Source: Candidatus Iainarchaeum andersonii SCGC AAA011-E11 (GTDB lineage Archaea; Iainarchaeota; Iainarchaeia; Iainarchaeales; Iainarchaeaceae). Taken from it: a stretch of DNA of 51,997 nucleotides. The notes below the pieces were generated by a model that made no database searches, was not told the origin of the DNA, and worked only from the letters and a program-made list of their open reading frames with translations. The position numbers and the translations under genes were made by a program. The stretch covers positions 22,790 to 74,786 of the forward strand of contig AQRS01000042.1 of the NCBI GenBank assembly GCA_000402355.1. The letters run 5' to 3'. Below are positions 1 to 51,997 of this stretch, in pieces. How positions within the stretch are numbered: position 1 is the first letter of the stretch; each line of letters starts with the position of its first letter.

Positions 1-792
1 CCCTGTAGAAGCATCCTTCACATTGATTTGCAGGCTTCCTTTGGGGTTTTCTATGCCCTCAAATGTGATGACCTGCTCCTTTCCCAGCACGCCAATACCA
101 GAAGCGGTTTTCAGGCCGCTTGCCGAAGCGGTCACGTTTATGCTCCCGCAGCCCTCTGGAGGGGTCACGGAAAGTTCGCCGGTTTGAACCAAGTACTCCT
201 GCTGGGGAAACGAGCCTTCACGAGAACAGCTTAACTGAGCGCGCACTTCCTTCCCTATAAGCTTCTTTTTGTCGGGGCCGACAAAGGTTATTGTGACGCC
301 TCCCGTTACAAGCTGGGGCGCTTTGAGCACAACACTAATCCTGGAACCCTTTTCGACAACCAGAGTTTGCGTTTCCGTTCCATAACCCTGCTTCGAAATT
401 CTCGCATTGATGGTGCCCCCGATTTTTGCCTCAAAAGAGACAAGGCCTTCCTTGTCGGTCTGCAGCTCAAGCGGCTTTTCAAGGCCTGAAATGGAAACGC
501 TCGCGGCCTTTACAGGCACCTTTGCCTCGTTCTGCACAAGGATTTGCACCGTTGTTGTGCTCCCACCGGAAGCAAGCAAAAAAATTCCCGCAACAACAAT
601 AATCAGCAGAACAAGTGCGCCCGCAACAATGGGCAATGGAACTGGAATTTTTTCCTGAAGGGAATCCAATGCAGCGCGCAGTTTATCCGCAATGCCAACG
701 CCATTTTTTTCTCCTGCTTCCTGTTCAGGCTCCGGATTGTCCCTGTAAATGGCAGGTTTTTCGAAAGGGTTTTCGGAATCAGGCATCGGCAT
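1..792 (-). CDS. Partial CDS (C-terminus beyond left edge): N-terminally membrane-anchored surface protein with beta-sandwich (carboxypeptidase-regulatory-like/Ig-like) repeats
   Basis: Absent from the supplied ORF track because it is open at the window edge. Hand translation of the minus strand from the ATG at 792-790 gives 264 uninterrupted codons down to nt 1: MPMPDSENPFEKPAIYRDNPEPEQEAGEKNGVGIADKLRAALDSLQEKIPVPLPIVAGALVLLIIVVAGIFLLASGGSTTTVQILVQNEAKVPVKAASVSISGLEKPLELQTDKEGLVSFEAKIGGTINARISKQGYG... This is a cytoplasmic head, one TM helix, then V-x-V-x-N..K.P..A.V repeats like those in the neighbouring giants. Same strand, 68 nt downstream of the stop of the 2476-aa gene. Confidence 0.6.
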   Translation of the reverse strand, partial: MPMPDSENPFEKPAIYRDNPEPEQEAGEKNGVGIADKLRAALDSLQEKIPVPLPIVAGALVLLIIVVAGIFLLASGGSTTTVQILVQNEAKVPVKAASVSISGLEKPLELQTDKEGLVSFEAKIGGTINARISKQGYGTETQTLVVEKGSRISVVLKAPQLVTGGVTITFVGPDKKKLIGKEVRAQLSCSREGSFPQQEYLVQTGELSVTPPEGCGSINVTASASGLKTASGIGVLGKEQVITFEGIENPKGSLQINVKDASTG

Positions 793-860
793 CGGCCTTT
801 AATAAAAATGCGTTTTTGTTATTAAAAGGTTGCCTAAGCAAAAAACCGCTTTCCAAGGAT

Positions 861-3800
861 TCAGCGTATCTGCGTTGAGGCCGAACTTATGCACGCATTG
901 AGTGCCTGGTCTTCCTTGTTCTGTATTGTGGAGAAAATCTTTTTGGGGTTCCAGAAGAACTCCGCATTAATATTCGTTCCCGAAACGCACGCGTACTCGT
1001 CCTTCACCAAATCAAAGACGTCCTGCAGGCTGCCGATTTTGGATGTCACTCCATTGCCGTTCAAAGTAACCTTCGTGCCGGAAGTGGCCGCGCCGATGAG
1101 GGTTGCCTTGTCAGAGGCTCCGTCAGTCAGCTGCACGTAGCTGTTCGAGGCCTGCGGAGTATAGAAAACAGTTTCATAGAACACGCTGCCAAAGTCAATC
1201 ATCGGCGCGTTCCTCTCGCAGAACTCGAGCGCATACTTGCTCCTCTCGTTCGCGCCGACCAATGCGCATTGCGCGCTTATTCCGTGCGTGTCAGGAACGA
1301 ACTGCTGCTGCGCCATGACCGAGTCATCGAATCCGCGGCAACTAACCCCTATTCCGTTCCACAATGACATCGTGTTTCCGACATCCGTTGCATCCCCGTC
1401 AACGCCTACCTGGTAAATCGCGTACGCGTCTCCTTTTGATGCCTTGTCAATCTGGAGAATAACCGGAGTTGCGTTCGAAGGCTGGAACAAAAGCGAAGGA
1501 TTCTCGTTCGCGCGCGAAACCTTTGCAATCACTCCGCGGTTGTCGGCCTGCATGCTCCTGAAGTTGTCGCTGATTGAAACGCCAAGAGTGCCGTTCTGTA
1601 TCGGCGAGGAGCCCGCAATGTCAACCGTCCTCACAGGCGTCGCGGAATTGTCAATGATTACCGAGTCCCCGGCATAGTTCAGGCCGTATCCGGTTCTCCC
1701 GTTGTTCCCGAGCGGGCCGTCGAACGGCAAATAATAAAATGGGCTGTCGGGTTCCGCGCCGCGCAGCTTCTCGAGCCTCACGCTTATCTTTGCCTTCGGG
1801 TTTCCCTGCGCATCGAACAATTGCCAGGAATTGTCCGCATAATTAATGTCAATGACAACATTATAGGTTCCCGGCCCCTGGAGCGCATAATCAGGCTGGC
1901 TGTACGCATCGAAATTGAACAATTTGGTGTCCCTGAAATAAATTCCGAGCCCCGAATCCCTGTCCGTGTAGAAATCTGGCGCCCTGAAGAAAGTTTCGTT
2001 CTGCGCCACGTCAAAGTCGTGCTGGAAGTCAGAACTATAACCGTCAACCATTAGGGTTGCGTTGAACTTCGCCATCTTTACAATGGCGTCGTTCTTTATT
2101 CCGGATGCCTGCAGGAACTCATCCAGGCGCGAAGTGCTGTATGGAACGCACTCCTGCAATCCCGTTTCTCCGGCAAAGAAGTTTCTTGTAAGCGAGTTGC
2201 TTGCGGAAACGTCCTCGCAGTTCTCGCAGGAAATGCTCGGCGTTATTGAAACCTGTACAACATAGAAGCCCTCCGCAAGGCCGTTGAACTCGCACGAAAC
2301 ACTTTGCTTTCCGCCCGCGGCAACGCTGATGCTCTGGTTCCCCGAAGCGCAGTTTACCGTGCCGGCGTTGCCTGCCTTCACTGCCTTGATTGAAACCAAT
2401 GCGCTTATTATTCCCGGGTTCGTGTTTGTGATGTCCGCGGAAACACCAACTCTTGTCCCGTCTTTCGCAACCGAAACCTTTGAAACCCCTATGTCAAAGC
2501 TGCCGATTTCGCTTTCCGCGGGCTGGTCCTCCAAAGGCGAGGGGCACTTCAGGTTCGAGGCATTCTGCGCAACAAACCCGCTTACCGCGTTTATTTTTTT
2601 CATGAGCGCTATCGTGAACTGGGTTGCGTCGCAGTAAACCCCGTTCTCGTTATCCTCGTTGCACTGCTTTTCATCCACGCCGCTCCATGTCCAGTCGAAC
2701 TTGACTTTGGGCAGCGCGTCTTCTCCCGTTGACCCGATTTTTGTGCCGGCTTGGCAGTTCAATAATGAGGCGGGCTGAACGGTTTCAACCATCGGGGGAA
2801 CGCTGTTGAACTCCAAATTAAATCTTTGCTCGAGGCTCTGCCCACCCTTTTCCTCCAATGGAGTTTTTTCCTGGTTTACCGTGTCCTGCGTGAAGAACCC
2901 GAGGAACCCGCCTTCGGGATCCGTGAAATCCTCCTTTGTGTAGGTCTTGTCCGCGTATTCATGTCTCGTTCCCGAGACCTTGAGCTGCGAGTACTTCGGC
3001 TTTTCTTCTGTCGTTGTGAAGCCGCTGATGTTCGTGAATATCGTGCGCATGTTTTCAATGCCCTGTGAAATCAAATCCGCATTGTTCACGAGTGGCTGGG
3101 GCACGGTAGGGGCTGATTTCTTTCCGCCGAGGCCTTCAACCTCGACTCCAATGTCACTATCGGGTTGCTCGAGGCTTCCCGAGCCCTGCACGAGCGAGAT
3201 GCCCTTTATTTCCACATCCTTCTGCAGCGTAGTGAAGGTCGTTTCCGAGTCCTGGAAATAATAAGATGCAACGGTTCCCACTATACCATAGAACAGTCCG
3301 GACTGTACCGGATTATTTCCGAGAATTCCTTTCAGTAGCCCGAGGCCGCCTGAAGTAATCCCGCCAGCAAGGCCTCCTCCCAATGCGCTTCCGGCTCCGC
3401 CGCCGATTCCCTGAAGGAAGTTTTGTCCTGCAGGGGGCCGGCCGGCAATTGGCTGTGCCCGGGTTCCCGAAGACTGGTAAGGTGTTGTGGCTGTTGGGGT
3501 TGATAGCTGTCTCGGGTAGCTAGCGCCAGTTGAGGGCCCCGTGATTCCCGCGGCAAGGCCCTGCACCGGAGGCAGGACAACTTTGCCCGTAATCGCCGGA
3601 ACACTTGGCGCTTTAGATGCGGCATTAAGTTTGTTTAATTGCTCGGCATACGCTTTTGTCAATTGAGTAAGTTGCTGTTTTGCCGCTTGGAGCTGCTGTG
3701 CCAGTTGCTGGTTTTGTGCAGTCAGCGTTTGCTGCGTTTGTGCATCAGCAGTCTGCCTGTCTGCATCATTCCTGCTCATTTGTTCATCGAGATTCTTTAT

Positions 3801-6800
3801 TTGGGTTTCAATGTCGGCCTTCTGCTTGTTTAGGTTCTGAAGTTGCTGCTCCTGTGTCAAATTTTGCGTTCCATTGCCGGGCTGCGCCGCGGTTCCGAGG
3901 AACTTGTTTTCAATGTTCGGGTCAGTGTAATTTCCGAGCCAAGTCAAGGCCATTGCGGCCAGGCCATAGGCGAGCCCGTTCTTCGCCGCGTCTCCCCAGC
4001 TCTTGAGGTTAACCTTCACTCCGACAGGCTTCTGCGGGCAAGTGTTGGTCAAATTAGCTACGTCGAAGCCGTCGAATTCATCGCGCGGCGAATCATAAAC
4101 ATCGAACTCGTACTTTGAAAGCTGCCAGCAGCCCGGCGCATTAATCCTCACCTTCAGGTTCTTTGCGAGCTGCTCGCGCTTGTCCGAAAAGAAATTCGGC
4201 AAAACATAAACAGGATATTGCCCCGGGTAATTGTCGGCAGCAAACACCTGCACCTTCTGGCTCTGGCCCGGCTGCAAAGTGAACTGCTTCGCCGGATCCG
4301 TAATCAAATCGCTCTGGATCTCAAATTCAACCGGTTCGCCGCAGCTCTCCGTTGCGGTGATGGTGAATATCCCCGATTCTTTCTGGTTAATGTCCAGGGA
4401 TTCCTTGTCGTACTGCAGGCATTGTTTCAGGTTGATTGAAGTGATTTTCGTGTGCATCGTGTTCTCGAGAACCTGGTCCTCGCCATCAAGCGGATTTACT
4501 GCGCTGATTACTATGTCGGATTCTGCGACACCATTTACTCCGCCGAAAGGCGTGAAAGTGAGTATTGCGGTCAGGGCCTGTTCCTTCTGCATTGTCCCGA
4601 GCAAAAGCCTGTTGTAGCCGCCCCTCAAAATTACCTGGTCATCGCCGAACGCAAGCGTGTACTCGCCGAGTTGGTTGGTTTTCCAGTTGACCTTTGCCTG
4701 CAAATCCTGCAATGCAATGGGCTTTCCGCCCACGGTGCAATTGTTCTGTATCTGGAACTCGGTTTTTGAGGGAGTCCCATTCGTTGAGGTCTGCCACTCA
4801 CTTTTTGTAATAATCAGGCAAGCAGGATTGTCAACCTCGCTTCCGAGGCCTACAGCGATTTTTACCGGGACATTGAACGCCCATTCCTGCCCGAAATTTC
4901 CCGCAACGATTGTGAGCTTGCCATCGAGGTCAGTGTGGTCTGAAAGCGCGAGCGCATCCTGTGACAGGGAAGTCTTCAGGGCTATGTCCCGCTTCTCCCC
5001 GGCTCTTATGAGCATTCCCTTGTAAGAGCTTTCGAGCCAGTTCCTTATCGAGGCGGTGTCAAGCAGATTCCTGAATGCGCCCCCGAGCTTTATTTCCTTT
5101 ATGTAAAGGTCGTACGGCGCGACATTGCGCAGCGAAATGGTTTCCGAGCTTTGCGTCTTGTTCTTCGTGTTCAGCGCAACCCCGACCTGTGCAGGAGTTA
5201 TTTCGAGCAGCCTGTCCGTAACATTCAATTCTATTATTTTCACGTTGTAATCTATTTTTTCAATCTCGATTTTGAGCTTTTCCCCGGGCTCCTGCCCCGG
5301 CAAAGTGAGCACTGCTGTTCCGTCCTTGGCCGTTGTAGAATAATCAAGCACGTTTCCGGCGCGGTCCTTCAGCCTGACTATGGCGTTCTCAATCTCCAAT
5401 CCGCTTGCCGAATCCTTCACCGAAACCGTCACGTCATTCTGGATTCCCGACAAATAAACCTGCGGCTCAACCTCGGCTTCAAGCTCTTTCGGCGAGGAAA
5501 CAATTACCGTCAGGTTTTTTTCGAAAACAATTACCTGGTCGGAAACAAGCTGTATGTTGACAACGCCGTTGATTGCCTTCTGTGGAGTGAATTCCGCCTC
5601 AAGCATTACGGAGTTTTTCGGCAGGAGGTTTCCGACATCGAGCCTCGGGAACTCGAAGCCGTTCACCGTGCCTTGTGCCTGCCGCGTCTGCGCGTCCGTT
5701 ATCGTGTAGTCGAAGAACTTTATGCTCTCGTCCGGATTCTTGATGCGCAGGTTCGCGCTGTTGTGTATCCTTGTTTCGGAATTGTTCGTGATGACGAACT
5801 GCATTTTGTACGGGTTGAACACGCGCGCATTGTAGGTGTCCGTAACCGAATCAATGAAATCATTCTCCTCGTCCGCTATTGTTGATTTGAAGCAGAAGCT
5901 TTCATCGCACAAGGTCACTATGCCGACCTGGAATATTTCCTGCTTTGCATTCGAATACAATTCCTCGCTCACGGTGTCGTCCTCCGGGAACCTGTCCGTT
6001 TCTCCCGAGGACTCGCCCCACGCGCGGTAGAACATGAACAGGTTTTCTCCAAGCGCGGCCGAATCCTTGACCTGTATCTCGGCTTCAACCTCATAAACTC
6101 CGGCAAGCGGGTTGCGCCATCTCACGTTAACCCACTTCGCTTCGCCATCCGTGATTTCATAATCGCCTTCGTTCAGGTTGCTTCCATCGCCCTCAAAGCG
6201 CGTTGCCCTGACCTGCGAGGTTTTTGCCGCATTAACCTGCTTTATCTCAAGCTTATCCTTCTCCATCAAAACATCCATGCCCGTCCTGATGTGTACCCCG
6301 GCCTCATCATAATCCTTTTCTTCGGGTATGCGCAGCCTGAATTTTGCGGTGTATTTTGCGCCGGCCTTCACGTTCTGCACGCCCCTGCTGGCGGCATCAT
6401 AGAGGCCCATGAACTCAAGCTCAACGTTGTTCTTGAGTATCGGCTTTTCAAGCTTCAGGTTGAATTCCTGCACCCCTTCCGGTATAATCGGTTTCTTCAC
6501 GGTCGTGTAATCCGCGTAAACCTGCTCATCCTTCTTGCTCACGACAACATAAACCTGCCTGTTCGCCTTGAGGTTCACTTCATAATTCCCGTCCGCGCTC
6601 GCAAAGTCGGAGCCGATTAATTCATTGGTGCGCGCGTCGAAAATCCCTATGCGCGGGAAGCTCACTTGGTTTCCTTCTGAATCCTTCACTTTTACTCTCA
6701 CGATTCCCTCGCCTACTTCCATAGTTACAGTGAGGTTCGGCCCGGAACCCGCGCTTACTGCAGTGCTGAAGTATGCCGCGTCGCTCCTTCCCGAAAACCC

Positions 6801-8291
6801 TTCCTTGAATGCGAACGCATAATAGTTTCCGGAACTAACCCCGAAGAATTTCGCGACTCCATTGATGTCCGTGCTCCTCTGGTTATAGCCCGCCACAAAA
6901 TTTGTCGAGGCATTGTAAAGCGAAACAAACGCATTCCTTATGGGTTCGTTGTCCTGGTCAACAACCTTGACGACAAGGCTGCCGCAGGTTGTCGGCGTGC
7001 ACTTGTCCAGCTGCACAGTAATGAACGAATCGCTTATCGTGAGCCCGCTTACGGTTCCGAGCTGATAGGAATCCGCGTTCACGAACGCCTTGTACTCGGC
7101 AACGCGGCTGATGTTAAATGAAATCTCGCCGCCGTCATTCACCTTAAGCGTTGTGAGTTCCTCGCTGCTTGAGGAAAAAAGCAGTTTAACCGAAGCGCCC
7201 TTTACCCTCGCCTGGCTCTTCCTGTCAACCACGCGTATTTTTATCTGGCCCCTCACGTTCTCCCGGACAACCAGGTTGACGCTTTTTGTTTCGCCCGCGC
7301 CGAGGGAAATTCTCTGCGAAGCCGCCTCGCCGTAGCTTCCCGAAGCGTCATAGGTTTTCACCATGTAATCCCCGGGCGCCTTTGAGAATGATGCCTGCCC
7401 GCCTGAAGTGTAATCAACATCAATCGGCCCCACATTCGGGTTGGCGAGAATCTCCGAGTACCTGTAAAGTTCCGCACTGATTCCGTCTAAGCTTTTTCCT
7501 GTGCTATCCGCAACGTTCACGTTTATTGTTCCGCTTTGCGCCGCGATTCCGTCAAGGTAAATAATCTGGTCGCTGCCTGTAACCGCGAAACCGTAAACTT
7601 CCCGGAATGTTGCCGAATCCGACACGTCAACCGAGAGGCGCCCGCATGTATCCGGCACCATTACATTTGCAACCCCGTTGTCCGTGGGAGTCAAAGTAAT
7701 GTCCTGTATTGAGGGCGCGTAAGGGTCGGAGCAGCGGAATTTCAATGTGAAGTTTCCCGAAGCGTTTCCCCCCGCCCTGTCAAAGAGCCTGATTGTTTTT
7801 GCTGCAAAAGCATCGCTTTCCTTCTGGAGCTCGATGTCGAGTGCCTGCGGCAATTCCGCAATAATCGCGGTTTTCCTTGCGGAAAGGTAATCCTGTTTCT
7901 CGGCGCGCACCTCAATCTCATCATCCACCTTTACTCCCGTTTGCCTCGCGATTCCGGAAACGTCGGTGCCAATTCTTGAAAGCGGGGTTCCTCCCTTGAG
8001 GAAAGTCACGGTCGCGCCCTCGATTGCTTTTCCGCTCGGGTCCTTCACGGAAACCACGAGCGAATCATTTACTGAAGGAAACACAATCGATATTACTGTG
8101 CCTGCGAGCAGAAGGAGAATAACCAGGAATGCCGCGCCGAATATTATGAAGCTCGGGAAAACCTTGTCAATCGGGTCGACAATTTCATAAACCGGGATTT
8201 TGTCGTTGACCTTGTCAAGAAAATCATAGTATTTTTCCTCGAGGCTGTAATACCCCTGCTTAACGCTTTCCAAAAGGCCCAAGGAACTCAC
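861..8291 (-). CDS. Giant surface protein 1 (2476 aa): conserved N-terminal head + signal-anchor TM, carboxypeptidase-regulatory-like beta-sandwich repeats, internal TM/coiled-coil/Gly-rich module
   Basis: Uninterrupted 7.4-kb ORF with a GTG start at 8291 and no in-frame ATG nearby. Head is YYSLEEKYYDFLDKVNDKIPVYEIVDPIDKVFPSF, followed by TM FIIFGAAFLVILLLLAGTVISIVF. Repeats include VVSVKDPSGKAIEGATVTF, IKIRVVDRKSQARVKGASVKL, LVVKVVDQDNEPIRNAFVSLY and VRVKVKDSEGNQVSFPRIGIF. Colinear with the 2493- and 2844-aa ORFs (GAKYTAKFRLRIP..DEAGVHIRTG...FYRAWGESSG). Plus-strand ORFs inside it are short antisense shadows. Confidence 0.85.
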   Translation of the reverse strand: MSSLGLLESVKQGYYSLEEKYYDFLDKVNDKIPVYEIVDPIDKVFPSFIIFGAAFLVILLLLAGTVISIVFPSVNDSLVVSVKDPSGKAIEGATVTFLKGGTPLSRIGTDVSGIARQTGVKVDDEIEVRAEKQDYLSARKTAIIAELPQALDIELQKESDAFAAKTIRLFDRAGGNASGNFTLKFRCSDPYAPSIQDITLTPTDNGVANVMVPDTCGRLSVDVSDSATFREVYGFAVTGSDQIIYLDGIAAQSGTINVNVADSTGKSLDGISAELYRYSEILANPNVGPIDVDYTSGGQASFSKAPGDYMVKTYDASGSYGEAASQRISLGAGETKSVNLVVRENVRGQIKIRVVDRKSQARVKGASVKLLFSSSSEELTTLKVNDGGEISFNISRVAEYKAFVNADSYQLGTVSGLTISDSFITVQLDKCTPTTCGSLVVKVVDQDNEPIRNAFVSLYNASTNFVAGYNQRSTDINGVAKFFGVSSGNYYAFAFKEGFSGRSDAAYFSTAVSAGSGPNLTVTMEVGEGIVRVKVKDSEGNQVSFPRIGIFDARTNELIGSDFASADGNYEVNLKANRQVYVVVSKKDEQVYADYTTVKKPIIPEGVQEFNLKLEKPILKNNVELEFMGLYDAASRGVQNVKAGAKYTAKFRLRIPEEKDYDEAGVHIRTGMDVLMEKDKLEIKQVNAAKTSQVRATRFEGDGSNLNEGDYEITDGEAKWVNVRWRNPLAGVYEVEAEIQVKDSAALGENLFMFYRAWGESSGETDRFPEDDTVSEELYSNAKQEIFQVGIVTLCDESFCFKSTIADEENDFIDSVTDTYNARVFNPYKMQFVITNNSETRIHNSANLRIKNPDESIKFFDYTITDAQTRQAQGTVNGFEFPRLDVGNLLPKNSVMLEAEFTPQKAINGVVNIQLVSDQVIVFEKNLTVIVSSPKELEAEVEPQVYLSGIQNDVTVSVKDSASGLEIENAIVRLKDRAGNVLDYSTTAKDGTAVLTLPGQEPGEKLKIEIEKIDYNVKIIELNVTDRLLEITPAQVGVALNTKNKTQSSETISLRNVAPYDLYIKEIKLGGAFRNLLDTASIRNWLESSYKGMLIRAGEKRDIALKTSLSQDALALSDHTDLDGKLTIVAGNFGQEWAFNVPVKIAVGLGSEVDNPACLIITKSEWQTSTNGTPSKTEFQIQNNCTVGGKPIALQDLQAKVNWKTNQLGEYTLAFGDDQVILRGGYNRLLLGTMQKEQALTAILTFTPFGGVNGVAESDIVISAVNPLDGEDQVLENTMHTKITSINLKQCLQYDKESLDINQKESGIFTITATESCGEPVEFEIQSDLITDPAKQFTLQPGQSQKVQVFAADNYPGQYPVYVLPNFFSDKREQLAKNLKVRINAPGCWQLSKYEFDVYDSPRDEFDGFDVANLTNTCPQKPVGVKVNLKSWGDAAKNGLAYGLAAMALTWLGNYTDPNIENKFLGTAAQPGNGTQNLTQEQQLQNLNKQKADIETQIKNLDEQMSRNDADRQTADAQTQQTLTAQNQQLAQQLQAAKQQLTQLTKAYAEQLNKLNAASKAPSVPAITGKVVLPPVQGLAAGITGPSTGASYPRQLSTPTATTPYQSSGTRAQPIAGRPPAGQNFLQGIGGGAGSALGGGLAGGITSGGLGLLKGILGNNPVQSGLFYGIVGTVASYYFQDSETTFTTLQKDVEIKGISLVQGSGSLEQPDSDIGVEVEGLGGKKSAPTVPQPLVNNADLISQGIENMRTIFTNISGFTTTEEKPKYSQLKVSGTRHEYADKTYTKEDFTDPEGGFLGFFTQDTVNQEKTPLEEKGGQSLEQRFNLEFNSVPPMVETVQPASLLNCQAGTKIGSTGEDALPKVKFDWTWSGVDEKQCNEDNENGVYCDATQFTIALMKKINAVSGFVAQNASNLKCPSPLEDQPAESEIGSFDIGVSKVSVAKDGTRVGVSADITNTNPGIISALVSIKAVKAGNAGTVNCASGNQSISVAAGGKQSVSCEFNGLAEGFYVVQVSITPSISCENCEDVSASNSLTRNFFAGETGLQECVPYSTSRLDEFLQASGIKNDAIVKMAKFNATLMVDGYSSDFQHDFDVAQNETFFRAPDFYTDRDSGLGIYFRDTKLFNFDAYSQPDYALQGPGTYNVVIDINYADNSWQLFDAQGNPKAKISVRLEKLRGAEPDSPFYYLPFDGPLGNNGRTGYGLNYAGDSVIIDNSATPVRTVDIAGSSPIQNGTLGVSISDNFRSMQADNRGVIAKVSRANENPSLLFQPSNATPVILQIDKASKGDAYAIYQVGVDGDATDVGNTMSLWNGIGVSCRGFDDSVMAQQQFVPDTHGISAQCALVGANERSKYALEFCERNAPMIDFGSVFYETVFYTPQASNSYVQLTDGASDKATLIGAATSGTKVTLNGNGVTSKIGSLQDVFDLVKDEYACVSGTNINAEFFWNPKKIFSTIQNKEDQALNACISSASTQIR

Positions 8292-8373
8292 CCATTAACC
8301 GAATAATAATAATTAAGCTTTATTTGCTTTATATTAGTTTCTTTTGATTAATAAACCTGCTTCAGGCTTTTGG

Positions 8374-8835
8374 TCAAAACAGGCCCTGTATGCTTGCAAC
8401 GTCAAAAACAGGCAGGAACTCGTAGGCAAACCCTATTGCAACGCTGAGCAGTATTATGACTCCCGCGTAAGCGAGGTAAGCCTGCTTTTCCTCGAAAAAA
8501 TTCCTTTTCCCGTCAAGGTCGAGGAGCGCCATTTTTCCCATGTCCCTTCCGCCGAGCAATGCAACGAGCAGCGGCATCAATGAGGCGAAAACATAAATCG
8601 GGTTGTCAAAAATCCTTCCGCCGAGAATCATTCCCGCGAAAAAAAGCAGGAAAAAACCCGCCCTTCCGAAGAATGCCGCGCCCAAAAAGAACACCGCGAG
8701 GCTCAAGGTCAGGAGTTCGAGAATCGGGCTTATTGCGCCGGGCTGGAGCGGCTCGATAAAAACATTCACGAGTATCACTCCAAGGATAAAGAAAACCATT
8801 CCGAGGAAAACCGTGACAATGTTGCCGAAACCCAT
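8374..8835 (-). CDS. Small polytopic membrane protein (about 153 aa, 4-5 TM), unknown function, wedged between two giant genes
   Basis: The ORF is 8374..8904. I prefer the internal ATG at 8835 (MGFGNIVTVFLGMVFFILGVILVNVF...) because the longer form overlaps the end of the 2493-aa gene by 41 nt. The sequence is hydrophobic throughout (LELLTLSLAVFFLGAAFFGRAGFFLLFFAGMILGG, YAGVIILLSVAIGFAY). Confidence 0.55.
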   Translation of the reverse strand: MGFGNIVTVFLGMVFFILGVILVNVFIEPLQPGAISPILELLTLSLAVFFLGAAFFGRAGFFLLFFAGMILGGRIFDNPIYVFASLMPLLVALLGGRDMGKMALLDLDGKRNFFEEKQAYLAYAGVIILLSVAIGFAYEFLPVFDVASIQGLF

Positions 8836-8863
8836 GCGTTCACTTTCCGAATCCCAAAGTTTC

Positions 8864-11800
8864 TCACGGCGCTTCGAATGCCTTTGCATTCCAGAACAAA
8901 TCAACCTTTCCGCCTTCGGCCTCGAAGCAAACCTTTGCCTCGGAATCGCTGTTGCCCTTGACGAGGCTCAAAAGGTTCTGGAGATTGTATGTGGTCTGGT
9001 ATCTGCCCGAAAGGTTGCTGTTCAAAGCCAATTTTCCCTGCGGCAAATCCTGTGTCCGCACCGAGTTCGGCGGCACGAGGTCGTATGTTTCCGTGAGCGA
9101 ACCGCGGTCCTTGGGCTGGCACGGCAGGTTGATGTAGGTGGTGTTGCCGCTGTAGAGTGCTGGCACGAAAACCAGTGCCGAGTACGTCGCGCTCTCGCCA
9201 TTCTTGGGTTCGTTGATTATGAATCCCGGGTACATTGTGCTCAGGTTCCTGCACAGGTCTCCTCCGTTGAACTCCTGCGCATACACTTTTTCGCTGCTGT
9301 TGCCGACCGCATCGTTCGCATTCCACGGAATGCTGCTGAGCTCGTTTATCCTGCCGTTGTTCGAGGAAACGAACTCATACAGGAAGCCCGCGGCCTCATC
9401 GGCTTTTGAATTCTTCGAGAACTTCACTTCAAGCTTTATGGGGTCCGAAGGCAAGTACTCGAATGCGGTCCTGCTGATTGAAGCTATCTTTCCGCCGAGC
9501 ACGTCGCTCTGCTTCCTCTTCACGCTGAACAAAACGCTTCCGCTTGAATTTCCTTTCGTCTTTGCGACTGGCAAAGCAGAAACGTCGCTGAGTTCCTGAT
9601 TTCCGTAATTGTTGAACACCAGTTCTTTTCCGTTTGCATTGGTGAAGCTCGTTCCGGAATCAACAGTGCCGTCAATGGGCAGTGAGAAGAGCGCGTTGTC
9701 CGCGTAATCCGAGTCGAATTTTTCCGCGCCATTCTTGTTGTCGGAATCAATCTGCTTCAAATCCCTGTTCTTCAGGAAAGATATTGCCGCCTTGTCGTCG
9801 CTCCACGTGTAGCTTATCGTTACATTGTAATCGCCTGCCTCTACGCTTCCCTCGGTGAATGAAAGCGTTGAAGGCATCATGGAGCCATAATCCGAAGAGC
9901 CCTTCATTGCGGTTGCGAACGAGTCATTGTAATTATCCTTCATGAGGAACACCGAGGGCTTTATGTTCTGCCTGTAGAACTGCAGGAAATTAGTGCTGCC
10001 GCTTCCTCCTTTATATCCGCTATTCCACGAGCCGCTCTCCATAACCAATTCCTTTACCGAGTCGCTCATTGCGGTGTTCTTTGCCGTAATCTTCCAGGTC
10101 CCCGCCGCGATTTTTTTGAGCAAATCCGTTGTAACTGTTTTTCCGTCTATGGTGCAGGTTGTGACTTTATTCCGGCAATTCGGATTCGAAAAAACTTTCG
10201 AGTTGAATTCCCTGTAAGCACTAAGCTGGACTGCATAAAGATTGTCTGAAATCTTTTCTGCGGGCAATACTGCGCTGTCGGCGTCGCTCCATGAATTGAG
10301 TTCAAGCACATAAGTCAGTCCCTTCAATTCAGGATTCTCGAGTGCGAATGCAATCTTGCCAATCAGGTTTTCAGTATTATTGACGATTGCCGTGTTCTGC
10401 TGCAAATCGGTGCTGCTTGCATTCATCTGGCTTATCGAGTCCGCGAGAATCTTAGAATCATTCAAAGGTGCCATTGCAATCGCCTTCAAAGTGAGGTAGA
10501 GCAAGTGAGCCTTGTCCGAAGCGCTCGTGAAGTAACCTTTGTTCTGGTCAAGCACAAACCTGAACAATTCAAGCGAATTCCTGTTTGCAGGTTCTGCACA
10601 ATTGAATTCGTTCGCAGTTGTAACACAGAGGCCATTTCCGCTATTTGCGCCTTTCACGATTGTTGTGATTGCCTCTACCCTGTCAATCTTCCTCGAGAAT
10701 TCAACCGTCGCCTGAACCGCGTCACAGAACAATGGTGCTGTATCCAAATTCAGTTTTCTCTGCGCTGTCGTATTCGTTGCTTCGTAAACATTGCATGCAT
10801 TCTCCGGAATCTTTTTGTCTTGATCTCCGGAAACGCGCCACTCGTAGCTGATGTGCTGCAAACCATATTTCCTGTAAACATCAGTTCCCGAATTTCCATT
10901 CTCGCACTCGAACGAAGATGTTTCCCCATCCTGCCCGGGTCCCGTGCCAGGTCCTGTTCCTGCGCCTTGCCTTCCCGCAACGCTAATCTGTATGTTGAAG
11001 CCGACAAGCTGCTTTCCTGGTGGCGAAATCCTGTTCACGTTGCCTATCATTTTCACGTTGAAGCTGGTTTTTTGACCGTTCCACGGTCCCGAGGTTTCAT
11101 CAAATCCGATGGACATTTCATGGCCGCCGTTATCGAGCTGCACATTCATTACCAACCCGGTTTTCGGATCCTTGAACGAGGTAGGCTCCAAATCAGAAAT
11201 GAAGTCAACTGTTCCGCATCCTCCGCTCTCATTGTTAGTTGTCGGGTTCTTGGTTGCGTACCTGAACAATCCACCGTTCTCGAGAGTGGAGTAAATCCTT
11301 CCAACGGGCAGTTCTCCGCCGGTTATTTTGGTGAAATTCAAGGATTCTTTCTTCAGGCACTGCTCCGGCGTGAATTTGGGGTCGCCGTATGTAGTGAACT
11401 GCTCCGAAATCCTTGCCCCTGCCTCGAGCAACGGCCACAAATCCTGCAGCACGAGCCTGAAGCTTGTGGTCTTCTGGCCGCCGTAAGGCGTCGTGAACCT
11501 GACGACAAGGTTGGTGCGCGACATGACCGAGTAATATGTCGTGGACAGGAAATACCTCAAATTTCCGATGTCCGCATACTTGTTTGCCTCGAAGAACTGC
11601 GCGGGCGGTGCCTTGTTCCTGTAAGTGCTCAGCGCCTTTGCGACCTCGAAAGTCAAAACCTGCTTTACCTTTCCGTTCGGCTGTGTCTCGAATTTCTCGT
11701 CAATGAGCCCCCAGCTTTCAATAAGTTCCTTCACTCCCGCTGATTCATCCGTGGGCGTGTTGATGCCGAGGCCGGCAAACGAAACCGCGTTGGTGCTCGA

Positions 11801-14800
11801 GTCAAGGTAAACGCCCTCGTTGTAACAAGAATTCATTACCTTGAGCTCAACTGGCTTTCCGAAGAAATTGTTGAAGTTAAGCGTCTGCGAAGGCGATAAT
11901 GATATGCAATCGCGGTAATTCTTTGTCGCCTCGTTCACGACATTCACGTAAATCTTTGCGATGTCCGTTGCCTTTTCGTTGCTCGTGCTCGGCTTCGCCT
12001 TCAGGTTCAGTTCATAGCGCCCGAAGAAATTCGTCGGCTCGACCGTAACGTCGCTCTGCTCATTCGGCTGTATGGTTATGGTCTTGTCCCTGACTATTAT
12101 TCCGGGCTGCGCGTCAAAGGAAACATCAACCGCGCTTTCACAGCTGTTGCTTATCTGGAAGGAGGTGCTCCCGCAGTTCCACGAACCGGAGTACGCGTTG
12201 TTCGAGTAATCATTGCCGTAGAACGGCTGTGCATAATTCTGGTTCGGGTAATAATTGTTCGCATAATTCGCGTAATTCTGGTACGAAGGCGCGAGCGAAG
12301 AACTATTGGACAAATCGCTTCCTATGTAAGGCGGCAGCCCCGTGCCGTAACCGTTCCTGTTGGAGTACGGGTCGAACTGCGTGTACCTGGAATTCTGGTA
12401 CTGCGAAAATTGCCCGCCGTAATTGTTGAATCCCATGTTGTTGGGGCAGCTGTTCACGGTCAAATCGCGGCTTGCAAGGACTTCGAGGCACTCGTTCAGG
12501 TTGTTCATGTTGATTGAAACCTTGATTGCCTTTGTGAGGTCTTCAGGGCCGTTCGCCGTGAGATTCGTTGCCCTTACCTCTATCTGCATGTCCGCCTTTC
12601 CGCTCACTATCTGTGCGGGCTGGAAATCAAGCGTAAGCGTCTGCTCCGCATTCACGGGGACGATTGCTGCAATGTTCCTGAATGTGTTCGTGAGCTCCGC
12701 GCTTGTCGAGCCGTCAAGCGTGCTTGATGCCCTGAATTTTCCCAATGCGTTGTCGTTGCCCGTGATAACACGTATTGAGAGGTTCCTCAAAGGAATTGCG
12801 CCGCCGGAAACCTTGCACGAATTCGTCATCGTGACATTGAGCTGCTTTGCCTGCGATGGCGCGCCGAAAATCTGCCACTCGCCAGGGAAGACGCCGAAGC
12901 AGTCAGTGTCATCCACATTGTCGCCGAAGCCGATTGTGAGTTCGAACGGGATTGATGAAACCCACTTCTGTTGGAACGCCGCGCTGGAAACAACAACGTT
13001 CAAAGAGCCGAGTATTTTGACCGGGGAGGCTATTGTCGCGCCCTGCGGCCCAAGCCTTAATGTTCCCGCAAGCTCCGCGTTTGAATCCGAATCAATGATT
13101 GTTCCTGCCGTAGGCGCGTCAAACGCGAACTGCGCGAATCCCTGGAAGTCCCTCGAGGCGGAAACTTCCTCGACCTGCAGCGGCACCTGCGAATAGTTCA
13201 ACAGCAATGCGTCTATGTTCTTGAATGCAGTGCCGCCGACGGCCATGGAAAGCTTTACTGTTTTCGGGTCCGAGGACAAAATATTTCCCGAAACCTTGAG
13301 TTCCTTTTCAATCGACTTGAAGCCGGGCTTCTCCGCCAAAATTCCTATTGTCGAGCCGTCGCCCGGAGAAAGCAAAGTGTACGCGAATACCCCTTCGATG
13401 TCCGTTTCTCCTGAAGCTATTACGGTTCCGTTGCTCTTGATGCTCACGGCCACGTTCGCAACCGCCGCATCGTTGTCGCCGGAAACCCTTGCAAGCACGT
13501 TGTTGTTTATGAGCGGCACAATGGATTTAGGGAGAACATCGAGGCTAAGCTGCTGCGCGGGCTGCACCTTGATGAGCAGGGATTTTTTGTAAACTTCGCT
13601 CGCGGTTCCGGTTCCCGAAAGAATTGAAACGTCGAGCTGCGCCGTGCCTTCCTTGCGCGGCTGGAAAATTATTTCCCCCTTCACAACCGAATCGCGCGCG
13701 ATGTCACCCACTTGCAGCGAAAGTTCCGAGCCTATTCCCTGTCCCTGCCTCTGCTGGCCGAGCGCGGTCGTGATGCTGTAGGATTGTATTGCGATGCTGC
13801 TGCTCCTGTCCTTAATGAGCAGTTGTGCCGCGCTGAACGGGGTTTCCGATGTGCCCGAAATTTCAAAGAACAGCCTGTAGGTTCCCTCGACCTGCGCCGA
13901 ATAGGAATCGCTTATGCCTGAAGTGATTTTTTCCTTGGTGTCCTCAATCGAGTAAGAGGAACAGAAATCTTCGCCGCACAAAGTCGAGGGGCCCACGCTG
14001 AAAGGCCTTTTGCGTGCGTTCGCGTAAAGCCCCTGTTTTTCTGGTATTGATTCCGCGGTTCCAAGTGCCGCGTCAGTGGGAACCCTCAGATAGCCCCCGC
14101 TTTTTCCCCATGCCCTGTACCACAGCTCGAGCTGCGAACCAATCCTCGTTTCGGCGCGAACCTGCAAATCAGCTTCAACCTCGTAAACTCCGCCGGAAAC
14201 ATTCCTGAAAACAATGTTTGCCCACTTCGCGTTTCCGGTTGTGTAATGCTGCGCATCATTCCCCTGCCCCGCGGGAGGCGTGTATGTCGTTCCCTCCGCA
14301 ATGCCCGAGAATGCGGCGCGCACATCGCTTATGTAAAGGTTGTCCTGTTCCATTGTGCTTGCATCATCATTGCCCGTGCGCACGTGAACCCCGGCCTCAT
14401 CAAACACCGCGCTTTTCGGGACAAGCAAAAGGAATTTTGCAGTGTACTTTTCCCCGGCATTGAGTCCGCTGCCCGAAGAAATTTTTTCGCCGTTGGAGTA
14501 AACCCCCTCAAGCCCGATTTCAAACGACTGGATTGCCTTCCTCAGCACGATTTTTTGCCCGAGAGTGACGTCCTTCTGCATCTGCACAGGCACGGTTGTT
14601 GCCTGGGCATAGCCATCGGCATTCACAACCAAGAAAATCTTTTTGTCCGCCCTTGCCGGGATTATTTTTTTGCCGTCCGAATCCGTTGTCTCCTCCGCAA
14701 TCACGGAGTTGGAGAATGAATCCACGACCTTTATTGTCGCGTTCACAATCGGCTTTCCGTCCTCGTCAAGTATGCCGGTCTCCAACCGTCCCGTGCCTAT

Positions 14801-16345
14801 GTTCAGCTGGCACGTGATTGCGTTGGCCTGCCTGCTGCTCAAAGTCACGGGGTCGCAGTATTTTTCCCCGACCCCCGGCTTCACGGCATAAACATAGTAA
14901 ACGCCGTCATCCACGCGCTGGAATATTCCGCGGCCGTCAAGGCCCGTGACAAGTTCCGCGCCCACCTGCGTTCCGTCCGCATTCTTTTTCAGTTTCAGCC
15001 TCACGTTCTCAACGGGCTTATTGTTCTCATCCACGATGCCGACAAGGAGGCTCTGGCTGTTTTCCGCGGTTGCCTGCTCAATCTCAATCTGCTGGAAATC
15101 AACGGAAGGCCTGAGTGAAGCCGTCTCAATAAGGTAGGCCGCCTTGTCAACGTAAATGTCGTACTCCACGTCTTCGCCGACCGAGAACTCAACCTTTCCG
15201 TCCGCGCCGGTTTGCGAAGCGGTTATTTCGGTCCGGCCTTTCGAGAGCTTTACGGTTGCGCCCCGAACCGCGTTTCCGTTTGCCTTGTCCTTCACAAGCA
15301 GCCTGATTTTGCCGACCACGCCCTGTGAAAGCACTACTGAAAATGTTGTAAGCGAATTCGCCTTTATTTCCTGCACAGCCTGGTTGCCAAGGCCGTCGTA
15401 TTCCGCGTAATTGTTGCCCCTGTCAAACGCAACTATGTAATATCTTCCAGAAGGCACGCCGGTAAACGAGGCGCTTCCTGTTGCGCTGGTCTGCTTGGTC
15501 TGGAATATTGTTCCCGCGGCATTGCTTTCCGAAACAGTGTAAAGGCTCACGTCAATTCCAGGAACAACGGTTCCTTGCGAATTTGTAACCGTGGCAACCG
15601 TGCTGCCTTTTCCGGCTTGGGTTTCCTCAACCGAGTAGCTCACAACGCCGCTGCCGGATGAGAGGAATGCAGAGTCATTTGAAATCGAGAAGTTTCCCGA
15701 AGGCCTCGCAATTAAAGCGTCACAATCTCCCGGCACGTCAATGTCAATGGTTCCTGTTGAAGTGCTTTTCCTCTGTGCAAACGAAGTGTTTCCGCTGCAT
15801 GAAAAATCCACGTCAATCTGCTTGCCGAAAAGCCTCGAGGTTCCCGCCTGCAAAAGGTTCACGGTTTTTTTCAGCGTGGTTATTTCCTGCTGCATTGTTA
15901 TTGTCGCGCTGCTCTGCGCTTTGGTTGCGGTGTAATTCTGGGCCTTGTCAACATAGCCGCCCTTTTCGGCTTTTATCTGGAATTCCATGTTAAGCGGAAC
16001 ATTAAAAGCCGCGTTTCCGTCCGCGTTCGTTGTCTGCGCGCCAAGCGTTTTTCCGCCCACGAGCACATCAACCGAGGCGCCCGGAATCGGCTGCTTCAAA
16101 GAATCCTGGACGGTAACCTGCAGCGATGCGGAGGAGAAAAATGCCGCGGAAATCCCCCAAACCACGAGCCCGAGGATAAGGGCGCATAAAAGCATGAAAA
16201 TTGGAAATGAGGGGATATTCCTGGCTTCAATCGCGTCGATTGCCTTGTAAACATGGACCCCTTTTTCCTCGACCCAATCCATGAGGGAATAGTATTTTTC
16301 CTCGAGTTGCGCGTAAAGGCCGTTTGCAGGGGCATCCGAAGCCAT
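8864..16345 (-). CDS. Giant surface protein 2 (2493 aa): paralog of giant 1 with the same head + TM + beta-sandwich repeats; contains an N/Y/S/Q-rich low-complexity loop
   Basis: Uninterrupted 7.5-kb ORF with an ATG at 16345. Head is LYAQLEEKYYSLMDWVEEKGVHVYKAIDAIEARNIPSFP, followed by TM IFMLLCALILGLVVWGISAAFF. Repeats include LQVTVQDSLKQPIPGASVDVL, IRLLVKDKANGNAVRGATVKL and LLVGIVDENNKPVENVRLKL. Core colinear with giant 1 (GEKYTAKFLLLVP..DEAGVHVRTG...WYRAWGKSGG; STLCGEDFC). The C-terminal motif LVK...LFWNAK is shared with giant 1. Confidence 0.85.
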   Translation of the reverse strand: MASDAPANGLYAQLEEKYYSLMDWVEEKGVHVYKAIDAIEARNIPSFPIFMLLCALILGLVVWGISAAFFSSASLQVTVQDSLKQPIPGASVDVLVGGKTLGAQTTNADGNAAFNVPLNMEFQIKAEKGGYVDKAQNYTATKAQSSATITMQQEITTLKKTVNLLQAGTSRLFGKQIDVDFSCSGNTSFAQRKSTSTGTIDIDVPGDCDALIARPSGNFSISNDSAFLSSGSGVVSYSVEETQAGKGSTVATVTNSQGTVVPGIDVSLYTVSESNAAGTIFQTKQTSATGSASFTGVPSGRYYIVAFDRGNNYAEYDGLGNQAVQEIKANSLTTFSVVLSQGVVGKIRLLVKDKANGNAVRGATVKLSKGRTEITASQTGADGKVEFSVGEDVEYDIYVDKAAYLIETASLRPSVDFQQIEIEQATAENSQSLLVGIVDENNKPVENVRLKLKKNADGTQVGAELVTGLDGRGIFQRVDDGVYYVYAVKPGVGEKYCDPVTLSSRQANAITCQLNIGTGRLETGILDEDGKPIVNATIKVVDSFSNSVIAEETTDSDGKKIIPARADKKIFLVVNADGYAQATTVPVQMQKDVTLGQKIVLRKAIQSFEIGLEGVYSNGEKISSGSGLNAGEKYTAKFLLLVPKSAVFDEAGVHVRTGNDDASTMEQDNLYISDVRAAFSGIAEGTTYTPPAGQGNDAQHYTTGNAKWANIVFRNVSGGVYEVEADLQVRAETRIGSQLELWYRAWGKSGGYLRVPTDAALGTAESIPEKQGLYANARKRPFSVGPSTLCGEDFCSSYSIEDTKEKITSGISDSYSAQVEGTYRLFFEISGTSETPFSAAQLLIKDRSSSIAIQSYSITTALGQQRQGQGIGSELSLQVGDIARDSVVKGEIIFQPRKEGTAQLDVSILSGTGTASEVYKKSLLIKVQPAQQLSLDVLPKSIVPLINNNVLARVSGDNDAAVANVAVSIKSNGTVIASGETDIEGVFAYTLLSPGDGSTIGILAEKPGFKSIEKELKVSGNILSSDPKTVKLSMAVGGTAFKNIDALLLNYSQVPLQVEEVSASRDFQGFAQFAFDAPTAGTIIDSDSNAELAGTLRLGPQGATIASPVKILGSLNVVVSSAAFQQKWVSSIPFELTIGFGDNVDDTDCFGVFPGEWQIFGAPSQAKQLNVTMTNSCKVSGGAIPLRNLSIRVITGNDNALGKFRASSTLDGSTSAELTNTFRNIAAIVPVNAEQTLTLDFQPAQIVSGKADMQIEVRATNLTANGPEDLTKAIKVSINMNNLNECLEVLASRDLTVNSCPNNMGFNNYGGQFSQYQNSRYTQFDPYSNRNGYGTGLPPYIGSDLSNSSSLAPSYQNYANYANNYYPNQNYAQPFYGNDYSNNAYSGSWNCGSTSFQISNSCESAVDVSFDAQPGIIVRDKTITIQPNEQSDVTVEPTNFFGRYELNLKAKPSTSNEKATDIAKIYVNVVNEATKNYRDCISLSPSQTLNFNNFFGKPVELKVMNSCYNEGVYLDSSTNAVSFAGLGINTPTDESAGVKELIESWGLIDEKFETQPNGKVKQVLTFEVAKALSTYRNKAPPAQFFEANKYADIGNLRYFLSTTYYSVMSRTNLVVRFTTPYGGQKTTSFRLVLQDLWPLLEAGARISEQFTTYGDPKFTPEQCLKKESLNFTKITGGELPVGRIYSTLENGGLFRYATKNPTTNNESGGCGTVDFISDLEPTSFKDPKTGLVMNVQLDNGGHEMSIGFDETSGPWNGQKTSFNVKMIGNVNRISPPGKQLVGFNIQISVAGRQGAGTGPGTGPGQDGETSSFECENGNSGTDVYRKYGLQHISYEWRVSGDQDKKIPENACNVYEATNTTAQRKLNLDTAPLFCDAVQATVEFSRKIDRVEAITTIVKGANSGNGLCVTTANEFNCAEPANRNSLELFRFVLDQNKGYFTSASDKAHLLYLTLKAIAMAPLNDSKILADSISQMNASSTDLQQNTAIVNNTENLIGKIAFALENPELKGLTYVLELNSWSDADSAVLPAEKISDNLYAVQLSAYREFNSKVFSNPNCRNKVTTCTIDGKTVTTDLLKKIAAGTWKITAKNTAMSDSVKELVMESGSWNSGYKGGSGSTNFLQFYRQNIKPSVFLMKDNYNDSFATAMKGSSDYGSMMPSTLSFTEGSVEAGDYNVTISYTWSDDKAAISFLKNRDLKQIDSDNKNGAEKFDSDYADNALFSLPIDGTVDSGTSFTNANGKELVFNNYGNQELSDVSALPVAKTKGNSSGSVLFSVKRKQSDVLGGKIASISRTAFEYLPSDPIKLEVKFSKNSKADEAAGFLYEFVSSNNGRINELSSIPWNANDAVGNSSEKVYAQEFNGGDLCRNLSTMYPGFIINEPKNGESATYSALVFVPALYSGNTTYINLPCQPKDRGSLTETYDLVPPNSVRTQDLPQGKLALNSNLSGRYQTTYNLQNLLSLVKGNSDSEAKVCFEAEGGKVDLFWNAKAFEAP

Positions 16346-16411
16346 TGAATCACTTAGTAATTAAATGGGATTAACTAATTTTAATTGCACCGTTCCATTT
16401 AAAGGTATCGT

Positions 16412-16527
16412 AAACACCTTTTTTCTTTCTTTGTCAAGAAAGAAAAAAGCTGTGCCAAAAAAGAAAGAAAACTAACTGCTGTGCCAAAAAGAAAGGTGTA
16501 AAGGAAAATCTTGCCAAAAGAAAGAGC
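16412..16527 (-). promoter_or_regulatory. Conserved upstream module of giant gene 2: imperfect ~13-bp hairpin/palindrome (16418-16449) plus three copies of a GCYKTRCCAAAAAGAAAG box
   Basis: Plus strand reads CACCTTTTTTCTTTCTTTGTCAAGAAAGAAAAAAGCTGTGCCAAAAAAGAAAGAAAACTAACTGCTGTGCCAAAAAGAAAGGTGTAAAGG...CTTGCCAAAAGAAAGAGC. A near-identical module occurs at 27513-27572, at the same distance from the ATG of giant 3 (73 vs 78 nt). Confidence 0.45.
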
Positions 16528-16615
16528 GCCCTTACAAGTGTATGGCAAAAAAACAAATGCCGGGTTTTTTATTTTCGTGGGGGGGGTTTCCGCAGGCCTA
16601 ACATTAAAGGTTGTA

Positions 16616-16708
16616 ATATCAAAAGACATTAATTCAGCAACTTTTATTAGTGTCTTTTGATAGCTATCAAAGGACATTATTTGTTTCATTATTTATGCCC
16701 TTTGATAT
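16616..16708 (+). promoter_or_regulatory. Operator-like array: 4 half-sites TGTCYTTTGATA, including the perfect 16-bp palindrome TTTGATAGCTATCAAA (16656-16671), upstream of or overlapping the start of the GGDEF-family gene
   Basis: Half-sites are ATATCAAAAGACA (16616-16628), TGTCTTTTGATA|GC|TATCAAAGGACA (16651-16676) and GCCCTTTGATAT (16697-16708). The 60-nt unit 16616-16676 recurs twice, in the same orientation relative to the downstream gene, at 46755-46813 and 46847-46906. Confidence 0.5.
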
Positions 16709-17753
16709 TAAATATTCCAGCGCCGAATACTATTCGGAGCTGCTGTTTTTGCCGGAAAAAAGACGAACCAAGCTTGATGAAATCAAAACCACGCCCGTGA
16801 AGATGCGGGGTGCCAAAGAGCCGAAAAACCTGCTGATTGCGACGCGCGTCGCGAGAAGGCTCAGGATTGTAGGAAAGGCAATGCTTGCCAAAGAAACAAG
16901 GGAACTTAATTACATGATCAGGCTCAGGGGCCAACGTGAAAGGGCTCTTAAGGCGCAGTTTGCGGACCACAGATTAACCCATGAAGAAATGGAGGCGCAA
17001 CTCAAGCCTCTTGCTGAAAAAATAAAAGCCAAAGCCAAGCGCCTCGAATCAATAAATGAAAAGCGTGCGCGCCTGCTCGGCCCAAGGCGTGACAGGATAA
17101 ACATTAGCGCGCTGAACGACCCTTTCTTCGATTACATTTACGGCCACGAGGCTTTTTCACTGAAGACAAAGGAAATGTTTTCCGCCAGCAAATCAAAGCC
17201 CATCCAGACCGTTGCCATGGTTGACATGGACAAACTCAAGGAATCAAACACCCTTTTCGGCCACGTCAGGGGCGGCGCAGTCCTTCTCGACTGTTATGCG
17301 AAAGCCGCAAAATCAATCTGCGAAAAATACGGCGGCTTCGCGGCCCGCTACGGCTCCGACGAATTCACTTTCCACTTTCCTTTGCCCGCGGAAAAAGTGC
17401 AGGAAATAATGCTCGAGTACCAGGGCATCGCAAGGGAAAACCTCATGAAAAGCCCCTTGGCTTACGCCGTTAAACAACGCAAAATTCCGGGCACCGCAAC
17501 AGGCGCAATAATCCAGGTTGATTTCGGTTTTCAGCGGGAGCACAAGCAAAACCCCGAACAAATTTACAAGAATGTCATGGAGCAGGTGAGCAGAAAACTC
17601 ATTGCCCTGAAAACACAGGGCCGAAGAGGGCGTCTTCTCGAAAAAGGCTTTTCGGGATTTATCCGTGGCTACAATCGTGTCTTCGGCGGGAAAAGCGGAA
17701 GAGGGCAGATAGCGACGCTGGAAGAAAACGAGCTTCCGAAAAGCATTAAGTGA
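16695..17753 (+). CDS. GGDEF-family nucleotide cyclase-like protein (GSDEF variant) with a basic coiled-coil N-terminus
   Basis: Motifs read by eye are DPFFDYIYGHEAF; VAMVDMDKLKESNTLFGHVRGGAVL; and FAARYGSDEFTFHFP (GSDEF = nt 17352-17366). These match the GGDEF palm-domain pattern DxLTGLxNR / DxDxFKxxND..GH..GD / RxGGDEF. The start is uncertain. The track ORF begins at 16650 with a non-ATG codon inside the palindrome. ATG 16695 sits in the context TTATTTATG. ATG 16803 (MRGAKEP) is an alternative. Confidence 0.7.
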   Translation: MPFDIKYSSAEYYSELLFLPEKRRTKLDEIKTTPVKMRGAKEPKNLLIATRVARRLRIVGKAMLAKETRELNYMIRLRGQRERALKAQFADHRLTHEEMEAQLKPLAEKIKAKAKRLESINEKRARLLGPRRDRINISALNDPFFDYIYGHEAFSLKTKEMFSASKSKPIQTVAMVDMDKLKESNTLFGHVRGGAVLLDCYAKAAKSICEKYGGFAARYGSDEFTFHFPLPAEKVQEIMLEYQGIARENLMKSPLAYAVKQRKIPGTATGAIIQVDFGFQREHKQNPEQIYKNVMEQVSRKLIALKTQGRRGRLLEKGFSGFIRGYNRVFGGKSGRGQIATLEENELPKSIK

Positions 17754-17760
17754 CCCTAAC

Positions 17761-17768
17761 TTTTTTTT
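17761..17768 (+). terminator. T8 tract between convergent genes; candidate archaeal oligo-T terminator for the GGDEF-family gene
   Basis: TGA at 17751-17753 is followed by CCCTAAC TTTTTTTT. Position 17768 is also the first base of the TCA that encodes the stop of the convergent minus-strand gene. Confidence 0.3.
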
Positions 17769-18868
17769 CAGTCGTACACATACACGAGCCTCATTCCGTA
17801 AACGTTCGGCTGGAGCTTGCTCACCATGTACTTGTCGTCGGTGTCCTCGAAGTAAAGGATCACTTCGTAGCTCCCGAGCTTTTCGCAGTCATTGCCGCAC
17901 GGGGCTGTTGAAACAAGCACGGTGAATGGCTTCTGCCTGTACAGCCCGAATTTGCCCGAGTCGTTATAGGCAAGCCCTTTATCGCTTATGATTGCCCGGA
18001 CAGCGGCCGAAACCTGCGCCTCGACCTGTGCCTTGCTTTTCGAGGAATCAAAAACGCCTTTCATCTGGCCCGCAAACTCCGGGCTGTATATTCCGCCGCA
18101 GTCGTTGCATGCAACCGCCTTTGCCCCCGCAATCGCCTTGAACAGCCTCACGGGAACATAAATCCTGAATTTTCCCCTCGGCAAAATAGGCTCCTTCAGG
18201 GTTCTCCCCGTGAAGCTGTTGGTAACCACGACCTGCGGAAACGACTCGTAATCCTTCTCGCTCATTGCCTCATTGCTCAAGTCTATCGTGACATAAAAGC
18301 TGCCGATGCAATTGCCGTAATCCCCATCTTCACAGCCGACAAGGTCGAAGAAATCTTTTTTTTCTGATTGTTTGTTGAAGTTCTCGCCGAGGTTGCGCGC
18401 CATCTCCGCCTCGTCCGGATTGTCGAGCTCAATCTCAAAGCCGTGCACATCATCCGTGCCCTGAAGGAGCGAAATCAGGTGGCGCGCCGCAAGGGTCGCG
18501 AACTGGTCCTTTGTGCCCTTGTCCGGGCTGACTCCGAACCTGTCCTTCACGAAATCCGCCTGCAGCCCGTTCCAGTTGCCGGAAATTTCGGGGCGCATGT
18601 AGTAAGTGTTGTCAGGCAAGTCATCCTGCGGATTCGTGTCCTTGGTTGAAAAATCCTCGATTGTGTACCTTATGCCGAAGTTGAACACCTGCAGGGAGTC
18701 GGCGCGCGACAAATCCGCTATCGCCTGCATTTCCTGCTGGTCCGAAATGTCGCTTATGATGCCGGAGGTGCTTCTCTCTTTTGAAATCATTGACTGCACC
18801 AGCAGCATGGAAAGCACAATCAAAATGAATGCGACGAGCGCCGTGAAAAGAGTGAAGCCTTTCTCCAT
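17768..18868 (-). CDS. Large pilin-like protein (366 aa) with a short type-IV-pilin-style leader MEKG|FTLFTALVAFILIV
   Basis: ATG at 18868; the track start at 18874 is GTG. A short charged leader ends in G and is followed by F and a ~20-aa hydrophobic helix, the class III (type IV pilin) signal architecture. The rest is a soluble 340-aa domain. It lies 36 nt downstream of the stop of giant 3, on the same strand. Confidence 0.6.
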   Translation of the reverse strand: MEKGFTLFTALVAFILIVLSMLLVQSMISKERSTSGIISDISDQQEMQAIADLSRADSLQVFNFGIRYTIEDFSTKDTNPQDDLPDNTYYMRPEISGNWNGLQADFVKDRFGVSPDKGTKDQFATLAARHLISLLQGTDDVHGFEIELDNPDEAEMARNLGENFNKQSEKKDFFDLVGCEDGDYGNCIGSFYVTIDLSNEAMSEKDYESFPQVVVTNSFTGRTLKEPILPRGKFRIYVPVRLFKAIAGAKAVACNDCGGIYSPEFAGQMKGVFDSSKSKAQVEAQVSAAVRAIISDKGLAYNDSGKFGLYRQKPFTVLVSTAPCGNDCEKLGSYEVILYFEDTDDKYMVSKLQPNVYGMRLVYVYD

Positions 18869-18904
18869 GAGCACTAATTAGCAATTAAGGAATATAATAA
18901 GGTT

Positions 18905-21900
18905 TCAGGATGCCTTCCACGCGTACGAATTCCATGCGCTGTAAATCTGCTCGAACTGGGTTCCCGTAACATTAATTGCGTTGGCTTCCTGGTTGTCCTT
19001 GTCCGCATTGTACTCGGCGAGGTAGCACGGCACATCGCCATTGCATTCTCCCGCATAGGAGTAAAGCTTATCCGAAGCGCACAAAGCGTTCGGGTAAACG
19101 TCTCCCGCTGTCTTGTCGCTGTGCAGGCTGCATCCGAACATGAATATTGCGGAGCCCTTAGCGTCCGGAGCGGTTGCCGTGCCTGTGTAGGTTCCAAGTT
19201 CGCTCTTCACAATGCCGATGCTGACTGTAAGCGCCTCGAGATTGAGGTTGTTCGTGAGTGCCGCGAACCTGGTTTTCTTGTTTGAGGAAGAATCAAGGGA
19301 TGCAGGTTGGCCTTTCTGGTCCTTCACTGCCTGCGCAATGATGGCTCCGTACCTTTCGCCATTTGATTGTTCCGCCAAATAATTCTTCGCGATTTTCACG
19401 TGCTGTGTCTGCAGTTCTTTTGATGCCTTGAACGGCTCGGGGAATTTCTGCGAGTCCTCAACTTCAGGAATCAGGCCGGGCAAAACCTCGCCAAGCTCCT
19501 TGTCTATTCCGGAATTCTTGCAGTCGTTCAATACTGTGTCGGGCTTTGTTCCCTGCGGAATGCCGTTGGCCGCCTGCGAGAACATGAGAGACTGCACGCC
19601 GTCCGCCCTGGTTTTCAGCGAAACCAAATAGGTGTTGTACCTCACTATTTCCTTTGCCGCATTTCCCGTTGTTTCGATTTCCTGCCCGAACAAGCCCACC
19701 TGCGCTTTTTTGAGTTCATCTTCCCTCGAAATCGTTTTCACCGCATTTATTCCGGTGCTGTCCTCCTTGTTGAACACCGAATTGTAGGCTATGAGGCCGA
19801 TGCTGTTTGCAACCGCGCCTAAGGCGCCTTCCTTCAAAGCATTTTTCGCGAACGCCAGGCCTCCCTTCCAGCTCCAGAATTTCGGGCGCGCATCCTCAAC
19901 GGCCTGTGCAGCGTTCACTGTCAGGCTCTTCACGCCGGTTGAAGCGAACTTATTCTGCAGTGCCGTGTCATAGGTAGTTGCTAAGGGGCTCCTGATTCTT
20001 TCTAGGACATCTTCCTTGAATATGCTCTCCGCCTGCTGCACCATTTCCTTGACCTGGTCATTCCCTATTTTGATTTTTGTTTCAAGCGGAGCCTTGACCT
20101 GGACAGCCTGTCTCGCTCCCGGAGGAGCCGCAACATCTTCGAAGTATTCGGCAGTCGTGCCTGATCTCCAGTCGAGCTTGAGACCGTCTATTTTGGCTTC
20201 GAGGTTGGGCGGAAGTGCAGCAACGCCGAGCTCATTCTTTATCCTTGTCTTTATGCTGTTCTTCAAGTTGTTTTCCAGGCCGAGTACATTTGTGTTGAAT
20301 TGCGGATATGTTGCAGGGTTCCTGGCCACATCATCTAGGTCTACAAAGGTTCCAGCTCGAGTTGTCGGCAGTATGACTGTCGTGGAGCCCGTCACTCTGG
20401 TTTGCAGCTTCATGTCCTCCACGATTTTCTCCGCTGTCGCTTCGCTGAGCTTGGCTGTCTTGAGGCTGTCAACCGAAACCCCGTTCCTCACGTTATAGAA
20501 TTGCCTCCAGACCGTTTCATCCTTGTCCACGCGGAGCTTCGCGGCCTCGACAGCCTTCGTGATGTCATCAGTCGTTATGTTCGTGGTCCGTCCGGCGCCT
20601 TTGATGCTTATTGTAGTTTTTGATTTTGCCGCCGATTGCAGTTCCGCCCGGACTTCCTTGTACATTGCGTCATCATAAACTCCCTGGAATGCCTTGATGT
20701 TGTCGAGCATTTTCTTGTCAGTAACTCCTGCGAACGCGTTTTTCGTAATATCCTCCGCAATCGTGTCCGCAATGTTCTTTGAAACAATGTCAATCTGCCC
20801 TATCCATGGTATGTCCGGCCCGCCGATTGCGGTGCTGGAGAAAGTCCTCGATGCTCCGAGTATTACCGCCTTGAGCCTTATCGGGTCGGCGAATGCCGCG
20901 CTGATGCTCTGTACGGCGTCGGTTTTCGGGTCAAAGCCTTTCAGCTGCTCCGCGATGCTTTTCTCGTTCCCGATGCCCATCAGCCTCAAAGGGTACGAAA
21001 TTATTCTCCCTGCAAATGTGCTGTCGAGGAACTCGTTCACCTTCTTGAATATTCCGTCAGCGAAATTGAATATGTCCTTCATGAACGGGACAGTTTCCCC
21101 CATGAGAGCCGTGAAAGGAATTCCGCAATCGAATAGCACATTCAGCAGTGCCCCCGCCGGGCCTATTGTGGGCCGCAGCAAAGAAGTGCCAATGCTCGCT
21201 ACGCCGCATGCCCCGAGATAAGCGTATGACGCCTTTCTCTTTTTTTGCACCAGTTCAGGCGGGTCGCCCTGCGTCACGTTCTGCTTTCCATCGATGATGC
21301 TGTCGCTGGTTTTTGCGACCTCTTCGGCCCTCGCGAGTTTAGGAAGGTCACTCAAAAGTATTTTGTCGGGGTTCCCTTTCCACACAACCGTTGCATAATA
21401 CTCGCCGTTCGGCTTGCCCTTGATTTTCTCGAGCAGGTCCAAAGGATGAACGCCGCACACATTAAGTTCCACCTCGGTTTCAATCGGCTTCTTGCCTTCT
21501 CCTGCAGTCCTTTGCGCGGTAACAACAATCTTTTTGCCCTGTGCCTGCTGAAGCTGCTCATTTCCCGTGACGCAAACCATGGCCCCTCCAGTGTACGAAT
21601 TCGTTTTCTTGTCTTGCTTGTCAATCTGCAGCTGCGTAATCTTCGCGCCCGGATTGGGTGCCGCGCCCAGCACGGGAGCCGCGGCAAAGTACGGGCTGTC
21701 AGCGCTGATTCCGTCGAACTGCGAGAACTTGCGCGCGGAAAGCGAAACGCCGTCAGTGAACTTGCTCGTCACGTTCACGTCGACGCACTGGGGCACATTG
21801 AAAAGCACGTTCAGCGGTCCAGTCACTTTTAAGACAGGCAATTCAAAGCTGCTCGTGCTCTTCAAAAGCAGGTAGCTTTCGTCCTGGCTTATGCAGCCTT

Positions 21901-24900
21901 CAACCACGTTATCGCGCAAATCCTTGATTGCCTGGCCGGCCTCTTTCGCAATGTCCTTCTGCAGCTGGTCGTCGCTTCCAATGCTTTCCTTGATGTAAGC
22001 GTTTATTGTAACTGGGTTCTCGGAAATAACCTTGTCCATTTCAACGCGGACAATATAGCCCTCTTCGTTCCCGAAATCAAGCTTCAAGGTGTTCGAGCCC
22101 GAAACGTTCTGCGTCGCCCTTTGGTCCGAACCGAACAATGTTTTTGCAACGTCCTTTGCGAGGCCGTCAAGCTTTTCATCGCGCGCCTGCACGACCCCGA
22201 GCCACGAGTTATATTTCTCCGATGTCGTGAGGCCCTCATCCCGCGGCAGGAAATTTGAGATGTTCTGTATGCGCGCGAGGCACTGCTCCGTTTCCTCGCG
22301 AACGCTTCCCCCGTCGCTTGAATCAGGCGTAATGTCAACGACCATGTTCATGAGCTCTGGCACGAGCCTCGCGCCCTGCACCGCAACAGAGCCATTGAGC
22401 GTTATCGTATATCTTCCGCATCCCCTGAAGTTGCTGTTCAGGAAAACCTGCCTGCTGTAGCCCCCGAGGTACTCGCCACCCGTGTCCCCGCTGATGAAAT
22501 CAGCCCTGAAGTCCCTGATTACGCCGGTTTTCTTGTCAATGGCTTTCTGCAAAAGCGCCGTGCTTAAATTGTCCTGGCCCATGTAAACGGAGAAAGTTTC
22601 CTTCCTCACGCCGAGGCCGTCGAAAGAGCAGTAGCCGCGCGCGAGCTCCTGCTGCGAACAATACGCATTCTGGATTTCGGAACTCTTGCTCTGAATCTGC
22701 TTCTGCGCGTCGGTAATTTTTGAATCAATCCTGTCCACCAAATAAGCCGCGAGTTGCTGCGCGTCGCAGTAACTCGAGTCGCAGAGCGGCGAGTTTCCTG
22801 CCGCGATTATCGGGAACCTGACATCCATTGTTCCGCCTCCACACACATTCAATGTGACGCGCTCCGTTGCCGCGGTCCCTTCCTTGACATATTTTCCGAG
22901 CTTCACATCCACAATGATTGGAGTGGATTCTATTGCGGTTCCGCTGTTCGGCAAAAACGCCTTTATGTAAACAGGGACAGCCGGCCCCTGGAAATCCTCC
23001 TTCTTCTCAAGTATGAGTTCGGCCTTTGCTTCCGCGCCCGGCGCAATTATCATGTCCGCGGGGCTTATCGAGAGCCTGTTGTTTCCCAATGGCGCCTGCG
23101 AGATTTCACGTACCCTTACAGGCTCCGCGCAGGTGTTGCGCAGGCTTATGCTTTGCGAGATCGCGCCTTCATCGCTCTTCGTGCTGATGTAACTCACGTT
23201 TCCCGGGACCGCGATGAGGCAGCCCTCCGCGGAAATGTGCGAAGTCACAATGATTGGCCCGAAGTTGAATGTCGTGCCATTGATTACTCCCGTAACGTCA
23301 AGCTCCTTCGTGTCCACAAGAGTGGTCTTCTCGTTGCGCAGGGCCTGTGCAATAATTGTTTTTGGCGGGAGAATCGCCTGCCCTTTTTTCAGGAACTGTA
23401 TCGCGAACGGCGGGTCAATCCTTATGTCCACGTTTCCGCGGGAGGTCGCGCTCGAAACCTTTATGTCGACATTTTCTATGTCCGCTTCCCCGACGTTCCT
23501 TATGAAGAGGGGCACCTGCGCCGCGTATTGCCCGCGGTCGTTCGGGCCCAAAAACAATTCGATATTGTTTGTCATCTGGAGCGCGTAGCGCGGGTTCCAG
23601 ATGTAAACATCCAAAGAAACGGTCTTTTCGAAATCGCTTCCCTTGTAAACGAGGTCAAAGCTGAACTTCTGCTTTCCGGGATAGTTCCTGAGGAGCTTGT
23701 TCGTAATGCTTATTGTAACCTCGTCGGTGTCGGTCCGGTTTCCCTGTGTTTCCGAGAGCTGCGGCGAGACCTTTATCTGCTCGGGGTCAACCTCAATGCC
23801 GTCGGTTTTCTGGCCGCGAGGAACAACCTGCGCCGTCAGCTCCAGATCAAGCTGGCACTCCGCCCTGTTCGCGAGCTTTGCAGTGAAAGTTTCTGTCGTT
23901 GATGCCGAGAAATTGTTGTACTTGTAGTAACTCGTCGGTTCGGTCGAATTAAGGGTTCCATACCTGTTGTCATAGTAGGGGCGGTCCTCGAAACCCGAGG
24001 CAACATAAACCGCGAGCTTGTCCTTGCTGAACTCAAGGCAGTCAGAACTTATCTTCGGGTTGTAATCAATTACCGCACGCGTTTCCGCGACAACACTGAA
24101 GCCGCTCTCTGTTTTTGCGCGCGCAATAATCCTTGCGGCTCCATGCGCGCTGTCATTTTCGCCCGTGTATTTTGCGCTTACCGAAATCCTCTGCGTCTGG
24201 CCCGCCTGCAAACCCGAAAGGGGCGAAATTTCAATTGCCAGTCCGTCAGGCAATGCGCCTATGGGTTCGGCCGTAAAAGTGATGCTGTTCAGGTTCTGCT
24301 TGGAGTTGTTCACGAGGTCAATGAACTTGTCAACATTCTTCTCGCCCTTCCTTATGATTAGGGACACCTGCGCATCCGCAAAGGAGAGCATTCCTGTTTT
24401 GGTTATGCTTATGGTTCCGTCGAGCGCCCTGAATTCCGGCGCGGTGATTTCGTATCTTATTGTGCCGGAACCGAATGTGTTCTTGATTGCGTACATTCCG
24501 TTCGCGCCTTTTCCGACGGCTCCGTTGCCGCCGATTGTTTCAAGGTCATCGCCCGCCTCGTTCTGAATCCTTATCTGCGCATTTTCCACGGGCAGTGAAT
24601 CATCGCCAGTGAGGCCTATTGAAAAGTCCTCGCCGAAAACAACGTTTTCAGGGGTTGTGCGGAGCACCATTGTGCGCTCCCTGAAAATCTCGAAGTAGAA
24701 CTGCTCGTTGATTATGGTTTCGCCTGAAATGAGCTGCAGGGTTATTCCGGAGTTCTCCTTTTCCTTGGTCTTGAAGTAGAGCCTCACGGATGTGGATTCT
24801 TTCGGCAAAACGGAAACGTGGTCAACCTGAATCGAGGTGTCGGAGCTGTTCGTGTCCGGGAAATCGGAGAAATTCTCTATGCCATAGCCCTGGAACGCGA

Positions 24901-27439
24901 TTTTCGGCTTTGTCTTCGAGGTGGATGCCTTCACCGTAATGTCGCGCGCGTCCGCCGGGCTCAAATTTATTTCGAGAGCGTAAATCTCGTTCAATGCCGC
25001 CTTGAAATTATCCGGCCTGAATTCCGAGCCGCCGCTCCTTATGAATTTGTAGCTCGCGCACAATTCGTTCGCGCATGAGGCGCTTGATTCAAGTATCCTG
25101 ATTTTCCCGGCGCTGGTTTGCGCGTACAGCGATGTCCTGTTCTGCGAGTAAACGCTTTTTCCGAGTTCAGAGTCCTCCGGGTTTCTGTAAACAGTGCTGC
25201 CTATTGCGCTCCACGCGCGGTAATGAACCTCGGTTTCAGAACTCGAGGAAGTTTCCTTTGCCTTCACGCGAACCTTGATTATTTTTTCTCCGCCGCTCTT
25301 GAAGTAAAGCTCGAGCCACTTGTTGTACGCGCCTTCGGAGCCCGAATTCGAGTAATCAAGGGCTTCAAATCCAGGGGATGGCTGCGGCGAGTAACTTCTC
25401 GCGTAAAAGCTGCTTGCTCCTGACGCCGAAAAACCGGTTATGCCCGCGTCCTGCGAGTCCGCGAAATTAACGCTGTCCTCGCCCATGCGGACATGGAAGC
25501 CGTTGTCCGTTGTCCCTTCCGCGAACACCGCCTTGAACTTCAGGAAATAATCAACGCCCTTGGAAATTCCCTGGGCCTGCGAACCATCAATGTTGAACAC
25601 GCCCTGGAACTCTACATCAGGGGCAGTAGTTTCGCCTGTTTTTCCGGCAGGAGAAACGCTGACCTCATCCTTGCCCTCGACATAAACTTCCTCGTCAAAA
25701 GTTTTTCCCTCAGCATCTTCATAAGTGACCGTGACATACTTGTTCTCCTTTGGGTTGAACACAATGCCGCCTGTAGTGTAACTGTCCTCGAAGAGCAGGT
25801 CCTTTCCGGCAACAACCGTCACTTTACCGCCGCTCACCTCTTTTCCCGCGGCATCAAGCACCTTGAGGTCGACCTGCGAGAAAGGCTTCCTCATTGTAAT
25901 GAATGCCTCGTTGTTGAACGTGTCCTGCACATTCACTGTTGCTTCGCCCTCCAGGCCGCTTTTCGTTGCCGTGACAAGAATGCTCTTGTTCAATGGAACT
26001 AGTATTGAAAGCTTCCCTGTCGCATCGCTTTTTTGCGTCGGGATTCCAAGCGGAATGACTCCGTTCTTGTCTGTCTGTTCCGAAAAGTTAATGGCAACGC
26101 CGTTCATTGCATTGTTCTTTTCATCAACAGTGTAAACCGTGAGCGAACCGGAGTTCTGCGCAGTCGCCCTTTCAAGCACGAGGTTGGTTCGGTTCTTCGC
26201 ATTCAGGTTGATTGTTTCAATTGCGGGAATGAACTTGTCCTGCCATGCGGTTGCATAATAAATGGTTTCCGTCGAGAGGCTCTCGAAAACGGCTTCGCCC
26301 GCGAGCCCGGTGTCCTGCGTTCCAATGAGTTCGCCGAGGCTGTTGTAGAGGTTCACGCTGATTGATGGCAGCGGCCTTCCCGTAACATCAATGACGCCGA
26401 CAGTAAGCGCGTTCTTGCCGGGCTTGAGGTAATAATCCTTTATGGTTTCGACATCCCTGAGGGTAATGTTTTCCTCAACCAACCCCGAATCGTAAGTCAG
26501 GTAATCGCTTCTCTGCACCACAATCCGCACAATGGCGCCCTTGGAAATTTTTTCCGCCTGCTCGCCGTCATTGTCGGTTTCGGTCGTTTCGGTTATGAGC
26601 TCGTTGTCCTTGGCATCGTAAACCTTGAGGGTGAAGTTCCCGAGGCGCTGCCTCGAATCAAAATCATAAACCCTGACAATGAGGTTCGATTTTCCCGAGG
26701 ATGCGCTTGCCTTCGCAACAAGCTCGACTTCATCCGGGGAATCACTGTGCATTGTTGTCGTGAAATTTTTCTGCTCAAAGTTCGCCTGTGTAATCTGCAG
26801 CGTTGTCTGGTCGCCCTCAATTACGCCCGGGCAGGTATAAAACCCGTTCTCGGTCGCGCTTTCAAAGCACTGTATGCTTCCTCCTGAAAAGCTTGCGACA
26901 ATTTTTGCGTCCGAAACAGGTGTTCCTGTAGCGGAATCCGCGAGGCGCAGCGAGCCCTCGATTATTTTCACCTGCTTCTTGAGTTCGAGCTCAACGGCCT
27001 GCTCCGCGCCGCTGAAATAAACTTCGCGCGTGAAAGAATCGTAGCCGTCCTTTGATGCCTGCACAGTGATTCTCGAGCCTACTCCGAGCTTCAAAGGAAT
27101 GCGCTGCCCATCGCGGAAAGTGGTTGAACCCAATTCAATAGCCTTGCCCTGGGAATCGATCGCGCTGAGCGAAACGCCCGTTAGGGTAGCGCCCCTGTCA
27201 TCCGTGATTGACAGCACAATCGTGGCCTGTTGCGAGGGCAGGAAGAAAAAGCCGTACAAAAGGAATGCGACTATTAGAAAGCCGGCTATTGCAAGCGGAA
27301 AAGTGGGAATCCCGCGGTTCTCCAAAGGATCAATGACGGCATAAACAGGCACTCCCTTGTCGCTCAGAAAATCCATTGCGGCGTAAAACTTCCCCTCAAT
27401 GCCCGCGTAAATGCCGCCAATAAACTCGGAAATCCCCAT
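18905..27439 (-). CDS. Giant surface protein 3 (2844 aa): paralog of giants 1 and 2 with the same head + TM + beta-sandwich repeats and a divergent long C-terminal half
   Basis: Uninterrupted 8.5-kb ORF with an ATG at 27439. Head is IYAGIEGKFYAAMDFLSDKGVPVYAVIDPLENRGIPTFP, followed by TM LAIAGFLIVAFLLYGFFF. Repeats include IVLSITDDRGATLTGVSLSAI, LIVRVYDFDSRQRLGNFTLKVY and LTVGVIDVTGRPLPSISVNLY. The core is colinear with giants 1 and 2 (GVDYFLKFKAVF..DNGFHVRMG...HYRAWSAIGS; SASCANELC). Confidence 0.85.
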   Translation of the reverse strand: MGISEFIGGIYAGIEGKFYAAMDFLSDKGVPVYAVIDPLENRGIPTFPLAIAGFLIVAFLLYGFFFLPSQQATIVLSITDDRGATLTGVSLSAIDSQGKAIELGSTTFRDGQRIPLKLGVGSRITVQASKDGYDSFTREVYFSGAEQAVELELKKQVKIIEGSLRLADSATGTPVSDAKIVASFSGGSIQCFESATENGFYTCPGVIEGDQTTLQITQANFEQKNFTTTMHSDSPDEVELVAKASASSGKSNLIVRVYDFDSRQRLGNFTLKVYDAKDNELITETTETDNDGEQAEKISKGAIVRIVVQRSDYLTYDSGLVEENITLRDVETIKDYYLKPGKNALTVGVIDVTGRPLPSISVNLYNSLGELIGTQDTGLAGEAVFESLSTETIYYATAWQDKFIPAIETINLNAKNRTNLVLERATAQNSGSLTVYTVDEKNNAMNGVAINFSEQTDKNGVIPLGIPTQKSDATGKLSILVPLNKSILVTATKSGLEGEATVNVQDTFNNEAFITMRKPFSQVDLKVLDAAGKEVSGGKVTVVAGKDLLFEDSYTTGGIVFNPKENKYVTVTYEDAEGKTFDEEVYVEGKDEVSVSPAGKTGETTAPDVEFQGVFNIDGSQAQGISKGVDYFLKFKAVFAEGTTDNGFHVRMGEDSVNFADSQDAGITGFSASGASSFYARSYSPQPSPGFEALDYSNSGSEGAYNKWLELYFKSGGEKIIKVRVKAKETSSSSETEVHYRAWSAIGSTVYRNPEDSELGKSVYSQNRTSLYAQTSAGKIRILESSASCANELCASYKFIRSGGSEFRPDNFKAALNEIYALEINLSPADARDITVKASTSKTKPKIAFQGYGIENFSDFPDTNSSDTSIQVDHVSVLPKESTSVRLYFKTKEKENSGITLQLISGETIINEQFYFEIFRERTMVLRTTPENVVFGEDFSIGLTGDDSLPVENAQIRIQNEAGDDLETIGGNGAVGKGANGMYAIKNTFGSGTIRYEITAPEFRALDGTISITKTGMLSFADAQVSLIIRKGEKNVDKFIDLVNNSKQNLNSITFTAEPIGALPDGLAIEISPLSGLQAGQTQRISVSAKYTGENDSAHGAARIIARAKTESGFSVVAETRAVIDYNPKISSDCLEFSKDKLAVYVASGFEDRPYYDNRYGTLNSTEPTSYYKYNNFSASTTETFTAKLANRAECQLDLELTAQVVPRGQKTDGIEVDPEQIKVSPQLSETQGNRTDTDEVTISITNKLLRNYPGKQKFSFDLVYKGSDFEKTVSLDVYIWNPRYALQMTNNIELFLGPNDRGQYAAQVPLFIRNVGEADIENVDIKVSSATSRGNVDIRIDPPFAIQFLKKGQAILPPKTIIAQALRNEKTTLVDTKELDVTGVINGTTFNFGPIIVTSHISAEGCLIAVPGNVSYISTKSDEGAISQSISLRNTCAEPVRVREISQAPLGNNRLSISPADMIIAPGAEAKAELILEKKEDFQGPAVPVYIKAFLPNSGTAIESTPIIVDVKLGKYVKEGTAATERVTLNVCGGGTMDVRFPIIAAGNSPLCDSSYCDAQQLAAYLVDRIDSKITDAQKQIQSKSSEIQNAYCSQQELARGYCSFDGLGVRKETFSVYMGQDNLSTALLQKAIDKKTGVIRDFRADFISGDTGGEYLGGYSRQVFLNSNFRGCGRYTITLNGSVAVQGARLVPELMNMVVDITPDSSDGGSVREETEQCLARIQNISNFLPRDEGLTTSEKYNSWLGVVQARDEKLDGLAKDVAKTLFGSDQRATQNVSGSNTLKLDFGNEEGYIVRVEMDKVISENPVTINAYIKESIGSDDQLQKDIAKEAGQAIKDLRDNVVEGCISQDESYLLLKSTSSFELPVLKVTGPLNVLFNVPQCVDVNVTSKFTDGVSLSARKFSQFDGISADSPYFAAAPVLGAAPNPGAKITQLQIDKQDKKTNSYTGGAMVCVTGNEQLQQAQGKKIVVTAQRTAGEGKKPIETEVELNVCGVHPLDLLEKIKGKPNGEYYATVVWKGNPDKILLSDLPKLARAEEVAKTSDSIIDGKQNVTQGDPPELVQKKRKASYAYLGACGVASIGTSLLRPTIGPAGALLNVLFDCGIPFTALMGETVPFMKDIFNFADGIFKKVNEFLDSTFAGRIISYPLRLMGIGNEKSIAEQLKGFDPKTDAVQSISAAFADPIRLKAVILGASRTFSSTAIGGPDIPWIGQIDIVSKNIADTIAEDITKNAFAGVTDKKMLDNIKAFQGVYDDAMYKEVRAELQSAAKSKTTISIKGAGRTTNITTDDITKAVEAAKLRVDKDETVWRQFYNVRNGVSVDSLKTAKLSEATAEKIVEDMKLQTRVTGSTTVILPTTRAGTFVDLDDVARNPATYPQFNTNVLGLENNLKNSIKTRIKNELGVAALPPNLEAKIDGLKLDWRSGTTAEYFEDVAAPPGARQAVQVKAPLETKIKIGNDQVKEMVQQAESIFKEDVLERIRSPLATTYDTALQNKFASTGVKSLTVNAAQAVEDARPKFWSWKGGLAFAKNALKEGALGAVANSIGLIAYNSVFNKEDSTGINAVKTISREDELKKAQVGLFGQEIETTGNAAKEIVRYNTYLVSLKTRADGVQSLMFSQAANGIPQGTKPDTVLNDCKNSGIDKELGEVLPGLIPEVEDSQKFPEPFKASKELQTQHVKIAKNYLAEQSNGERYGAIIAQAVKDQKGQPASLDSSSNKKTRFAALTNNLNLEALTVSIGIVKSELGTYTGTATAPDAKGSAIFMFGCSLHSDKTAGDVYPNALCASDKLYSYAGECNGDVPCYLAEYNADKDNQEANAINVTGTQFEQIYSAWNSYAWKAS

Positions 27440-27512
27440 TCTTTACACCGTACGGTAAACCGATTAATGCTCCAATAATAGTACAAAACGAAACTCATAT
27501 ATTAATGTAATT

Positions 27513-27572
27513 AAACCTTTTTCTTTCCTTTAACAAGGAAAGAAAAAGCTTTACCAAAAAGAAAGGTGTAAT
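27513..27572 (-). promoter_or_regulatory. Conserved upstream module of giant gene 3: perfect 14-bp stem / 4-nt loop (27517-27548) plus one GCTTTACCAAAAAGAAAGGTGTA box
   Basis: Arms are CTTTTTCTTTCCTT (27517-27530) and AAGGAAAGAAAAAG (27535-27548), with loop TAAC. The module lies between the archaeosortase stop (27582) and a TATA-like ATTAATATAT (about 27496-27506 on the minus strand). It is homologous to 16412-16503. Confidence 0.45.
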
Positions 27573-27581
27573 TTCGGGGTT

Positions 27582-28145
27582 TCAGTGTGCTTTTTTTGTT
27601 GCCCAGCCGAACCACACGTAATAAAACCCGGCAATCACCACGAACAGGAAAACCCTGAACAAAATGTCATGCGAGAAATTGCCCGCGTCAAGCCCGAGCC
27701 ACGCGATTATCAAAATGCTTGAGATTATGCGCGCAAAATTGAAAGCAACCAATACAATGGCCGCCGCGGCAACCCCGATGAGCCTTTTCCTCAAATCAAT
27801 TCCGAAGCTGGCGAGCACCGCGCTCCAGACGATGGTTAATTCGAGAATGCCGGTGCACAAATAACTGAAACCGAGGGGCGCGGCAAAAGAATCAAGGTAA
27901 ACGAGCACAGGCTCCCCCGCAACAACAACGCCTTTGAAGCCCAGCAATTTCAGGAACCAGAGAGTCGCGGAAGCAAAGAACCCCTCGAACCATTCCAATG
28001 GAAAAAGCGAGAACACGAACCCGAAAAAAAGGAAAAGCACGACAATCGCGGCGATGAATTTTCCCGCCTGCAGAGCGTCCTTCCGCGAAAACATTTCCGT
28101 GCCATTTGCTTTTTTCATGGTTGCGTCCCCTGATGTGCGGCTCAT
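27582..28145 (-). CDS. Archaeosortase/exosortase-family protein (small form, about 187 aa)
   Basis: Polytopic membrane protein carrying the family's three signature positions in order: LGFSYLCTGILEL (Cys), VAFNFARIISS (Arg) and NFSHDILFRV (His). Preferred start is ATG 28145 (MSRTSGDATMKKANG...), which forms an ATGA overlap with the stop of the upstream gene. ATG 28118 is an alternative. The 112-aa extension of the track ORF (to 28481) lies inside the upstream CDS. Confidence 0.65.
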   Translation of the reverse strand: MSRTSGDATMKKANGTEMFSRKDALQAGKFIAAIVVLFLFFGFVFSLFPLEWFEGFFASATLWFLKLLGFKGVVVAGEPVLVYLDSFAAPLGFSYLCTGILELTIVWSAVLASFGIDLRKRLIGVAAAAIVLVAFNFARIISSILIIAWLGLDAGNFSHDILFRVFLFVVIAGFYYVWFGWATKKAH

Positions 28146-29008
28146 TTCAGTTCCTTGTGAATAAGCACCGCGAGATAATTGTTCGCAACCCCATACATCG
28201 CGCCCATAAAAACGTTCACCAGAGTAGGCAGTATCACCGCGAGTGCAATGAATCCCGTGTAAATTCCCGCGAGTTTTCCGAGCTCGGAAAAAGCGTAAAC
28301 AAGCGTGACGTTCGCGACCGCAAAAATAGCGAAAAGCCCCGCAGCCGGAACAATGACCCGCATTGCCTTTCCACTTGTTTCCTCCCAGCTCGCGGAAAGC
28401 GATTCGAGCACGTTCTTTTCCTCGGTGAAAAATATCGGGAAAGCCATGAGCAGGCGCGCAAAATTCCTTATGGTTACGCAAACATAAGCAAGCAGCAGCG
28501 TGAGTATGGCAAGGCTCACGAAATTCGCGAGCGCTTCGGAAAACTGCTGTGCTGTGCCCTGCAGAAAAGAAAGCGCAGCCGCCGCCAATGGGAGCAGCAA
28601 AAATTTTTTGTCGTAAAGCGAAAAGGCGCCCGCAAGGGTAGAGGCAATTATGAGCACGTAAGAGTGCAGCTTTTTCCTGGAATCAAATTTTCCCGTTTTG
28701 AACCCGAACTGCCGCAGCGCCGCCCTGATTATCAGCAGGTAAATGTAAACTGCCGCAATGCTTGCCGCTGCCGCAAGCGGAAAAAGCATGAGGTTAACCC
28801 CAGCATACTTATCCTGCAGCTGCTGCGCGGGCGCATCTTCAATGTACGGGATGCTGAAAAAATCCTGCCCCAAAAAATAAGAGTACGCCATTATTGAAAC
28901 CGCTGAAACGAGGAGCTGAAGGGAAAGCAGGATGGCAAAATATTTCATTGCCGCCTTATTTGGGCGCCACGCATTGAAAGAATTTGAAATCAGCTCGACA
29001 GAATCCAT
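28142..29008 (-). CDS. Polytopic membrane protein (288 aa, ~6 TM), unknown function, translationally coupled to the archaeosortase-family gene
   Basis: ATG at 29008 (MDSVELISNSFNAWRPNKAAMKYFAILLSLQLLVSAVSIMAY...). Repeated hydrophobic helices. Its stop overlaps the next start (ATGA at 28142-28145). Confidence 0.6.
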   Translation of the reverse strand: MDSVELISNSFNAWRPNKAAMKYFAILLSLQLLVSAVSIMAYSYFLGQDFFSIPYIEDAPAQQLQDKYAGVNLMLFPLAAAASIAAVYIYLLIIRAALRQFGFKTGKFDSRKKLHSYVLIIASTLAGAFSLYDKKFLLLPLAAAALSFLQGTAQQFSEALANFVSLAILTLLLAYVCVTIRNFARLLMAFPIFFTEEKNVLESLSASWEETSGKAMRVIVPAAGLFAIFAVANVTLVYAFSELGKLAGIYTGFIALAVILPTLVNVFMGAMYGVANNYLAVLIHKELK

Positions 29009-29215
29009 GCAACCGGCCTTTTACGCTAATAAGTATCATGTTCACGAATAAAAAATAGCCGTTTCCGAAAAAACGCAAAGCCCAATTTTTCCAGGCCGTG
29101 CGCGCTAATATAAAAGTATAATAATAAGAATCCCCATCTATTTCTCAAACAACCCAACCCCCTACGAGGGTTCCGTTGACGGTGTCGTTGAACCAGGCTA
29201 TTGGTGATTTGCGCA

Positions 29216-31492
29216 ATGAAGATAGGAGGTTTCGAAGTAGGCCCTTATGTCGTGAAGGACGAGGGCGGCAAGAGAATGCTCATTATTGACGCGCGCGACG
29301 CCTTCTATACTCCTTCAATTGCCGATGACAGGAACGCGCGCTACCACGTCCTGAAGGTCCTTTCCGAAGTCGAGGCGGACATCGTTGTCCTTGCCGAAGT
29401 TTACGAGCGCGTTTACGATGAGAAGCAGACGCAGATGCTCTCGGAAATCGCCTCCATGTACCAGAAGTTTGAGGTGGAAAACATCTGGAGCTACGCTCAT
29501 TTGGGAGATCCGAAAAAGGAATCCGAAAAGGATTTTGGGGAACGCCACAACATCATTGTGCGCATAACGCATGACGAGCTTTTGTTCGACCCGATTCTCT
29601 CGTACATCCGGCTGCTTCAGCAGATAAGCAATGAAAGGCAGAGGCTTGACTCGGTTCCCGCGGAGCAGCGCACCCAGCTTTTCCTCGGCACACTGATGCA
29701 TGTGAAGGAGAAGTTCGAGTCAACAGAGCTCATAAAAAAATCGAAAGTGATACTTTCAAAGCTCGAGAAAGTTCCGGACACGAACGAATTGTACAGGAGC
29801 TTCTTCGAGGCGCAGGTGAAGCCGAGCTTCATTGGTTCAAGATTGGTTTTCGGCGAGGAGGAGCAGCTCGAGCTTCTTGACGAGTACTCGGTCAAGGACG
29901 CAACCGTGCAGATATTCAAGCACCCGAACAAGGTTGAAAAGCTCTACTTCGTCAACCTGCCCGAATACTCTTTGTTCCCGGAAAAATATTTTTTGCTCAG
30001 CAAAACAAAGGAAACAGTCGCAACCTACAAGCCCGGCCGCGCGTCACTTTCAGAGGTCGCGAAAAGCAGGCGCTATTTCGAAAGGATTTACCAGTCAACA
30101 ATAAGGGACATTGCGAAGCACGAAAACATTTCAATAACCAACGACGAAATAATTGATTTGAGCCAGATTGTCGCGCGCTACACAGTCGGTTATGGGGTCC
30201 TGGAAATCCTTCTCTCTGACAGGAGGATTACGGACATTTACATCGACTCGCCGATCGGGGACAAAAGGATTTATTTGGTGCATTCGGAGTTCGGGCAGTG
30301 CCAGACCAACATAATTTACACGCAGGAAGAGGCGGATTCGTTTTCCTCAAAACTCAGGGCAATGTCCGGAAGGCCTTTTGATGAGGCCCATCCGGTGCTT
30401 GACTTTGATTTGCCCGACCTTGAAACAAGGGTTGCGGCAATAGGCCCTCCCCTTGCGCCCGACGGAACCGCGTTTGCGTTCAGGCTGCACAAGACAACGC
30501 CATGGACGCTCGCACAGTTCGTGGACGTCAAATATTTGCCCCCGCTTGCAGCCGGCCTGCTTTCCTTCTTCGTTGACCAGCAGGCAACAATGCTCGTTAC
30601 CGGTTCAAGGGGTTCCGGAAAAACTTCGCTGATGAGCAGCCTAATGCTTGAGATTTCACAGAACTCCCGCATAATAGTCCAGGAGGACACGCTTGAGCTG
30701 CCGGGAAACTACCTGAAGAGCATCGGCTTCAACATCCAGAGGCTCAAGACAAGGTCTCCCATCGGGGCGCGCGAAAACGACAGTGAAATCGCACCTGAAG
30801 AAGCGCTCCGAACCGCTTTGAGGCTCGGCGATTCCGCCCTCATTGTCGGCGAGGTAAGGAGCAAGGAAGCAAAAGTTTTGTACGAGGCGATGCGTGTCGG
30901 CGCCGCGGGAAACATTGTAATGGGCACAATTCATGGTGATAGTGCCTACAGCGTGTGGGACCGCGTTGTGAATGATTTGGAGGTCCCCAATACTTCGTTC
31001 AAGGCAACCGATATCGTTGTTGTTGCGCGCCCCATAAGGTTCAAGGGAAGCCTCGAGAGGCACCGCCGCATTGTCCAAGTAACGGAAGTGAAGAAGCACT
31101 GGATAACAGACCCCGAACGCGAGGGCGGCCTTCTTGACCTGATGACTTATGACGCGAAAAAGGACAATCTCGAGCTGCTTGAGGACAACCTCAAGGAAAG
31201 CAACATTTTCTCGAAAATCAGCGGCATGTCCGGCCTTACAATAGACCAGATATGGAAAAGCATACGCATGAACGGCGAATCAAAAGGGTATCTGGTAGAG
31301 CTCAAGAACCAGCTTAAGCTGCCGGAGCTGCTTGAAGCCGAAAACACCGTTGCCGCGAACAACAAGCTCATGCTTTTGAAGGAAGACCAATTGGAGGAAT
31401 ACGGTTCCGTTGACTACAACGACGTTTTGGGCGAGTGGAAAAACTGGGTAAAAAATTACCTTGTGAAGCGCATAAAGAGGAGGCACACATAA
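29216..31492 (+). CDS. Type II/IV secretion-family ATPase (FlaI/PilB/GspE-like), long form (758 aa), type-IV-filament locus A
   Basis: Walker A is VTGSRGSGKTSLMSSL. Asp box is IIVQEDTLEL. Walker B is ALIVGEVRSKEA. His box is GNIVMGTIHGDS. ATG at 29216; the track start at 29201 is TTG. A ~400-aa N-terminal region precedes the ATPase core. Confidence 0.9.
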   Translation: MKIGGFEVGPYVVKDEGGKRMLIIDARDAFYTPSIADDRNARYHVLKVLSEVEADIVVLAEVYERVYDEKQTQMLSEIASMYQKFEVENIWSYAHLGDPKKESEKDFGERHNIIVRITHDELLFDPILSYIRLLQQISNERQRLDSVPAEQRTQLFLGTLMHVKEKFESTELIKKSKVILSKLEKVPDTNELYRSFFEAQVKPSFIGSRLVFGEEEQLELLDEYSVKDATVQIFKHPNKVEKLYFVNLPEYSLFPEKYFLLSKTKETVATYKPGRASLSEVAKSRRYFERIYQSTIRDIAKHENISITNDEIIDLSQIVARYTVGYGVLEILLSDRRITDIYIDSPIGDKRIYLVHSEFGQCQTNIIYTQEEADSFSSKLRAMSGRPFDEAHPVLDFDLPDLETRVAAIGPPLAPDGTAFAFRLHKTTPWTLAQFVDVKYLPPLAAGLLSFFVDQQATMLVTGSRGSGKTSLMSSLMLEISQNSRIIVQEDTLELPGNYLKSIGFNIQRLKTRSPIGARENDSEIAPEEALRTALRLGDSALIVGEVRSKEAKVLYEAMRVGAAGNIVMGTIHGDSAYSVWDRVVNDLEVPNTSFKATDIVVVARPIRFKGSLERHRRIVQVTEVKKHWITDPEREGGLLDLMTYDAKKDNLELLEDNLKESNIFSKISGMSGLTIDQIWKSIRMNGESKGYLVELKNQLKLPELLEAENTVAANNKLMLLKEDQLEEYGSVDYNDVLGEWKNWVKNYLVKRIKRRHT

Positions 31493-33855
31493 TGCCTTCA
31501 GGGCGCGAGTTTTCAGGGGAAGAGAGGCAGACCGCGAGCATCGGCGAGCTCTACGAAAAAATAACTGTTTCTTCAAAGGACTTCGAGGAAGGCGAGAGGA
31601 AGCTCGAAAAAAAAATCGAGCACCCGTTTGTGAGGCTGTGCAGGCGCCTCCACGCGTACTCCCCTTCATTCGGGAACGGCGGCATTTTAACCGCCGAGAA
31701 CAAATCCGCAATGGATTTTTTGGGCTGGAAACTTACGGCTGAGGAATACACCGCGGCCGCAAAAATCGTGCTGGTTGTTTCGCTCGGATTGGCGTTTCTT
31801 GCCGGCATGGTTGTGCTCTTCACTCCATTGATTGACGTGGTTGCGCTGCTCACGGGCGGCGGGGTAACAGCGCTCATTTTTTCCTTCATGCCTTTTCTTC
31901 TCGTTGCTTCCGCAGTGATTTATTATTTCCAGATGTACCCGCAGATTGAGGCGAAGCGCGAACAGACAAAAGCGCTCACTTATGTTCCCGAAATGATGGG
32001 CTACATGATTATGTCCATAAAGCTCGTGCCGAACCTCGAGAAGGCGATCGAGTTTGCCGCGGAGCACGGCAGGGGAAAAATCGCGGACGACTTCAAGAAC
32101 CTGATTTGGGAGGTCCAGATTGGCGTCCACAATTCTATTTCGGAAGGCCTTGACGCCTTGGCTTACCGCTGGGGAAAGCACAGCGAGGAATTCAAGCGCG
32201 CGCTCATGAGGATACGCGCATCAGTAATCGAAAACACGGAAGCGAAAAGATACGCGCTGCTTGACCAGACAATGACGGAAATGCTTGAGAGCATCCGCTC
32301 CAAAATGGAGCAGTACGCCCGCAACCTCTCACAGCCGAGCACGCTGCTCTTCTACATCGGGATTCTCCTGCCTTTGCTCCTCATAATAATTCTTCCCGTC
32401 GGCAGCTCGTTTTCCGGCGCGCCGCTCGCAAACCCCCTCGTGCTTTTCCTGATTTACAACATCATAATTCCATTGGTGACGATTGCGTTTGCCTACAGCC
32501 TGATCCAGAACAAGCCGCCGACTTATGAGGCTCCCGTGATTCCGGACAATTACCCCGGGCTTCCCCCAAAGTGGAAGGCAAGAATCGGGGGCACATTTGT
32601 GGACATCAGGTTCATTGCAGCGGCAATAGCCGTGCTCGGCTTGGTTTCGTGTTTCGTTGTCTCTACACAAGGGATTCCGCCCAAAAGCCTTTATGGCGCG
32701 CTTGGCCTGGATGAACAAAAGTACAAGCCTCTTGTGGCGCCTGACAAGTCAAAGGAGCAGGTTCTTGTTGCGGCGGGAAGAAACCCGAGTTACTTCGCAT
32801 TGGATGAAACCGGCTTGAGGTACGGGCAACTGCTGGGCCAGCGCCTTCCGGGCGCTGAAACCGATGAGGACAGGCAGAAAATAATCGAGACCGTTAAAAA
32901 GGATGTTCTTGCGGAGGAGCAGATATTCTTTTCGCAGAGCCGGAACGACGTCGCGCCTTACAAGCTCGTTTTTGGCCTGCTCATAACCTTTTCCCTGGTG
33001 CTTTACGTGCTTCTTTTCTACTCCAGCATCTACAAGAAAAAGGCGCAGGAAGATGTCCAGGAAATGGAGTCCGAATTCAAGGACTCGCTTTACGTGCTTG
33101 CCTCGAGGATGGGCGAGAACAAGCCCGTCGAGGTTGCATTGAAGCATGTGCAGGAATTCCTGCCTGATGCAAAGGTCTCGAAAACAATTTTCGCGAGAAC
33201 CCTTGACAACATAAACCTCCTAGGCATGCCGCTCGAGTCCGCGGTCTTTGACAAGGATTATGGCTCGGTTTCAAAAATCCCCTCAAACATAATCCGCGGC
33301 TCAATGAAGATGCTGATTGACTCGGTCCAGCTCGGGGTCAATGTTGCCGCCAGAACAATGATTTCGCTTTCAATCCAATTGCGCAACTCCGAGAAAGTCA
33401 ACGAAACACTGAAAATCCTTGTTTCTGATATAACAGGCACGATGAAGACAATGACGATTTTCATTGCGCCCATAGTCCTTGGAATAACCACGAGCCTCCA
33501 GAGAATAGTGATTGTCACCATTTCATCCATTGCGTCTCAAGGAGCGTCTTCGGCCGCCTCAAGCAGCGCGCTCGCTGCTTCTGGAAGCTCGTTTTCCGGG
33601 CTGAGCGTTTCGGGCCTGGTTTCCTCCGAGGCAATAGCCGGAATCGCCTCGCCAACGCAGTTCATAATCATTGTAGCGCTGTACATAGTCGAGCTAGTCT
33701 TCATTCTGGGTTACTTCACCACAAAAATAGAGGAAGACAATGATTTGCTCGTGAAAATCAACATCGCGAAGTTCATGCCCATTGCAATCACAATATTTGT
33801 TTTGAGCATGCTGATATCCAACCTCCTGCTTGCCACGGGAGGCACGGGCGCATGA
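31492..33855 (+). CDS. FlaJ/TadC/PilC-like polytopic platform protein (787 aa, two T2SS-F-type cytoplasmic domains), locus A
   Basis: ATG 31492 overlaps the ATPase stop (TAATG). There are two helical T2SSF-like modules, each followed by TM bundles: YVPEMMGYMIMSIKLVPNLEKAIEFAAEHGRGKIADDFKNLIWEVQIGV... and FKDSLYVLASRMGENKPVEVALKHVQEFLP...LLGMPLESAV. The gene sits next to the ATPase. Confidence 0.85.
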   Translation: MPSGREFSGEERQTASIGELYEKITVSSKDFEEGERKLEKKIEHPFVRLCRRLHAYSPSFGNGGILTAENKSAMDFLGWKLTAEEYTAAAKIVLVVSLGLAFLAGMVVLFTPLIDVVALLTGGGVTALIFSFMPFLLVASAVIYYFQMYPQIEAKREQTKALTYVPEMMGYMIMSIKLVPNLEKAIEFAAEHGRGKIADDFKNLIWEVQIGVHNSISEGLDALAYRWGKHSEEFKRALMRIRASVIENTEAKRYALLDQTMTEMLESIRSKMEQYARNLSQPSTLLFYIGILLPLLLIIILPVGSSFSGAPLANPLVLFLIYNIIIPLVTIAFAYSLIQNKPPTYEAPVIPDNYPGLPPKWKARIGGTFVDIRFIAAAIAVLGLVSCFVVSTQGIPPKSLYGALGLDEQKYKPLVAPDKSKEQVLVAAGRNPSYFALDETGLRYGQLLGQRLPGAETDEDRQKIIETVKKDVLAEEQIFFSQSRNDVAPYKLVFGLLITFSLVLYVLLFYSSIYKKKAQEDVQEMESEFKDSLYVLASRMGENKPVEVALKHVQEFLPDAKVSKTIFARTLDNINLLGMPLESAVFDKDYGSVSKIPSNIIRGSMKMLIDSVQLGVNVAARTMISLSIQLRNSEKVNETLKILVSDITGTMKTMTIFIAPIVLGITTSLQRIVIVTISSIASQGASSAASSSALAASGSSFSGLSVSGLVSSEAIAGIASPTQFIIIVALYIVELVFILGYFTTKIEEDNDLLVKINIAKFMPIAITIFVLSMLISNLLLATGGTGA

Positions 33856-34307
33856 ATTCCAATGCGCAGGCCTTCGAGGTCTACAGGCTCCTCATAGGCG
33901 CGATAATAGCGCTCCTCATTCTCGTGATAATCGTTGGCGCAATAAATTATTTCGACAACCTGACAATTGACGTGAGCAGGCAGAGGTTTTTCAGCGGGCT
34001 CTCGAATGCGGTTGACCAGCCGAACGGCGAATCACTCATGATTGAGGGCGTGGTTTTCCGGCGCGGCGAAGCCTTCACTTCGCGCGCACTCGCTCTGCAG
34101 ATGGGCATCGGCGAGGACTGCGTTGAATTTGCGGGCAATGATTCCTCGGGAATTTCCCTGGGAGACGGCATAGTCACTGTAAAGGAAAAGCTGAAGACCG
34201 ACGTTTTCGTGAAGTGCGAAACAAACAGCCAGGAAAGCCCCGCAATCGCGGTTCCAAGCGGCTGCGAAATTGCCTGCGAAATAGGCTTCGGCGAACCGAT
34301 AGGCTGA
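33852..34307 (+). CDS. Pilin-like protein with class III signal (MNSNA|QAFEVYRLLIGAIIALLILVIIVGA)
   Basis: ATGA overlap with the platform gene. A short leader, Q at +1 and a ~22-aa hydrophobic helix are followed by a small soluble domain. Confidence 0.65.
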   Translation: MNSNAQAFEVYRLLIGAIIALLILVIIVGAINYFDNLTIDVSRQRFFSGLSNAVDQPNGESLMIEGVVFRRGEAFTSRALALQMGIGEDCVEFAGNDSSGISLGDGIVTVKEKLKTDVFVKCETNSQESPAIAVPSGCEIACEIGFGEPIG

Positions 34308-34367
34308 GGCAAAAAAACAAGACAGTGGAATTGCCTCACGCAGTGTTTGAGGCAGGAAAGACAATAG

Positions 34368-34652
34368 AATTGCACGCTGCAGCTCCTGCAACTCTTTCAA
34401 TGACATCCTTGGTCCTAAGTCGCCGGCATTCAATTCAAACAATTGCCAGCAGTTTTCCTTTGCAGTGATTTCAGCCAACAGGGTTTTTCCCAAGCCAGTG
34501 TTTCCAAAAAACAACAATGGCTTTTGCTTTACTCCATTCTTCCAGCCATCACTCCACTTTTTTACGGCAGCAACTGCTGAAGGATTTCCCACAATCTCGG
34601 AAAATTTTTGCGGAGCAAACTTTTCAGTCCAAAGCATTGCTTTTTCAGGCAT
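34368..34652 (-). pseudogene. N-terminal fragment (~95 aa) of a replication factor C large-subunit-like AAA+ protein
   Basis: MPEKAMLWTEKFAPQKFSEIVGNPSAVAAVKKWSDGWKNGVKQKPLLFFGNTGLGKTLLAEITAKENCWQLFELNAGD matches the RFC-L N-terminus pattern (LW.EKY.P....E.VG... W...W...... LLL.GPPG.GKT.LA......G.....ELNASD). The Walker A is degraded (GNTGLGKT). Similarity stops after about 95 aa. The remaining ORF (to 34032) is low-quality and overlaps the pilin CDS. Confidence 0.45.
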
Positions 34653-34697
34653 ATTGAGTATTCCTATTAAAAAATTTTAATAACCAAAATTGTTCTA

Positions 34698-35240
34698 ATG
34701 GCTCACAAGGTAACTCCTTCAAGGAGAAAGTTTAGGATTGCAAAAGAATTTGCAAGGGCTTTGGCTGCTGATTTGGGAAAAGACTTGAAAGCTGTTTTTG
34801 TTACCGGAAGCGTTGCAGCAAACATGGCAAATCCAAGGTCAGACATCGACATTGTAGTTATTGTTAAAAACCCAGACCACTACTTTCACTTTCCAACGGC
34901 AGAACGCATATTTCGCAAATGCGCTGCAACTGGTGGAGAACACAATATAGACTTCTTTGTTGTTGACACTAAAACTTTCGGAAATCCTGGAAAAGATCGT
35001 ATTGTTCAAAAATGGCCTGCTGGATATGCTATGCAAAAAGGGGCTTTGCCAATCTTTGGGGATAGAAAGTACTTGCAAAGGCTTGCTGGAAAATTCTACA
35101 ACCTGCCAAACAAGGAAAGAGTGCTTGGAAAGTATGTTCCGCTAAAGGAAGGGCTTTTGCCCGGAGAAAAACTACTACTACACAACAGGATAAAGTTCAA
35201 GCGTTCGAAGAAAGGATTGCAGCGTTTTTCTCCTCGCTGA
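34698..35240 (+). CDS. Nucleotidyltransferase-domain protein (Pol-beta/MNT superfamily), 180 aa
   Basis: VFVTGSVAANMANPRSDIDIVVIV matches the G-S-x(9-12)-D-x-D signature of minimal nucleotidyltransferases. ATG at 34698. It lies in the low-GC islet. Confidence 0.75.
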   Translation: MAHKVTPSRRKFRIAKEFARALAADLGKDLKAVFVTGSVAANMANPRSDIDIVVIVKNPDHYFHFPTAERIFRKCAATGGEHNIDFFVVDTKTFGNPGKDRIVQKWPAGYAMQKGALPIFGDRKYLQRLAGKFYNLPNKERVLGKYVPLKEGLLPGEKLLLHNRIKFKRSKKGLQRFSPR

Positions 35241-35393
35241 ATCAATATTCCAGCAGATTTTGATTTTAATGCTTGAGCAGGCAGGCATTGCATAGACTGT
35301 TTGCTTCACGCGTTTTAAACTCACAACACCCAACTTTTTCAACTGGCTAAAATCCCTGCTGATTGCTTCCTGAGGCCTGTTCAATTGTTCCAC
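35178..35393 (-). CDS. Possible small winged-helix (ArsR/TrmB-like) DNA-binding protein or remnant (71 aa)
   Basis: RPQEAISRDFSQLKKLGVVSLKRVKQTVYA resembles a recognition helix plus wing of wHTH regulators. N-terminal helices are missing, and the 3' end overlaps the nucleotidyltransferase gene by 63 nt. This is a weak call. Confidence 0.3.
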   Translation of the reverse strand: MEQLNRPQEAISRDFSQLKKLGVVSLKRVKQTVYAMPACSSIKIKICWNIDSARRKTLQSFLRTLELYPVV

Positions 35394-35406
35394 AACTGCT
35401 GAAACA

Positions 35407-35414
35407 TTTATATA
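35407..35414 (+). promoter_or_regulatory. TATA box (TTTATATA) for the pilin gene at 35445
   Basis: Perfect archaeal TATA consensus 30 nt upstream of the ATG, which implies a very short leader or none. Confidence 0.45.
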
Positions 35415-35444
35415 TGTCTTATTTCATTACGTTTACTGACTCGC

Positions 35445-35984
35445 ATGAACCATAAGGGACAGGCAAACAGCGTTTTCCAGCTGCTTATTGCGGCTGTGGT
35501 AGCGGGCGCGATATTGATTATCCTTCTGCAGGTGCTCAGAATAATTCCGCCTCTCGGCGGGGATGACCCCAACGAGGTTGCCGCCAACGCCGTAAAGAGC
35601 CAGGTTAATGACGTGGGCCTGGTTAAGCTCACTTCTTCGGTAACGTTTGGCCAGCAGTCAAGCCTCAATGCGAGGACAATCGCGGATAAATCCGGCGGCC
35701 TCGCACCTGACCAGGTATGCATCGTTCTCGGGAACAGCGCCCCAAGTTTCGGGAATGACACCGTGTGGAATTTGGGCGGCGGCGAAGGGCAACTCGTGCA
35801 GTACAAGGGCGGTTTCTCCCAGACCACAAAGCTTCTTGTTGTTTGCGACAGGTCAGGGGAGCTGGACCAGACACTTGAGGATTACGGTTATTCCGATGAC
35901 ATCAGCACGGATGATTGCAGCGACAAGTTCGGCAGTGGAAGCACCAGCAAAGTGTGCCTCGTCGCGATTATATCCGACCAATAA
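35445..35984 (+). CDS. Pilin-like protein with class III signal (MNHKG|QANSVFQLLIAAVVAGAILIILLQVL)
   Basis: KG|Q cleavage-type motif plus a hydrophobic helix, followed by a 150-aa soluble domain. Confidence 0.7.
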   Translation: MNHKGQANSVFQLLIAAVVAGAILIILLQVLRIIPPLGGDDPNEVAANAVKSQVNDVGLVKLTSSVTFGQQSSLNARTIADKSGGLAPDQVCIVLGNSAPSFGNDTVWNLGGGEGQLVQYKGGFSQTTKLLVVCDRSGELDQTLEDYGYSDDISTDDCSDKFGSGSTSKVCLVAIISDQ

Positions 35985-35993
35985 AATTTAATA
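35984..35993 (+). promoter_or_regulatory. TATA-like box (AAATTTAATA) for the small gene at 36020
   Basis: Centre about 30 nt upstream of ATG 36020. It shares TTTAATACTACTTT with the promoter at 36213. Confidence 0.35.
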
Positions 35994-36019
35994 CTACTTT
36001 CCACCCCATCTTCCTTATT

Positions 36020-36187
36020 ATGAGCCTGAAAAAACTCCTGCTTGAGGAGCGAAGCCAGAGCGAGTGGAACTCGGTTTACCTGCTCGTTGTTTTCGCCATT
36101 GCCGCAATATTGGTCATTGCCCTGATTAAGCCCATGTTCAGGCAGAGCCAGGACATAATCAAAACCGAGCCGATAATCAACAAGTAA
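36020..36187 (+). CDS. Small (55 aa) class-III-signal / Flp-like pilin candidate
   Basis: MSLKKLLLEERS|QSEWNSVYLLVVFAIAAILVIALIKPMF... has a charged leader, then Q and a single hydrophobic helix. It has its own TATA-like box. Confidence 0.5.
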   Translation: MSLKKLLLEERSQSEWNSVYLLVVFAIAAILVIALIKPMFRQSQDIIKTEPIINK

Positions 36188-36212
36188 TTCCCTGCAAATT
36201 CAAATTGTGTAA

Positions 36213-36221
36213 CTTTAAATA
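36213..36221 (+). promoter_or_regulatory. TATA box (CTTTAAATA) for the pilin gene at 36244
   Basis: Centre about 27 nt upstream of ATG 36244, i.e. leaderless geometry. Confidence 0.4.
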
Positions 36222-36243
36222 CTACTTTTTCCTACTTTGATTC

Positions 36244-36861
36244 ATGGCTTTGCCAAACCTTTCAGAGCAGGTTTTTCGTTTCCTGAAAGAACGGAAAAAT
36301 CGCGTGCTTTCCTCCAGGGGCCAGGAATCCGCGCCGTTCGAGCTCCTGATAGCGATTATTGTAATGACGTTTGTCATAATAATCGGCTTCAACGCGCTCA
36401 ACGCGCTGAACACGCAAACCTGTCGCGGTAACTTGGAGCAGAACCTCGAGCAGATAAAGGCCGGCATAGAGCAGGTCGTGAAAGACAAATCAAAGGCAAA
36501 TGTTTCTTTTGAATTGCCGGGATGCTTCAGCGAGGAGCAAAGCAGGCTGAAAATAATAGAGCGCGACGAGCGCGACTTCTGCTCGTATTACTGCGGCGGA
36601 AGCCTCTCCCAATGCACCGTGCTCCAGTTTTCTTCGCCCGAATTCACGAGCACGAAATGCCTCAGGATTTCTTCGGCCACGGTTTTTCCGAACGCGGATT
36701 CCTGCCCGATTGAAGTGCTTGAAGGCGGCTCGGAACGCTACACGGTTTCAGAGTGGAAAAGCACTGAATCAGGGATAGAGCCGGGCCAGTACACCCTCGT
36801 CAGGCAGTTCAACCTCTTCAGTAACGCGCCCGTGGTTTGCGCGTACAAAAGGAAGGTGTGA
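36244..36861 (+). CDS. Pilin-like protein with class III signal (…VLSSRG|QESAPFELLIAIIVMTFVIIIGF)
   Basis: A 25-aa leader ends in RG, followed by Q+1 and a hydrophobic helix. The soluble domain is Cys-containing. Confidence 0.7.
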   Translation: MALPNLSEQVFRFLKERKNRVLSSRGQESAPFELLIAIIVMTFVIIIGFNALNALNTQTCRGNLEQNLEQIKAGIEQVVKDKSKANVSFELPGCFSEEQSRLKIIERDERDFCSYYCGGSLSQCTVLQFSSPEFTSTKCLRISSATVFPNADSCPIEVLEGGSERYTVSEWKSTESGIEPGQYTLVRQFNLFSNAPVVCAYKRKV

Positions 36862-36864
36862 ATA

Positions 36865-37524
36865 ATGCTTGACTTCATTCTGAGCAAAATGAACCTCCTC
36901 ATTCTGGTTACCGCAATCTTTGCGATAGTTGGCTTTTTCACATTCGGCCTCATGGACATAACCAAGGTTAATGAAGCGGGTGCAGTGGCTTCGAGGATTG
37001 CGGAAAAATCTTTTGCATTGGTTTCATCCCCGAACTACTGTTTCAGCGACCGGTATGTTCTTGACAACGAGATAATGGTTGCGGGAAGCGGCTATTACTA
37101 CGTCCTGAAAATTTCGAAAACTGTGGTGATTCCGCAGAACAGCGTTTCCGGGGAACCTGTCAATGTCGTGGTTTTTTCCGTTTACCCGAGAACGGAAATA
37201 AAGAACCAATACGGGGACTCGAGTTACAGTGCAAAGGCCATTGCCGCGGACAGCTTCAGGACCGAAGCGGAAATCCACCTCTACTCGCAAACTTATAGCG
37301 GAACCACTTATGAAGACGCGATACAGGAGCAGGACGAGCTTTATGTTGACCCGCAGGCGCAGATCCCTTTCAATTCCGTCGAGTTCATCAAGGAGGTTGA
37401 TGAGGGGTGGCCAAAGCTTTACATCATTGCATGCAATTCCGCGACCTGCCTCGCGAACAAAACCTTTGTCGGCAACATGGTGCATCCCGAGCAGCCGGAT
37501 GCGGGCGGTGGCTTCAGATGCTAG
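36865..37524 (+). CDS. N-terminally anchored pilus-locus protein (219 aa), no clear cleavage motif
   Basis: MLDFILSKMNLLILVTAIFAIVGFFTFGLMDI, then a soluble domain. An SD-like GGAAGGTG lies 6-13 nt upstream of the ATG. The gene sits 3 nt after the previous stop. Confidence 0.55.
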   Translation: MLDFILSKMNLLILVTAIFAIVGFFTFGLMDITKVNEAGAVASRIAEKSFALVSSPNYCFSDRYVLDNEIMVAGSGYYYVLKISKTVVIPQNSVSGEPVNVVVFSVYPRTEIKNQYGDSSYSAKAIAADSFRTEAEIHLYSQTYSGTTYEDAIQEQDELYVDPQAQIPFNSVEFIKEVDEGWPKLYIIACNSATCLANKTFVGNMVHPEQPDAGGGFRC

Positions 37525-38054
37525 CAAAAGGATTCATCGGCCCAATCGGGGACGATTTGCCTTCGCTCATACCATTGCTCGTGGGCTTGGTGATATTCTT
37601 CTCCACTTTCTCGGTTACGTTCAACGCCTTTGATGCGCGCAATGCGGAATTCGACCATGACATTGCATTGATGAGGATTTCACGCGTGCTTCAGTCCAAC
37701 AGCTACATTTTCAGCTACCAGAACTTCGCGGCTTTGTGCTCGCAGGTAGGCGTTTCACCACTGAATTTTGTCGGCGCGATTTCAAGCGACGAAACAATGC
37801 CGAACAGCACTGATGCATCCGATGTTGGGGAGGCAAAAAACATTTTCGACACAGGCTTTTTCACGAACGGCGAGGGGCAAACCTTTTACTGCACGAACGT
37901 AACCGGGGTTGACCCCCCGCCGAAAAAATTCAGTGACATCATAACACTGAAGGAAGCCGCCGACCTTCAGTTCGTCTCCAGGATTTACCCGATAGTTGTC
38001 GAGGACAATAAAGTGGTGAAGCCGATGCACTTGTACGTGGTGGCCTGGAAATGA
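37518..38054 (+). CDS. Pilin-like/pilus-locus protein (178 aa) with MLAKG|FIGPIGDDLPSLIPLLVGLVIFFSTF
   Basis: The internal ATG at 37518 is preferred; the track ORF from 37407 lies inside the previous CDS. It overlaps the previous gene by 7 nt. A KG|F motif is followed by a hydrophobic helix. Confidence 0.55.
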   Translation: MLAKGFIGPIGDDLPSLIPLLVGLVIFFSTFSVTFNAFDARNAEFDHDIALMRISRVLQSNSYIFSYQNFAALCSQVGVSPLNFVGAISSDETMPNSTDASDVGEAKNIFDTGFFTNGEGQTFYCTNVTGVDPPPKKFSDIITLKEAADLQFVSRIYPIVVEDNKVVKPMHLYVVAWK

Positions 38055-38863
38055 ATTCGAAGGGGCAGGCGGCAATAACGGATGCGCTTTACTTCCTCAT
38101 GATAATCACAGTGCTTTCGGTATTCCTTTTCGGGTTCGCGAACAATTACGGCAACTCCGTCAAGCAGAAGATAAACGACGAGTACAGCACGACCTTCGCG
38201 ACAAATGCGCTCAAAACAATACTCTACAGTTCCACCCCGAGAGATTCCTCGCAGAGCATTTACGACAGGGACGCGGAAATAGACTTTCTCCTGGCCATAC
38301 TGAAGGAGGATTATTCAGACGACCAGGTCATCGGCGACAGGGAAAAGCTGGTGTTGGCGGACACCATAACCTCGATTCTCGCGCCGATTTCGGACTCGGC
38401 GGATTACGCGTTTTACATAACCATTCCGAACGACAAAAAGCTCGTTTACTTTTTTATCCACCTCACAAACTTCAAAAAGGAAGGCCCTTTCAACCCCGGG
38501 AGGTACTACATTTACTCGCCCGGCGACCCGCCGCACATTGATTATTTCTGCGGAGTGAAACCCGTTCAGGATTCGGATTACAGGTTCGAGCCGGATTATG
38601 ACGCCTTTTTTGCAAAGCTCACGCGCCTTTTGACCAATGTGGGCCCGACTTCACAGGCCGCTTCCTCCATAAAGCTCGTGAAGGAAAGTTCGCGTGGCAG
38701 CTTCGACGACTTCAAGGCGCAGGCCTATTTGGTCAGGTGGGATGCGGTGTGGCTCGGTAGAACAGAAGAAAGAAACTCGGGGCTGTTCTACTCAAATGAT
38801 TCTGCCGTGCTTGAGGGCGGCTGGGATTGCGTGAAGGTTGAAAGCCTGAGAAATCATACATAG
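38051..38863 (+). CDS. Pilin-like protein with class III signal (MNSKG|QAAITDALYFLMIITVLSVFLFGF), 270 aa
   Basis: ATGA overlap with the previous gene. KG|Q motif plus a hydrophobic helix. Confidence 0.7.
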   Translation: MNSKGQAAITDALYFLMIITVLSVFLFGFANNYGNSVKQKINDEYSTTFATNALKTILYSSTPRDSSQSIYDRDAEIDFLLAILKEDYSDDQVIGDREKLVLADTITSILAPISDSADYAFYITIPNDKKLVYFFIHLTNFKKEGPFNPGRYYIYSPGDPPHIDYFCGVKPVQDSDYRFEPDYDAFFAKLTRLLTNVGPTSQAASSIKLVKESSRGSFDDFKAQAYLVRWDAVWLGRTEERNSGLFYSNDSAVLEGGWDCVKVESLRNHT

Positions 38864-39600
38864 GAAACTTTCCTTTTTTTGAAGCCCGCGCCGCATTTCG
38901 GGCAGGTGTACTTGACCGTGTCCTGCTGAACCTCAATGCTTTTCGCGCAGTGGTCGCAGAACCCTTGAGCACAATTCACGCAGTAAACAATCTGCTTCGT
39001 GTGGTTCCCGCATTTCGGGCATTTTGTCTTGTCGGTTTCGACTTCCTTGTCAACCAAGTCAATGTCATTGCCCTCGATGCTATCCTCGAGCGAAGAAAGC
39101 TCGTCAAGGCTGCTGAGTTCCTTTATCTGCGACTCGTTCTCCTCTTCGCTTGCCAAGTCAGGAATTTTCTCATCCCCGAAGGATGGCATTTCCATTGCAG
39201 TGTCATCTTCCTCGGGTTCCTCGCCGGCATCCTTGGCCTGCGCCTTTTGGGTATTCTGTGGTTCTTTTTTCCCGCCCTTTTCCTCGAGCTTGCCCTTTCT
39301 CCTCAGCATCCTTTTTTCCGCGATAGTGGGTTCCCTGCCTTTCGGCGTTCCCCCAGAATCGGCCTGCTGCGCATTTTCATTCAATTGCCCCTTGCGCATT
39401 TCATCGCGGAGCTGCGTGAAAACATTGTCGCTTATTTCCTCAATCTCCTTCCTGTCCGGATAGCGCGACTTTTCCTCCCTGAAACTGTCAATCTCCTTCA
39501 AGGCGATTTCAGTGCTCTTGCTCTTCACTTCCTGTTCGCTCGGCTTATTGCCGCTTTCCCTGTTGAAACGCCTCATTCTCCTCGGGGTTTCATCAGCCAT
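38854..39600 (-). CDS. Highly charged/disordered protein with a C-terminal 8-Cys double zinc ribbon
   Basis: The C-terminus is CPKCGNHTKQIVYCVNCAQGFCDHCAKSIEVQQDTVKYTCPKCG. The N-terminal 190 aa are K/E/D-rich. ATG at 39600. The gene overlaps the upstream gene's stop by 8 nt. Confidence 0.6.
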   Translation of the reverse strand: MADETPRRMRRFNRESGNKPSEQEVKSKSTEIALKEIDSFREEKSRYPDRKEIEEISDNVFTQLRDEMRKGQLNENAQQADSGGTPKGREPTIAEKRMLRRKGKLEEKGGKKEPQNTQKAQAKDAGEEPEEDDTAMEMPSFGDEKIPDLASEEENESQIKELSSLDELSSLEDSIEGNDIDLVDKEVETDKTKCPKCGNHTKQIVYCVNCAQGFCDHCAKSIEVQQDTVKYTCPKCGAGFKKRKVSYV

Positions 39601-40474
39601 TGCCCTCGCCTTCCTTAAGCAGTTCCTTGAGGGCCTTCATGGATTTCGGCATGGCCTGCTCCTTTGCCTCCGTTCCATCCTTTTTTTCCTCGAGTTCCTT
39701 CTGCTTTTCCTCGAGCTCCTTGAGCCCCTTGTTTTCTCCCGCCAATCCGACTTCCTTCATGAGGTTCTGCCTGATGAATTCCTTGGACTCATCAACTTTT
39801 TTCTCGCTCTGGTTTCTGGTTTCCATTACGCTTGACTTTTCCTCGGCCTGCTTCTTCTCGAGCCTGCTGATTATGTCCTCAATGGCATCCCTCCTTTTGT
39901 CATCTTCTTTCCCGCTCCGCGTAACCTTAACTTCCTCTTTTTTTGCAGCCAGGACAGGCGCAACAGGAACCGCATCAGGAATTTTTTCCGATGGTCCGAT
40001 TTTTTCCCTGAGCTTCTCCCTCAGCCGATTCGCCTTTTCCTCGCTCATGCTGTTCACTTTTGTGTAGCTGTTTTCAGGGAGTTTCTCCACTGCCTTTTTC
40101 GCCGCGATGTTTGCGGAAACCACGCGCTTCGGAACCCCCACGTTTACCTTTTTTGTGGACATGAATTTCCTCTTTACGGTGAGAATCGCGATTGCAATCA
40201 GGAAAATGAGGATTGTGTTCACAAGGATAAGCTGCTCAAAGCCGAGGTCCGCGAGATTAAGGAAAGCAATTGCCGCGCTGACAAGCACAATCATTATGCT
40301 CACAAAAGCGCCGATTGCGATGCTGGCGCCGCTCTTGTACTCGAGGTCTATCGAGCGGATGTTCGGCCACCCGACCCTGAGCAGAATGTATCCCCACGTG
40401 GCCGAGCCCAAAAGCACGTAAAGCGAAAGCCCCACACCGGCCAGAATAGAAGCGAAAGCCATGCCACAACACAT
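39593..40474 (-). CDS. Membrane protein (4 TM) with a long K/E-rich coiled-coil cytoplasmic tail
   Basis: MCCGMAFASILAGVGLSLYVLLGSATWGYILL...ILIFLIAIAILTV is followed by a charged tail (EKANRLREKLREKIG...KELEEKQKELEEKKDG). ATGs at 40474 and 40462. A TATA-like CTTTTATTAA lies about 25 nt upstream. Confidence 0.6.
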   Translation of the reverse strand: MCCGMAFASILAGVGLSLYVLLGSATWGYILLRVGWPNIRSIDLEYKSGASIAIGAFVSIMIVLVSAAIAFLNLADLGFEQLILVNTILIFLIAIAILTVKRKFMSTKKVNVGVPKRVVSANIAAKKAVEKLPENSYTKVNSMSEEKANRLREKLREKIGPSEKIPDAVPVAPVLAAKKEEVKVTRSGKEDDKRRDAIEDIISRLEKKQAEEKSSVMETRNQSEKKVDESKEFIRQNLMKEVGLAGENKGLKELEEKQKELEEKKDGTEAKEQAMPKSMKALKELLKEGEGNG

Positions 40475-40528
40475 GTTTTTTTGGGTTAATAAAAGTTATT
40501 TTTGCCGAAAAAACGCGCACTAAAATTA

Positions 40529-40536
40529 TTTATATT
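40529..40536 (+). promoter_or_regulatory. TATA box (TTTATATT) for the gene at 40557
   Basis: Centre about 25 nt upstream of ATG 40557. It lies in the divergent intergenic region shared with the gene at 40474. Confidence 0.4.
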
Positions 40537-40556
40537 ACAAAACCCTATATTTCTGC

Positions 40557-41099
40557 ATGGTTTTCGAGGCAATAACAGACCTTTTCCTTTCCGTGCTTGA
40601 CATACTGCGCGGCTCGATTGTTCCGACTATTCCGGTTTTTTTGGCCGTGCTATTCGCCTCGGGAATCAGGAAAAAAATAGAGAAGGAAACAAAGCGGAGC
40701 TGGATTGCAACTTTACTTGCCTCGACAATAATCGTGATGTACTTTATCCTGCTCTTCGCGTATTTTATCCCGTACCTGGCTGCTTTGCAGCAGTCCAATG
40801 TCGGGGAAATTCCCTCGCCCTTCGCGCCCTCGCTCGCCGGCCTGGTTGTTGGATTTGTTTTCGGCGCCCTCTGGGTTTTCGTGGTTGCCGTGGTTGCTTC
40901 GCTGATACTTCTGCCGCTTGAATTCGTGGGCGCGTTCATCCACGAGTATGTTTCAAAAAAGCTCGGAAAACAGCCCGCATGGCTCAAGCTGCTTATAGCA
41001 ACCTACATTTCTGTGGCTGTTGCCAGCGCAGCCATAATCTTCATTGTGCCGTGGCTTTTGCCGGGGTTCCTGTATTTCCTGTACTACGGAATCAAGTAG
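40557..41099 (+). CDS. Polytopic membrane protein (180 aa, ~5 TM), unknown function
   Basis: Hydrophobic throughout (IVPTIPVFLAVLFASGI, LLASTIIVMYFILLFAYFIPYLAAL, LVVGFVFGALWVFVVAVVASLILLPL, LLIATYISVAVASAAIIFIVPWLLPGFLYF). The stop is followed by TTTTT. Confidence 0.6.
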   Translation: MVFEAITDLFLSVLDILRGSIVPTIPVFLAVLFASGIRKKIEKETKRSWIATLLASTIIVMYFILLFAYFIPYLAALQQSNVGEIPSPFAPSLAGLVVGFVFGALWVFVVAVVASLILLPLEFVGAFIHEYVSKKLGKQPAWLKLLIATYISVAVASAAIIFIVPWLLPGFLYFLYYGIK

Positions 41100-41228
41100 T
41101 TTTTGGCTTCCTGCCCTTTAACAACCCAAAAGAAATCCTCGCCATTCATGGCGCCTTGCAGAATCTCTGGATTCTGCGAGGCCTCGCAGAACTTGTGTTC
41201 TGCAAGGAAGTTTTGCCCGGATTTCTTT

Positions 41229-41281
41229 CAAAGTGTTGACAGGGAGAAAAAGCCTGCATCGTTTCATTTGTCAACACTTTG
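41229..41281. promoter_or_regulatory. Perfect 13-bp inverted repeat CAAAGTGTTGACA-N27-TGTCAACACTTTG upstream of the 1524-aa gene
   Basis: Arms at 41229-41241 and 41269-41281, checked base by base. They lie 90-140 nt upstream of ATG 41371 and upstream of the AT-rich TATA region (41337-41357). Confidence 0.35.
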
Positions 41282-41370
41282 CCCGTTGACGGCATGTTCA
41301 AAGAAACAAATAAATATGCCCAGAAGCCTTTAACTTAACAATAAAGCAATATATATTGCGGGTTTTTTCC

Positions 41371-44300
41371 ATGCGGCAGGTTTATTCCATTTTCATTGTT
41401 TACCTGATGCTTTTCCCTGTACTTGCCGATGCAACACAGCCATTGCAGAAGGCTTCTTTTGCCGATGCACAAACCACTTCCGGAACACAGGACCCGAGGA
41501 CTCTTACCGAAACCCCTCAGGAAACCGCGGCGCGAGAAGCGGGCCTGATTAACCCGCAGACAGCTGCAGCCAACGGGGTTCCGCGGGTGAACGAGTTCAT
41601 GTGCGCAAGTTCCGAACTCAAGCCGAACGAAACACAGAACATCCTCGACCTCCTGAAGGACGGCTACACCGGAAAGGAAATCGCCGGCCAAACTGAAAAG
41701 AATGAGAACCGCGACAGCCTCGCAAACAAGGAGATTATTCTGGTTGATCCGGAGGACGAGAACTCCGCCGTGAAAACCGAAATCCCGAATCAAAAATTCA
41801 AGCCACAGGAAATCTCGCAGTTCCTGAACATGTACATCAACGGCCCGTTCGCGTTCGGAGTGGTTCTCACGGATTCCCTGCGCACGGGAAGATGCGAAAA
41901 CTTCGGTTCCCCTGAATGTTCACTCACAGGGCCGAACCTCACAAGGAGAAATTCCGGAGTGGGCATTGTTGCCGACACGAAGCCAGTGCGAGAGGCTTTC
42001 GGCGACATTTATGATTCGTGGTTCGACGGCAACGAAAACCTGAGCCAGTTCTCCAAAGAACAGAACGACGCCCTGCGCGCCGCAATTGAAACCGACGGCG
42101 GCCAGACGCAGATAAAGACCGCGGAGCGCCTCGAAACAACCTTGATTCCGAACTCGATTCTCACGGAATATTTCGACGCGCGCATGCAGACGAACTGCAA
42201 CAACTCGAGCTGCGTAATAAGCACTTACTCGATGTTCGACAAGTACTTCAACAGCTGGATGTCAAGCGAGATGGTTGTCAGCACCTTCGGCCCGAGCCTA
42301 TTGTACCAGACCAAAAGGCTTTTCGGCTGGACAGGCAGGCGCGGCTTCCTCTCCGGAGTAAGGGAAGAATACCAAAAGTTCCTGGACCGCTTCAGGAAGG
42401 AATTCATTAACGAGGACTCGTTCCTGCAGAAAGTGAGGGCTGCAAGCGTCAAGAACAAGCTCAACAAGTACCCCAGCTGGAAAAAATTCCACCAGGAAAT
42501 GGTCACAGGCCATTCGGACGGTTCCGGTTACGAGCTTATGAAGACCGAAACATTCCAGACCTTCTGGGGAAAACAGCTGGACAAGGGCGGGTTCATTGAC
42601 AGCATGAAAAGCGCGGAGGAAAGGGCGGACTTCCTGAAGTATCTGGTTGACATGCGCGCGATAGTAAGGGCTGGACAGGCAAGGGTGGACGAGGCCCAAT
42701 TAGTCTACAAAACAGCCCTCGCTGAACTCGGGCCGCAAAACCCGGTTACCAAGCAGAAATTAATTGATTACGGAAGGGAATTTGCGCATTACCTTGACCA
42801 GTCGCTGGACGAAAGCGGGCTTGGCGCTGACGCGATTGAGTGGATTGCGCGCTACCCAAATGTCGGCATGTACAACAAGGGAGTCAAGCAGATACTTCCT
42901 GACGGCACCTCGGATGTCGTTGATTTGTTCACGGACCACAGGAACTTCCAGCGCATCCTGAAAAAATTCTACCAGGACGGCACATTCGAGGACTTCGAAG
43001 GCAAGCTCGCGGAGTACGGCAGCGCTTACCAAACAAGGGGCGGCAACATTGTGCTTTACGCATTTGACAAGGACACTGCACAGCCATACAGGGGACTTTC
43101 CTACAGCAACCTTGGGGCCGTGGCAAAGTCCGGCGGAACAAGGCGAGACACTTTCGTCGGAACGGACTACGGCGAATTCATGCGCCTCGACCAGGCTTCA
43201 GTCAGCACCATACAAAGCAGGCTCGGCGCCAACCCGCAGCTGTTCGAGGGAAACTGGAAAGAAACATTCGAGCTTACTCCTGCGGACCTTGCGCAGAGGA
43301 TTACCAATGCGAGGACGAGGCAGGCGGCATACATGCCTTCAACCAACATAGACACAATGATTGACACCATCCGCGAAAGGAACTGGAACTCAAGGAGATA
43401 CTGGAACGCCCTTGACAAGCTCCTGGCGCAGGAAGACGAACTCGTTAGGAGCTACTTCACCATACAGGGCGGCGCGAAATGGACTGCGCTTCCCTTCGGC
43501 TATTGGTGGGCGAAGAAAGGCTTCGGCGTCGAAAGCATCAGCCAGTACCAGTTGCCGGACACCTGGCATGACTTGAAATTCACGCACGGCTCGGAAAATG
43601 TTTACGATTACTCGTACATAGACTTCTTCGCCAATGAAGGCTCCGACCAGGGAGATTTGTTTGTGCAGGTTCTCAACAAGCTTCCCTGGAAGGTTGTTCT
43701 TGATGCGGTCTCGGAAAAATTCAACCCCCTAAGGAACCTTTACGATTCGCTCACGAAAAACCAGCTGCGCAACGAGACAGAAGACCTGGCGTTCTACCTC
43801 ACTGGCCCGGAGGAATGCGCAAACTGCAGCGTCGTCATAAGGAGCGATGACCTCACGAACTTCAGGCCATTCTTCTTTGTGAATGACCAGAAGCTGGTTT
43901 CCTACATCCTCGAGGACACGAAGACAGAAACCGCGAAAAAGCAGGGCCAGACCCTCATAACGTTTGTGGGGCACATGAACCTCGAGGGACAGAGCGGCCA
44001 GGCCAAGGGCGAGCCAATAAACCTCGTTGATGCTATCAACCACAAGGAGGACGCCTCCGGAGTACAGCAAAAGACGTGCAAGGAAGCCGTTGACCAGCTG
44101 CAGTTCTATGGCGTAGAGTTCGGCAAGTACCTGCCGGAAGCCGTGAAGGAAAAGGGGAGGATTGGCGGCGTGCTCTCAGGCCTCGAATCAATCACATACG
44201 GCACGTTCTTCTGGGCGGGAATATTCAGCACCGCCGCAATACAGCTTTCAATTGCGCCGCAGCTGCATGAATGCGTTGATGTTGACGAGGGCTATTACGC

Positions 44301-45945
44301 GCATTACTTCGTGCCCACAAAAGAGGTGCAGGACAAGCAAACCAACACAACCGTGCTTTCAAGCGAAAAGGTTTCAAACCTGGTTGATGAGCTCAAAAAG
44401 AATGTCATTGACACTTTCGAGTCGGATGCCAACACCACAACCAAAAAAGCCGTGAAGGAGCTTGGCGACGAATTCGAAAAGTTCTCGAAAGACGCGAAGG
44501 ACAATGACATTGTGCAGGCAACAATGAAAATGAACGGCCTCAATTCAGGGCAGCTCGATTCCAAAACACTGTTCTACTTCTGGTGCGGAAAGGGATGTGA
44601 CATGACTCCCGCGTCATACAGGCAGGAGGGCAGCCAGGAAGTCCGCGGAACCAACGGCACCAACGTCGGCATTGACTTCAAGAAGGGCGAAATCACGAGG
44701 GACGGCGTTCCCATAGTGCAGTCGCCCGATAATGTGAGAATGGCTTCAACCAACCTCGGCATACCCGCAATAGAAATACCCCACACTTTAACCGAAACGT
44801 GCATCCAGAACACAACCGATGTTGCGCTTGAAATCAGCGCGAACGGCGACGTCAGGGTTCTGAACCAGCAGTTCCTCGACTGCATAAAACAAGGCGTCCT
44901 GGAACAAACAGGGCTGCCGCTACAGACCGACAAGCTGAACGACGCATTCGGCAGCCTCGAGGTCATTGTAACTAGCACGCATCCGAACGTAAAGCCAATG
45001 GGCGACAGGATTGTTGCCGAGGGCGTCCCAAGAAAAATCGCGGAGGGCGCGAACCAGAAAGTGTTTGTGCTCGCAAATAAAGATGTCAACCTGAGTTCCT
45101 CGAATGACGGTTCAACTGATTTAGGAACGCTTGTGAGCCTCCAGTTTGCAAACGGGACAATTGTAGTGAAGCCAAACGGCTGCTTCCTAACCTGGCTCAG
45201 GCACAGCCAGGACGGAATCCTAAGCAAGGACCTCGTGAAGGGCCTGAAAACAGATTTGGACAGGGAAACCAATCCCCAGACGCTGTGCGAAGAGCCGGTG
45301 GTTGACTTCGAACTCATTCCTGATTTGGCTTCGGACCTCCAGATTGGCAAGGTTGACAATTTCAACAAGTCGCTCAAGCACATGGGCCCGTTCAGCGTAT
45401 TCGAAACACCCACGCAAAGGTTCGTGATTTCCTCCGAGCCGGATGATTCAGGAAACTGCGTTGACCATTTGCGCGTAATCGACAAGGAAACCGGAAAAGT
45501 CACCGACTACACTGGCTCCATTACCCAGACGCCGGACGGCTTCAAGATAACGACTCCGGACGGCCAAGAGCACGAAGTAAAGTTCTCGACAAAGGACGGC
45601 GCGCCGATGGTGCAGCTTGATGGCAACAAGCCCGAAGTTCTCACGGCCGCGCAGGGAAAGAACGGTTCCTTCTACTACAATCCTGACACAGGAACCTGGT
45701 TCGCGGAGAACGCGCAATTATTGCCGTTGATTGAGGCTTTCCGCGAAGGCATTGCCGCAAAGGTCCAGCCCAACGGCGAAACAACCGCAACCGCCTCGGG
45801 AAACGTGCTCAACCTCAATGTTGGCGGCAACGAGGACAAGGGCTTCTTGAACCTGCCATCGCTGCCGGAAGACAAGGTGCTCCTGCTTTTGTTCATTGCG
45901 CTGATAGTGATGTCATTTGTGTACGTGCAGAGAAGGAAAAAGTAA
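41371..45945 (+). CDS. Large secreted orphan protein (1524 aa) with an N-terminal signal peptide and a C-terminal tripartite sorting signal (candidate archaeosortase substrate)
   Basis: ATG at 41371; the track start at 41356 is TTG. The signal peptide is MRQVYSIFIVYLMLFPVLADA. The C-terminus is ...GFLNLPSLPEDKVLLLLFIALIVMSFVYVQRRKK, i.e. motif, TM, then a basic tail. I recognise no domain in between. Confidence 0.8.
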   Translation: MRQVYSIFIVYLMLFPVLADATQPLQKASFADAQTTSGTQDPRTLTETPQETAAREAGLINPQTAAANGVPRVNEFMCASSELKPNETQNILDLLKDGYTGKEIAGQTEKNENRDSLANKEIILVDPEDENSAVKTEIPNQKFKPQEISQFLNMYINGPFAFGVVLTDSLRTGRCENFGSPECSLTGPNLTRRNSGVGIVADTKPVREAFGDIYDSWFDGNENLSQFSKEQNDALRAAIETDGGQTQIKTAERLETTLIPNSILTEYFDARMQTNCNNSSCVISTYSMFDKYFNSWMSSEMVVSTFGPSLLYQTKRLFGWTGRRGFLSGVREEYQKFLDRFRKEFINEDSFLQKVRAASVKNKLNKYPSWKKFHQEMVTGHSDGSGYELMKTETFQTFWGKQLDKGGFIDSMKSAEERADFLKYLVDMRAIVRAGQARVDEAQLVYKTALAELGPQNPVTKQKLIDYGREFAHYLDQSLDESGLGADAIEWIARYPNVGMYNKGVKQILPDGTSDVVDLFTDHRNFQRILKKFYQDGTFEDFEGKLAEYGSAYQTRGGNIVLYAFDKDTAQPYRGLSYSNLGAVAKSGGTRRDTFVGTDYGEFMRLDQASVSTIQSRLGANPQLFEGNWKETFELTPADLAQRITNARTRQAAYMPSTNIDTMIDTIRERNWNSRRYWNALDKLLAQEDELVRSYFTIQGGAKWTALPFGYWWAKKGFGVESISQYQLPDTWHDLKFTHGSENVYDYSYIDFFANEGSDQGDLFVQVLNKLPWKVVLDAVSEKFNPLRNLYDSLTKNQLRNETEDLAFYLTGPEECANCSVVIRSDDLTNFRPFFFVNDQKLVSYILEDTKTETAKKQGQTLITFVGHMNLEGQSGQAKGEPINLVDAINHKEDASGVQQKTCKEAVDQLQFYGVEFGKYLPEAVKEKGRIGGVLSGLESITYGTFFWAGIFSTAAIQLSIAPQLHECVDVDEGYYAHYFVPTKEVQDKQTNTTVLSSEKVSNLVDELKKNVIDTFESDANTTTKKAVKELGDEFEKFSKDAKDNDIVQATMKMNGLNSGQLDSKTLFYFWCGKGCDMTPASYRQEGSQEVRGTNGTNVGIDFKKGEITRDGVPIVQSPDNVRMASTNLGIPAIEIPHTLTETCIQNTTDVALEISANGDVRVLNQQFLDCIKQGVLEQTGLPLQTDKLNDAFGSLEVIVTSTHPNVKPMGDRIVAEGVPRKIAEGANQKVFVLANKDVNLSSSNDGSTDLGTLVSLQFANGTIVVKPNGCFLTWLRHSQDGILSKDLVKGLKTDLDRETNPQTLCEEPVVDFELIPDLASDLQIGKVDNFNKSLKHMGPFSVFETPTQRFVISSEPDDSGNCVDHLRVIDKETGKVTDYTGSITQTPDGFKITTPDGQEHEVKFSTKDGAPMVQLDGNKPEVLTAAQGKNGSFYYNPDTGTWFAENAQLLPLIEAFREGIAAKVQPNGETTATASGNVLNLNVGGNEDKGFLNLPSLPEDKVLLLLFIALIVMSFVYVQRRKK

Positions 45946-45973
45946 AACTTTGGTTAACAAAAAATTGGTTGAA

Positions 45974-46723
45974 TTATCTTTCACGCGAAGGCCCAACCAC
46001 GCCACTTGGGCCTGTATACATTAGTTCTCTTGTTTTTCGGTTTCCAAACATATAATCTCGGAATGCATTTGCCTGTTTCTCGAATCTTGTAAAAAGCTTC
46101 CTTTGGTATTCCCAGCGCTCTATTTGCTGTTCAAGTTCTCTTGCCGGTCCGACTATGCTTGCCTCTATTTCCTCCGCTTCGGCCCTGCGGTCAGCAAGCC
46201 TCAGTTTCGTGGCTTTGCTGGACGCTTCCCTGATTTTATCCCTGTCTTTTATCATGGTTCCGAGTATTTCGAACTCATCGGCCGTTAACATTTTGAAGTC
46301 CGCCCTAATCATTTTCGTATAAAACCCCTCTTTGTCCACGGGCCTCAGGTATTTCTCGTCTTCCTCTCCTGACTTCACTTTTGCTATTCTTTCATATGTG
46401 CTTGCAATAGTATTGTAGGTTGCCCTTTCAGCCTTGCCAAAACCTTCAGGGCCTTCCCTGAATCTCCTCATTGCCCTGAAAATGGGCTCCCTCTGGCCCT
46501 CATGTTGCGTATCAATAACATTTTGAACTGCTTTATTTTCATGCGAGAGCCTACGCTCATGCCTTTTCTTGTTAAGCCATTCGGAAAATAGGCGGAATGG
46601 TGTTCTCACGCCGAAGAAATCGTGAAAAATCATTTTCCCAAAAAAGCCCGGGTGCCTGTGTTCGCCTATTCCGCGCCCATGCCTGGTAGGCCTTTCTCTT
46701 GGCCCTGTATGCGGCGGTGCCAT
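45974..46723 (-). CDS. Hypothetical soluble charged protein (249 aa; 219 aa if started at ATG 46633)
   Basis: Open frame with helical, charged composition (…ADRRAEAEEIEASIVGPARELEQQIERWEYQRKLFTRFEKQ…). ATG 46723 sits in the same TTATTTATG context, about 27 nt from a palindrome centre, as ATG 16695 of the GGDEF-family gene. I recognise no family. Confidence 0.5.
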   Translation of the reverse strand: MAPPHTGPRERPTRHGRGIGEHRHPGFFGKMIFHDFFGVRTPFRLFSEWLNKKRHERRLSHENKAVQNVIDTQHEGQREPIFRAMRRFREGPEGFGKAERATYNTIASTYERIAKVKSGEEDEKYLRPVDKEGFYTKMIRADFKMLTADEFEILGTMIKDRDKIREASSKATKLRLADRRAEAEEIEASIVGPARELEQQIERWEYQRKLFTRFEKQANAFRDYMFGNRKTRELMYTGPSGVVGPSRER

Positions 46724-46732
46724 AAATAAAAG

Positions 46733-46906
46733 TTATATCGAAGGACATAAATAATGTCCTTTGATAGCTATTGAAAGACACTAAAAAGTTGCTAAATTAA
46801 TGTCTTTTGATATTATATCAAAGGGCAAAAATATGGATGCAAAATTTGTCCTTTGATAGCTATCAAAAGACACTATAAAAGTTGCTAAATTAATGTCTTT
46901 TGATAT
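46733..46906 (-). promoter_or_regulatory. Operator-like array: 8 half-sites TGTCYTTTGATA in alternating orientation, including two tandem copies of the ~60-nt unit also found at 16616-16676
   Basis: Half-sites lie at 46735-47, 46755-66, 46767-80, 46801-12, 46815-27, 46847-58, 46861-72 and 46894-905. Unit copies are 46755-46813 and 46847-46906. The reverse complement of copy 2 is ATATCAAAAGACATTAATTTAGCAACTTTTATAGTGTCTTTTGATAGCTATCAAAGGACA, almost identical to 16616-16676. Confidence 0.5.
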
Positions 46907-46935
46907 TCTTCGAGGAATTATAAAAAACATCGCAT

Positions 46936-47871
46936 TCAGGACTGCTCGATGTCCTCGATGCAGCTCTGCGCCTCGGAACCGGCCTGGTAGCAAAGCTGCT
47001 TGTTTCGCGTGTTGAATGCAACCCACGCAACGCAATTGTCCCTTGTTTCCGCAAGGTTCTCGCAGATTGCGGGGTTATTCAGCGTTGTCGCTATTTTGAA
47101 GAAGCAAAGGTTCATGTTCGGCCCCGCCTTGTTGCATAATGAAGCGCTGTTGGTGTTGAGCGCGATGTTGTAATAGCAGAATGCCTTCGGGGATTCTATC
47201 TTGAGTTCCTCCTGGCACGCAAAATACTCGTTGTCAATGCTGTTCCAGCAGGTGTCCTCCACAATCCTTGTGGTAGTGCAATACTCGGGTTTTCCTTCCG
47301 AAACAGCGTCATTGCAAATCCGCCTGTTTTGGCCGTCCGGGCACAGAGAAAAATCCATTGCTTCTGCCGCGCGAACGCATTGTTCGGCCTCGTAATCGGT
47401 TTTGTCGCACAAAGAAGTGTCGTTTGTGGCAATGGCGACATCGGCATAGCAATCCGGCTTTCCCGTAACAATATTGTCGCAGAGGCTCCGGTCGTTTTTC
47501 TGCTGCGCGAGCCGCGCAAAGCAGTCATCCTTCACTCCCTGTTCCACAGCCGCTTCGCAGCCCTTTTCATCTCCTGTAAGGACAGCATAATTCTCGTAAC
47601 AAAAATCTTTGCCTGTATTATCGGCTGAATCGCAATCCTTCATGGACTGCGGGACAAGGTAATCGCTCGGGTAACTCGGGTCGACAACCAAATCCCCGAT
47701 GCCGATCTCATCGGGCGAAATATAATCGAGGTTCTGGTACTCGTCGCCGTTCACATCAACATAAGTATCGGTGCCTGCGGCATTAACTTTCGGCTGGTTG
47801 AGTATGAGAACCGCGATCAAGGCGACTATAATCAGGAAAGGAACCGCGAGCCACTGCCATTTTTCGGCCAT
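46936..47871 (-). CDS. N-terminally anchored extracytoplasmic Cys-rich repeat protein (311 aa)
   Basis: TM is WLAVPFLIIVALIAVLIL. It is followed by about 10 repeats of an 18-20-aa unit with two Cys (DFCYENYAVLTGDEKGCEAA, DDCFARLAQQKNDRSLCDNI, PDCYADVAIATNDTSLCDKT, AFCYYNIALNTNSASLCNKA, NLCFFKIATTLNNPAICENL, DNCVAWVAFNTRNKQLCYQA). Confidence 0.65.
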   Translation of the reverse strand: MAEKWQWLAVPFLIIVALIAVLILNQPKVNAAGTDTYVDVNGDEYQNLDYISPDEIGIGDLVVDPSYPSDYLVPQSMKDCDSADNTGKDFCYENYAVLTGDEKGCEAAVEQGVKDDCFARLAQQKNDRSLCDNIVTGKPDCYADVAIATNDTSLCDKTDYEAEQCVRAAEAMDFSLCPDGQNRRICNDAVSEGKPEYCTTTRIVEDTCWNSIDNEYFACQEELKIESPKAFCYYNIALNTNSASLCNKAGPNMNLCFFKIATTLNNPAICENLAETRDNCVAWVAFNTRNKQLCYQAGSEAQSCIEDIEQS

Positions 47872-47903
47872 GAATACAAAATTGGGGATTCAGATTAATA
47901 AAT

Positions 47904-48647
47904 TTATGTAATAATGGGGGTTTTCTGCTCGAATTTTTCGGCGTTGTCCTTCGTGGAATTTATCTTCTGGAGCTGCTGTATGAGCTGCTTCTCCACTTCG
48001 CGCGCCTCGGCCAGCAAGGGCTCCACATCAAGCTTCAATTCAAGGATTTCGTTCAGCTTCTTCAGCACTTCCGCGGTCGCCTTGTAATCCGTGCTCATTT
48101 CAACGTTTCCCAAAATTGAAATCGCGTTCATTTTCGAGCGCCTCAGTTCCATGAGTATGAGCGCGGTTATCCCTGTTGTGATGCCCTCGTCTATTTCCGC
48201 GAGGCCGTACTTTTTCAGGAGGTGCTTTGACTCCTCGTTCGCGGCAATCCCGTAAATTATTTCCTTTTTAGGCGTTCCCTCGGCCGCGCGTATCCCGGAA
48301 AGCGAAATCAGTTCGTTGAATCCCTTGTCATTTATCCAGTCAACTGTTTTCTTCGCCATTGGGTGAATAGCGGCCTTCGGAATCACCTGCTCCGCGATAA
48401 TCACGGCAACCTTGGTTTTTTTGTCCGCGTAAATCCGCGCGGGCCTCACGGGCATGCCATTGTGAATCCTTATAATCGGCATGAAAACGTTCGAGTCAAT
48501 GTATCCCACGTAATCAAAATTCAGCTTTTCAACGAGGTACTTGGCCGCAATGGTCCCGACCAGACCCATCCCAGGAAAGCCCTCAATCAAGGTATAGCCG
48601 GAGAAATTGTTTTTCCCGAACTCGACAAATTCTATTTCCTGCTTCAA
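47904..48647 (-). CDS. PAC2-family (proteasome assembly chaperone 2-like) protein
   Basis: The N-terminal motif YTLIEGFPGMGLVGTIAAKYLVEKL is characteristic of archaeal PAC2/COG1938 proteins, and the length (247 aa) is typical. The start codon at 48647 is TTG, with no upstream in-frame ATG. Confidence 0.7.
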   Translation of the reverse strand: MKQEIEFVEFGKNNFSGYTLIEGFPGMGLVGTIAAKYLVEKLNFDYVGYIDSNVFMPIIRIHNGMPVRPARIYADKKTKVAVIIAEQVIPKAAIHPMAKKTVDWINDKGFNELISLSGIRAAEGTPKKEIIYGIAANEESKHLLKKYGLAEIDEGITTGITALILMELRRSKMNAISILGNVEMSTDYKATAEVLKKLNEILELKLDVEPLLAEAREVEKQLIQQLQKINSTKDNAEKFEQKTPIIT

Positions 48648-48714
48648 AAGAATCAGTATTAGAAACTCTTAAGTTGTTTAAAATGGTTATGCCGGCCGTT
48701 TTCATCCGCGGTGC

Positions 48715-49602
48715 TTACAATGAAAACCCGCTCCCGAGGAAATACACAACCAGCCCGCACGGAACAAGGAAGAACGCGTACACAACCGTTTTCTGCTGTT
48801 GGTTCTCCGTGAAGGCAACGAAAGCCGAGGCAATCACCGCGTATTCAATGATGTAAATGATGTTCCCGAGGAGCGCGTAATCAAAGAGCTTTTTCCGCGC
48901 TTCTTCCCCCGCTCCGATGCCGAGTCCGGAAGCGGCCAAAAAATCGAGGCCCGAAACCATTCCAGAAACAAGGCCGAGTATGAGCGGCACCACCAACCCC
49001 CCTGCAAACAAAAGAGTGTACTTCTCGATTGCCGCGTTGGCTGCCCTCTCCCTGATGAGTGCGTTGGTTTCCATGAAGTCCTCCGCGGTTTCACGGAAAA
49101 TGCTCTGCATCTTTCCGCCCAAAATAAATGAATTCGTTATCAAATCAACCGCCCTTGAAAGCGAAGCGGATTTGTTCCGCGCCTTTATTTTTTCAAACGC
49201 CTGTTCAAGGGGCATTCCCGCTTCCACTTCCTTTTCCGCCGCCGAAAACTCCTCCTTCAGCGGGCTTGGCGAATGCATTGCCATGAAGCCCAGCATCTTT
49301 TCCTGCCTCGTTCCCTCCGGAATCGAGGAAGCCAGCAGCAGCATGTCGGGAACCGCATCCTCAATGGATTTTTTCCTCTGCTCGAACAAATGCAGGCAGT
49401 AAAAATAGTTCAGCACAAGCGGCGCAAAAAAAGCCAGAACCGAAGCCGCGCTTACCTTTTCACTTTTCAGCACGAACAATCCAAGGTAAAGCACGGCCAG
49501 GGAAAGTCCTGCCCCAAGAAAAACCGATAGCCCGAGGAAACCTTTAAGGCCATTGCCGTAGTTTATTGCGCCAAGGATTTCCGCGAACTCTTTTTTCCCC
49601 AT
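48715..49602 (-). CDS. TadC/FlaJ-like T2SS-F-domain membrane protein, locus B
   Basis: A cytoplasmic helical domain (DMLLLASSIPEGTRQEKMLGFMAMHSPSPLKEEFSAAEKEVEAGMPLEQAFEKIKARNKSASLSRAVDLI) is flanked by TM segments. ATG at 49602; a GTG at 49608 overlaps the upstream stop. Confidence 0.75.
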   Translation of the reverse strand: MGKKEFAEILGAINYGNGLKGFLGLSVFLGAGLSLAVLYLGLFVLKSEKVSAASVLAFFAPLVLNYFYCLHLFEQRKKSIEDAVPDMLLLASSIPEGTRQEKMLGFMAMHSPSPLKEEFSAAEKEVEAGMPLEQAFEKIKARNKSASLSRAVDLITNSFILGGKMQSIFRETAEDFMETNALIRERAANAAIEKYTLLFAGGLVVPLILGLVSGMVSGLDFLAASGLGIGAGEEARKKLFDYALLGNIIYIIEYAVIASAFVAFTENQQQKTVVYAFFLVPCGLVVYFLGSGFSL

Positions 49603-49604
49603 TT

Positions 49605-50408
49605 TCACTGCCTCATGGATTCCGGCATCCCGGCCTTTATGGAGAAAAGGAGAAGCGTATCCGCCAGCGGGAACAATAATGCGACAATCAGAAGCACTTG
49701 TTCCGGCTCAAAGCCCGTTTCCATGAAGCCGCTTCCAACCATTACGAATGCCTGGAACAGCGCGGGAACAATGGCGGAAACCACGATGAATGCGAGCGAA
49801 TAAACCGCGGCTTTTCCGTAGAATTCCTTCGCCTCCGCCTTTTGCCTGGAAAGCAGTTCCTTTGCAAGGCTCCTCACGGCTTCTCCCGCTTCCTTCTTTC
49901 CGCCCTTCTCATAAATGGAGGCGAGCTGTGCAATACTCCTTGACAGGAGCCTCGAGCGGTTCCTTTCGCACATTGCTGTAAGTGCCTCGGTCACTGAAGC
50001 GCCGGACCTTGACTCTATAAGCGCCCTCTTGAGTTCAATTGAAAGAACCCCGTAATTTGACCCGGCAATCGAGGAAAGAGCCTTTTCGAACGGAATCCCG
50101 ATGTTGAGCTCCACACTCAGCTGCATCAGTGCAAATGGCAGGTGCTTTTCAATCAGTCTCGCCTTCCTTTCAAGCCGCGCTCTTGGCCTTCCGAAAATAA
50201 AAAAGAATGCGCACGCGCCGCAAAGCGCGGAGAATGCAAGCCCTTCGACCGGCGCGGAAAAAAACAGGTTCCACAACAGCCACGCGAGAATGAATGCGAG
50301 CAAAGAAATTTTTGCGGCGCCCGCGAGGTATTCCTTTGCGCGCGTTTTGCCCCCGAGCGAGAGCAAATCCTGTTCAAGTTTCCGAATTGCCGTATCCATT
50401 GATTTCAT
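49605..50408 (-). CDS. TadB/FlaJ-like T2SS-F-domain membrane protein, locus B
   Basis: HLPFALMQLSVELNIGIPFEKALSSIAGSNYGVLSIELKRALIESRSGASVTEALTAMCERNRSRLLSRSIAQL plus flanking TM segments. ATG at 50408; the track start at 50420 is GTG. It overlaps the ATPase gene's end. Confidence 0.7.
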   Translation of the reverse strand: MKSMDTAIRKLEQDLLSLGGKTRAKEYLAGAAKISLLAFILAWLLWNLFFSAPVEGLAFSALCGACAFFFIFGRPRARLERKARLIEKHLPFALMQLSVELNIGIPFEKALSSIAGSNYGVLSIELKRALIESRSGASVTEALTAMCERNRSRLLSRSIAQLASIYEKGGKKEAGEAVRSLAKELLSRQKAEAKEFYGKAAVYSLAFIVVSAIVPALFQAFVMVGSGFMETGFEPEQVLLIVALLFPLADTLLLFSIKAGMPESMRQ

Positions 50409-51834
50409 CAAGGTATTCACCCCAGTTTTTTCCGGAAATTTTGTTCAGGAACTCGGCTCTTTTTGATATCTCTTTCCGGATTCCGTCAGGCGCGAGGCCG
50501 AAAGTCCTGCATATTTTTTCCTTCACGCGCGAACTTTTGCGCGCAATTCCTTTTTCTTTTTTCCCGAAGCCGTGCGCCGAAAACAGCCTGTTGAGCGAAA
50601 GCCCGCCTTTCACGATTTGCGGTTCGCATATTTCGACAAGCGCCCTCCGCTCCAGAAAATTGGCGCCACGTTTTTCCGTCCATCTTTTCTGCGTCACTAT
50701 GAGGTCTATGGATGAGGCGTCAATTTCGAGTATTCCCAATGCCCGCAATCTCGCAACCGCTTCAAGGGCGGACTGCGCATGAAAAGTTGCGTAAGTGCCC
50801 TTTCCCTGCCCCGCGAGTATTGTGTCCATGAATGCCTTTGCCTCGCCTTTTTCCCTGACTTCGCCCACAATCACCCTGTCCGGCCTCATCCTGAGAGTGT
50901 TCACTATGAGTTCCTGCATGCCGATCTCGATTCCATCAACCGTGCTGAGCTTCACGAAATGCGGGTGCGGAACAACTATTTCAGGCGTTTCCTCCACGGA
51001 AACAATCCTCTCGTTTTTTGGCACGAAGTTCAGGAGAGAATTCAGCAGGGTGGTTTTTCCCGAGCCGGTGTTGCCGCAAATCAGTATCGAGCAGTCGCTC
51101 TGCATCGCCATCCAGAGCAGGGCCATTTCTTCGGCCCCGACGCTCCCCAGAGAAATAAGTTCGGAGGGCGTGAACCTGCTCTTCCTGAACTTCCTTATCG
51201 TTATTGTCGGCCCCGTGAATGCCGCCGGTTCGATGCACGCGTTCATTCTCGAGCCGTCATTCAGGACTGCGTTCAGCGAGGGCTTCTGCATCGTAATCCT
51301 CCTTCCCGTGTGCGAGGCCATTGCGTTCGCGACCTGCTTGACTTTTTCCGCGCTGGAGAAATAAATGTTGGTTGCGAGCCACCCGAAGCTCGAATCGAAA
51401 ACAAAAACCGGCTTTGCTTTTCCTGTTCCGGTAACCGCTATTTCCTCGAGGTTTTCATCCTGGAGCAATTCGGAAAGTATTCCCGCGGCCGCAACACAAT
51501 TATGTAGAAGAATTGGCATGTATTGCCGCTGCCTTTCGTCAAGAATGATGTTCAGGTTTCTGCAGTGCTCCTCCATTTCCTGCTTCAGCGTTGTTTCGCG
51601 CCTCTTTCCTTTTGATTCAAGGAACCTGCGCGTAATTTCAGCGGCGAGTTCCGCCTCGGCTGAACTAAGCTCCGGCAGCCTCTTCACAATGTAAAGCCTT
51701 TCGGTGTTTTCAAGCTCCGCAATCTCCCTCAATTCGTTCTCGGAAACCGTTTTTGCCCTGTTTTTTGGCCTGTAGATTGCCCAGCCTAGTATTTCCGCGG
51801 TTTTTTCAGAATCAAAAATGGCTTTTTGCGGCAT
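50374..51834 (-). CDS. Type II/IV secretion-family ATPase (VirB11/CpaF/FlaI-like), locus B
   Basis: Walker A is ILICGNTGSGKTTLLNSL. Asp box is RIVSVEETPEI. Walker B is RVIVGEVREKGEA. His box is KGTYATFHAQS. ATG at 51834; the track start at 51855 is TTG. Confidence 0.9.
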   Translation of the reverse strand: MPQKAIFDSEKTAEILGWAIYRPKNRAKTVSENELREIAELENTERLYIVKRLPELSSAEAELAAEITRRFLESKGKRRETTLKQEMEEHCRNLNIILDERQRQYMPILLHNCVAAAGILSELLQDENLEEIAVTGTGKAKPVFVFDSSFGWLATNIYFSSAEKVKQVANAMASHTGRRITMQKPSLNAVLNDGSRMNACIEPAAFTGPTITIRKFRKSRFTPSELISLGSVGAEEMALLWMAMQSDCSILICGNTGSGKTTLLNSLLNFVPKNERIVSVEETPEIVVPHPHFVKLSTVDGIEIGMQELIVNTLRMRPDRVIVGEVREKGEAKAFMDTILAGQGKGTYATFHAQSALEAVARLRALGILEIDASSIDLIVTQKRWTEKRGANFLERRALVEICEPQIVKGGLSLNRLFSAHGFGKKEKGIARKSSRVKEKICRTFGLAPDGIRKEISKRAEFLNKISGKNWGEYLDEINGYGNSET

Positions 51835-51997
51835 CACAAACACATTCTTCGTCAATCAACGAATAATGGGTGTTACTTTTTTTAAGCGTTTGCGAGCGTG
51901 AAATCCCATTGCTTTAGCTGTGGGATGAGAGCGAGCATCTATTTTTTTCCTGAAAAATCGTTATATGCCTCGAGGCGCGGGCGCTCCGCGCCAGGAG

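Follow-up and report, generated by a model that had tools for sequence, protein, structure and literature searches.

Does a stretch of archaeal DNA crowded with very large surface proteins, filament genes and an exosortase-like enzyme encode one apparatus facing the outside of the cell, or a set of neighbours? Iainarchaeota (Diapherotrites, DPANN) are tiny archaea of groundwater. The window analysed here, a stretch of 51,997 nucleotides, is a nearly complete copy of a surface gene neighbourhood of about 50 kb from this phylum, for which no publication was found and which seems to be undescribed. The initial annotation regarded it as a dedicated attachment or cell-cell contact system built around giant anchor proteins. 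The answer that we favour, with moderate confidence, is a super-locus of three modules, conserved in content and order, that would build an outward-facing envelope and contact surface.

Gene content of the window

The five very large extracytoplasmic proteins reported at first were confirmed from the open reading frames and their translations, with the sizes and strands given then (a partial gene and proteins of 2476, 2493 and 2844 aa on the minus strand, one of 1524 aa on the plus strand), but the extent of about 31 of 52 kb was a slight overestimate, as they add up to 28.7 kb, which is 55% of the window (Table 1).

Table 1. Features of the window, with coordinates and strand
Feature	Position	Strand	Remarks
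G0, N-terminal 235 aa of fourth giant	1..705	-	gene continues past left window end
G1, 2476 aa	861..8291	-	ORF, translation
Small polytopic (~4-TM) membrane protein, between G2 and G1	8374..8904	-	probable start M24 at 8835
G2, 2493 aa	8864..16345	-	ORF, translation
Cis family 1, two overlapping copies upstream of G2	16436..16501	.	adjoin 14-bp-stem hairpin ~16420-16455
Cis family 2, palindrome TGTCTTTTGATAGCTATCAAAGGACA + 31-nt box, 5' end of GGDEF ORF	16648..16709	.	
GGDEF-domain protein, divergent from G2	16650..17753	+	probable start M52 at 16803
Pilin-like protein, 366-368 aa, between G3 and G2	17768..18874	-	class-III-type N-terminus M(E)KG↓FTLFTALV, weak ComGF match
G3, 2844 aa, largest giant	18905..27439	-	ORF, translation
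Hairpin CTTTTTCTTTCCTT/AAGGAAAGAAAAAG + one cis family 1 copy, between exosortase-like gene and G3	27517..27571	.	
Exosortase/archaeosortase-family protein, 187 aa, ~5 TM	27582..28145	-	TIGR04178
Polytopic membrane protein, 288 aa	28142..29008	-	ATGA overlap with exosortase-like gene
Type-IV-filament assembly ATPase, 758 aa, FlaI/TadA-like	29216..31492	+	T2SSE 66 bits
Polytopic platform, ~790-806 aa	31435..33855	+	weak PilC/FlaJ/T2SSF similarity
Small pilin-like, 151 aa	33852..34307	+	orthologs: GQ motif then hydrophobic helix
Pilin-like, 179 aa	35445..35984	+	class III signal MNHKG↓Q
Conserved single-TM protein, 55 aa	36020..36187	+	SEWxSxY...KPMFxQSQ
Pilin-like, 205 aa	36244..36861	+	class III signal RG↓QE
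Small N-terminally anchored protein, 219 aa	36865..37524	+	
Pilin-like, ~178 aa	37518..38054	+	conserved N-terminus KG↓F(I/L)GPIGDDLPSL
Pilin-like, 270 aa	38051..38863	+	class III signal KG↓QAA
Conserved pair: zinc-ribbon protein (248 aa), N-terminally polytopic protein with charged tail (293 aa)	38854..40474	-	
Conserved polytopic protein, 180 aa, directly upstream of 1524-aa gene	40557..41099	+	
1524-aa secreted protein	41371..45945	+	N-terminal signal peptide
249-aa basic protein + 311-aa Cys-rich N-terminally anchored protein	45974..47871	-	
Cis family 2, two copies between 249-aa and 311-aa genes	46755-46907		
PAC2-family protein, two TadB/C-like T2SSF (297, 271 aa), second FlaI/TadA-like ATPase (~490 aa)	47904..51855	-	

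Four of these proteins are the giants G0 to G3, which match CarboxypepD_reg, bMG3 and Big_1 Ig-like domains in Pfam and along which repeated beta-sandwiches were mapped. In G1 a head and a transmembrane (TM) segment (aa 40-76) precede six CarboxypepD_reg-like beta-sandwich domains, after which come a shared core of about 330 aa and a paralog-specific distal half. G3 has the head, the TM and five beta-sandwich domains in common with G1 and G2, with a distal part of about 1800 aa of its own; G2 contains a low-complexity, Y/N/G-rich linker at about aa 1300-1390, and G0 shows an abbreviated head, one TM and the first CarboxypepD_reg-like domain. In no giant was there a hydrophobic segment beyond the single one at about aa 40-76, or a C-terminal sorting signal. 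The "colinear core" ascribed to the three full giants holds at the N-terminal side, where G2 aligns in hhalign with G1 over aa 1-1509 and with G3 over aa 1-1059, but not in the C-terminal halves of G1, G2 and G3, between which hhalign detected no homology. Structure prediction, proposed at the outset, gave only a low-confidence model for the distal halves (pLDDT 49), which matches generic Ig-like structures.

Each paralog has orthologs of its own. Those of G0 (2259-2342 aa) follow G1 in the fetched loci L001 and L005; those of G1 are 51-60% identical in L001 and L005 and 31% in L003; G2 has 16 ortholog clusters labelled archaeon or Diapherotrites, 31-49% identical, most full-length ones of about 2494-2661 aa; and those of G3 are 28-48% identical in L003, L005, L049-L051 and others. 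Genes of 161-197 aa occupy the position of the 4-TM gene in L001, L003 and L005.

As for the filament genes, described earlier as a complete type-IV-filament locus, the ATPase and the seven small genes stood, whereas the T2SSF score of the platform (21.4 bits) lies under the Pfam cutoff of 25.2. The ATPase is extended at its N-terminus by about 300 aa, and its orthologs form more than 120 clusters at 64-80% identity, the named ones labelled Diapherotrites or 'archaeon'; platform orthologs (781-793 aa) lie directly 3' of the ATPase gene. Most of the seven small proteins bear [KR]G↓Q/F class III signals, motifs that are kept across orthologs, and genes of 51-62 aa are found at the position of the 55-aa gene in L049 and L051-L055. 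No prepilin peptidase was found in the window, and nothing speaks for the Epd-type label given to the pili at first. The pilin-like protein beside G3 and the second T2SSE-like ATPase with its two T2SSF genes were correctly recognised at first reading, and both proposed families of shared cis-elements are real. Family 1, a 14-bp-stem hairpin with GCTnTnCCAAAAAGAAAGGTGTAA, precedes G2 (in two copies) and G3; family 2, a 26-bp palindrome TGTCCTTTGATAGCTATCAAAGGACA with a 31-nt box, occurs at the 5' end of the GGDEF gene and in two copies upstream of the minus-strand gene at 45974-46723.

The GGDEF cyclase, also counted among the components by the initial annotation, is indeed present and divergent from G2, but among all fetched loci it occurs only in the window and in the near-identical relative L017, and it was therefore rejected as a system component and regarded as a lineage-specific insertion. 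It resembles WspR/PleD-type cyclases in its PF00990 match (36.5 bits, cutoff 23.8), an aligned WspR catalytic core and the retained metal-binding Asp and substrate Asn; it differs from them in reading GSDEF, with the guanine-contacting Asp changed to Gly, in having no RxxD I-site and in not being conserved in the locus. The nucleotidyltransferase (NTP_transf_2) of the window is a lineage-specific insertion outside the system.

The exosortase-like enzyme and its candidate substrate

The exosortase-like protein, whose coupling to a polytopic gene had been noticed from the start, carries the TIGR04178 signature at 39.4 bits (cutoff 23), and its orthologs match PF09721. In an alignment of the window enzyme with orthologs from 10 loci, the motifs LCTG (Cys), FNxxRI (Arg) and xH(D/N/E)xxFR (His) are invariant. 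No named archaeosortase subfamily was assigned at cutoff (ArtB 20.7 against 150; XrtG 29 against 102.75). The place of the 288-aa gene is taken in relatives by a polytopic gene of about 304-336 aa whose sequence has no detectable similarity to it.

The sole archaeosortase-type signal of the window is the C-terminal tripartite sorting signal of the 1524-aa protein (FLNLPSLPE, TM and RRKK, encoded at 45847-45942). In the form NLPS[LVMI]PE, TM and basic residues it is kept in 12/12 orthologs read, and among 2059 ORFs scanned such a signal was found only in this family, which comprises 50 clusters, nearly all of 1468-1609 aa. The protein has no Pfam domain; the Loki-CTERM and PEP-CTERM models stay under cutoff on it, as does every named CTERM model. 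Its AF2 model (pLDDT 76) is mixed alpha/beta and multi-domain with long helical bundles, and has no structural match, solved S-layer proteins included. This protein, rather than a giant, is probably the best candidate substrate of the exosortase-like enzyme; since no named subfamily or CTERM model reaches its cutoff, the pairing is argued solely from architecture and linkage, the two genes lying about 13 kb apart.

The closest known counterpart is archaeosortase A/PGF-CTERM of Haloferax volcanii (in bacteria, exosortase/PEP-CTERM), in which a polytopic enzyme with the exosortase/archaeosortase signature and conserved Cys, Arg and His acts together with a large Sec-secreted surface protein ending in a motif, a TM and a basic tail (PMC6098224). 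In comparison, the enzyme of the locus is minimal (178-189 aa) and under all named subfamily cutoffs, the motif is NLPS[LVMI]PE and not PGF or PEP, and the predicted processing seemingly concerns one dedicated substrate of the same locus. Whereas archaeosortases have been described from a subset of Euryarchaeota, the host here is a DPANN archaeon.

Such a pair might also serve a coat. It is possible, though we lean against it, that the locus encodes a constitutive envelope, an S-layer-equivalent coat with its anchors, and not a dedicated attachment or contact apparatus; the 1524-aa protein would then be a lipid-anchored coat processed like the Haloferax S-layer glycoprotein, with the giants serving as spacers or scaffolds of fixed length. 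Phylum-wide presence, fixed paralog order and conserved lengths speak for a coat, adhesin repertoires being usually variable, as do the single copy of the 1524-aa family per locus, its narrow length range and its signal. The best-known substrate of ArtA is the S-layer glycoprotein, while DPANN S-layers are uncharacterised (PMC6098224), Makarova and others described Thermoproteales type IV pilus loci with an S-layer-like C-terminal-TM protein (PMC4858521), and Iainarchaeota have been reported as possibly free-living (PMC10936187). However, the mixed alpha/beta, helical-bundle model of the 1524-aa protein matches no solved S-layer protein, and four distinct giants with a pilus machine exceed the needs of a coat.

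Conserved gene order in distant relatives

Synteny was compared in giant-centred loci (L001-L006), 8-kb head-centred loci, seven ATPase-centred contexts (L012, L040, L049, L050, L051, L054, L055) and contexts centred on the 1524-aa protein. The conserved order runs G0, G1, 4-TM, G2, pilin-like, G3 and exosortase-like; then ATPase, platform and the seven small pilin-like genes; then 1524-aa protein, PAC2, TadC, TadB and ATPase2. As a whole it recurs in distant relatives with giants only about 30% identical, persisting at identities of 28-31% for G3 and 30% for the 1524-aa protein, so that the components said to belong together do form one neighbourhood conserved in related genomes.

Giant-centred loci read G3, pilin-like, G2, 4-TM and G1, with or without G0, and 27 fetched loci contain an ortholog of the 366-aa pilin-like protein, in each case upstream of a G2-type head. 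The co-localisation anticipated between giants, archaeosortase and filament genes was seen in 7/7 contexts centred on orthologs of the 758-aa ATPase, where the exosortase-like gene and a G3-type giant lie at most 10 kb upstream; the platform follows the ATPase, and small pilin-like genes come next wherever sequence extends that far. A 1524-aa ortholog is reached in the four contexts with enough downstream sequence (L049, L051, L054, L055). Downstream of this ortholog, PAC2-T2SSF-T2SSF-T2SSE follow in L052 and L053, and L052 has two small genes at the position of the 249-aa/311-aa pair. The exosortase-like gene was undetected upstream of 3 of 10 G3-type heads, in loci holding only 1.1-2.7 kb upstream. 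Insertions vary by genome (HisRS in L050; RtcB and archease in L001; signal peptidase in L054; GGDEF and NTP_transf_2 in the window), and because these unrelated genes differ, the shared genes are what is retained.

Co-localisation in small, slowly rearranging genomes is no proof of cooperation, and giant-adhesin array, pilus, sortase and second Tad could be independent neighbours that stay side by side only for want of rearrangement, a reading we judge unlikely. The modules occupy different strands with separate promoters, cis family 1 is confined to G2 and G3 and family 2 to GGDEF and the 45974-46723 gene, and HisRS, RtcB, archease and nucleotidyltransferases can lie within the locus, which is therefore not a tight operon. 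Against independence, the order survives at protein identities near 30% while the flanks differ (beyond ATPase2, L052 versus L053), every retained gene encodes an envelope or filament protein, and the candidate enzyme and candidate substrate flank the pilus module.

Archaeal type IV pilus loci surveyed by Makarova and others share the FlaI/TadA-type ATPase, the FlaJ/PilC-type platform and fast-evolving class-III-signal pilins, and some encode large putative adhesins or a C-terminal-TM S-layer-like protein; DPANN are unmentioned in the text of that survey (PMC4858521). Unlike those loci, the present one has no DUF2341/PilY-like domain, and it adds four paralogs of 2300-2850 aa that are anchored at the N-terminus and share a private head module, an ATPase with a ~300-aa N-terminal extension, a ~790-aa platform and an exosortase-like enzyme within the block. 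In the small genomes with Apilactobacillus kunkeei Giant1-5 (PMC12863079) or Omnitrophota giant genes (bioRxiv 10.1101/2023.11.21.568195), several consecutive genes likewise encode long, beta-rich extracellular proteins with thousands of residues, and these genes account for several per cent of 1-1.5 Mb. As described in the abstract, the A. kunkeei giants are bacterial, have N-terminal beta-solenoid domains, are diversified by recombination and differ in gene content among related species (PMC12863079), whereas the paralogs of the locus are ancient, orthologous across the phylum and length-conserved, anchored through an N-terminal TM and cytoplasmic head, and embedded in a pilus/sortase locus.

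The head module and the proposed surface assembly

The private head motif noted in the giants proved real and lineage-specific. Its 45-residue consensus is Y..LE.KYY..LD.L..KG.PVY..ID.IE..[G/N]-IPSFP, and the profile search suggested by the initial annotation matched 1023 representative clusters (475 at E<=1e-10). In the best 150 of these 1023 the head lies nearly always inside the first 60-90 residues, and 64/145 new matches listed among those 150 have at least 2000 aa. About 1000 protein clusters, mostly giants, carry the head, a new module, at their extreme N-terminus. With a DNA pattern of the motif, 40/42 matching stretches in species-representative genomes were archaeal, the complete AR10 genome being represented; about half are labelled Iainarchaeum or ainarchaeum, the rest unclassified archaea or one 'Micrarchaeota' MAG.

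It is very doubtful that the giants are clients of the adjoining machinery, with the head as a class-III-like long leader ("giant pilins") or an N-terminal sorting signal for the exosortase. In favour, the head does stand directly before the TM in about 1000 clusters, G3-type giants and several others with a head read [KR]G↓IP[ST]FP, in agreement with the archaeal class III consensus, the exosortase-like gene is directly upstream of G3 in most loci, and the gene between G3 and G2 encodes a true class-III-signal protein. Against it, only about half of the heads have G at position -1, roughly the same number have N and G1-type heads have V; cleavage by a prepilin peptidase would not be expected behind N or V, and two prolines in the first five post-cut residues are atypical of pilin alpha-1 helices. 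Known exosortase signals are also C-terminal, with the motif on the outer membrane face (PMC6098224).

In the three-module super-locus that we prefer, module A would be the giant array of exosortase-like enzyme, G3, class-III-signal 366-aa protein, G2, 4-TM protein, G1 and G0. Each giant would be inserted as a signal-anchor (N-in): the head of about 45 residues would lie in the cytoplasm, a single TM helix would cross the membrane, and the outer part would be a stalk with five or six transthyretin-like beta-sandwich domains and the ~330-residue shared core, ending in a paralog-specific distal region of 1000-1800 residues. The four paralogs are ancient and non-redundant, which suggests that they act jointly as a defined hetero-assembly projecting from the membrane. 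Module B, with its FlaI/TadA-type ATPase, PilC/FlaJ-like platform and seven small proteins, would make a pilus or pseudopilus. In module C, by analogy with ArtA of Haloferax and its S-layer glycoprotein, the Cys/Arg/His exosortase-like enzyme would cleave the NLPSxPE signal of the Sec-secreted 1524-aa protein and re-anchor that protein covalently; a PAC2-family gene and the second Tad-like ATPase/platform set come after it.

A likeness to the adhesins of episymbionts or predators may be drawn by analogy only; host attachment by the locus is unproven, and a constitutive envelope role fits about as well. Gene content, family assignments, the conserved signal and catalytic residues and the synteny were observed directly; we infer that the modules cooperate, that the enzyme and the 1524-aa protein are partners, and that the locus may build the envelope and contact surface which these ultra-small cells turn outwards.

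A syntenic block of envelope and filament genes

The gene map proposed in the initial annotation was reproduced by ORF listing and translation of the window, and its family calls for the giants and for the exosortase-like, T2SSE, T2SSF and GGDEF proteins are backed by Pfam and NCBIfam. The five very large proteins it had described are present, but they span 28.7 kb and not the claimed 31 kb.

Features of the window (G0 to G3, minus-strand giants; TM, transmembrane segment)
Feature	Coordinates	Strand	Basis or remark
G0, giant N-terminus	1-705	-	gene runs off left window end
G1, 2476 aa	861-8291	-	ORF
Small 4-TM gene	8374-8904	-	ORF
G2, 2493 aa	8864-16345	-	ORF
Low-complexity linker of G2	~12170-12460	-	
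Operator-like repeat, first site	16648-16709		
GGDEF-domain gene	16650-17753	+	PF00990; divergent from G2
Pilin-like gene, 366/368 aa	17768-18874	-	ORF
G3, 2844 aa	18905-27439	-	ORF
Exosortase/archaeosortase-family gene, 187 aa	27582-28145	-	TIGR04178
Polytopic gene, 288 aa	28142-29008	-	overlaps exosortase-like gene by ATGA
FlaI/TadA-like ATPase, 758 aa	29216-31492	+	T2SSE
Platform protein, ~790-806 aa, then seven small TM/class-III-signal genes		+	
Nucleotidyltransferase gene	34698-35240	+	NTP_transf_2/Polbeta, MNT-like; amid pilin genes
Single-TM ORF, 55 aa	36020-36187	+	SEWxSxY...KPMFxQSQ; one of the seven small genes, amid pilin genes
Polytopic gene, 180 aa		+	directly upstream of the 1524-aa gene
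1524-aa protein	41371-45945	+	ORF
Basic protein, 249 aa	45974-46723		
Operator-like repeat, second site	46755-46907		
Cys-rich protein, 311 aa	46936-47871	-	N-terminally anchored
PAC2-family gene	47904-48647	-	proteasome assembly chaperone-like; 142.7 bits
Two TadB/C-like genes, second ATPase	right window end	-	

Orthologs of G2 fall into 16 clusters. Most are full-length, at 2494-2661 aa, with identities of 31-94%, and the named ones are labelled 'archaeon' or Candidatus Diapherotrites. By running a degenerate DNA pattern for the head, the conserved N-terminal module of the giants (KG.P.Y-(10 aa)-.P[ST]FP), on species-representative genomes, 42 stretches were recovered, 40 of them archaeal and including the complete AR10 genome. 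About half of these 40 are labelled Iainarchaeum or ainarchaeum, and the rest come from unclassified archaea or from one 'Micrarchaeota' MAG. The two stretches in bacterial genomes resemble no protein of the window and probably matched by chance.

In giant-centred contigs the order is G3, pilin-like gene, G2, small TM gene and G1 (followed by G0), and for every giant of the window there is a separate ortholog. The pilin-like gene recurs in 27 of the loci fetched from other genomes (L-numbers below), in each case upstream of a G2-type head. For the 758-aa ATPase, more than 120 clusters of orthologs were recovered, at 64-80% identity. In all seven ATPase-centred contexts (L012, L040, L049, L050, L051, L054 and L055), the 10 kb upstream include an exosortase-like gene and a G3-type giant; downstream come the platform gene and, wherever the sequence extends that far, the small pilin-like genes. 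Four of these contexts continue far enough downstream to reach the beginning of a protein of ~1500-1550 aa, identified by tblastn in L049 and L051 as an ortholog of the 1524-aa protein. When orthologs of the latter are taken as the centre, a PAC2 gene, two T2SSF genes and a T2SSE ATPase lie downstream, even where the ortholog is only 30% identical to the window protein, as in one case. From one end to the other, the window is a single syntenic block, which persists at protein identities of about 30%, and the flanks beyond it vary between genomes. This conservation of the neighbourhood in related genomes, with giants, exosortase-like and filament genes co-localising, agrees with what the initial annotation had named as support for its hypothesis.

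The conserved multi-component surface locus of the initial annotation stands on this synteny, but without the GGDEF gene. This gene is indeed divergent from G2, and its product passes PF00990 (36.5 bits against a cutoff of 23.8); however, the motif reads GSDEF, and Gly replaces the guanine-contacting Asp. Among the fetched loci it occurs solely in the closest relative of the window, L017 (G2 94% identical), and its absence from every other one led to its rejection as a system component. Both the GGDEF gene and the nucleotidyltransferase gene are insertions, the latter being confined to the window with no counterpart at that position elsewhere.

Unrelated genes are inserted at sites that differ per genome, including those for HisRS, RtcB with archease, a signal peptidase and nucleotidyltransferases. 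In L001 (2173-6549), bPH_2, archease and RtcB genes stand between G3 and G2; in L050 (8400-9656), a histidyl-tRNA synthetase gene stands where the polytopic gene would be; in L054 (5128-7418), an S24/S26 signal-peptidase-like gene is found near the exosortase-like gene. In L055 (6455-7570), a different NTP_transf_2 gene and a 166-aa partner adjoin the exosortase-like gene, and toxin-antitoxin-like modules seem to land repeatedly in the locus. For the 288-aa polytopic gene, no sequence relative could be detected at the corresponding position of other loci.

Smaller features were also recorded. The 55-aa ORF, which is below usual ORF cutoffs, holds the same position in L049 and L051-L055. The PAC2 gene is conserved directly beside the second T2SSF-T2SSF-T2SSE set, also in L052 (16613-17359) and L053 (14751-15479). 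The 311-aa protein matches no family and includes 20 cysteines, arranged in a repeated C-x-C-rich pattern; at its position, L052 has two small genes and L053 has none.

Both families of shared cis-elements described initially are real. The first, a hairpin and box, lies upstream of G2 (two copies) and of G3. The second consists of a 26-bp palindrome and a 31-nt box and is present at the 5' end of GGDEF and, in two copies, upstream of the gene for the 249-aa basic protein; this operator-like repeat comprises the palindrome TGTCCTTTGATAGCTATCAAAGGACA, further TGTCYTTTGATA half-sites and the 31-nt box. It links the two genes and suggests that they form a small regulon under a putative DNA-binding protein. 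The repeat further implies a downstream start for the GGDEF ORF, probably at 16803.

Giant proteins and their head module

The four giants are ancient, non-redundant, length-conserved and N-terminally anchored. Only one hydrophobic segment, at about residues 40-76, occurs in each complete giant, and a C-terminal TM is absent from G1, G2 and G3. In the Pfam scan, CarboxypepD_reg, bMG3 and Big_1 domains were matched, CarboxypepD_reg reaching 70-109 bits for G1 and G2 and 37.8 for G3. By using an iterated local HMM, transthyretin-like (CarboxypepD_reg) beta-sandwiches were located in G1 and G2 at about residues 70-157, 245-343, 343-428, 429-516, 517-605 and 946-1036, and five such domains in G3. 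The giants therefore combine a membrane anchor with tandem Ig-like/transthyretin-like domains, as is characteristic of giant beta-sandwich surface proteins.

The colinearity attributed to the paralogs extends over their N-terminal part, but the distal 1000-1800 residues are paralog-specific: by BLAST and hhalign, G2 aligned to G1 over residues 1-1509 and to G3 over residues 1-1059. Profile searches with G2 and G3 gave nothing useful in PDB sequences. An AF2 model of G2 residues 1300-2493, built from 7 sequences, was poor (pLDDT 49) and returned in Foldseek only generic PapD/MSP/ASH-type beta-sandwiches with poor TM-scores; therefore, no functional inference is drawn for the distal parts. Between the shared and the specific part of G2 sits a Tyr/Asn/Gly/Ser-rich low-complexity linker (residues ~1296-1392, e.g. 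NYGGQFSQYQNSRY...YANNYYPNQNYAQPFY), which AF2 predicts to be disordered (pLDDT about 25-30) and whose composition, but not length, is conserved across G2 orthologs. N-glycosylation sequons number about 1 per 100 aa for the giants and 0-0.4 for the ATPases, but this difference was discarded as independent evidence because composition explains it (z about 0).

The head lies directly N-terminal of the hydrophobic segment, with the consensus Y..LE.KYY..LD.L..KG.PVY..ID.IE...IPSFP, and no Pfam model covers it in the scan of the giants. A 62-position head profile, searched against 1.84 billion representative proteins, matched 1023 clusters at E<=1e-3, of which 475 also pass E<=1e-10. Among the best 150 of the 1023 matches, the head is almost always within the first 60-90 residues, and 64 of the 145 new matches are 2000-3597 aa long; most of the shorter ones are probably fragments of giants from short contigs. 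At source, head-bearing proteins are annotated only as 'carboxypeptidase regulatory-like domain-containing protein' or 'hypothetical'. Some have bodies unrelated to G1-G3, and since the head is joined to such non-orthologous bodies, it behaves as a portable module in these archaea. Giant bodies of this kind (L026 636-7295, L022 5697-8000, L031 2-3277 and the 3597-aa protein cluster P0297) contain Cys-rich and acidic repeat-containing regions. Immediately before IPSFP, about half of the heads have G, often in the form [KR]G, which resembles a class III signal; the other half have N. Given this mixture, the head is not a consistent prepilin-peptidase site.

Filament genes and the exosortase-like enzyme

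The 758-aa ATPase and the second ATPase match PF00437 with 66.2 and 133.2 bits, respectively. For both, the NCBIfam FlaI and TadA scores fall far short of the equivalog cutoffs, which excludes either as an archaellum motor. An archaellum was rejected on the same FlaI score, which is far below cutoff, and on the lack of any other archaellum-specific family, FlaH, FlaG/F and archaellins not being found. The main platform protein scores 21.4 bits for T2SSF, below the cutoff of 25.2, and its orthologs were likewise recorded as 'weak' T2SSF matches; the two TadB/C-like genes pass at 36.7 and 46.0 bits. By motif inspection, orthologs of the 151-, 179-, 205-, 178-, 270- and 366-aa proteins retain the class III signal, [KR]G| and then a hydrophobic helix. 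No Pfam or NCBIfam match to prepilin peptidase (A24) was obtained among the window proteins scanned, and no GxGD motif was seen in the polytopic proteins of the window; such a gene may be located in another part of the genome.

An intein with a LAGLIDADG endonuclease (PF14890/PF14528) lengthens several orthologs of the 758-aa ATPase to ~1270 aa, among them P0018, P0046, P0047, P0067 and P0111. The window copy is free of it, and one 99% identical relative has a 511-aa insertion after residue ~481-520, from which it follows that the intein is polymorphic between near-identical strains.

The exosortase-like enzyme, with about 5 hydrophobic segments, scores 39.4 bits for TIGR04178 against a cutoff of 23, and its orthologs in L003, L049, L051, L054 and L055 match PF09721. 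Archaeosortases are characterised by a Cys/Arg/His catalytic set (PMC6098224), to which correspond the LCTG, FNxxRI and xH(D/N/E)xxFR motifs, invariant in the window enzyme and in orthologs from 10 loci. No named subfamily was reached (ArtB, XrtG, XrtH, XrtP, XrtX and XrtM; best 20-29 bits against cutoffs of 86-200).

The 1524-aa protein begins with a signal peptide, and its C-terminus consists of FLNLPSLPEDK, a TM of ~20 residues and RRKK. The family to which it belongs has 50 clusters, almost all between 1468 and 1609 aa in length, and lacks any Pfam domain. The NLPS[LVMI]PE motif, TM and basic tail are kept in 12 of the 12 orthologs read, and among 2059 ORFs from ~625 kb of fetched sequence an NLPSxPE-type ending is limited to this family. 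CTERM models remained sub-threshold on the window protein (Loki-CTERM 13.8 against 19.9; PEP-CTERM PepA 15.5 against 80), and PGF-CTERM gave no match. From architecture and linkage, we propose that the exosortase-like enzyme and the 1524-aa protein are a dedicated enzyme-substrate pair, in which the enzyme would act on the C-terminal signal as ArtA acts on PGF-CTERM.

An AF2 model of residues 80-1279 of the 1524-aa protein, built from 39 sequences, reached a pLDDT of 76 and a pTM of 0.60. It had no Foldseek match below E = 0.4 in PDB or BFVD, and a sequence search gave nothing useful in PDB sequences. Matches to needle-tip, alpha-pore-forming-toxin and tape-measure helical bundles were insignificant and were rejected.

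Meaning for the cell surface of Iainarchaeota

The locus is a phylum-conserved block of ~50 kb of envelope and filament genes, which includes the four giants and a type-IV-filament machine with conserved class III substrates, together with an exosortase-like enzyme with intact catalytic residues and a single family with a matching tripartite signal. We infer that these modules cooperate, that the enzyme processes the 1524-aa protein and that the ensemble builds outer surface or contact structures. Precedents exist for the separate elements: large putative adhesins, and also an S-layer-like protein that has a C-terminal TM, are encoded in other archaeal type IV pilus loci (PMC4858521), tandem giant surface proteins appear in small bacterial genomes (PMC12863079), and an S-layer glycoprotein of Haloferax undergoes ArtA-dependent anchoring (PMC6098224). 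In a full-text literature search, no published description of the locus, the gene combination, the head module or the NLPSxPE signal was found. Two sequence modules are apparently undescribed, and one family is without a detected structural relative.

A more far-reaching reading takes the head with its [G/N]-IPSFP-TM junction as a new N-terminal sorting/assembly signal, coupling the giants to the filament machine or to the exosortase-like enzyme, so that giants, interleaved pilin-like protein and pilus would form one composite Iainarchaeota-specific organelle. We consider this improbable; if true, a filament or membrane platform would be decorated with defined giant subunits. For the locus as a whole, the role may be attachment to other cells, as the initial annotation proposed, or that of a constitutive coat; given the phylum-wide conservation and the fixed lengths, we lean towards a core structural role.

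Iainarchaeota are uncultured, ultra-small archaea. They have been reported as possibly free-living (PMC10936187). On the scale of the complete AR10 genome (1.24 Mb), the locus would occupy ~4% and the giants alone ~2.5%. The locus offers three testable targets: the new N-terminal head module, with about 1000 protein clusters that are mostly giants; NLPSxPE-CTERM, as a new candidate archaeosortase-signal pair outside Euryarchaeota; and the 1524-aa family, whose predicted structure is confident and resembles no known one. Proteins of the locus could serve as markers for cryo-ET, metaproteomics and labelling of the DPANN surface. As its order is kept across the phylum, the locus is likely central to how these cells face the outside, which is of relevance to archaeal cell-surface and DPANN biology.

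Follow-up and report, generated by a model that had tools for sequence, protein, structure and literature searches.

The window, that is the whole stretch of 51,997 nucleotides from Candidatus Iainarchaeum andersonii analysed here, devotes about 23 kb to three giant genes of one family, all on the minus strand, and a fourth one is cut off by its edge. G1 (positions 861 to 8291; open reading frame and Pfam matches) encodes a giant surface protein of 2,473-2,476 residues of a short-head type, whereas G2 (8864 to 16345; 2,493 residues) and G3 (18905 to 27439; 2,844 residues) encode giant surface proteins of a long-head type. For G1, a TTG start at 8282 is likelier than the GTG at 8291, its N-terminus M-G-L-L-E-S-V-K fitting the family consensus MG[IL]x[ED]x[LI]K. 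Each of the three proteins is laid out as a head of about 45 residues, a single long hydrophobic helix, and some 2,400 residues of beta-sandwich domains. The fourth tandem paralogue, G0 (1 to 792, minus strand), is truncated by the window edge and has a reduced head, with one helix and the motif KIPVPLP, followed by the transmembrane (TM) helix and the same first ectodomain as in G1-G3; heads of this reduced type also occur in loci L002, L003, and L006. A sequence-only reading of this DNA had placed the three giant frames correctly and quoted their peptides to the letter, and its description of them as colinear paralogues stands in part. Paralogy is supported by BLASTP, with 28% identity across 1,324 residues between G1 and G2 (E=1e-108), 23% across 899 residues between G2 and G3 (E=2e-25), and, between G1 and G3, a match of the head and first domain (E=1e-13) with an additional 21% over 584 residues. 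Colinearity holds for the N-terminal ~1,300 residues (G1/G2) or ~900 residues (G3) and fails for the C-terminal halves of the three proteins, between which BLASTP detects no similarity. Orthologues are considerably closer, at 54-55% identity for G2 (P0001 and P0002) and 57-59% for G3 (P0003-P0005). A further copy of the family lies on a separate contig of a close relative (L012).

The heads lie at 8148 to 8282 in G1 (MGLLESVKQGYYSLEEKYYDFLDKVNDKIPVYEIVDPIDKVFPSF, 45 residues), 16202 to 16345 in G2 (48 residues), and 27296 to 27439 in G3 (48 residues), where a head HMM scores 71, 89, and 91 bits, respectively; the wider intervals first proposed for them (8082-8291, 16150-16345, and 27250-27439) take in most of the membrane helix. 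Heads of G1, G2, and G3 are 42-52% identical at 33 ungapped positions, against 21-28% for the proteins overall. Across 195 sequences, the head has a mean pairwise identity of 0.39-0.49 and the following 400 residues one of 0.17-0.23, a roughly twofold contrast that is inflated because these sequences were retrieved via the head itself; orthologues retrieved by the ectodomain alone all carry the head. The earlier view of the head as a specific conserved module rather than a generic signal sequence is supported. The near-invariant residues are Y11 (97%), E15 (98%), D23 (99%), P31 (94%), Y33 (98%), D37 (94%), and P45 (99%), and the family column frequencies give the junction with the helix as (K/R)x(I/V)-P(99%)-S(75%)-F(89%)-(P). 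The head has a negative net charge (mean -2.5). For G2, AlphaFold2 (alignment of 46 rows) models it as a helix at residues 7-27, a turn, a helix at 32-40, and the IPSFP junction, with a mean pLDDT of 93.7 and values above 90 throughout head and anchor; the two helices are predicted to pack beside the start of the anchor helix. Since G0 lacks the second helix, the full head is not required in every member. Searches of the three head+TM peptides against Pfam (E<=10) returned only a chance match at E=0.18, the heads reached no NCBIfam family (E<=10), and a sequence search of the PDB with the head gave only a chance haemagglutinin match (E=0.46). Foldseek with the model of head, anchor, and first domain is uninformative on the head because the transthyretin-like domain dominates the matches.

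The head had been thought private to the three paralogues, which turned out to be wrong. A profile search of 1.84 billion proteins with the head retrieved 1,007 clusters at E<=1e-3 (458 at E<=1e-10), and a back-translated genome scan confirmed by tblastn identified 118 genomic copies in 78 loci, nearly all of them in metagenome-assembled genomes of Iainarchaeum/Diapherotrites. The head is thus the signature of a phylum-wide family, found far beyond G1-G3, and not a mere trace of recent duplication. Among the best 150 of the 1,007 clusters, which were those inspected, every match listed falls within the first ~120 residues; none was seen on an unrelated protein, so nothing points to the head as an independently moving module. 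The head is also tied to protein size and context, as had been suspected, because it marks very large archaeal surface proteins: complete head-bearing frames have a median length of 2,238 residues, and 70 out of 74 reach at least 1,000. Three of the shorter ones (L014, L033, and L064) are directly followed by a giant-like frame and look like split giants, and another one (L040, 61 residues) looks like a remnant. When run on 11,894 six-frame translations from the window and the fetched loci, the head HMM matched only the N-termini of giants and, in the window, exactly three frames.

Behind the anchor, PF13620 (CarboxypepD_reg) matches G1, G2, and G3 with 70, 109, and 38 bits, and Pfam also reports Big_1, SdrD_B, bMG3, and SpaA; the repeated beta-sandwiches place the three giants among multi-domain surface proteins of the CarboxypepD_reg/Ig-like kind. 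The first ectodomain has a Foldseek match to teneurin. The motifs GVH(I/V)RTG, YRAW, and LCxxxFC, which the sequence-only reading had picked out in the ectodomains, are real and coincide with residues that are invariant in an alignment of 33 sequences (H69, R71, G73, R159, C205, and C210). Further on, a mid region made of family-specific tandem beta-sandwiches spans residues 586-905 of G2 (13631 to 14590, minus strand; equivalents at 5580-6494 in G1 and 24743-25666 in G3, same strand). It is present in 130 of the 159 long family members and is modelled by AlphaFold2 with a pLDDT of 91; Foldseek matches, with low TM-scores, include the legs of integrin alpha, Gram-positive pilins, and MSCRAMM adhesins.

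The position of the head relative to the membrane depends on the helix that follows it. In each of G1, G2, and G3 a single segment exceeds a Kyte-Doolittle 19-residue mean of 1.6, which fits the single N-terminal TM helix of a type II signal-anchor protein. It lies at 8079 to 8147 in G1 (IIFGAAFLVILLLLAGTVISIVF; mean 2.89, the sole such segment in this protein), at 16136 to 16201 in G2 (residues 49-70, from hydrophobicity and AlphaFold2, which models one continuous 24-residue helix at residues 46-69), and at 27239 to 27295 in G3 (LAIAGFLIVAFLLYGFFFL; from hydrophobicity), always on the minus strand. Some G1-type relatives have an extra hydrophobic segment near residue 1,500. None of the 73 complete members has a C-terminal TM helix, 60 of them have an even number of ectodomain cysteines (26 in each of G1, G2, and G3), and K+R counts are slightly higher before the helix than after it (1.52 vs 0.95). 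From these features and the adhesin-type folds we infer that the head is cytoplasmic and the ectodomain outside, an orientation for which the nature of the ectodomain is the main argument, because the head is net negative and the positive-inside bias weak. The same short, acidic head, and a flank after the helix devoid of strong positive charge, could be taken to mean that the head is translocated and the bulk of the giant stays in the cytoplasm. This would leave some 2,400 residues of transthyretin-like, Ig-like, and adhesin-type beta-sandwiches, mostly with an even number of cysteines, on the wrong side of the membrane and run against the bias in K+R, and we regard it as highly improbable. 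A more serious alternative, if still an unlikely one, is that head and helix form a Sec signal peptide of unusual length that can be cleaved and bears a conserved extension at its N-terminus; once signal peptidase had removed it, the giants would be released or held at the surface by other contacts. In favour of this, small residues are common behind the helix (SSA|S in G2, QQA|T in G3, and PS motifs in the G1 types), a small-x-small motif occurs within 12 residues past it in 98 out of 194 members, and the giants have no other membrane anchor. Moreover, ESPR, of which the head would then be a functional analogue, shows that very large secreted proteins can carry a conserved extension on their signal peptides (PMC2805444, PMC8151025). 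Against cleavage, the family column frequencies show no conserved cleavage motif, and a near-invariant domain of about 45 residues, modelled with pLDDT above 90, would be a costly leader to discard. Across the family, the median length of the hydrophobic stretch is 26 residues, and the AlphaFold2 helix has 24. Such lengths are typical of uncleaved anchors and long for the h-region of a cleavable signal.

The genes around the giants are partly conserved. ArtX (27582 to 28094, minus strand), a membrane protein of the exosortase/archaeosortase family, is encoded on the strand of G3, 142 nt upstream of it; the sequence-only reading had overlooked this gene. It scores 39.6 bits with TIGR04178 (cut-off 23) and reaches none of the named subfamilies (ArtA-F, XrtG/H/M/P/X, and others), the best being XrtG with 29 bits against a cut-off of 103; its C80, R122, and H142 are invariant in three orthologues. 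A gene of this family precedes G3-type giants in loci L080, L081, L082, L085, and L088, and, within ~2 kb, in six out of six contigs with enough downstream sequence. The 79 loci built around short-head giants yielded no such gene, but most of them stop short of the start of the array. In another locus (L087) the enzyme gene is followed by a different secreted protein. In the window, a membrane protein of 288 residues (28142 to 29008) comes next to ArtX. On the other side of ArtX, a divergent type IV pilus-like locus (29201 to 38863, plus strand) encodes a T2SSE ATPase, a FlaJ/T2SSF-like platform, and six pilin-like proteins, recognised by Pfam and by their N-termini; it adjoins G3 orthologues in the same arrangement in L080, L082, and L088. 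Among the cytoplasmic neighbours that had been singled out as possible partners of the head, this ATPase/pilin locus is indeed syntenic in relatives; the GGDEF-like gene is not, and it is absent from L001. Between G3 and G2 lies a gene for a pilin-like protein of about 366 residues (17768 to 18868, minus strand), with a class III-type N-terminus (MEKG|FTLFTALVAF) and a weak ComGF match at the N-terminus; it is syntenic in L001 and in 6-7 loci. A small polytopic membrane protein, read from the sequence between G2 and G1 (8374 to 8838, minus strand), belongs to no Pfam or NCBIfam family and has homologues in 8-12 related loci. Of the window neighbours, only these last two were recovered in the 79 genome loci, in which the absence of the ATPase or of the archaeosortase is uninformative because the giants themselves fill most of the flanks. 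A single-linkage cluster of neighbours present in 46 loci was rejected as a family, since it lumped fragments of giants together with other secreted proteins.

Taken together, we put at about one half the probability of a reading in which this N-terminal domain defines an undescribed family of giant, N-terminally anchored surface proteins, restricted to the phylum Iainarchaeota (Diapherotrites, DPANN), and acts as the cytoplasmic juxtamembrane domain of an uncleaved signal-anchor, serving biogenesis or docking. The hydrophobic helix would then remain as a type II anchor, with the head kept in the cytoplasm and the ~2,400-residue adhesin-like part outside. A small and fast-folding head could set the N-in orientation during co-translational insertion, a role that we propose because the head is net acidic and the positive-inside bias of the anchor weak. 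It would also offer the same juxtamembrane surface on every paralogue, including the invariant Y11, E15, D23, Y33, and D37, which a shared membrane or cytoplasmic partner could bind during biogenesis or during the joint assembly of the giants. The conserved operon and its neighbourhood provide candidates for such a partner: the archaeosortase-family protein, the small membrane proteins, and the pilus-type platform or ATPase. The head would then work like the family-specific N-terminal extensions that export signals of giant bacterial surface proteins carry, such as ESPR and YSIRK, without being a member of either.

Other accounts do away with such a partner, or make it a more specific one. The heads might be alike merely because tandem copies were recently duplicated or underwent gene conversion, or because the 5' end is constrained at the nucleotide level, in which case the likeness would have no function of its own. 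The genes do lie in tandem, and the G1 and G2 heads share a stretch of 45 nt with 71% identity. Yet the head+TM of G2 is 48-53% identical to those of its orthologues and only 33-34% to those of G1 and G3, heads cluster by orthologue and not by genome, identical residues are encoded by different codons in 6 out of 17, 10 out of 14, and 9 out of 17 cases, and the motif is kept over hundreds of diverged clusters. Gene conversion and nucleotide-level constraint were rejected on these grounds, and we give the idea almost no credence. The grouping by orthologue and the codon differences indicate that the paralogy is ancient. Selection operates on the protein sequence. The age of the paralogy is also supported by tandem arrays in at least 24 loci: in many genomes, the long-head type of G2/G3 and the short-head type of G1 are encoded one after the other in the same orientation, with the long-head gene preceding the short-head one as in the window. 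The recurrence of arrays of two to three head giants with a conserved order of types, next to which the window has a fourth with a reduced head, could suggest instead that G0-G3 assemble into a hetero-oligomeric stalk or complex in which the cytoplasmic heads and anchor helices are packed against one another, all the more since good conservation between paralogues is limited to head and helix. This is doubtful, given that many loci have a single head giant within 20 kb and that we found no coiled-coil or oligomerisation signature. Assembly of this kind would overlap in part with a role in biogenesis or docking.

A last account concerns the archaeosortase-family enzyme, for which the unit formed by head, PSF motif, and helix could be a recognition signal, possibly together with the adjacent pilus-type platform. 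The giants resemble archaeosortase and exosortase substrates in being surface proteins encoded beside a gene of this family and in having a Pro-containing motif that abuts a TM helix; P-[SG]-F at this position recalls PGF-CTERM. The enzyme, whose gene lies directly upstream of G3 and recurs upstream of other G3-type giants, has an intact Cys/Arg/His triad and fits no named subfamily. Known signals are C-terminal and tripartite, with the motif on the outer side of the helix and a basic tail inside (PMC6098224), whereas the giants have motif and helix at the N-terminus and in the opposite orientation, so that PSF would face the cytoplasm. That a classical C-terminal sorting signal was rejected for the giants, none of the 73 complete members having a C-terminal TM helix, counts in favour of this account, in which the unit would be an inverted, N-terminal counterpart of the PGF/PEP-type signals. 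Against it, there is no conserved motif at the outer end of the helix, the enzyme gene precedes a different secreted protein in L087 and was not seen in the short-head-centred loci (most of which, as said, do not reach the array start), and the window contains a conventional candidate substrate: a protein of 1,529 residues, unrelated to the giants, that ends in PSLPEDK-TM-QRRKK, the sole C-terminal TM signal in the window. We therefore find this account very unlikely, although, if true, it would be the first sortase-type system acting on an N-terminal signal and one dedicated to DPANN giant surface proteins.

The preferred reading, that of a cytoplasmic domain ahead of a retained anchor, has partial parallels elsewhere. 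ESPR (PF13018) is a conserved, family-specific extension ahead of the hydrophobic core of an export signal, preferentially in surface proteins of very large size, with a presumed role in tuning membrane targeting and translocation (PMC2805444, PMC8151025). The head is likewise always N-terminal, directly followed by a helix, and found on very large surface proteins, but it lacks sequence similarity to ESPR (no Pfam ESPR match at E<=10). ESPR has about 25 residues, is basic and aromatic, and is part of a cleaved signal peptide, whereas the head has about 45, is acidic and aromatic with two predicted helices, and precedes what appears to be a permanent anchor of 24-26 residues; moreover, ESPR belongs to autotransporters and two-partner secretion in diderm bacteria, whereas the head is archaeal and without link to a beta-barrel translocator. 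The YSIRK/GS and KxYKxGKxW motifs are conserved in the n-region of export signals of large Gram-positive adhesins and direct the site or route of secretion. They resemble the head in position and in the kind of protein concerned, but they are short, are not folded domains, and are part of cleaved signal peptides, and the heads match neither PF04650 nor TIGR03715 in Pfam or NCBIfam at E<=10. Class III archaeal signal peptides have the same topology before processing (cytoplasmic leader, hydrophobic helix, and extracellular domain), and the giants neighbour a pilus locus and a pilin-like gene. However, the leaders of the pilin-like proteins in the window are short and end in (K/R)G immediately ahead of the helix (KG|Q and RG|Q), whereas the 45-residue leader of the giants ends in (K/R)x(I/V)PSF(P), with no Gly or Ala at -1; a prepilin-type signal was rejected for the giants since the junction is PSF(P) and not [KR][GA]. 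Teneurins, the eukaryotic type II giant adhesion proteins, also combine an intracellular N-terminal domain, a single TM helix, and a huge beta-rich ectodomain with a transthyretin-like/CarboxypepD_reg domain, but their intracellular domain has several hundred residues and is not homologous to the head, so that the resemblance is one of architecture only. In Apilactobacillus kunkeei, Giant1-5, each with thousands of residues, are encoded by consecutive genes in a genome of ~1.5 Mb and are internally diverged with conserved terminal regions (PMC12863079), but these bacterial proteins carry ordinary signal peptides of the Sec type, have their conserved region at the C-terminus (DUF5776), and show no sequence relationship to the archaeal giants.

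The genomes of DPANN archaea are tiny, and we know of no cultivated member of the Iainarchaeota. The giants are obvious candidates for cell-cell contact in this phylum, and a short, near-invariant, and searchable N-terminal signature now defines their family, attests to the age and the maintenance of the tandem paralogues, and would point to a conserved cytoplasmic or membrane interaction. An unclassified archaeosortase-family gene and a pilus-type locus recur beside the giants, which suggests a module dedicated to surface assembly. Should the head turn out to be the archaeal equivalent of the ESPR- and YSIRK-type extensions, Archaea and Bacteria would have reached convergent solutions to the export of giant proteins. 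In current databases, members of the family are labelled "carboxypeptidase regulatory-like" or "hypothetical".

The head, the domain of about 45 residues that precedes the membrane-anchor helix of the giants, is real and under strong selection, and it is the N-terminal domain that defines a family of giant surface proteins in Iainarchaeota. The sequence-only reading had taken it for a specific module of giant archaeal surface proteins, which holds, and for a private feature of G1, G2 and G3, which does not. A profile built from seven head-plus-anchor sequences and searched exhaustively against 1.84 billion representative proteins recovered 1,007 clusters at E<=1e-3 (458 at E<=1e-10), with the head at the extreme N-terminus in all matches listed, and when one genome per GTDB species was scanned by back-translation, 118 copies, spread over 78 loci, were confirmed. 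Iainarchaeum/Diapherotrites MAGs account for nearly all of these copies; a few carry a Micrarchaeota label, and one, from a Chloroflexi bin, possibly reflects misbinning. The loci from the genome scan yielded 111 N-terminal heads in a local HMM search. Complete head ORFs (n=74) have a median length of 2,238 aa, and 70 of the 74 are 1,000 aa or longer. Of the four below this length, three (in loci L014, L033 and L064) are directly followed by a giant-like ORF and look like split genes; the 61-aa head ORF of locus L040 looks like a remnant. No head was seen on an unrelated protein. Given this spread and this association with size, the motif is neither confined to three paralogues nor independent of protein length, the two outcomes named beforehand as contrary to a specific module. 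The head has no model in Pfam or NCBIfam and gave only a chance match against PDB sequences; the proteins bearing it are named in their sources 'carboxypeptidase regulatory-like domain-containing', 'collagen binding domain-containing' or 'hypothetical'. Orthologues retrieved by ectodomain searches (54-59% identical) all carry it.

The window has a G+C content of about 51%, and its nearest relatives are Candidatus Diapherotrites / Iainarchaeum MAGs, members of the DPANN phylum Iainarchaeota. Its three giant ORFs lie on the minus strand: G1 (861-8291, 2,476 aa), G2 (8864-16345, 2,493 aa) and G3 (18905-27439, 2,844 aa). Judged by the family consensus, the start codon of G1 is probably TTG 8282 (MGLLESVK...) and not GTG 8291. 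The N-terminal peptides quoted earlier are exact, and the pairwise comparisons bear out the proposed paralogy: G1 and G2 are 28% identical over 1,324 aa (E=1e-108), G2 and G3 23% over 899 aa (E=2e-25), and G1 resembles G3 across head and first domain together (E=1e-13) as well as in a 584-aa middle stretch. From the extent of these matches, the colinearity proposed for the giants applies to their N-terminal 900-1,300 residues and not beyond, and the ectodomain motifs noted earlier fall on invariant columns of a middle-region alignment of 33 sequences. The three heads are 42-52% identical over 33 ungapped positions, about twice the overall level of the paralogues. The array also extends further than the three giants first recognised: a fourth tandem paralogue, G0 (1-792, minus strand), leaves the window at its start, with a reduced head (one helix plus KIPVPLP, GIADKLRAALDSLQEKIPVPLP), a TM helix and the same first ectodomain. 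Paralogues of this reduced-head type also occur in the related loci L002, L003 and L006.

Among 195 non-identical members, a sample biased in that most sequences were recovered via the head itself, the head averages 0.39-0.49 in pairwise identity and the 400 residues after it 0.17-0.23. The consensus reads MG[IL]x[ED]x[LI]Kx[FI]-Y-[YF]x[LI]-E-D-K-[YWF]-Y-x[FL]-L-D-x[LI][DN]xK(G)I-P-V-Y-K[VI][IV]-D-P-I-[ED](x)[KR]x[IV]-P-S-F-(P), and 94-99% of members have Y11, E15, D23, P31, Y33, D37 and P45 (G2 numbering). There are two variants, a long one (G2 and G3 types) and a short one (G1 type), and in at least 24 loci two to three head giants stand in tandem in one orientation; there, as in the window, the long-head type precedes the short-head type. 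The head and TM of G2 are 48-53% identical to those of orthologues but 33-34% to those of G1 and G3 in the same genome, and identical head residues often use different codons; the similarity of the heads is therefore ancient and maintained at the protein level, and recent duplication or gene conversion is ruled out as its source. Some 29 of 159 long members lack the middle domain of the family and keep the head and the CarboxypepD_reg repeats, so that the head outlasts recognisable ectodomain similarity.

An AlphaFold2 model of head, anchor and first domain (mean pLDDT 93.7, 46-row alignment) predicts two helices, 7-27 and 32-40, on either side of a turn; this unit is continuous with the 24-residue anchor helix (46-69) through an IPSFP junction, and a transthyretin-like beta-sandwich follows, a fold borne out by Foldseek. 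For the middle region the model predicts beta-sandwiches in tandem (pLDDT 91), similar in fold, but only in fold, to integrin alpha legs, Gram-positive pilins and MSCRAMM adhesins. G1, G2 and G3 each have a single strongly hydrophobic segment, immediately behind the head, and a C-terminal TM helix was found in 0 of 73 complete members. The median length of the hydrophobic stretch is 26 residues, K+R residues number 1.52 before the helix and 0.95 after it, and ectodomain cysteines are even in number in 60 of the 73 complete members (26 each in G1, G2 and G3). We read the helix as an uncleaved type II signal-anchor, which would place the head inside the cell. A net acidic head (mean -2.5) and a possible signal-peptidase motif in half of the members leave some room for two other arrangements: that head and helix form a long signal peptide that is cleaved off, which we consider unlikely, and that the topology is reversed, which is less likely than cleavage. 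Near aa 1,470-1,600, several G1-type relatives have a segment of strong hydrophobicity, so that some members may cross or insert into a membrane a second time. Gly/Ala-rich, weakly hydrophobic segments flank the Q-rich coiled coil of G1 (~3190-3970, aa ~1440-1700), and comparable ones occur in G3 at aa ~2070-2110 and ~2470-2500.

With the head on the cytoplasmic face, its role would lie in biogenesis: it could set the N-in orientation of an anchor that has no strong charge bias of its own, and offer a common acidic/aromatic surface to a shared partner. By analogy, it would work like the ESPR- or YSIRK-type export-signal extensions of bacterial giant adhesins (PMC2805444, PMC8151025); by membership tests it belongs to neither of these families, nor to the class III signals. 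That it serves instead the self-assembly of the paralogues seems doubtful. More improbable is that it is an N-terminal signal for the neighbouring exosortase/archaeosortase-family enzyme, whose ORF (27582-28094, minus strand) precedes G3 on the same strand at a distance of 142 nt. This ORF matches TIGR04178 at 39.6 bits (cut-off 23), with the Cys/Arg/His triad conserved, and reaches no named exosortase/archaeosortase subfamily. It or an orthologue is found upstream of G3-type giants in all six sufficiently long contigs (the window, L080, L081, L082, L085 and L088), separated from the giant by a single gene in each of L081 and L088; in L087, a short contig, the first gene after it codes for another secreted protein. 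Under the definition in PMC6098224, the giants themselves fall outside the archaeosortase substrates. A classical tripartite sorting-type C-terminus (PSLPEDK, TM helix, QRRKK) occurs only once in the window, in a 1,529-aa secreted protein (41356-45945, plus strand), unrelated to the giants and without a Pfam or NCBIfam family, which is thus a conventional candidate substrate of the enzyme.

A type IV pilus-like locus (29201-38863, plus strand; T2SSE ATPase, FlaJ-like platform, six pilin-like ORFs) divergently adjoins the giant array in the window, L080, L082 and L088, and a second type IV pilus/archaellum-like set (48715-51855, minus strand) encodes a T2SSE ATPase and two T2SSF-like ORFs. Between the giants lie, on the minus strand, a small polytopic membrane protein (8374-8838, between G2 and G1) and a 368-aa pilin-like protein with the class III-type N-terminus MEKG|FTLFTALVAF (17768-18874, between G3 and G2), each recurring in several related loci. 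The GGDEF-like ORF between G2 and the pilin-like gene (16650-17753, plus strand; PF00990, 36.5 bits) is absent from the syntenic locus L001 and is therefore probably a lineage-specific insertion outside the giant system. A repeated element with the palindrome TGTCCTTTGATAGCTATCAAAGGACA, which looks like an operator, occurs once at the start of this ORF (16614-16713) and as two tandem copies (46728-46907) between ORFs 45974-46723 and 46936-47871. A 37-nt element precedes the start codons of G2 and G3 by ~100-150 nt, in copies at 16465-16501 and 27535-27571 that are 81% identical to each other; it is possibly a promoter or regulatory site common to both genes.

Other Iainarchaeota lineages have head giants that are shorter, at 1.6-1.8 thousand aa, and lack the middle domain; ~1.5-2 kb downstream of these lie secreted proteins of ~830-1,110 aa that carry an HCW motif at the N-terminus. 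This pairing is a second conserved neighbourhood, present in loci L025, L029, L035, L043, L056, L061, L071 and L075.

Follow-up and report, generated by a model that had tools for sequence, protein, structure and literature searches.

GGDEF enzymes are described in reviews as almost exclusively bacterial, and one review asks for proof that archaeal GGDEF hits lie on real archaeal contigs (PMC10249747, PMC10086821, PMC5847659). On dedicated studies of archaeal, DPANN, or Diapherotrites GGDEF proteins, the literature gave passing mentions only. A GGDEF-family gene at 16695..17753 (+ strand) of the window, the whole 51,997-nucleotide stretch of DNA analysed here, raises the questions of whether an archaeon has a GGDEF protein of its own and what this protein would make.

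The ORF list gives this gene as 352 aa from ATG 16695, together with a longer ORF of the same gene from GTG 16650 (16650-17753, + strand). The ORF named in the initial annotation exists, and the three peptide stretches quoted there, DPFFDYIYGHEAF, VAMVDMDKLKESNTLFGHVRGGAVL, and FAARYGSDEFTFHF, were all found in it; however, its start at ATG 16695 is less probable than TTG 16749. TTG 16749, which would give a protein of 334 aa with the N-terminus MPEKRR..., is probably the true start because a start is called there in the 89% identical homolog P0002 and because the family alignment favors it; conservation of the 18 additional residues upstream ends at the closest relative. Residue numbers below count from ATG 16695. 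The window gene is under purifying selection, with a dN/dS of 0.24 in the GGDEF domain against the 89% homolog.

The GGDEF palm domain occupies aa 141-312 (17115..17630, + strand), as located by Pfam, PDB sequence search, and Foldseek. Pfam PF00990 (GGDEF) matched residues 154-310 over profile positions 15-159 of 161 (E = 4.7e-9; 36.7 bits versus the curated gathering cut-off of 23.8). Weak matches to NCBIfam TIGR00254 and to several diguanylate cyclase equivalogs all stayed well under the cut-offs, and the SiaD model NCBIfam NF038266 matched the GGDEF domain only, at 36.1 bits, and missed its equivalog cut-off of 290. The best phmmer matches among PDB sequences were exclusively diguanylate cyclases (WspR, E = 2e-5). 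An AlphaFold2 model with 23 family sequences as input reached a pLDDT of 83.6 and a pTM of 0.71 and replaced an earlier, poor prediction from 5 sequences (pLDDT 62). Foldseek matched this model to SiaD, DgcR, DgcB, WspR, and PleD in the PDB; once normalised to isolated GGDEF domains, the TM scores came to about 0.7-0.78. The best 50 of these matches were GGDEF-domain proteins throughout, nearly all diguanylate cyclases, and the top match was the stalk-plus-GGDEF protein SiaD (7e6g). The GGDEF palm domain that had been recognised by eye was thus borne out by the PF00990 score above the cut-off and by the PDB sequence and Foldseek matches, and in the predicted structure the C-terminal 170 residues take the GGDEF palm fold. 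Membership in a defence system was rejected: PADLOC matched the window protein to no such system, and the Pfam scan of this protein gave no match to the Cas10 palm.

Upstream of the palm domain, AlphaFold2 predicted two long helices of 45 residues each (aa 46-90 and 96-140; 16830..17114, + strand) with high confidence (pLDDT about 90-96). This segment is conserved across the family and, in what is a monomer model only, gives an architecture like that of SiaD and DgcB; we presume that it forms a helical hairpin or stalk serving as a dimerisation element. It is preceded by a segment that is basic in composition (aa 19-45; 16749..16829, + strand; K+R 9/27) and has a pLDDT under that of the rest of the model. 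Lys/Arg/Pro-rich N-termini were found throughout the family. The earlier description of the N-terminus as basic, helical, and free of a transmembrane segment agrees with the predicted helices, with the composition of aa 19-140 (K+R 34 versus D+E 15), and with the absence of any hydrophobic segment from the N-terminal ~140 aa. The C-terminal tail (aa 313-352; 17631..17750, + strand) was modelled with low confidence and contains a ~25-aa Gly/Arg-rich insertion that, apart from the window protein, only the 89% relative has.

Pseudomonas aeruginosa SiaD (PDB 7e6g), Caulobacter DgcB (6ttr), and the GCN4-WspR fusion (3i5c), which were the best structural matches, share with the window protein long N-terminal helices that lead straight into a C-terminal GGDEF palm, as well as the metal-binding Asp, the signature D/E-E, the Asn, the pre-signature Arg, and the basic KxxGR. 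In contrast to these proteins, to which its identity is 16-21%, the window protein has GSDEF, a GHVRGGA loop without Asp, and no RxxD; its host is archaeal, and a SiaC-like partner was not identified.

The contig comes from an archaeon of the Diapherotrites (DPANN) and is not chimeric. The archaeal context noted at the outset is supported by PAC2 homologs carrying the name Candidatus Diapherotrites and by the FlaI-type ATPases and the RFC-large-subunit fragment encoded in the window. An independent archaeal MAG carries this gene in the same setting, with the giant gene on one side and the pilin-like gene on the other, and the gene with its flanks was also found in two further read-set assemblies. 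Among 5.8 billion proteins, the closest relatives were four sequences that come from contigs of archaeal gene content or carry the name archaeon. It is very improbable that the gene is bacterial DNA, whether recently transferred, a contaminant, or part of a chimeric contig. GGDEF domains are overwhelmingly bacterial, and the 16-18 kb bin has a GC content of 0.48 versus about 0.53 in the adjoining bins, but this explanation is opposed by the same flanks in the other assemblies, the archaeal nature of the four closest relatives, the archaea-specific genes next to family members, the name Candidatus Diapherotrites given to members, the family's own N-terminal architecture, and the position of the window protein in a neighbor-joining (NJ) clade composed of proteins with this architecture only. 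A recent import or a chimeric contig was therefore rejected, and with it the proposal of a horizontally acquired regulator in the sense of a recent arrival.

Members of the family are short proteins with a basic N-terminus, a helical hairpin, and then the GGDEF domain. In a domain-only NJ tree, the window protein fell within a 31-member clade of short proteins with a basic N-terminus, helices, and a GGDEF domain only. Every member of this architecture that was checked by name or gene context belonged to Diapherotrites or to an unclassified archaeon, and several are named Candidatus Diapherotrites. As far as sampled, the family appears to be confined to Diapherotrites (DPANN) archaea. Its distant members came from an exhaustive representative search; a word-indexed search with the family profile recovered few. 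For one lineage, the proof of archaeal contigs for GGDEF proteins is supplied by this coherent family with its own architecture and archaea-specific neighbors.

Basal members of the family have fully canonical diguanylate cyclase motifs and adjoin NMD3, an RMMBL/beta-CASP nuclease (aCPSF-like), and GatD on archaeal contigs. Canonical relatives (for example P0135, P0139, P0140, P0144, P0166, and P0179) are like the window protein in size, basic N-terminus, helices, D(P)xF linker, GGDEF domain, and archaeal contigs, and in having Gly, not Asp, as the last residue of the I-site position. Unlike the window protein, they keep GHxxGD, R(Y/W/H)GGEE(F/L/I), and KxxGRN, and they therefore resemble ordinary diguanylate cyclases. 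In the derived branch to which the window protein belongs, the guanine-reading Asp was lost, one loop residue was gained, and GG became G[S/A/T], with all metal- and phosphate-binding residues retained. Sister groups drift further, having HIGGDEF and HVYGDEF and a bulky F/H/L at the base position. Within the one family, members with canonical cyclase motifs thus stand beside a derived branch whose nucleotide pocket has been remodelled.

The catalytic metal-binding residues, which the initial annotation wished to see checked in an alignment, are present in the alignment of relatives. In diguanylate cyclases, the first metal-binding Asp aligns to D177 of VDMD (aa 176-179; 17220..17231, + strand), and the acidic residues D177, D222, and E223 aligned with their WspR equivalents. 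D177 and D179 are invariant in 23/23 family sequences, as is E223; position 222 holds D or E in all of them. Also kept are the ribose/base-edge Asn N185, the pre-signature Arg R218, and the basic phosphate-binding K306 and R310/R311, all within KTQGRRG (aa 306-312; 17610..17630, + strand), which aligned to the phosphate-binding KxxGRN of canonical cyclases. The five closest sequences share D177, D179, N185, H190, R192, G193, G194, R218, Y219, G220, D222, E223, F224, K306, R311, and G312 without exception, and no variation was seen at D177, D179, N185, G194, G214, or E223 in 23 sequences of only 20-50% identity. Remoter members may have K or H in place of R218, which does not vary among the five closest sequences.

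Alignment also confirmed the three deviations pointed out earlier, namely GSDEF, GHVRGG, and KYGG at the I-site. In the signature hairpin RYGSDEF (aa 218-224; 17346..17366, + strand), the second Gly is replaced by Ser, so that GSDEF (aa 220-224, nt 17352-17366) stands in place of the canonical GG(D/E)EF; the signature of the subfamily is G[S/A/T]DEF, whose substituted position takes the small residues S, A, and T only. The loop GHVRGGA (aa 189-195; 17259..17279, + strand), with GHVRGG at aa 189-194 (nt 17259-17276), replaces the canonical GHxxGD and has a one-residue insertion. The guanine-reading Asp corresponds to Gly194 in the pairwise HMMER alignment to WspR or to Ala195 in the domain-HMM alignment, which took in 246 GGDEF proteins. 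Of the guanine-recognition pair, which we take to correspond to PleD N335 and D344, the Asn is kept as N185 and its Asp partner is gone. KYGG (aa 211-214; 17325..17336, + strand) sits at the position of the RxxD I-site, five residues ahead of the signature, aligned to RSSD of WspR, and RxxD was absent from the window protein and from every short archaeal-type member listed in the domain alignment.

These changes recall the Hypr enzymes Geobacter GacA and Bdellovibrio Bd0367, which make 3',3'-cGAMP. In both cases the guanine-reading Asp is replaced (by Thr or Ser in the family members P0004, P0126, and P0005), and the signature centre is always Asp in the insertion-bearing family sequences listed. 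All 21 of the 21 listed family sequences with the loop insertion lack Asp there and have D, never E, at the signature centre, versus 148 E and 51 D among sequences keeping the Asp. The combination of no Asp with a D-centred signature parallels the Hypr "Goldilocks" rule, in which Ser/Thr at the base-reading position occurs only together with GGDE[F/Y] (PMC6456294); this co-variation of loop and signature is no independent evidence, because it stems from one or two clades. The window protein itself departs from the rule in having Ala/Gly instead of Ser/Thr and GSDEF instead of GGDE[F/Y], and with Ala or Gly at the base-reading position it would have no obvious base-reading side chain. It further differs from the Hypr enzymes in its extra loop residue, in the lack of a REC domain, in belonging to an unrelated clade, and in that Rfam found no cGAMP riboswitch in the window.

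Giant surface-protein genes and a pilin-like gene flank the window gene, and FlaI-type ATPases are encoded in the same window; an exact-protein look-up of the terminal FlaI-like ATPase, meant to lead past the window end, matched no record. This linkage to pilus and giant-adhesin genes was found in the window and in the 89% identical relative only; around homologs at 37-52% identity, as around members of the sister groups, the genes are housekeeping ones (for example deoxyhypusine synthase, geranylgeranyl-reductase-like, HhH-GPD, Dus, GatD, and NMD3). Because the linkage is so limited, control of the neighboring adhesins and pili, as envisaged in the initial annotation, is unsupported, and a functional link by conserved gene order was rejected. 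Pfam scans of 26 further window ORFs, all other than the three giant ones, gave no EAL, HD-GYP, or PilZ domain, and the six frames of the 52-kb window contained no MshEN or PilZ sequence motif. No Rfam family, whether of c-di-GMP or cGAMP riboswitches or of other RNAs, reached the gathering score in the window, which also has no tRNA genes, and Pfam annotation of 11 related loci showed no phosphodiesterase or receptor domains. c-di-GMP has never been detected in any archaeon (PMC10249747; PMC8646023).

The explanation that we favor, though only tentatively, is that the window protein is a soluble, stand-alone, dimeric GGDEF-family nucleotidyl cyclase with altered or relaxed purine specificity. 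The Pfam and structural matches, the invariant catalytic residues, the substitution by small residues only, the dN/dS of 0.24, and the canonical relatives were counted in its favor, and the residue pattern makes an altered product specificity plausible. The two long helices, seen here in a monomer model, would mediate dimer formation in the manner of SiaD, DgcB, or WspR, and two NTP-loaded palm domains would then face each other and join their NTPs into a 3',5'-linked dinucleotide. A strict GTP-only cyclase is unlikely, given the lost guanine-specific Asp, the additional loop residue, and the GSDEF signature; a looser acceptance of purine NTPs is probable, and the products may include cGAMP, c-di-AMP, or a linear dinucleotide, and possibly some c-di-GMP. 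Having no RxxD site, the enzyme would be free of product feedback inhibition, and its regulation may lie in transcription, through the palindromic motif cluster upstream, or in a partner on the helical stalk or basic N-terminus. A serious rival, somewhat less likely in our view, is a degenerate, inactive GGDEF protein that binds NTP or a partner and, by way of its helical stalk, serves as a sensor or scaffold, making no messenger. The change of GG to GS is located in the catalytic hairpin, and WspR reportedly tolerates almost no signature change; loss of the guanine-reading Asp, the loop insertion, the further divergence of the sister groups, and the lack of turnover or receptor genes seen nearby point the same way. 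As cited in PMC13571940, the GGDEF-EAL protein SesB, whose GSDEF string is identical, has no detectable cyclase activity, and PdeA (GEDEF), likewise non-canonical at the second signature residue, only binds GTP. The inactivity of SesB, the lone tested GSDEF domain in the literature found, was counted against an active cyclase. On the other hand, the GGDEF domains of SesB and PdeA are fused to and regulate an EAL phosphodiesterase, as is the case for the known GTP-sensing degenerate GGDEF proteins, whereas the window protein has no second enzymatic or output domain for a sensor to control. It also retains, under selection and over deep divergence of the family, all metal and phosphate ligands, and its substituted signature position admits small residues only. 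Without an I-site, the window protein cannot serve as a PopA/PelD-type receptor for cyclic dinucleotides.

The main reading of the initial annotation, an ordinary diguanylate cyclase whose c-di-GMP controls the adjoining pilus and giant-adhesin genes as in bacteria, appears quite unlikely. It would fit the Pfam and NCBI-style diguanylate cyclase annotation, the surface-protein, pilin-like, and FlaI-type genes nearby, and the canonical relatives in the same lineage. However, the guanine-reading Asp is missing and the signature is non-canonical, the neighborhood is common to the 89% relative alone, the receptor, turnover, and riboswitch searches of the window described above were negative for c-di-GMP, and this messenger is so far undetected in archaea. 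A wider proposal, which we regard as rather doubtful, returns to an altered cyclase and joins it to its relatives: Diapherotrites would own a vertically inherited cyclic-dinucleotide system built on the coiled-coil GGDEF family. Under this proposal, the canonical members would make c-di-GMP, the derived branch would have been re-tuned through the base pocket and the GSDEF hairpin to a different messenger, and the window gene, placed among genes for pilus and giant-adhesin attachment, may regulate them. DPANN archaea live attached to hosts, and an attachment-linked messenger, if true, would therefore bear on their biology. The family provides testable candidates for GGDEF-based messengers in Archaea, where this type of signalling is undetected, and bears on a possible re-tuning of the GGDEF scaffold towards a new product, of the kind seen in the Hypr enzymes.

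The region upstream of the GGDEF gene contains four copies of the 12-bp motif TGTCYTTTGATA (16617..16707), a cluster that was absent from the homologous site of L001. A bacterial-type promoter/terminator scan, a model unsuited to an archaeal host, gave no excess over the shuffled expectation. TGTCYTTTGATA had 11 matches in the window versus 0.41 expected, confined to this cluster and to one at 46736-46905, and a perfect palindrome, TTTGATAGCTATCAAA, lies within the upstream cluster at 16656-16671. The cluster is possibly an operator or a small repeat element.

The GGDEF-like ORF of the window lies on the forward strand and ends at position 17753, with GTG 16650 and ATG 16695 as candidate starts in the ORF listing; the product from ATG 16695, from which residues are numbered here, is 352 aa. 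The start of its 89% identical homolog (P0002) is called at MPEKRR, which corresponds to TTG 16749 of the window, and more distant homologs begin there too. Because of these start calls, and since the 18 residues ahead of this position are conserved in the closest relative only, TTG 16749 is likely the true start. An A/T-rich ATATTAAATATT at 16706–16717 precedes this codon, and its spacing would fit the TATA box of a leaderless archaeal mRNA.

The Pfam GGDEF profile (PF00990) matched residues 154–310 over nearly its whole length (E = 4.7e-9; 36.7 bits, curated cut-off 23.8 bits), and the NCBIfam GGDEF-domain and named diguanylate cyclase models gave weak matches far under their cut-offs. In a sequence search against all PDB chains, the top matches were diguanylate cyclases only, with WspR at 2e-5; a profile of the five closest homologs improved the E-value to 2e-7. 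AlphaFold2 produced a poor model from a five-sequence input (pLDDT 62) and a model with pLDDT 83.6 and pTM 0.71 from 23 family sequences, with pLDDT above 90 across most helices and the palm domain. Foldseek matched the latter model to SiaD, DgcR, DgcB, WspR, DgcZ, and PleD in the PDB, with TM scores of ca. 0.7–0.78 under normalisation to isolated GGDEF domains. The basic N-terminal part contains no hydrophobic segment and is predicted to form two helices of ca. 45 residues (46–90 and 96–140). In architecture and fold, the predicted model resembles the stalk-plus-GGDEF cyclases SiaD, DgcB, and WspR. By HMM and fold, the window protein is a member of the GGDEF domain family. The initial annotation, which had recognised a GGDEF palm domain behind a basic N-terminus without a transmembrane segment, was right in both respects, and the three peptide stretches it quoted all occur in the ORF.

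Motif correspondences were taken from a pairwise alignment with WspR and a domain-HMM alignment of 246 GGDEF proteins. VDMD (residues 176–179) corresponds to the metal-binding xDxD strand, N185 to the base/ribose-edge Asn, GHVRGGA (189–195) to GHxxGD, KYGG (211–214) to the RxxD inhibitory site (I-site; RSSD in WspR), RYGSDEF (218–224) to RxGG(D/E)EF, and KTQGRRG (306–312) to KxxGRN. In the domain-HMM alignment, the GHxxGD loop of the window protein has a one-residue insertion, and the position of the guanine-reading Asp is taken by G194 or A195, depending on gap placement. The second Gly of the signature is Ser. Both alignments thus agree with the three deviations reported earlier, namely GSDEF, GHVRGG in place of GHxxGD, and the absence of RxxD. 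Unlike diguanylate cyclases with an I-site, the window protein lacks that site, and unlike active diguanylate cyclases, it lacks the GG(D/E)EF signature and the guanine-reading Asp. Since these two defining features are both missing, we do not file the protein as a diguanylate cyclase.

The gene content of the window is archaeal. Named homologs of its PAC2 proteasome-assembly chaperone are from Candidatus Diapherotrites and archaeon GW2011_AR10, and the window also encodes two FlaI/TadA-type ATPases along with T2SSF-like archaeal pilus membrane proteins, an N-terminal portion of the large subunit of archaeal replication factor C (RFC), and a pilin-like protein whose signal peptide is of the class III type. 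The independent MAG GCA_038046625.1 has the 89% identical GGDEF-like gene flanked as in the window, by orthologs of the 2,493-aa giant gene and the 368-aa pilin-like gene, and the 89% gene is also found on short contigs from two other read sets. Therefore, contamination and a chimeric contig, either of which would have undermined the finding according to the initial annotation, are excluded for practical purposes.

A word-indexed search of 5.8 billion proteins returned only four relatives (89, 52, 41, and 37% identity), each of which is named "archaeon" or comes from a contig whose gene content is archaeal. Scanning one genome per GTDB species gave four loci, every one titled "archaeon", and an exhaustive profile search of 1.84 billion cluster representatives gave 9 matches at E<1e-30 and 36 at E<1e-10. 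Under the core family lies a tier of proteins of ca. 220–360 aa that share its architecture, in which the GGDEF domain is preceded by a Lys/Arg/Pro-rich N-terminus, long helices, and a D(P)xF linker. Group A, which includes the window gene (P0001–P0005, P0126, P0127, and P0130), has the loop [GSN]H[VIL]RGG (SQERGG in P0130), the signature [RK]YG[S/A/T]DEF, and the C-terminal KxxG.RG. Group A' (P0128 and P0131) has GYRGGG and HYGGDE[F/Y]; group B (P0134, P0137, P0138, and P0147) has GRxxGG and HIGGDEF; and group C (P0146 and P0148) has the signature HVYGDEF. The canonical group D (P0135, P0139, P0140, P0144, and others) has GHxxGD, R[YWH]GGEE[F/L/I/M], and in most members KxxGRN, P0172 being different. 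Among the aligned sequences listed, no short archaeal-type member has the RxxD I-site, and the last residue of that site is Gly in all of them; the I-site is present in several bacterial multidomain matches.

Contig content and names bear on the provenance of these proteins. Canonical P0135 adjoins NMD3, an aCPSF-like RMMBL/beta-CASP nuclease, and FtsZ, and canonical P0140 adjoins GatD. The contig of group A member P0274 carries a GatE-like gene (GatB_N-GAD-GatB_Yqey) and an HVO_0163-type HTH gene, and that of P0004 carries deoxyhypusine synthase. P0166, P0179, P0137, and P0373 are named Candidatus Diapherotrites archaeon, and P0141 and P0002 are named archaeon; P0373 shares the locus-tag prefix COV47 with P0026, a PAC2 homolog 70% identical to that of the window. 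On different Diapherotrites contigs (L004, L011, L012, and L016), group A and B members repeatedly have genes for a PhageMetallopep-family protein (PF18894) and for an HhH-GPD glycosylase within a few kb, which suggests an ancestral locus and vertical descent, and also that the window copy was displaced from this locus.

A neighbour-joining tree was built from 178 match columns of the GGDEF domain alone (105 sequences, 60 bootstrap replicates); it is rough, and the comparison set was picked by similarity. Bootstrap support reached 87% for A+A' and 97% for B+C; it was weak at deeper nodes, with 40% for the grouping of all derived groups. The point-estimate topology unites these derived groups in an 18-member clade, with the canonical short proteins as its sister; adding P0152 and P0142/P0164 gives a clade of 31 members, all of this architecture. 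The common N-terminal architecture and the common I-site replacement are independent synapomorphies. In our reading, this is an old lineage-specific family that descends from an ancestor resembling a normal diguanylate cyclase, and the window gene belongs to a derived branch of it. The previously raised idea of a horizontally acquired regulator, in the sense of a recent bacterial import, is not supported.

Loss of the catalytic metal-binding residues had been named as grounds for rejecting the finding; they are present and conserved in the family alignment. D177, D179, N185, G194, G214, and E223 are invariant in 23 sequences sharing only 20–50% identity, and position 222 is Asp or Glu in all 23. 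The five closest sequences additionally keep H190, R192, R218, Y219, G220, F224, K306, R311, and G312, and the altered signature position is occupied by Ser, Ala, or Thr only. Compared with the 89% homolog, dN/dS is 0.34 overall and 0.24 in the domain. Of the 21 family sequences listed with the loop insertion, none has Asp at the aligned position, and the signature centre is Asp in each, with no case of Glu; sequences retaining the guanine-reading Asp have Glu there in 148 cases and Asp in 51. This co-variation matches the "Goldilocks" rule of the Hypr GGDEF enzymes, which are cGAMP synthases; by that rule, a shorter base-reading residue goes only with the shorter metal-holding Asp (PMC6456294). 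As one or two clades account for the pattern, it has suggestive but no statistical weight. By the Ser/Thr criterion, the window protein itself differs from Hypr GGDEF enzymes, and some relatives agree with that part of the rule. Because of the invariant residues, the limitation to small residues, the dN/dS values, and the co-variation, we tentatively regard the protein as a possible active cyclase with altered or relaxed purine specificity. An inactive NTP-binding or scaffold protein is a somewhat less likely but serious rival: the Ala or Gly of the window protein is unable to read a base, the base-reading position is bulky in sister groups, and, as cited in PMC13571940, cyclase activity was undetectable for the GSDEF-containing SesB and degenerate GGDEFs can act purely as GTP sensors. 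An ordinary c-di-GMP synthase is improbable. Altered specificity, as proposed in the initial annotation, is a reasonable hypothesis.

Giant genes on the minus strand and a pilin-like gene border the window gene, an arrangement shared only with the 89% relative. Because housekeeping genes surround both the homologs at 37–52% identity and the sister groups, the suggested control of adhesins or pili is not supported by gene order. Pfam found no EAL, HD-GYP, or PilZ domain in 26 further window ORFs (the three giant ORFs left out). No MshEN or PilZ sequence motif was found in the six frames of the window, and no riboswitch was found in it; the Pfam annotation of the related loci likewise contained no such c-di-GMP partner.

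A 12-bp motif, TGTCYTTTGATA, often in inverted pairs, occurs in 11 copies in the window versus 0.41 expected, confined to two intergenic clusters: four copies at 16617–16707 upstream of the GGDEF-like gene, a perfect 16-bp palindrome among them, and seven at 46736–46905 upstream of an uncharacterised 249-aa ORF (45974–46723, minus strand). The perfect palindrome TTTGATAGCTATCAAA is present at 16656 and 46852, and two further copies of the motif lie on another Diapherotrites contig (L016, 2057–2098). The motif may be an operator for some regulator or a small (mobile) repeat element; its cluster hints at possible transcriptional control of the window gene, which is not conserved in the 89% relative. 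There (L001, 9128–9959), the motif segment is replaced by ca. 830 bp encoding two small ORFs of 84 and 96 aa, which overlap and resemble a toxin-antitoxin pair; the corresponding intergenic segment of the window (16410–16707), which separates the GGDEF-like gene from the giant gene, consists of ca. 300 bp of repeat-rich sequence. By eye, a TGCCAAAA(A)GAAAG-like unit is directly repeated about three times at ca. 16452–16530, between the giant gene start and the palindrome cluster.

Reviews describe diguanylate cyclases as almost exclusively bacterial (PMC10249747), and c-di-GMP was undetected in Haloferax and Sulfolobus (PMC8646023). The sole GGDEF domain in complete archaeal genomes was reported from Methanocella arvoryzae, MAG-derived hits being doubted (PMC5847659); more than 300 BLAST hits, mostly from Asgard and DPANN MAGs, have been given without analysis (PMC8646023), and confirmation of archaeal GGDEF proteins on archaeal contigs has been called for (PMC10086821). 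Our literature search found no study of this Diapherotrites GGDEF family. The window gene is a real, selected, divergent GGDEF-family gene of a DPANN archaeon, and the original sequence observation was correct by sequence and fold. It is chiefly valuable as a way into a GGDEF family specific to Diapherotrites; since this family includes canonical-looking cyclases, GGDEF-based messengers in Archaea become a directly testable question.

Other genes of the window were also noted. Three giant ORFs lie on the minus strand (861–8291, 2,476 aa; 8864–16345, 2,493 aa; and 18905–27439, 2,844 aa). The latter two have an N-terminal module in common (…Y/F-Y-x-x-M-D-x-L-x-x-K-G-V-P-V-Y…I-P-x-F-P, followed by a hydrophobic helix). 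Since the ortholog of the 2,493-aa protein shows faint matches to Ig-like and CarboxypepD_reg repeats, the giant ORFs likely encode surface adhesins. The 368-aa protein at 17768–18874 (minus strand), whose gene adjoins the GGDEF-like gene in the 89% relative as well, begins like a typical archaeal type IV pilin-like protein (MLMEKGFTLFTALVAFILIVL) and has no Pfam match. The FlaI/TadA-type secretion ATPases are encoded at 29201–31492 (plus strand), with an unmatched N-terminal extension of roughly 220–300 aa, and at 50374–51855 (minus strand); they are accompanied by several T2SSF-like membrane proteins (31435–33855, 48715–49608, and 49605–50420), which indicates that the 52 kb encode two or more assembly systems of the archaeal pilus type. 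The 206-aa ORF at 34032–34652 (minus strand) matches the RFC large subunit over its first ca. 80 residues only, to the P-loop region; the rest is unmatched, the region overlaps opposite-strand ORFs, and the gene may be truncated or split. A small nucleotidyltransferase (NTP_transf_2/Pol-beta type) is encoded at 34698–35240 (plus strand); it also matches PDC-S09 and PDC-M05A, two PADLOC candidate families, and may be part of an MNT-like toxin-antitoxin or defence system.

What the first reader, a model, noticed from the sequence alone, without database searches (positions are those of the whole stretch)
27582..29008. Archaeosortase-family gene, ATGA-coupled to an unknown 6-TM protein, placed immediately upstream of the largest giant, which lacks any C-terminal sorting signal
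The 187-aa protein has the ordered Cys (LCTG), Arg (NFAR) and His (SHD) positions that define exosortase/archaeosortase transpeptidases. That triad is known from ArtA of Haloferax. Yet none of the three adjacent giants ends in a motif-TM-basic tail; they are N-terminally anchored. Either the enzyme acts on the distant 1524-aa protein at 41371-45945, or it has a non-canonical role with the giants, such as processing at internal hydrophobic segments. Its obligate-looking partnership with the 288-aa membrane protein is also unexplained.
Basis: partly seen in the sequence, partly recalled or inferred. Interest (0 to 1): 0.65.

Follow-up and report, generated by a model that had tools for sequence, protein, structure and literature searches.

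The report
Pilus-cluster archaeosortase with candidate sorting signal
The 187-aa gene is a real archaeosortase-type membrane enzyme of an unnamed subfamily, built into a type-IV-pilus-like surface gene cluster of tiny DPANN archaea; its likeliest target is the distant 1,529-aa protein, which carries a previously undescribed, strongly conserved C-terminal sorting signal.

Summary
ORFs 27582-28145(-) (187 aa) and 28142-29008(-) (288 aa) overlap by ATGA. The 187-aa protein passes the NCBIfam exosortase/archaeosortase signature (39.4 bits, cut-off 23) but no named subfamily. Its Cys97-x-Gly, Asn136-x-x-Arg139 and His159 are invariant in relatives down to 19% identity.

It belongs to a short (~160-220 aa) family found mainly in Iainarchaeota (DPANN). 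In 32 of 35 loci it sits beside a type-IV-pilus-like ATPase/platform/pilin cluster. In 35 of 44 loci an N-anchored giant follows it on the same strand.

The 288-aa partner is not obligate: it appears in only 8 of 53 loci.

The 1,529-aa protein (41356-45945) ends in F-N-[LI]-P-[SL]-x-P-E, then a TM helix, then a K/R tail. This is conserved in 77 distinct tails and matches no known CTERM model. The protein always lies at the far end of the same pilin cluster, and four genomes show it 8-18 kb from the sortase.

Best reading (about 0.5): a canonical, outward-facing archaeosortase that processes this protein. A non-canonical action on the giants remains a live rival, because they carry G-I-P-x-F-P directly before their N-terminal TM helix.

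The parts
27582..28145 (-). 187-aa short archaeosortase-family protein. Catalytic-type residues: C97 (27855-27857), N136/R139 (27729-27740), H159 (27669-27671), R164 (27654-27656).
   Evidence: TIGR04178 scores 39.4 bits against a cut-off of 23. These residues are invariant in A1 and A2. The AF2 model has pLDDT 89.6 with five helices and a small beta-sheet.
28142..29008 (-). 288-aa multi-TM partner, ATGA-coupled to the sortase. It is a lineage-restricted accessory protein.
   Evidence: ATGA overlap. There is no family hit above cut-off. Homologs occur only in L001, L003, L004, L014, L015, L019, L023 and L029, always directly upstream of the sortase. Only 2 hits turn up in the 5.8-billion-protein search.
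27517..27548 (-). Perfect 14-bp hairpin (CTTTTTCTTTCCTT-GTTA-AAGGAAAGAAAAAG) in the 142-nt spacer between the sortase stop and the giant start. It may be a terminator or regulatory element.
   Evidence: RNA fold of 27440-27590(-): -37.5 kcal/mol, z = -3.3 against shuffles.
18905..27439 (-). 2,844-aa giant: a 44-aa acidic head, then G-I-P-T-F-P (IPTFP = 27296-27310), then one TM helix (27227-27295). About 2,000 aa of Ig-like/CarboxypepD_reg repeats follow, then a conserved hydrophobic pair at about residues 2068-2117 (21089-21238), then a ~700-aa C-terminal region.
   Evidence: A head-bearing ortholog lies downstream of the sortase in 35 of 44 loci and in distant lineages.
8864..16345 (-). 2,493-aa paralogous giant with the same N-terminal head (…RNIPSFP, then the TM helix).
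861..8291 (-). 2,476-aa paralogous giant with a degenerate head (…KVFPSF, then the TM helix).
17768..18874 (-). 368-aa pilin-like protein (MLMEKG|FTLFTALVAFIL…), conserved directly downstream of the giant.
29201..31492 (+). 763-aa T2SSE-type secretion/pilus ATPase, transcribed divergently from the partner-sortase pair.
   Evidence: PF00437 at 66 bits. It is adjacent to the sortase in 32 of 35 loci with at least 4 kb upstream and in distant lineages.
31435..33855 (+). 806-aa polytopic platform protein, T2SSF-like.
   Evidence: PF00482 is weak at 21.4 bits. Synteny.
33852..38863 (+). Pilin-like cluster: p151 33852-34307, p179 35445-35984, p205 36244-36861, p219 36865-37524, p215 37518-38054 (MLAKGFIGPIGDDLPSLIP, then the TM helix) and p270 38051-38863. 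A nucleotidyltransferase gene is inserted at 34698-35240.
   Evidence: Class-III-like N-termini. Conserved order.
41356..45945 (+). 1,529-aa secreted protein, the candidate cognate substrate. It has a signal peptide (MRQVYSIFIVYLMLFPVLADA|TQ).
   Evidence: It is syntenic with the pilin cluster in every locus with enough flank.
45850..45945 (+). C-terminal tripartite signal NLPSLPEDKV / LLLLFIALIVMSFVYV / QRRKK, plus the stop codon.
   Evidence: Motif logo over 77 unique tails: N 65/77, [LI] 74/77, P 76/77, [SL] 75/77, P 77/77, E 65/77, then about 20 hydrophobic residues and a K/R tail. No NCBIfam CTERM model hits it.
40557..41099 (+). 180-aa 4-TM protein, conserved directly upstream of the 1,529-aa gene.
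   Evidence: Present in 24 loci. It has no conserved Cys/His/Asp/Glu, so it is not an obvious protease.

Best explanation
The 187-aa protein is a functional, minimal (five-helix) member of the exosortase/archaeosortase superfamily. It belongs to an unnamed subfamily centred on Iainarchaeota (DPANN).

Shown:
- It carries the family's Cys-x-Gly, Asn-x-x-Arg and His signature.
- It is a fixed gene of a conserved cell-surface supercluster. The order is giant(s) <- sortase | 763-aa pilus ATPase -> 806-aa platform -> six pilin-like genes -> small membrane genes -> a 1,500-aa secreted protein.

Inferred:
- Both termini and the DLRKR loop are K/R-rich, so both ends are cytoplasmic. Cys97, Arg139 and His159 then sit at the outer membrane face, as reported for Haloferax ArtA.
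- Its most likely substrate is the 1,529-aa protein at 41356-45945. After Sec export this protein is held by its C-terminal TM helix. The enzyme would recognise F-N-[LI]-P-[SL]-x-P-E at the outer face, cleave there through a Cys97 acyl-enzyme, discard the TM-plus-basic tail, and pass the new C-terminus to a surface acceptor. By analogy with ArtA that acceptor would be a membrane lipid.
- This would make it a dedicated, one-target sortase system encoded inside a pilus/adhesin island.
- The 288-aa ATGA-coupled protein is an optional, fast-evolving membrane accessory, not part of the core mechanism.
For: - Family membership: TIGR04178 scores above its cut-off, and all 35 sampled relatives hit it.
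- C97, E102, N136, R139, H159 and F163 are invariant down to 19% identity.
- The AF2 model is confident, pLDDT 89.6.
- The N- and C-terminal extensions of homologs are K/R-rich and the K120/R121 loop is conserved. This supports an outward-facing active site.
- p1529 signal: the motif is conserved in 77 unique tails. It lies between a variable Gly/Ser linker and a variable TM helix plus K/R tail, which is the hallmark of a sorting signal.
- p1529 is the only such protein in the window.
- p1529 lies downstream of the same pilin cluster in all loci with enough flank; 37 of them show p270.
- The sortase flanks that cluster in 32 of 35 loci.
- Sortase and p1529 are seen directly in one genome in four cases: the window (13 kb), AR10 (about 17 kb; L019 + L069), L010 + L065 (about 14 kb; stitched by a 100% identical 3.2-kb overlap) and L049 (8 kb).
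- AR10 and L010 keep sortase plus p1529 although no head-bearing giant follows the sortase.
- ArtA precedent for Cys/Arg catalysis, an extracellular active site and motif-TM-basic signals: PMC9263693 and PMC6098224.
Against: - The gene next to the sortase is almost always the giant, not p1529.
- In distant lineages the sortase-giant pair persists while p1529 is not at the syntenic place (L056).
- Other C-terminally anchored proteins near relatives of the sortase (L010, L028, L044/L049, L052, L060, L061) carry different motifs. No single C-terminal motif therefore tracks the whole family.
- Genome-wide co-occurrence could not be computed.
- The topology was inferred from charges, not from coordinates.
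- No biochemical data exist for this subfamily.
Confidence: 0.5

Rival explanations
1. The sortase works on the adjacent giant(s) through a non-canonical signal. One candidate is the conserved N-terminal '[KR]-G-I-P-x-F-P + TM' element, which resembles the Pro-x-Phe motifs of PGF/PEF-CTERM signals but sits at the wrong end of the protein. The other is the conserved hydrophobic pair near residue 2,070-2,115. The enzyme would release, trim or re-anchor a giant pilus-associated adhesin.
For: - A head-bearing giant lies downstream on the same strand in 35 of 44 loci, 30 of them within 1.1 kb.
- The pair persists at sortase E-values of 1e-16 to 1e-24 (P0126, P0186, P0199), and the head HMM still hits two of those three giants; the third (L060) shows only a shortened head by eye.
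- The head motif is the most conserved part of the giants.
- The pattern [ILVF]P[SAT][FLI][ILV]?P occurs only 5 times in 16,305 aa of window ORFs, each time just before a hydrophobic segment. It includes two giants, p215 and p1529.
- ArtA can process an internal signal (PMC6098224).
- The hydrophobic pair is conserved in sortase-adjacent giants only.
Against: - With an exported Ig-repeat body, which in relatives ends in SLT or glucosaminidase domains, the N-terminal TM helix must be N-in. That places G-I-P-x-F-P at the cytoplasmic face, opposite the inferred active site.
- Sortase chemistry retains the N-terminal fragment, which here is only the 70-aa anchor.
- The [KR]-G just before the hydrophobic stretch also fits an ordinary, if long, class-III (prepilin-type) leader.
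- AR10 and L010 have the sortase but no such giant nearby.
- A strong hairpin separates the two genes in the window.
Confidence: 0.27
2. The protein is an assembly or maturation factor of the type-IV-pilus-like machine itself. It might act on pilin-like proteins such as p215 or on pilus anchoring. This would compare with the uncharacterised ArtE of Methanococcus maripaludis, which is needed for pilus-dependent natural transformation. It would have no large secreted substrate.
For: - The gene is embedded in the pilus cluster. In L041, L045 and L056 the order is ATPase -> platform -> p151(-> p179) -> sortase -> giant on one strand.
- P0146 is a natural fusion of the sortase to a pilin-like 900-aa protein next to a 783-aa T2SSE ATPase.
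- The ArtE deletion abolishes transformation (PMC10133366).
- 13 of 35 broader-family members hit the ArtE model weakly.
- p215 carries KGF[IL]GPIGDD[LI]PSLIP directly before its TM helix, conserved even in L056.
Against: - Pilin-like proteins here have no C-terminal TM helix, and their motifs lie on the N-terminal (cytoplasmic) side.
- The window protein does not hit the ArtE model at E<=1.
- No mechanism is known for ArtE.
Confidence: 0.13
3. It is a general-purpose archaeosortase whose substrates are scattered in the genome. Its position in the surface island would be incidental, and p1529's tail would be a plain membrane anchor.
For: - ArtA-type enzymes serve up to dozens of dispersed substrates (PMC6098224).
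- C-terminal anchors near relatives show no common motif.
- One family member (P0150) sits in an unrelated context of patatin, MJ0043_C and SecDF.
Against: - The gene order is conserved across 53 loci and in 4 of 5 sampled distant members.
- The p1529 motif is far more conserved than its linker, TM helix or tail, which a plain anchor would not need.
Confidence: 0.1

Closest known systems
Archaeosortase A (ArtA, HVO_0915) of Haloferax volcanii with PGF-CTERM substrates
   Same: Both are polytopic membrane Cys enzymes of the same superfamily. The Cys-to-Arg spacing is similar: 42 residues here against 41 in ArtA (C173, R214). A further conserved Arg lies in the next helix (R164 here, R253 in ArtA). 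The active site faces outward. The substrate logic is motif-TM-basic tail. ArtA data come from PMC9263693.
   Different: This protein has 187 aa and five helices, so it is much shorter. The ArtA model does not appear among hits at E<=1. There is no PGF-CTERM protein in the window; the candidate motif is F-N-[LI]-P-[SL]-x-P-E. It appears to have a single target and sits inside a pilus cluster. The lipid-transfer partners PssA and PssD were not seen nearby.
XrtG (TIGR03110), the short exosortase of Gram-positive bacteria
   Same: It is the best-scoring named subfamily. The match is end to end (residues 24-179 against profile 21-176 of 187), so length and architecture are alike.
   Different: The score is 29 bits against a cut-off of 102.75, so it is not a member. 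XrtG is bacterial and, from my own knowledge, is linked to glycosyltransferase genes rather than pili.
ArtE (TIGR04124), e.g. MMJJ_17200 of Methanococcus maripaludis
   Same: It is a small archaeosortase-family protein with no proven target. It is genetically required for a type-IV-pilus-dependent process (PMC10133366). Some broader-family members hit the model.
   Different: The window protein does not hit ArtE at E<=1. No giant or p1529 linkage is described for ArtE.
Pacearchaeosortase (NF033505), a DPANN-specific archaeosortase model
   Same: It comes from the same superfamily and the same DPANN assemblage. 12 of 35 broader-family members hit it weakly.
   Different: The window protein has no hit at E<=1. 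It is a different phylum-level lineage.
Pilus-specific sortases of Gram-positive bacteria (analogy only)
   Same: Both are transpeptidase-type enzymes encoded inside a pilus/adhesin gene cluster.
   Different: The folds and pilus types are unrelated (sortase-polymerised pili against type-IV-like pili). There is no evidence here for pilin cross-linking.

Membership tests
Exosortase/archaeosortase superfamily (NCBIfam TIGR04178; Pfam PF09721) | Signature HMM score above the curated cut-off | tested here: met
   39.4 bits against 23, E=5.5e-10, residues 97-181. All 35 sampled relatives also hit it. PF09721 is precomputed on several homologs, although Pfam did not report it for the window protein itself.
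Exosortase/archaeosortase superfamily | Conserved Cys-x-Gly, Asn-x-x-Arg and His on three successive membrane helices. The wording of the family description is from my own knowledge; the importance of Cys/Arg is reported for ArtA in PMC9263693. | tested here: met
   C97-T-G99, N136-F-A-R139 and H159 are present. C97, N136, R139 and H159 are invariant in 23 sequences (A1) and in 35 (A2), down to 19% identity; G99 is invariant in A1 and nearly invariant (>=90%) in A2. They lie on AF2 helices 100-111, 118-150 and 152-182.
Exosortase/archaeosortase superfamily | Polytopic membrane protein with the active site at the extracytoplasmic face | tested here: inconclusive
   The AF2 model shows five helices. 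The outward-facing site is inferred from the K/R-rich termini and the DLRKR loop.
Exosortase/archaeosortase superfamily | A cognate protein in the same genome with a C-terminal signature motif, a TM helix and a basic tail | tested here: met
   The 1,529-aa protein ends in NLPSLPED, a TM helix and QRRKK. This is conserved in 77 unique tails and syntenic with the sortase. That it is the actual substrate is inferred, not shown.
Exosortase/archaeosortase superfamily | Demonstrated C-terminal cleavage or transfer activity | not testable with these tools
   This needs expression, mutagenesis and mass spectrometry.
Named subfamilies: ArtA, ArtB, ArtC, ArtD, ArtE, ArtF, XrtG, XrtH, XrtM, XrtP, XrtX, pacearchaeosortase | Subfamily HMM above its curated cut-off | tested here: not met
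   The best is XrtG at 29 bits against 102.75. Next come XrtP at 26.2 against 200, XrtH at 25.5 against 86 and ArtB at 20.7 against 150. ArtA, ArtC, ArtE and pacearchaeosortase are absent at E<=1.
Known CTERM sorting domains (PGF-, PEF-, PEP-, VPXXXP-CTERM and others in NCBIfam) | The C-terminal domain HMM hits the candidate substrate tail | tested here: not met
   No family hits the p1529 tail or two divergent tails, even at E<=10.
GPDPase_memb (PF10110) / DUF7544 (PF24400), for the 288-aa partner | HMM above the gathering score, or a significant profile-profile match | tested here: not met
   PF10110 scores 20.5 against 29.6. hhalign gives 0.6% probability against the DUF7544-type neighbours and 34% against the third neighbour family, over about 49 columns.

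The most novel reading that the evidence does not exclude
This short archaeosortase subfamily recognises a Pro-x-Phi-Pro element placed directly before a TM helix, wherever that element sits in the protein. That would include the N-terminal 'head-G-I-P-x-F-P-TM' of the giant pilus-associated proteins and the 'GDDLPSLIP-TM' of p215. An archaeosortase would then process N-terminally anchored, pilin-like giants as part of a type-IV-pilus-like host-contact apparatus in DPANN archaea. That would be an N-terminal sorting signal for a sortase-type enzyme, which has no precedent.
Probability: 0.15. Interest if true: 0.85.

Novelty: new variant of a known kind. Interest (0 to 1): 0.58.

Why it matters
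Archaeosortases are understood almost entirely from Haloferax ArtA. Nothing was found in the searched literature on their role in DPANN archaea.

This locus defines three things. First, an unnamed minimal subfamily: 764 cluster representatives at E<=1e-3. Second, a new and very well conserved candidate sorting signal, F-N-[LI]-P-[SL]-x-P-E-CTERM. Third, a fixed genetic link to a type-IV-pilus-like machine and to giant adhesin-like proteins, which in relatives end in peptidoglycan hydrolase domains.

This gives a concrete, testable enzyme-substrate pair. It also gives a handle on how ultra-small archaea build the surface apparatus they presumably use to contact other cells. If the giants prove to be substrates, that would extend sortase-type processing to N-terminal signals.

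Tried and rejected
- PDB sequence search with the family profile found 0 hits. Foldseek of the confident AF2 model found nothing at E<=0.001. No solved relative exists.
- AF2 of the natural sortase-pilin fusion P0146 was meant to show whether the pilin-like TM helix docks at the active site. Run without an alignment, it gave pLDDT 37.5 and is unusable.
- Partner homolog search in the 5.8-billion-protein set found only itself and one 89%-identical relative, so no structure job could be fed a useful alignment.
- I asked whether the three multi-TM families seen upstream of sortases are one superfamily. hhalign gives only local, weak matches (0.6%, 34% and 86% probability over about 50-80 columns). 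This is unproven.
- mem180, the conserved neighbour of p1529, was considered as an alternative protease. It has no conserved catalytic-type residues and was rejected.
- A common motif among other C-terminally anchored proteins near sortase relatives was looked for and not found.
- Extending the view beyond the window on its own contig failed: the proteins are not on record.
- The Haft 2012 paper (PMC3256604) is not held. The exact wording of the family signature therefore rests on my own knowledge.
- Prepilin peptidase: no Peptidase_A24 hit appeared among the window ORFs scanned. Its absence from the genome cannot be concluded.
Full report
**Observation**

ORF listing and the sequence confirm a 187-aa ORF at 27582-28145(-). 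Its ATG overlaps the TGA of a 288-aa ORF at 28142-29008(-), giving ATGA. A longer TTG-initiated reading (299 aa) exists but would overlap most of the partner. The 2,844-aa giant (18905-27439, -) starts 142 nt downstream on the same strand.

All three giants (2,844, 2,493 and 2,476 aa) have one N-terminal hydrophobic helix and no C-terminal one. The only window protein with a signal peptide plus a C-terminal TM helix and basic tail is the 1,529-aa ORF at 41356-45945. The motifs YLC97TG, FN136FAR139 and FSH159D are present.

**Family assignment**

The NCBIfam signature model TIGR04178 (exosortase/archaeosortase) hits residues 97-181 at 39.4 bits, against a cut-off of 23, with E=5.5e-10. No subfamily model comes near its cut-off. 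The best is XrtG at 29 against 102.75. ArtA, ArtC, ArtE and pacearchaeosortase are absent at E<=1. Pfam reports nothing significant for either protein; the partner scores only 20.5 bits on PF10110, below the 29.6 threshold.

A search of 5.8 billion proteins found 42 relatives. Where named, they are 'exosortase/archaeosortase family protein' from Candidatus Diapherotrites/Iainarchaeum MAGs. In an alignment of 23 of them, C97, T98, G99, E102, N136, R139 and H159 are invariant.

An exhaustive profile search of 1.84 billion cluster representatives found 764 proteins at E<=1e-3, 65 of them at E<=1e-30. Nearly all are 160-220 aa long. In 35 sampled members, down to 19% identity, C97, E102, N136, R139, H159 and F163 stay invariant. 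All 35 hit TIGR04178, and the other family hits are scattered across many subfamily models at weak E-values.

AlphaFold2 gives a confident model (pLDDT 89.6) with helices 21-46, 50-67, 100-111, 118-150 and 152-182 and a three-stranded sheet at 72-93. No solved structure resembles it by sequence or by fold.

Published mutagenesis of Haloferax ArtA names Cys173, Arg214 and Arg253 as critical and places the active site outside the cell (PMC9263693). Here the Cys-to-Arg distance is 42 residues, against 41 in ArtA, and a nearly invariant R164 follows H159.

**Topology (inference)**

N- and C-terminal extensions of homologs are rich in Lys/Arg, and the loop after the Cys helix (D-L-R-K-R) is conserved and basic. 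Both ends and that loop are therefore cytoplasmic. This puts Cys97 (start of its helix), Arg139 (outer part of the next helix) and His159 (start of the last helix) at the outer face. I could not inspect model coordinates, so this rests on charges only.

**Genomic context**

The window encodes a surface-structure island. Divergent from the partner-sortase pair lie a 763-aa T2SSE ATPase, an 806-aa T2SSF-like platform and six small proteins with class-III-like N-termini. Downstream of the sortase lie the giant, a pilin-like 368-aa protein, a GGDEF-domain gene and two more giants. Beyond the pilins lie a zinc-ribbon protein, two membrane proteins, the 1,529-aa protein, a PAC2 gene and a second Tad-like pilus set.

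I fetched 53 related loci from species-representative genomes, almost all Iainarchaeota, including the complete AR10 genome.

- The ATPase/platform cluster flanks the sortase in 32 of 35 loci with at least 4 kb upstream.
- A giant with the same N-terminal head lies downstream on the same strand in 35 of 44 loci with at least 1.5 kb downstream, and within 1.1 kb in 30 of them.
- In L041 and L045 the order ATPase-platform-p151-p179-sortase-giant-pilin368 is on one strand.

Five distant family members were sampled.
- P0126 and P0199 keep a 760-780-aa ATPase, a platform, the sortase and a giant.
- P0186 keeps the sortase and a giant, but no ATPase or platform was called in its locus.
- P0146 is a sortase fused to a pilin-like 900-aa protein beside a 783-aa ATPase.
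- P0150 has an unrelated context.

**The partner**

Iterated profile searches of all ORFs in the 53 loci find the 288-aa family in seven loci, plus the truncated L001. It always sits directly upstream of the sortase, with spacings from about -25 to +34 nt.

In L006, L007, L009, L024, L031 and L053 the ATPase start is under 170 nt from the sortase, so the partner gene is absent. Other loci carry other multi-TM genes there: a DUF7544 family (PF24400, 122.8 bits) and a third family, often on the opposite strand. Profile-profile comparison links the three only weakly. The big protein search found just one 89%-identical relative. The partnership is therefore real in this clade but optional.

**The giants**

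They consist of CarboxypepD_reg/Ig-like repeats. Their first 44 residues form a highly conserved acidic head, …IY..E.KFY…D.L..KGIPVY..IDPLE.[RK]-G-I-P-[AST]-F-P, followed at once by the single TM helix. The head HMM also hits the giants next to distant sortases.

Sortase-adjacent giants also share a moderately hydrophobic pair near residue 2,070-2,115 (K[KR].A..Y.G.C… and FDCGIP). This pair is absent from the two other window giants. A Gly-rich counterpart exists in the distant L061 giant. In L024 and L047 the orthologs end in SLT and glucosaminidase domains, so the body of the protein must be extracellular and the head cytoplasmic.

**The 1,529-aa protein**

Eight homologs from the protein search all end in [FL]-N-L-P-S-L-P-x, then a TM helix, then basic residues. 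A metagenome scan returned 80 loci at 30-72% identity.

Across the 77 distinct C-terminal tails the logo is: F/L 74, N 65, L/I 74, P 76, S/L 75, x, P 77, E 65. A variable Gly/Ser linker precedes it. About 20 hydrophobic residues follow, then a tail with a median of five K/R. No NCBIfam CTERM model matches it, even at E<=10.

The gene always lies after the pilin cluster (platform, p151, p179, p205, p219, p215, p270, then zn248/mem293/mem180) and before PAC2 and the second pilus set.

Two p1529 loci overlap sortase loci by 3.2 kb at 100% identity: L065 with L010, and L069 with L019 (AR10). Sortase and p1529 are thus 14-17 kb apart in those genomes, 13 kb apart in the window and 8 kb apart in L049. 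AR10 and L010 lack a head-bearing giant within 10 kb downstream of the sortase, yet keep p1529. The conserved gene just upstream, mem180, has no conserved catalytic-type residue.

**A shared motif**

The pattern [ILVF]P[SAT][FLI][ILV]?P occurs five times in 16,305 aa of window ORFs; I estimate about 0.4 by chance. Every occurrence is immediately before a hydrophobic segment: giants 2844 and 2493, p215 (KGFIGPIGDDLPSLIP), mem180 and p1529. In the 53 loci, 38 of 47 occurrences fall in giants, p215 homologs or the p1529 homolog. Only the p1529 copy lies on the outer face under the inferred topologies.

**Interpretation**

The enzyme is a genuine archaeosortase-family member of a new subfamily, and a dedicated part of this pilus/giant supercluster. 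The canonical reading fits all known requirements of the family: it cleaves the F-N-[LI]-P-[SL]-x-P-E tail of the 1,529-aa protein at the outer face and re-anchors or releases it. It also explains genomes that lack the adjacent giant. I put it at about 0.5.

The deeply conserved sortase-giant adjacency, and the similar proline motif before the giants' TM helix, keep a non-canonical action on the giants alive at about 0.27, despite the topological problem. A role in the pilus machine itself has circumstantial support from the need for ArtE in pilus-dependent transformation in Methanococcus (PMC10133366). I put that at about 0.13 and an unrelated general role at about 0.1.

A perfect 14-bp hairpin between the sortase and the giant (z = -3.3) suggests separate transcripts in this window.

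**Literature**

No paper in the held library links archaeosortases with Iainarchaeota or Diapherotrites, and the only DPANN co-mentions are incidental.

Noticed in passing
L024:17339-19441 and L047:16861-18960 (C-termini of giant orthologs); also the AR10 1,016-aa protein at L019:11874-14924: Orthologs of the sortase-adjacent giant end in peptidoglycan hydrolase domains: SLT at 42.6 bits and Glucosaminidase at 36.4 bits. AR10 has a 1,016-aa signal-peptide protein whose tail, by eye, resembles that of the glucosaminidase-bearing L047 giant (not scanned against Pfam). This hints that the apparatus attacks bacterial cell walls.
   Followed up: partly
window 21089-21238 (-), giant residues ~2068-2117: A conserved, moderately hydrophobic pair (KKRKASYAYLGACGVASIGTSLL RP… ALLNVLFDCGIPFTALMG) is present in all sortase-adjacent giants but not in the two paralogous giants. 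It could be a membrane hairpin or an insertion element.
   Followed up: partly
window 37518-38054 (+): The small cluster protein p215 starts MLAKGFIGPIGDDLPSLIP, then a TM helix. This N-terminal string is nearly invariant across Iainarchaeota and still recognisable in the distant L056. It matches no known family.
   Followed up: partly
window 27517-27548 (-): A perfect 14-bp hairpin flanked by T-rich runs lies between the sortase stop and the giant start.
   Followed up: partly
window 16650-17753 (+): A GGDEF (diguanylate cyclase) domain protein (36.5 bits) is encoded on the opposite strand between the pilin-like 368-aa gene and the second giant. This is unusual for an archaeon.
   Followed up: no
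window 34698-35240 (+): A nucleotidyltransferase-domain gene (PF01909) is inserted between the pilin-like genes p151 and p179. It is not part of the conserved cluster order in relatives.
   Followed up: no
window 29201-33855 (+): The pilus ATPase (763 aa) and platform (806 aa) are about 250 aa longer than the window's second, Tad-like set (a 493-aa ATPase and 271/297-aa T2SSF proteins at 48715-51855). The long forms co-occur with the sortase even in distant lineages.
   Followed up: partly
L055:7134-10442: P0146 is a single 1,102-aa ORF that fuses a sortase domain (13-185), a basic repeat linker and a pilin-like protein (…MNSKGFYAVTPFLGVIIIL…). It lies next to a 783-aa T2SSE ATPase and a UbiA prenyltransferase gene.
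   Followed up: partly
L021:7860-8954, L005, L017, L028; and L012, L026, L027, L036, L037, L046, L047, L051: Where the 288-aa partner is missing, other multi-TM genes often occupy the slot next to the sortase. They are a DUF7544 family (PF24400) and a third, unnamed family.
   Followed up: partly
L044:80-706, L049:9256-9873, L061:7554-7976, L060:1-5897, L010:10729-15771, L052:2408-5449: In several relatives, proteins near the sortase end in a C-terminal TM helix plus a basic tail, and most also show an N-terminal signal peptide. The motifs preceding the TM helix differ, for example NPSILP and GGFDATTV.
   Followed up: partly
window 40557-41099 (+): A 180-aa 4-TM protein is conserved directly upstream of the 1,529-aa gene in 24 loci. 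It has no conserved polar catalytic residues, and its function is unknown.
   Followed up: partly
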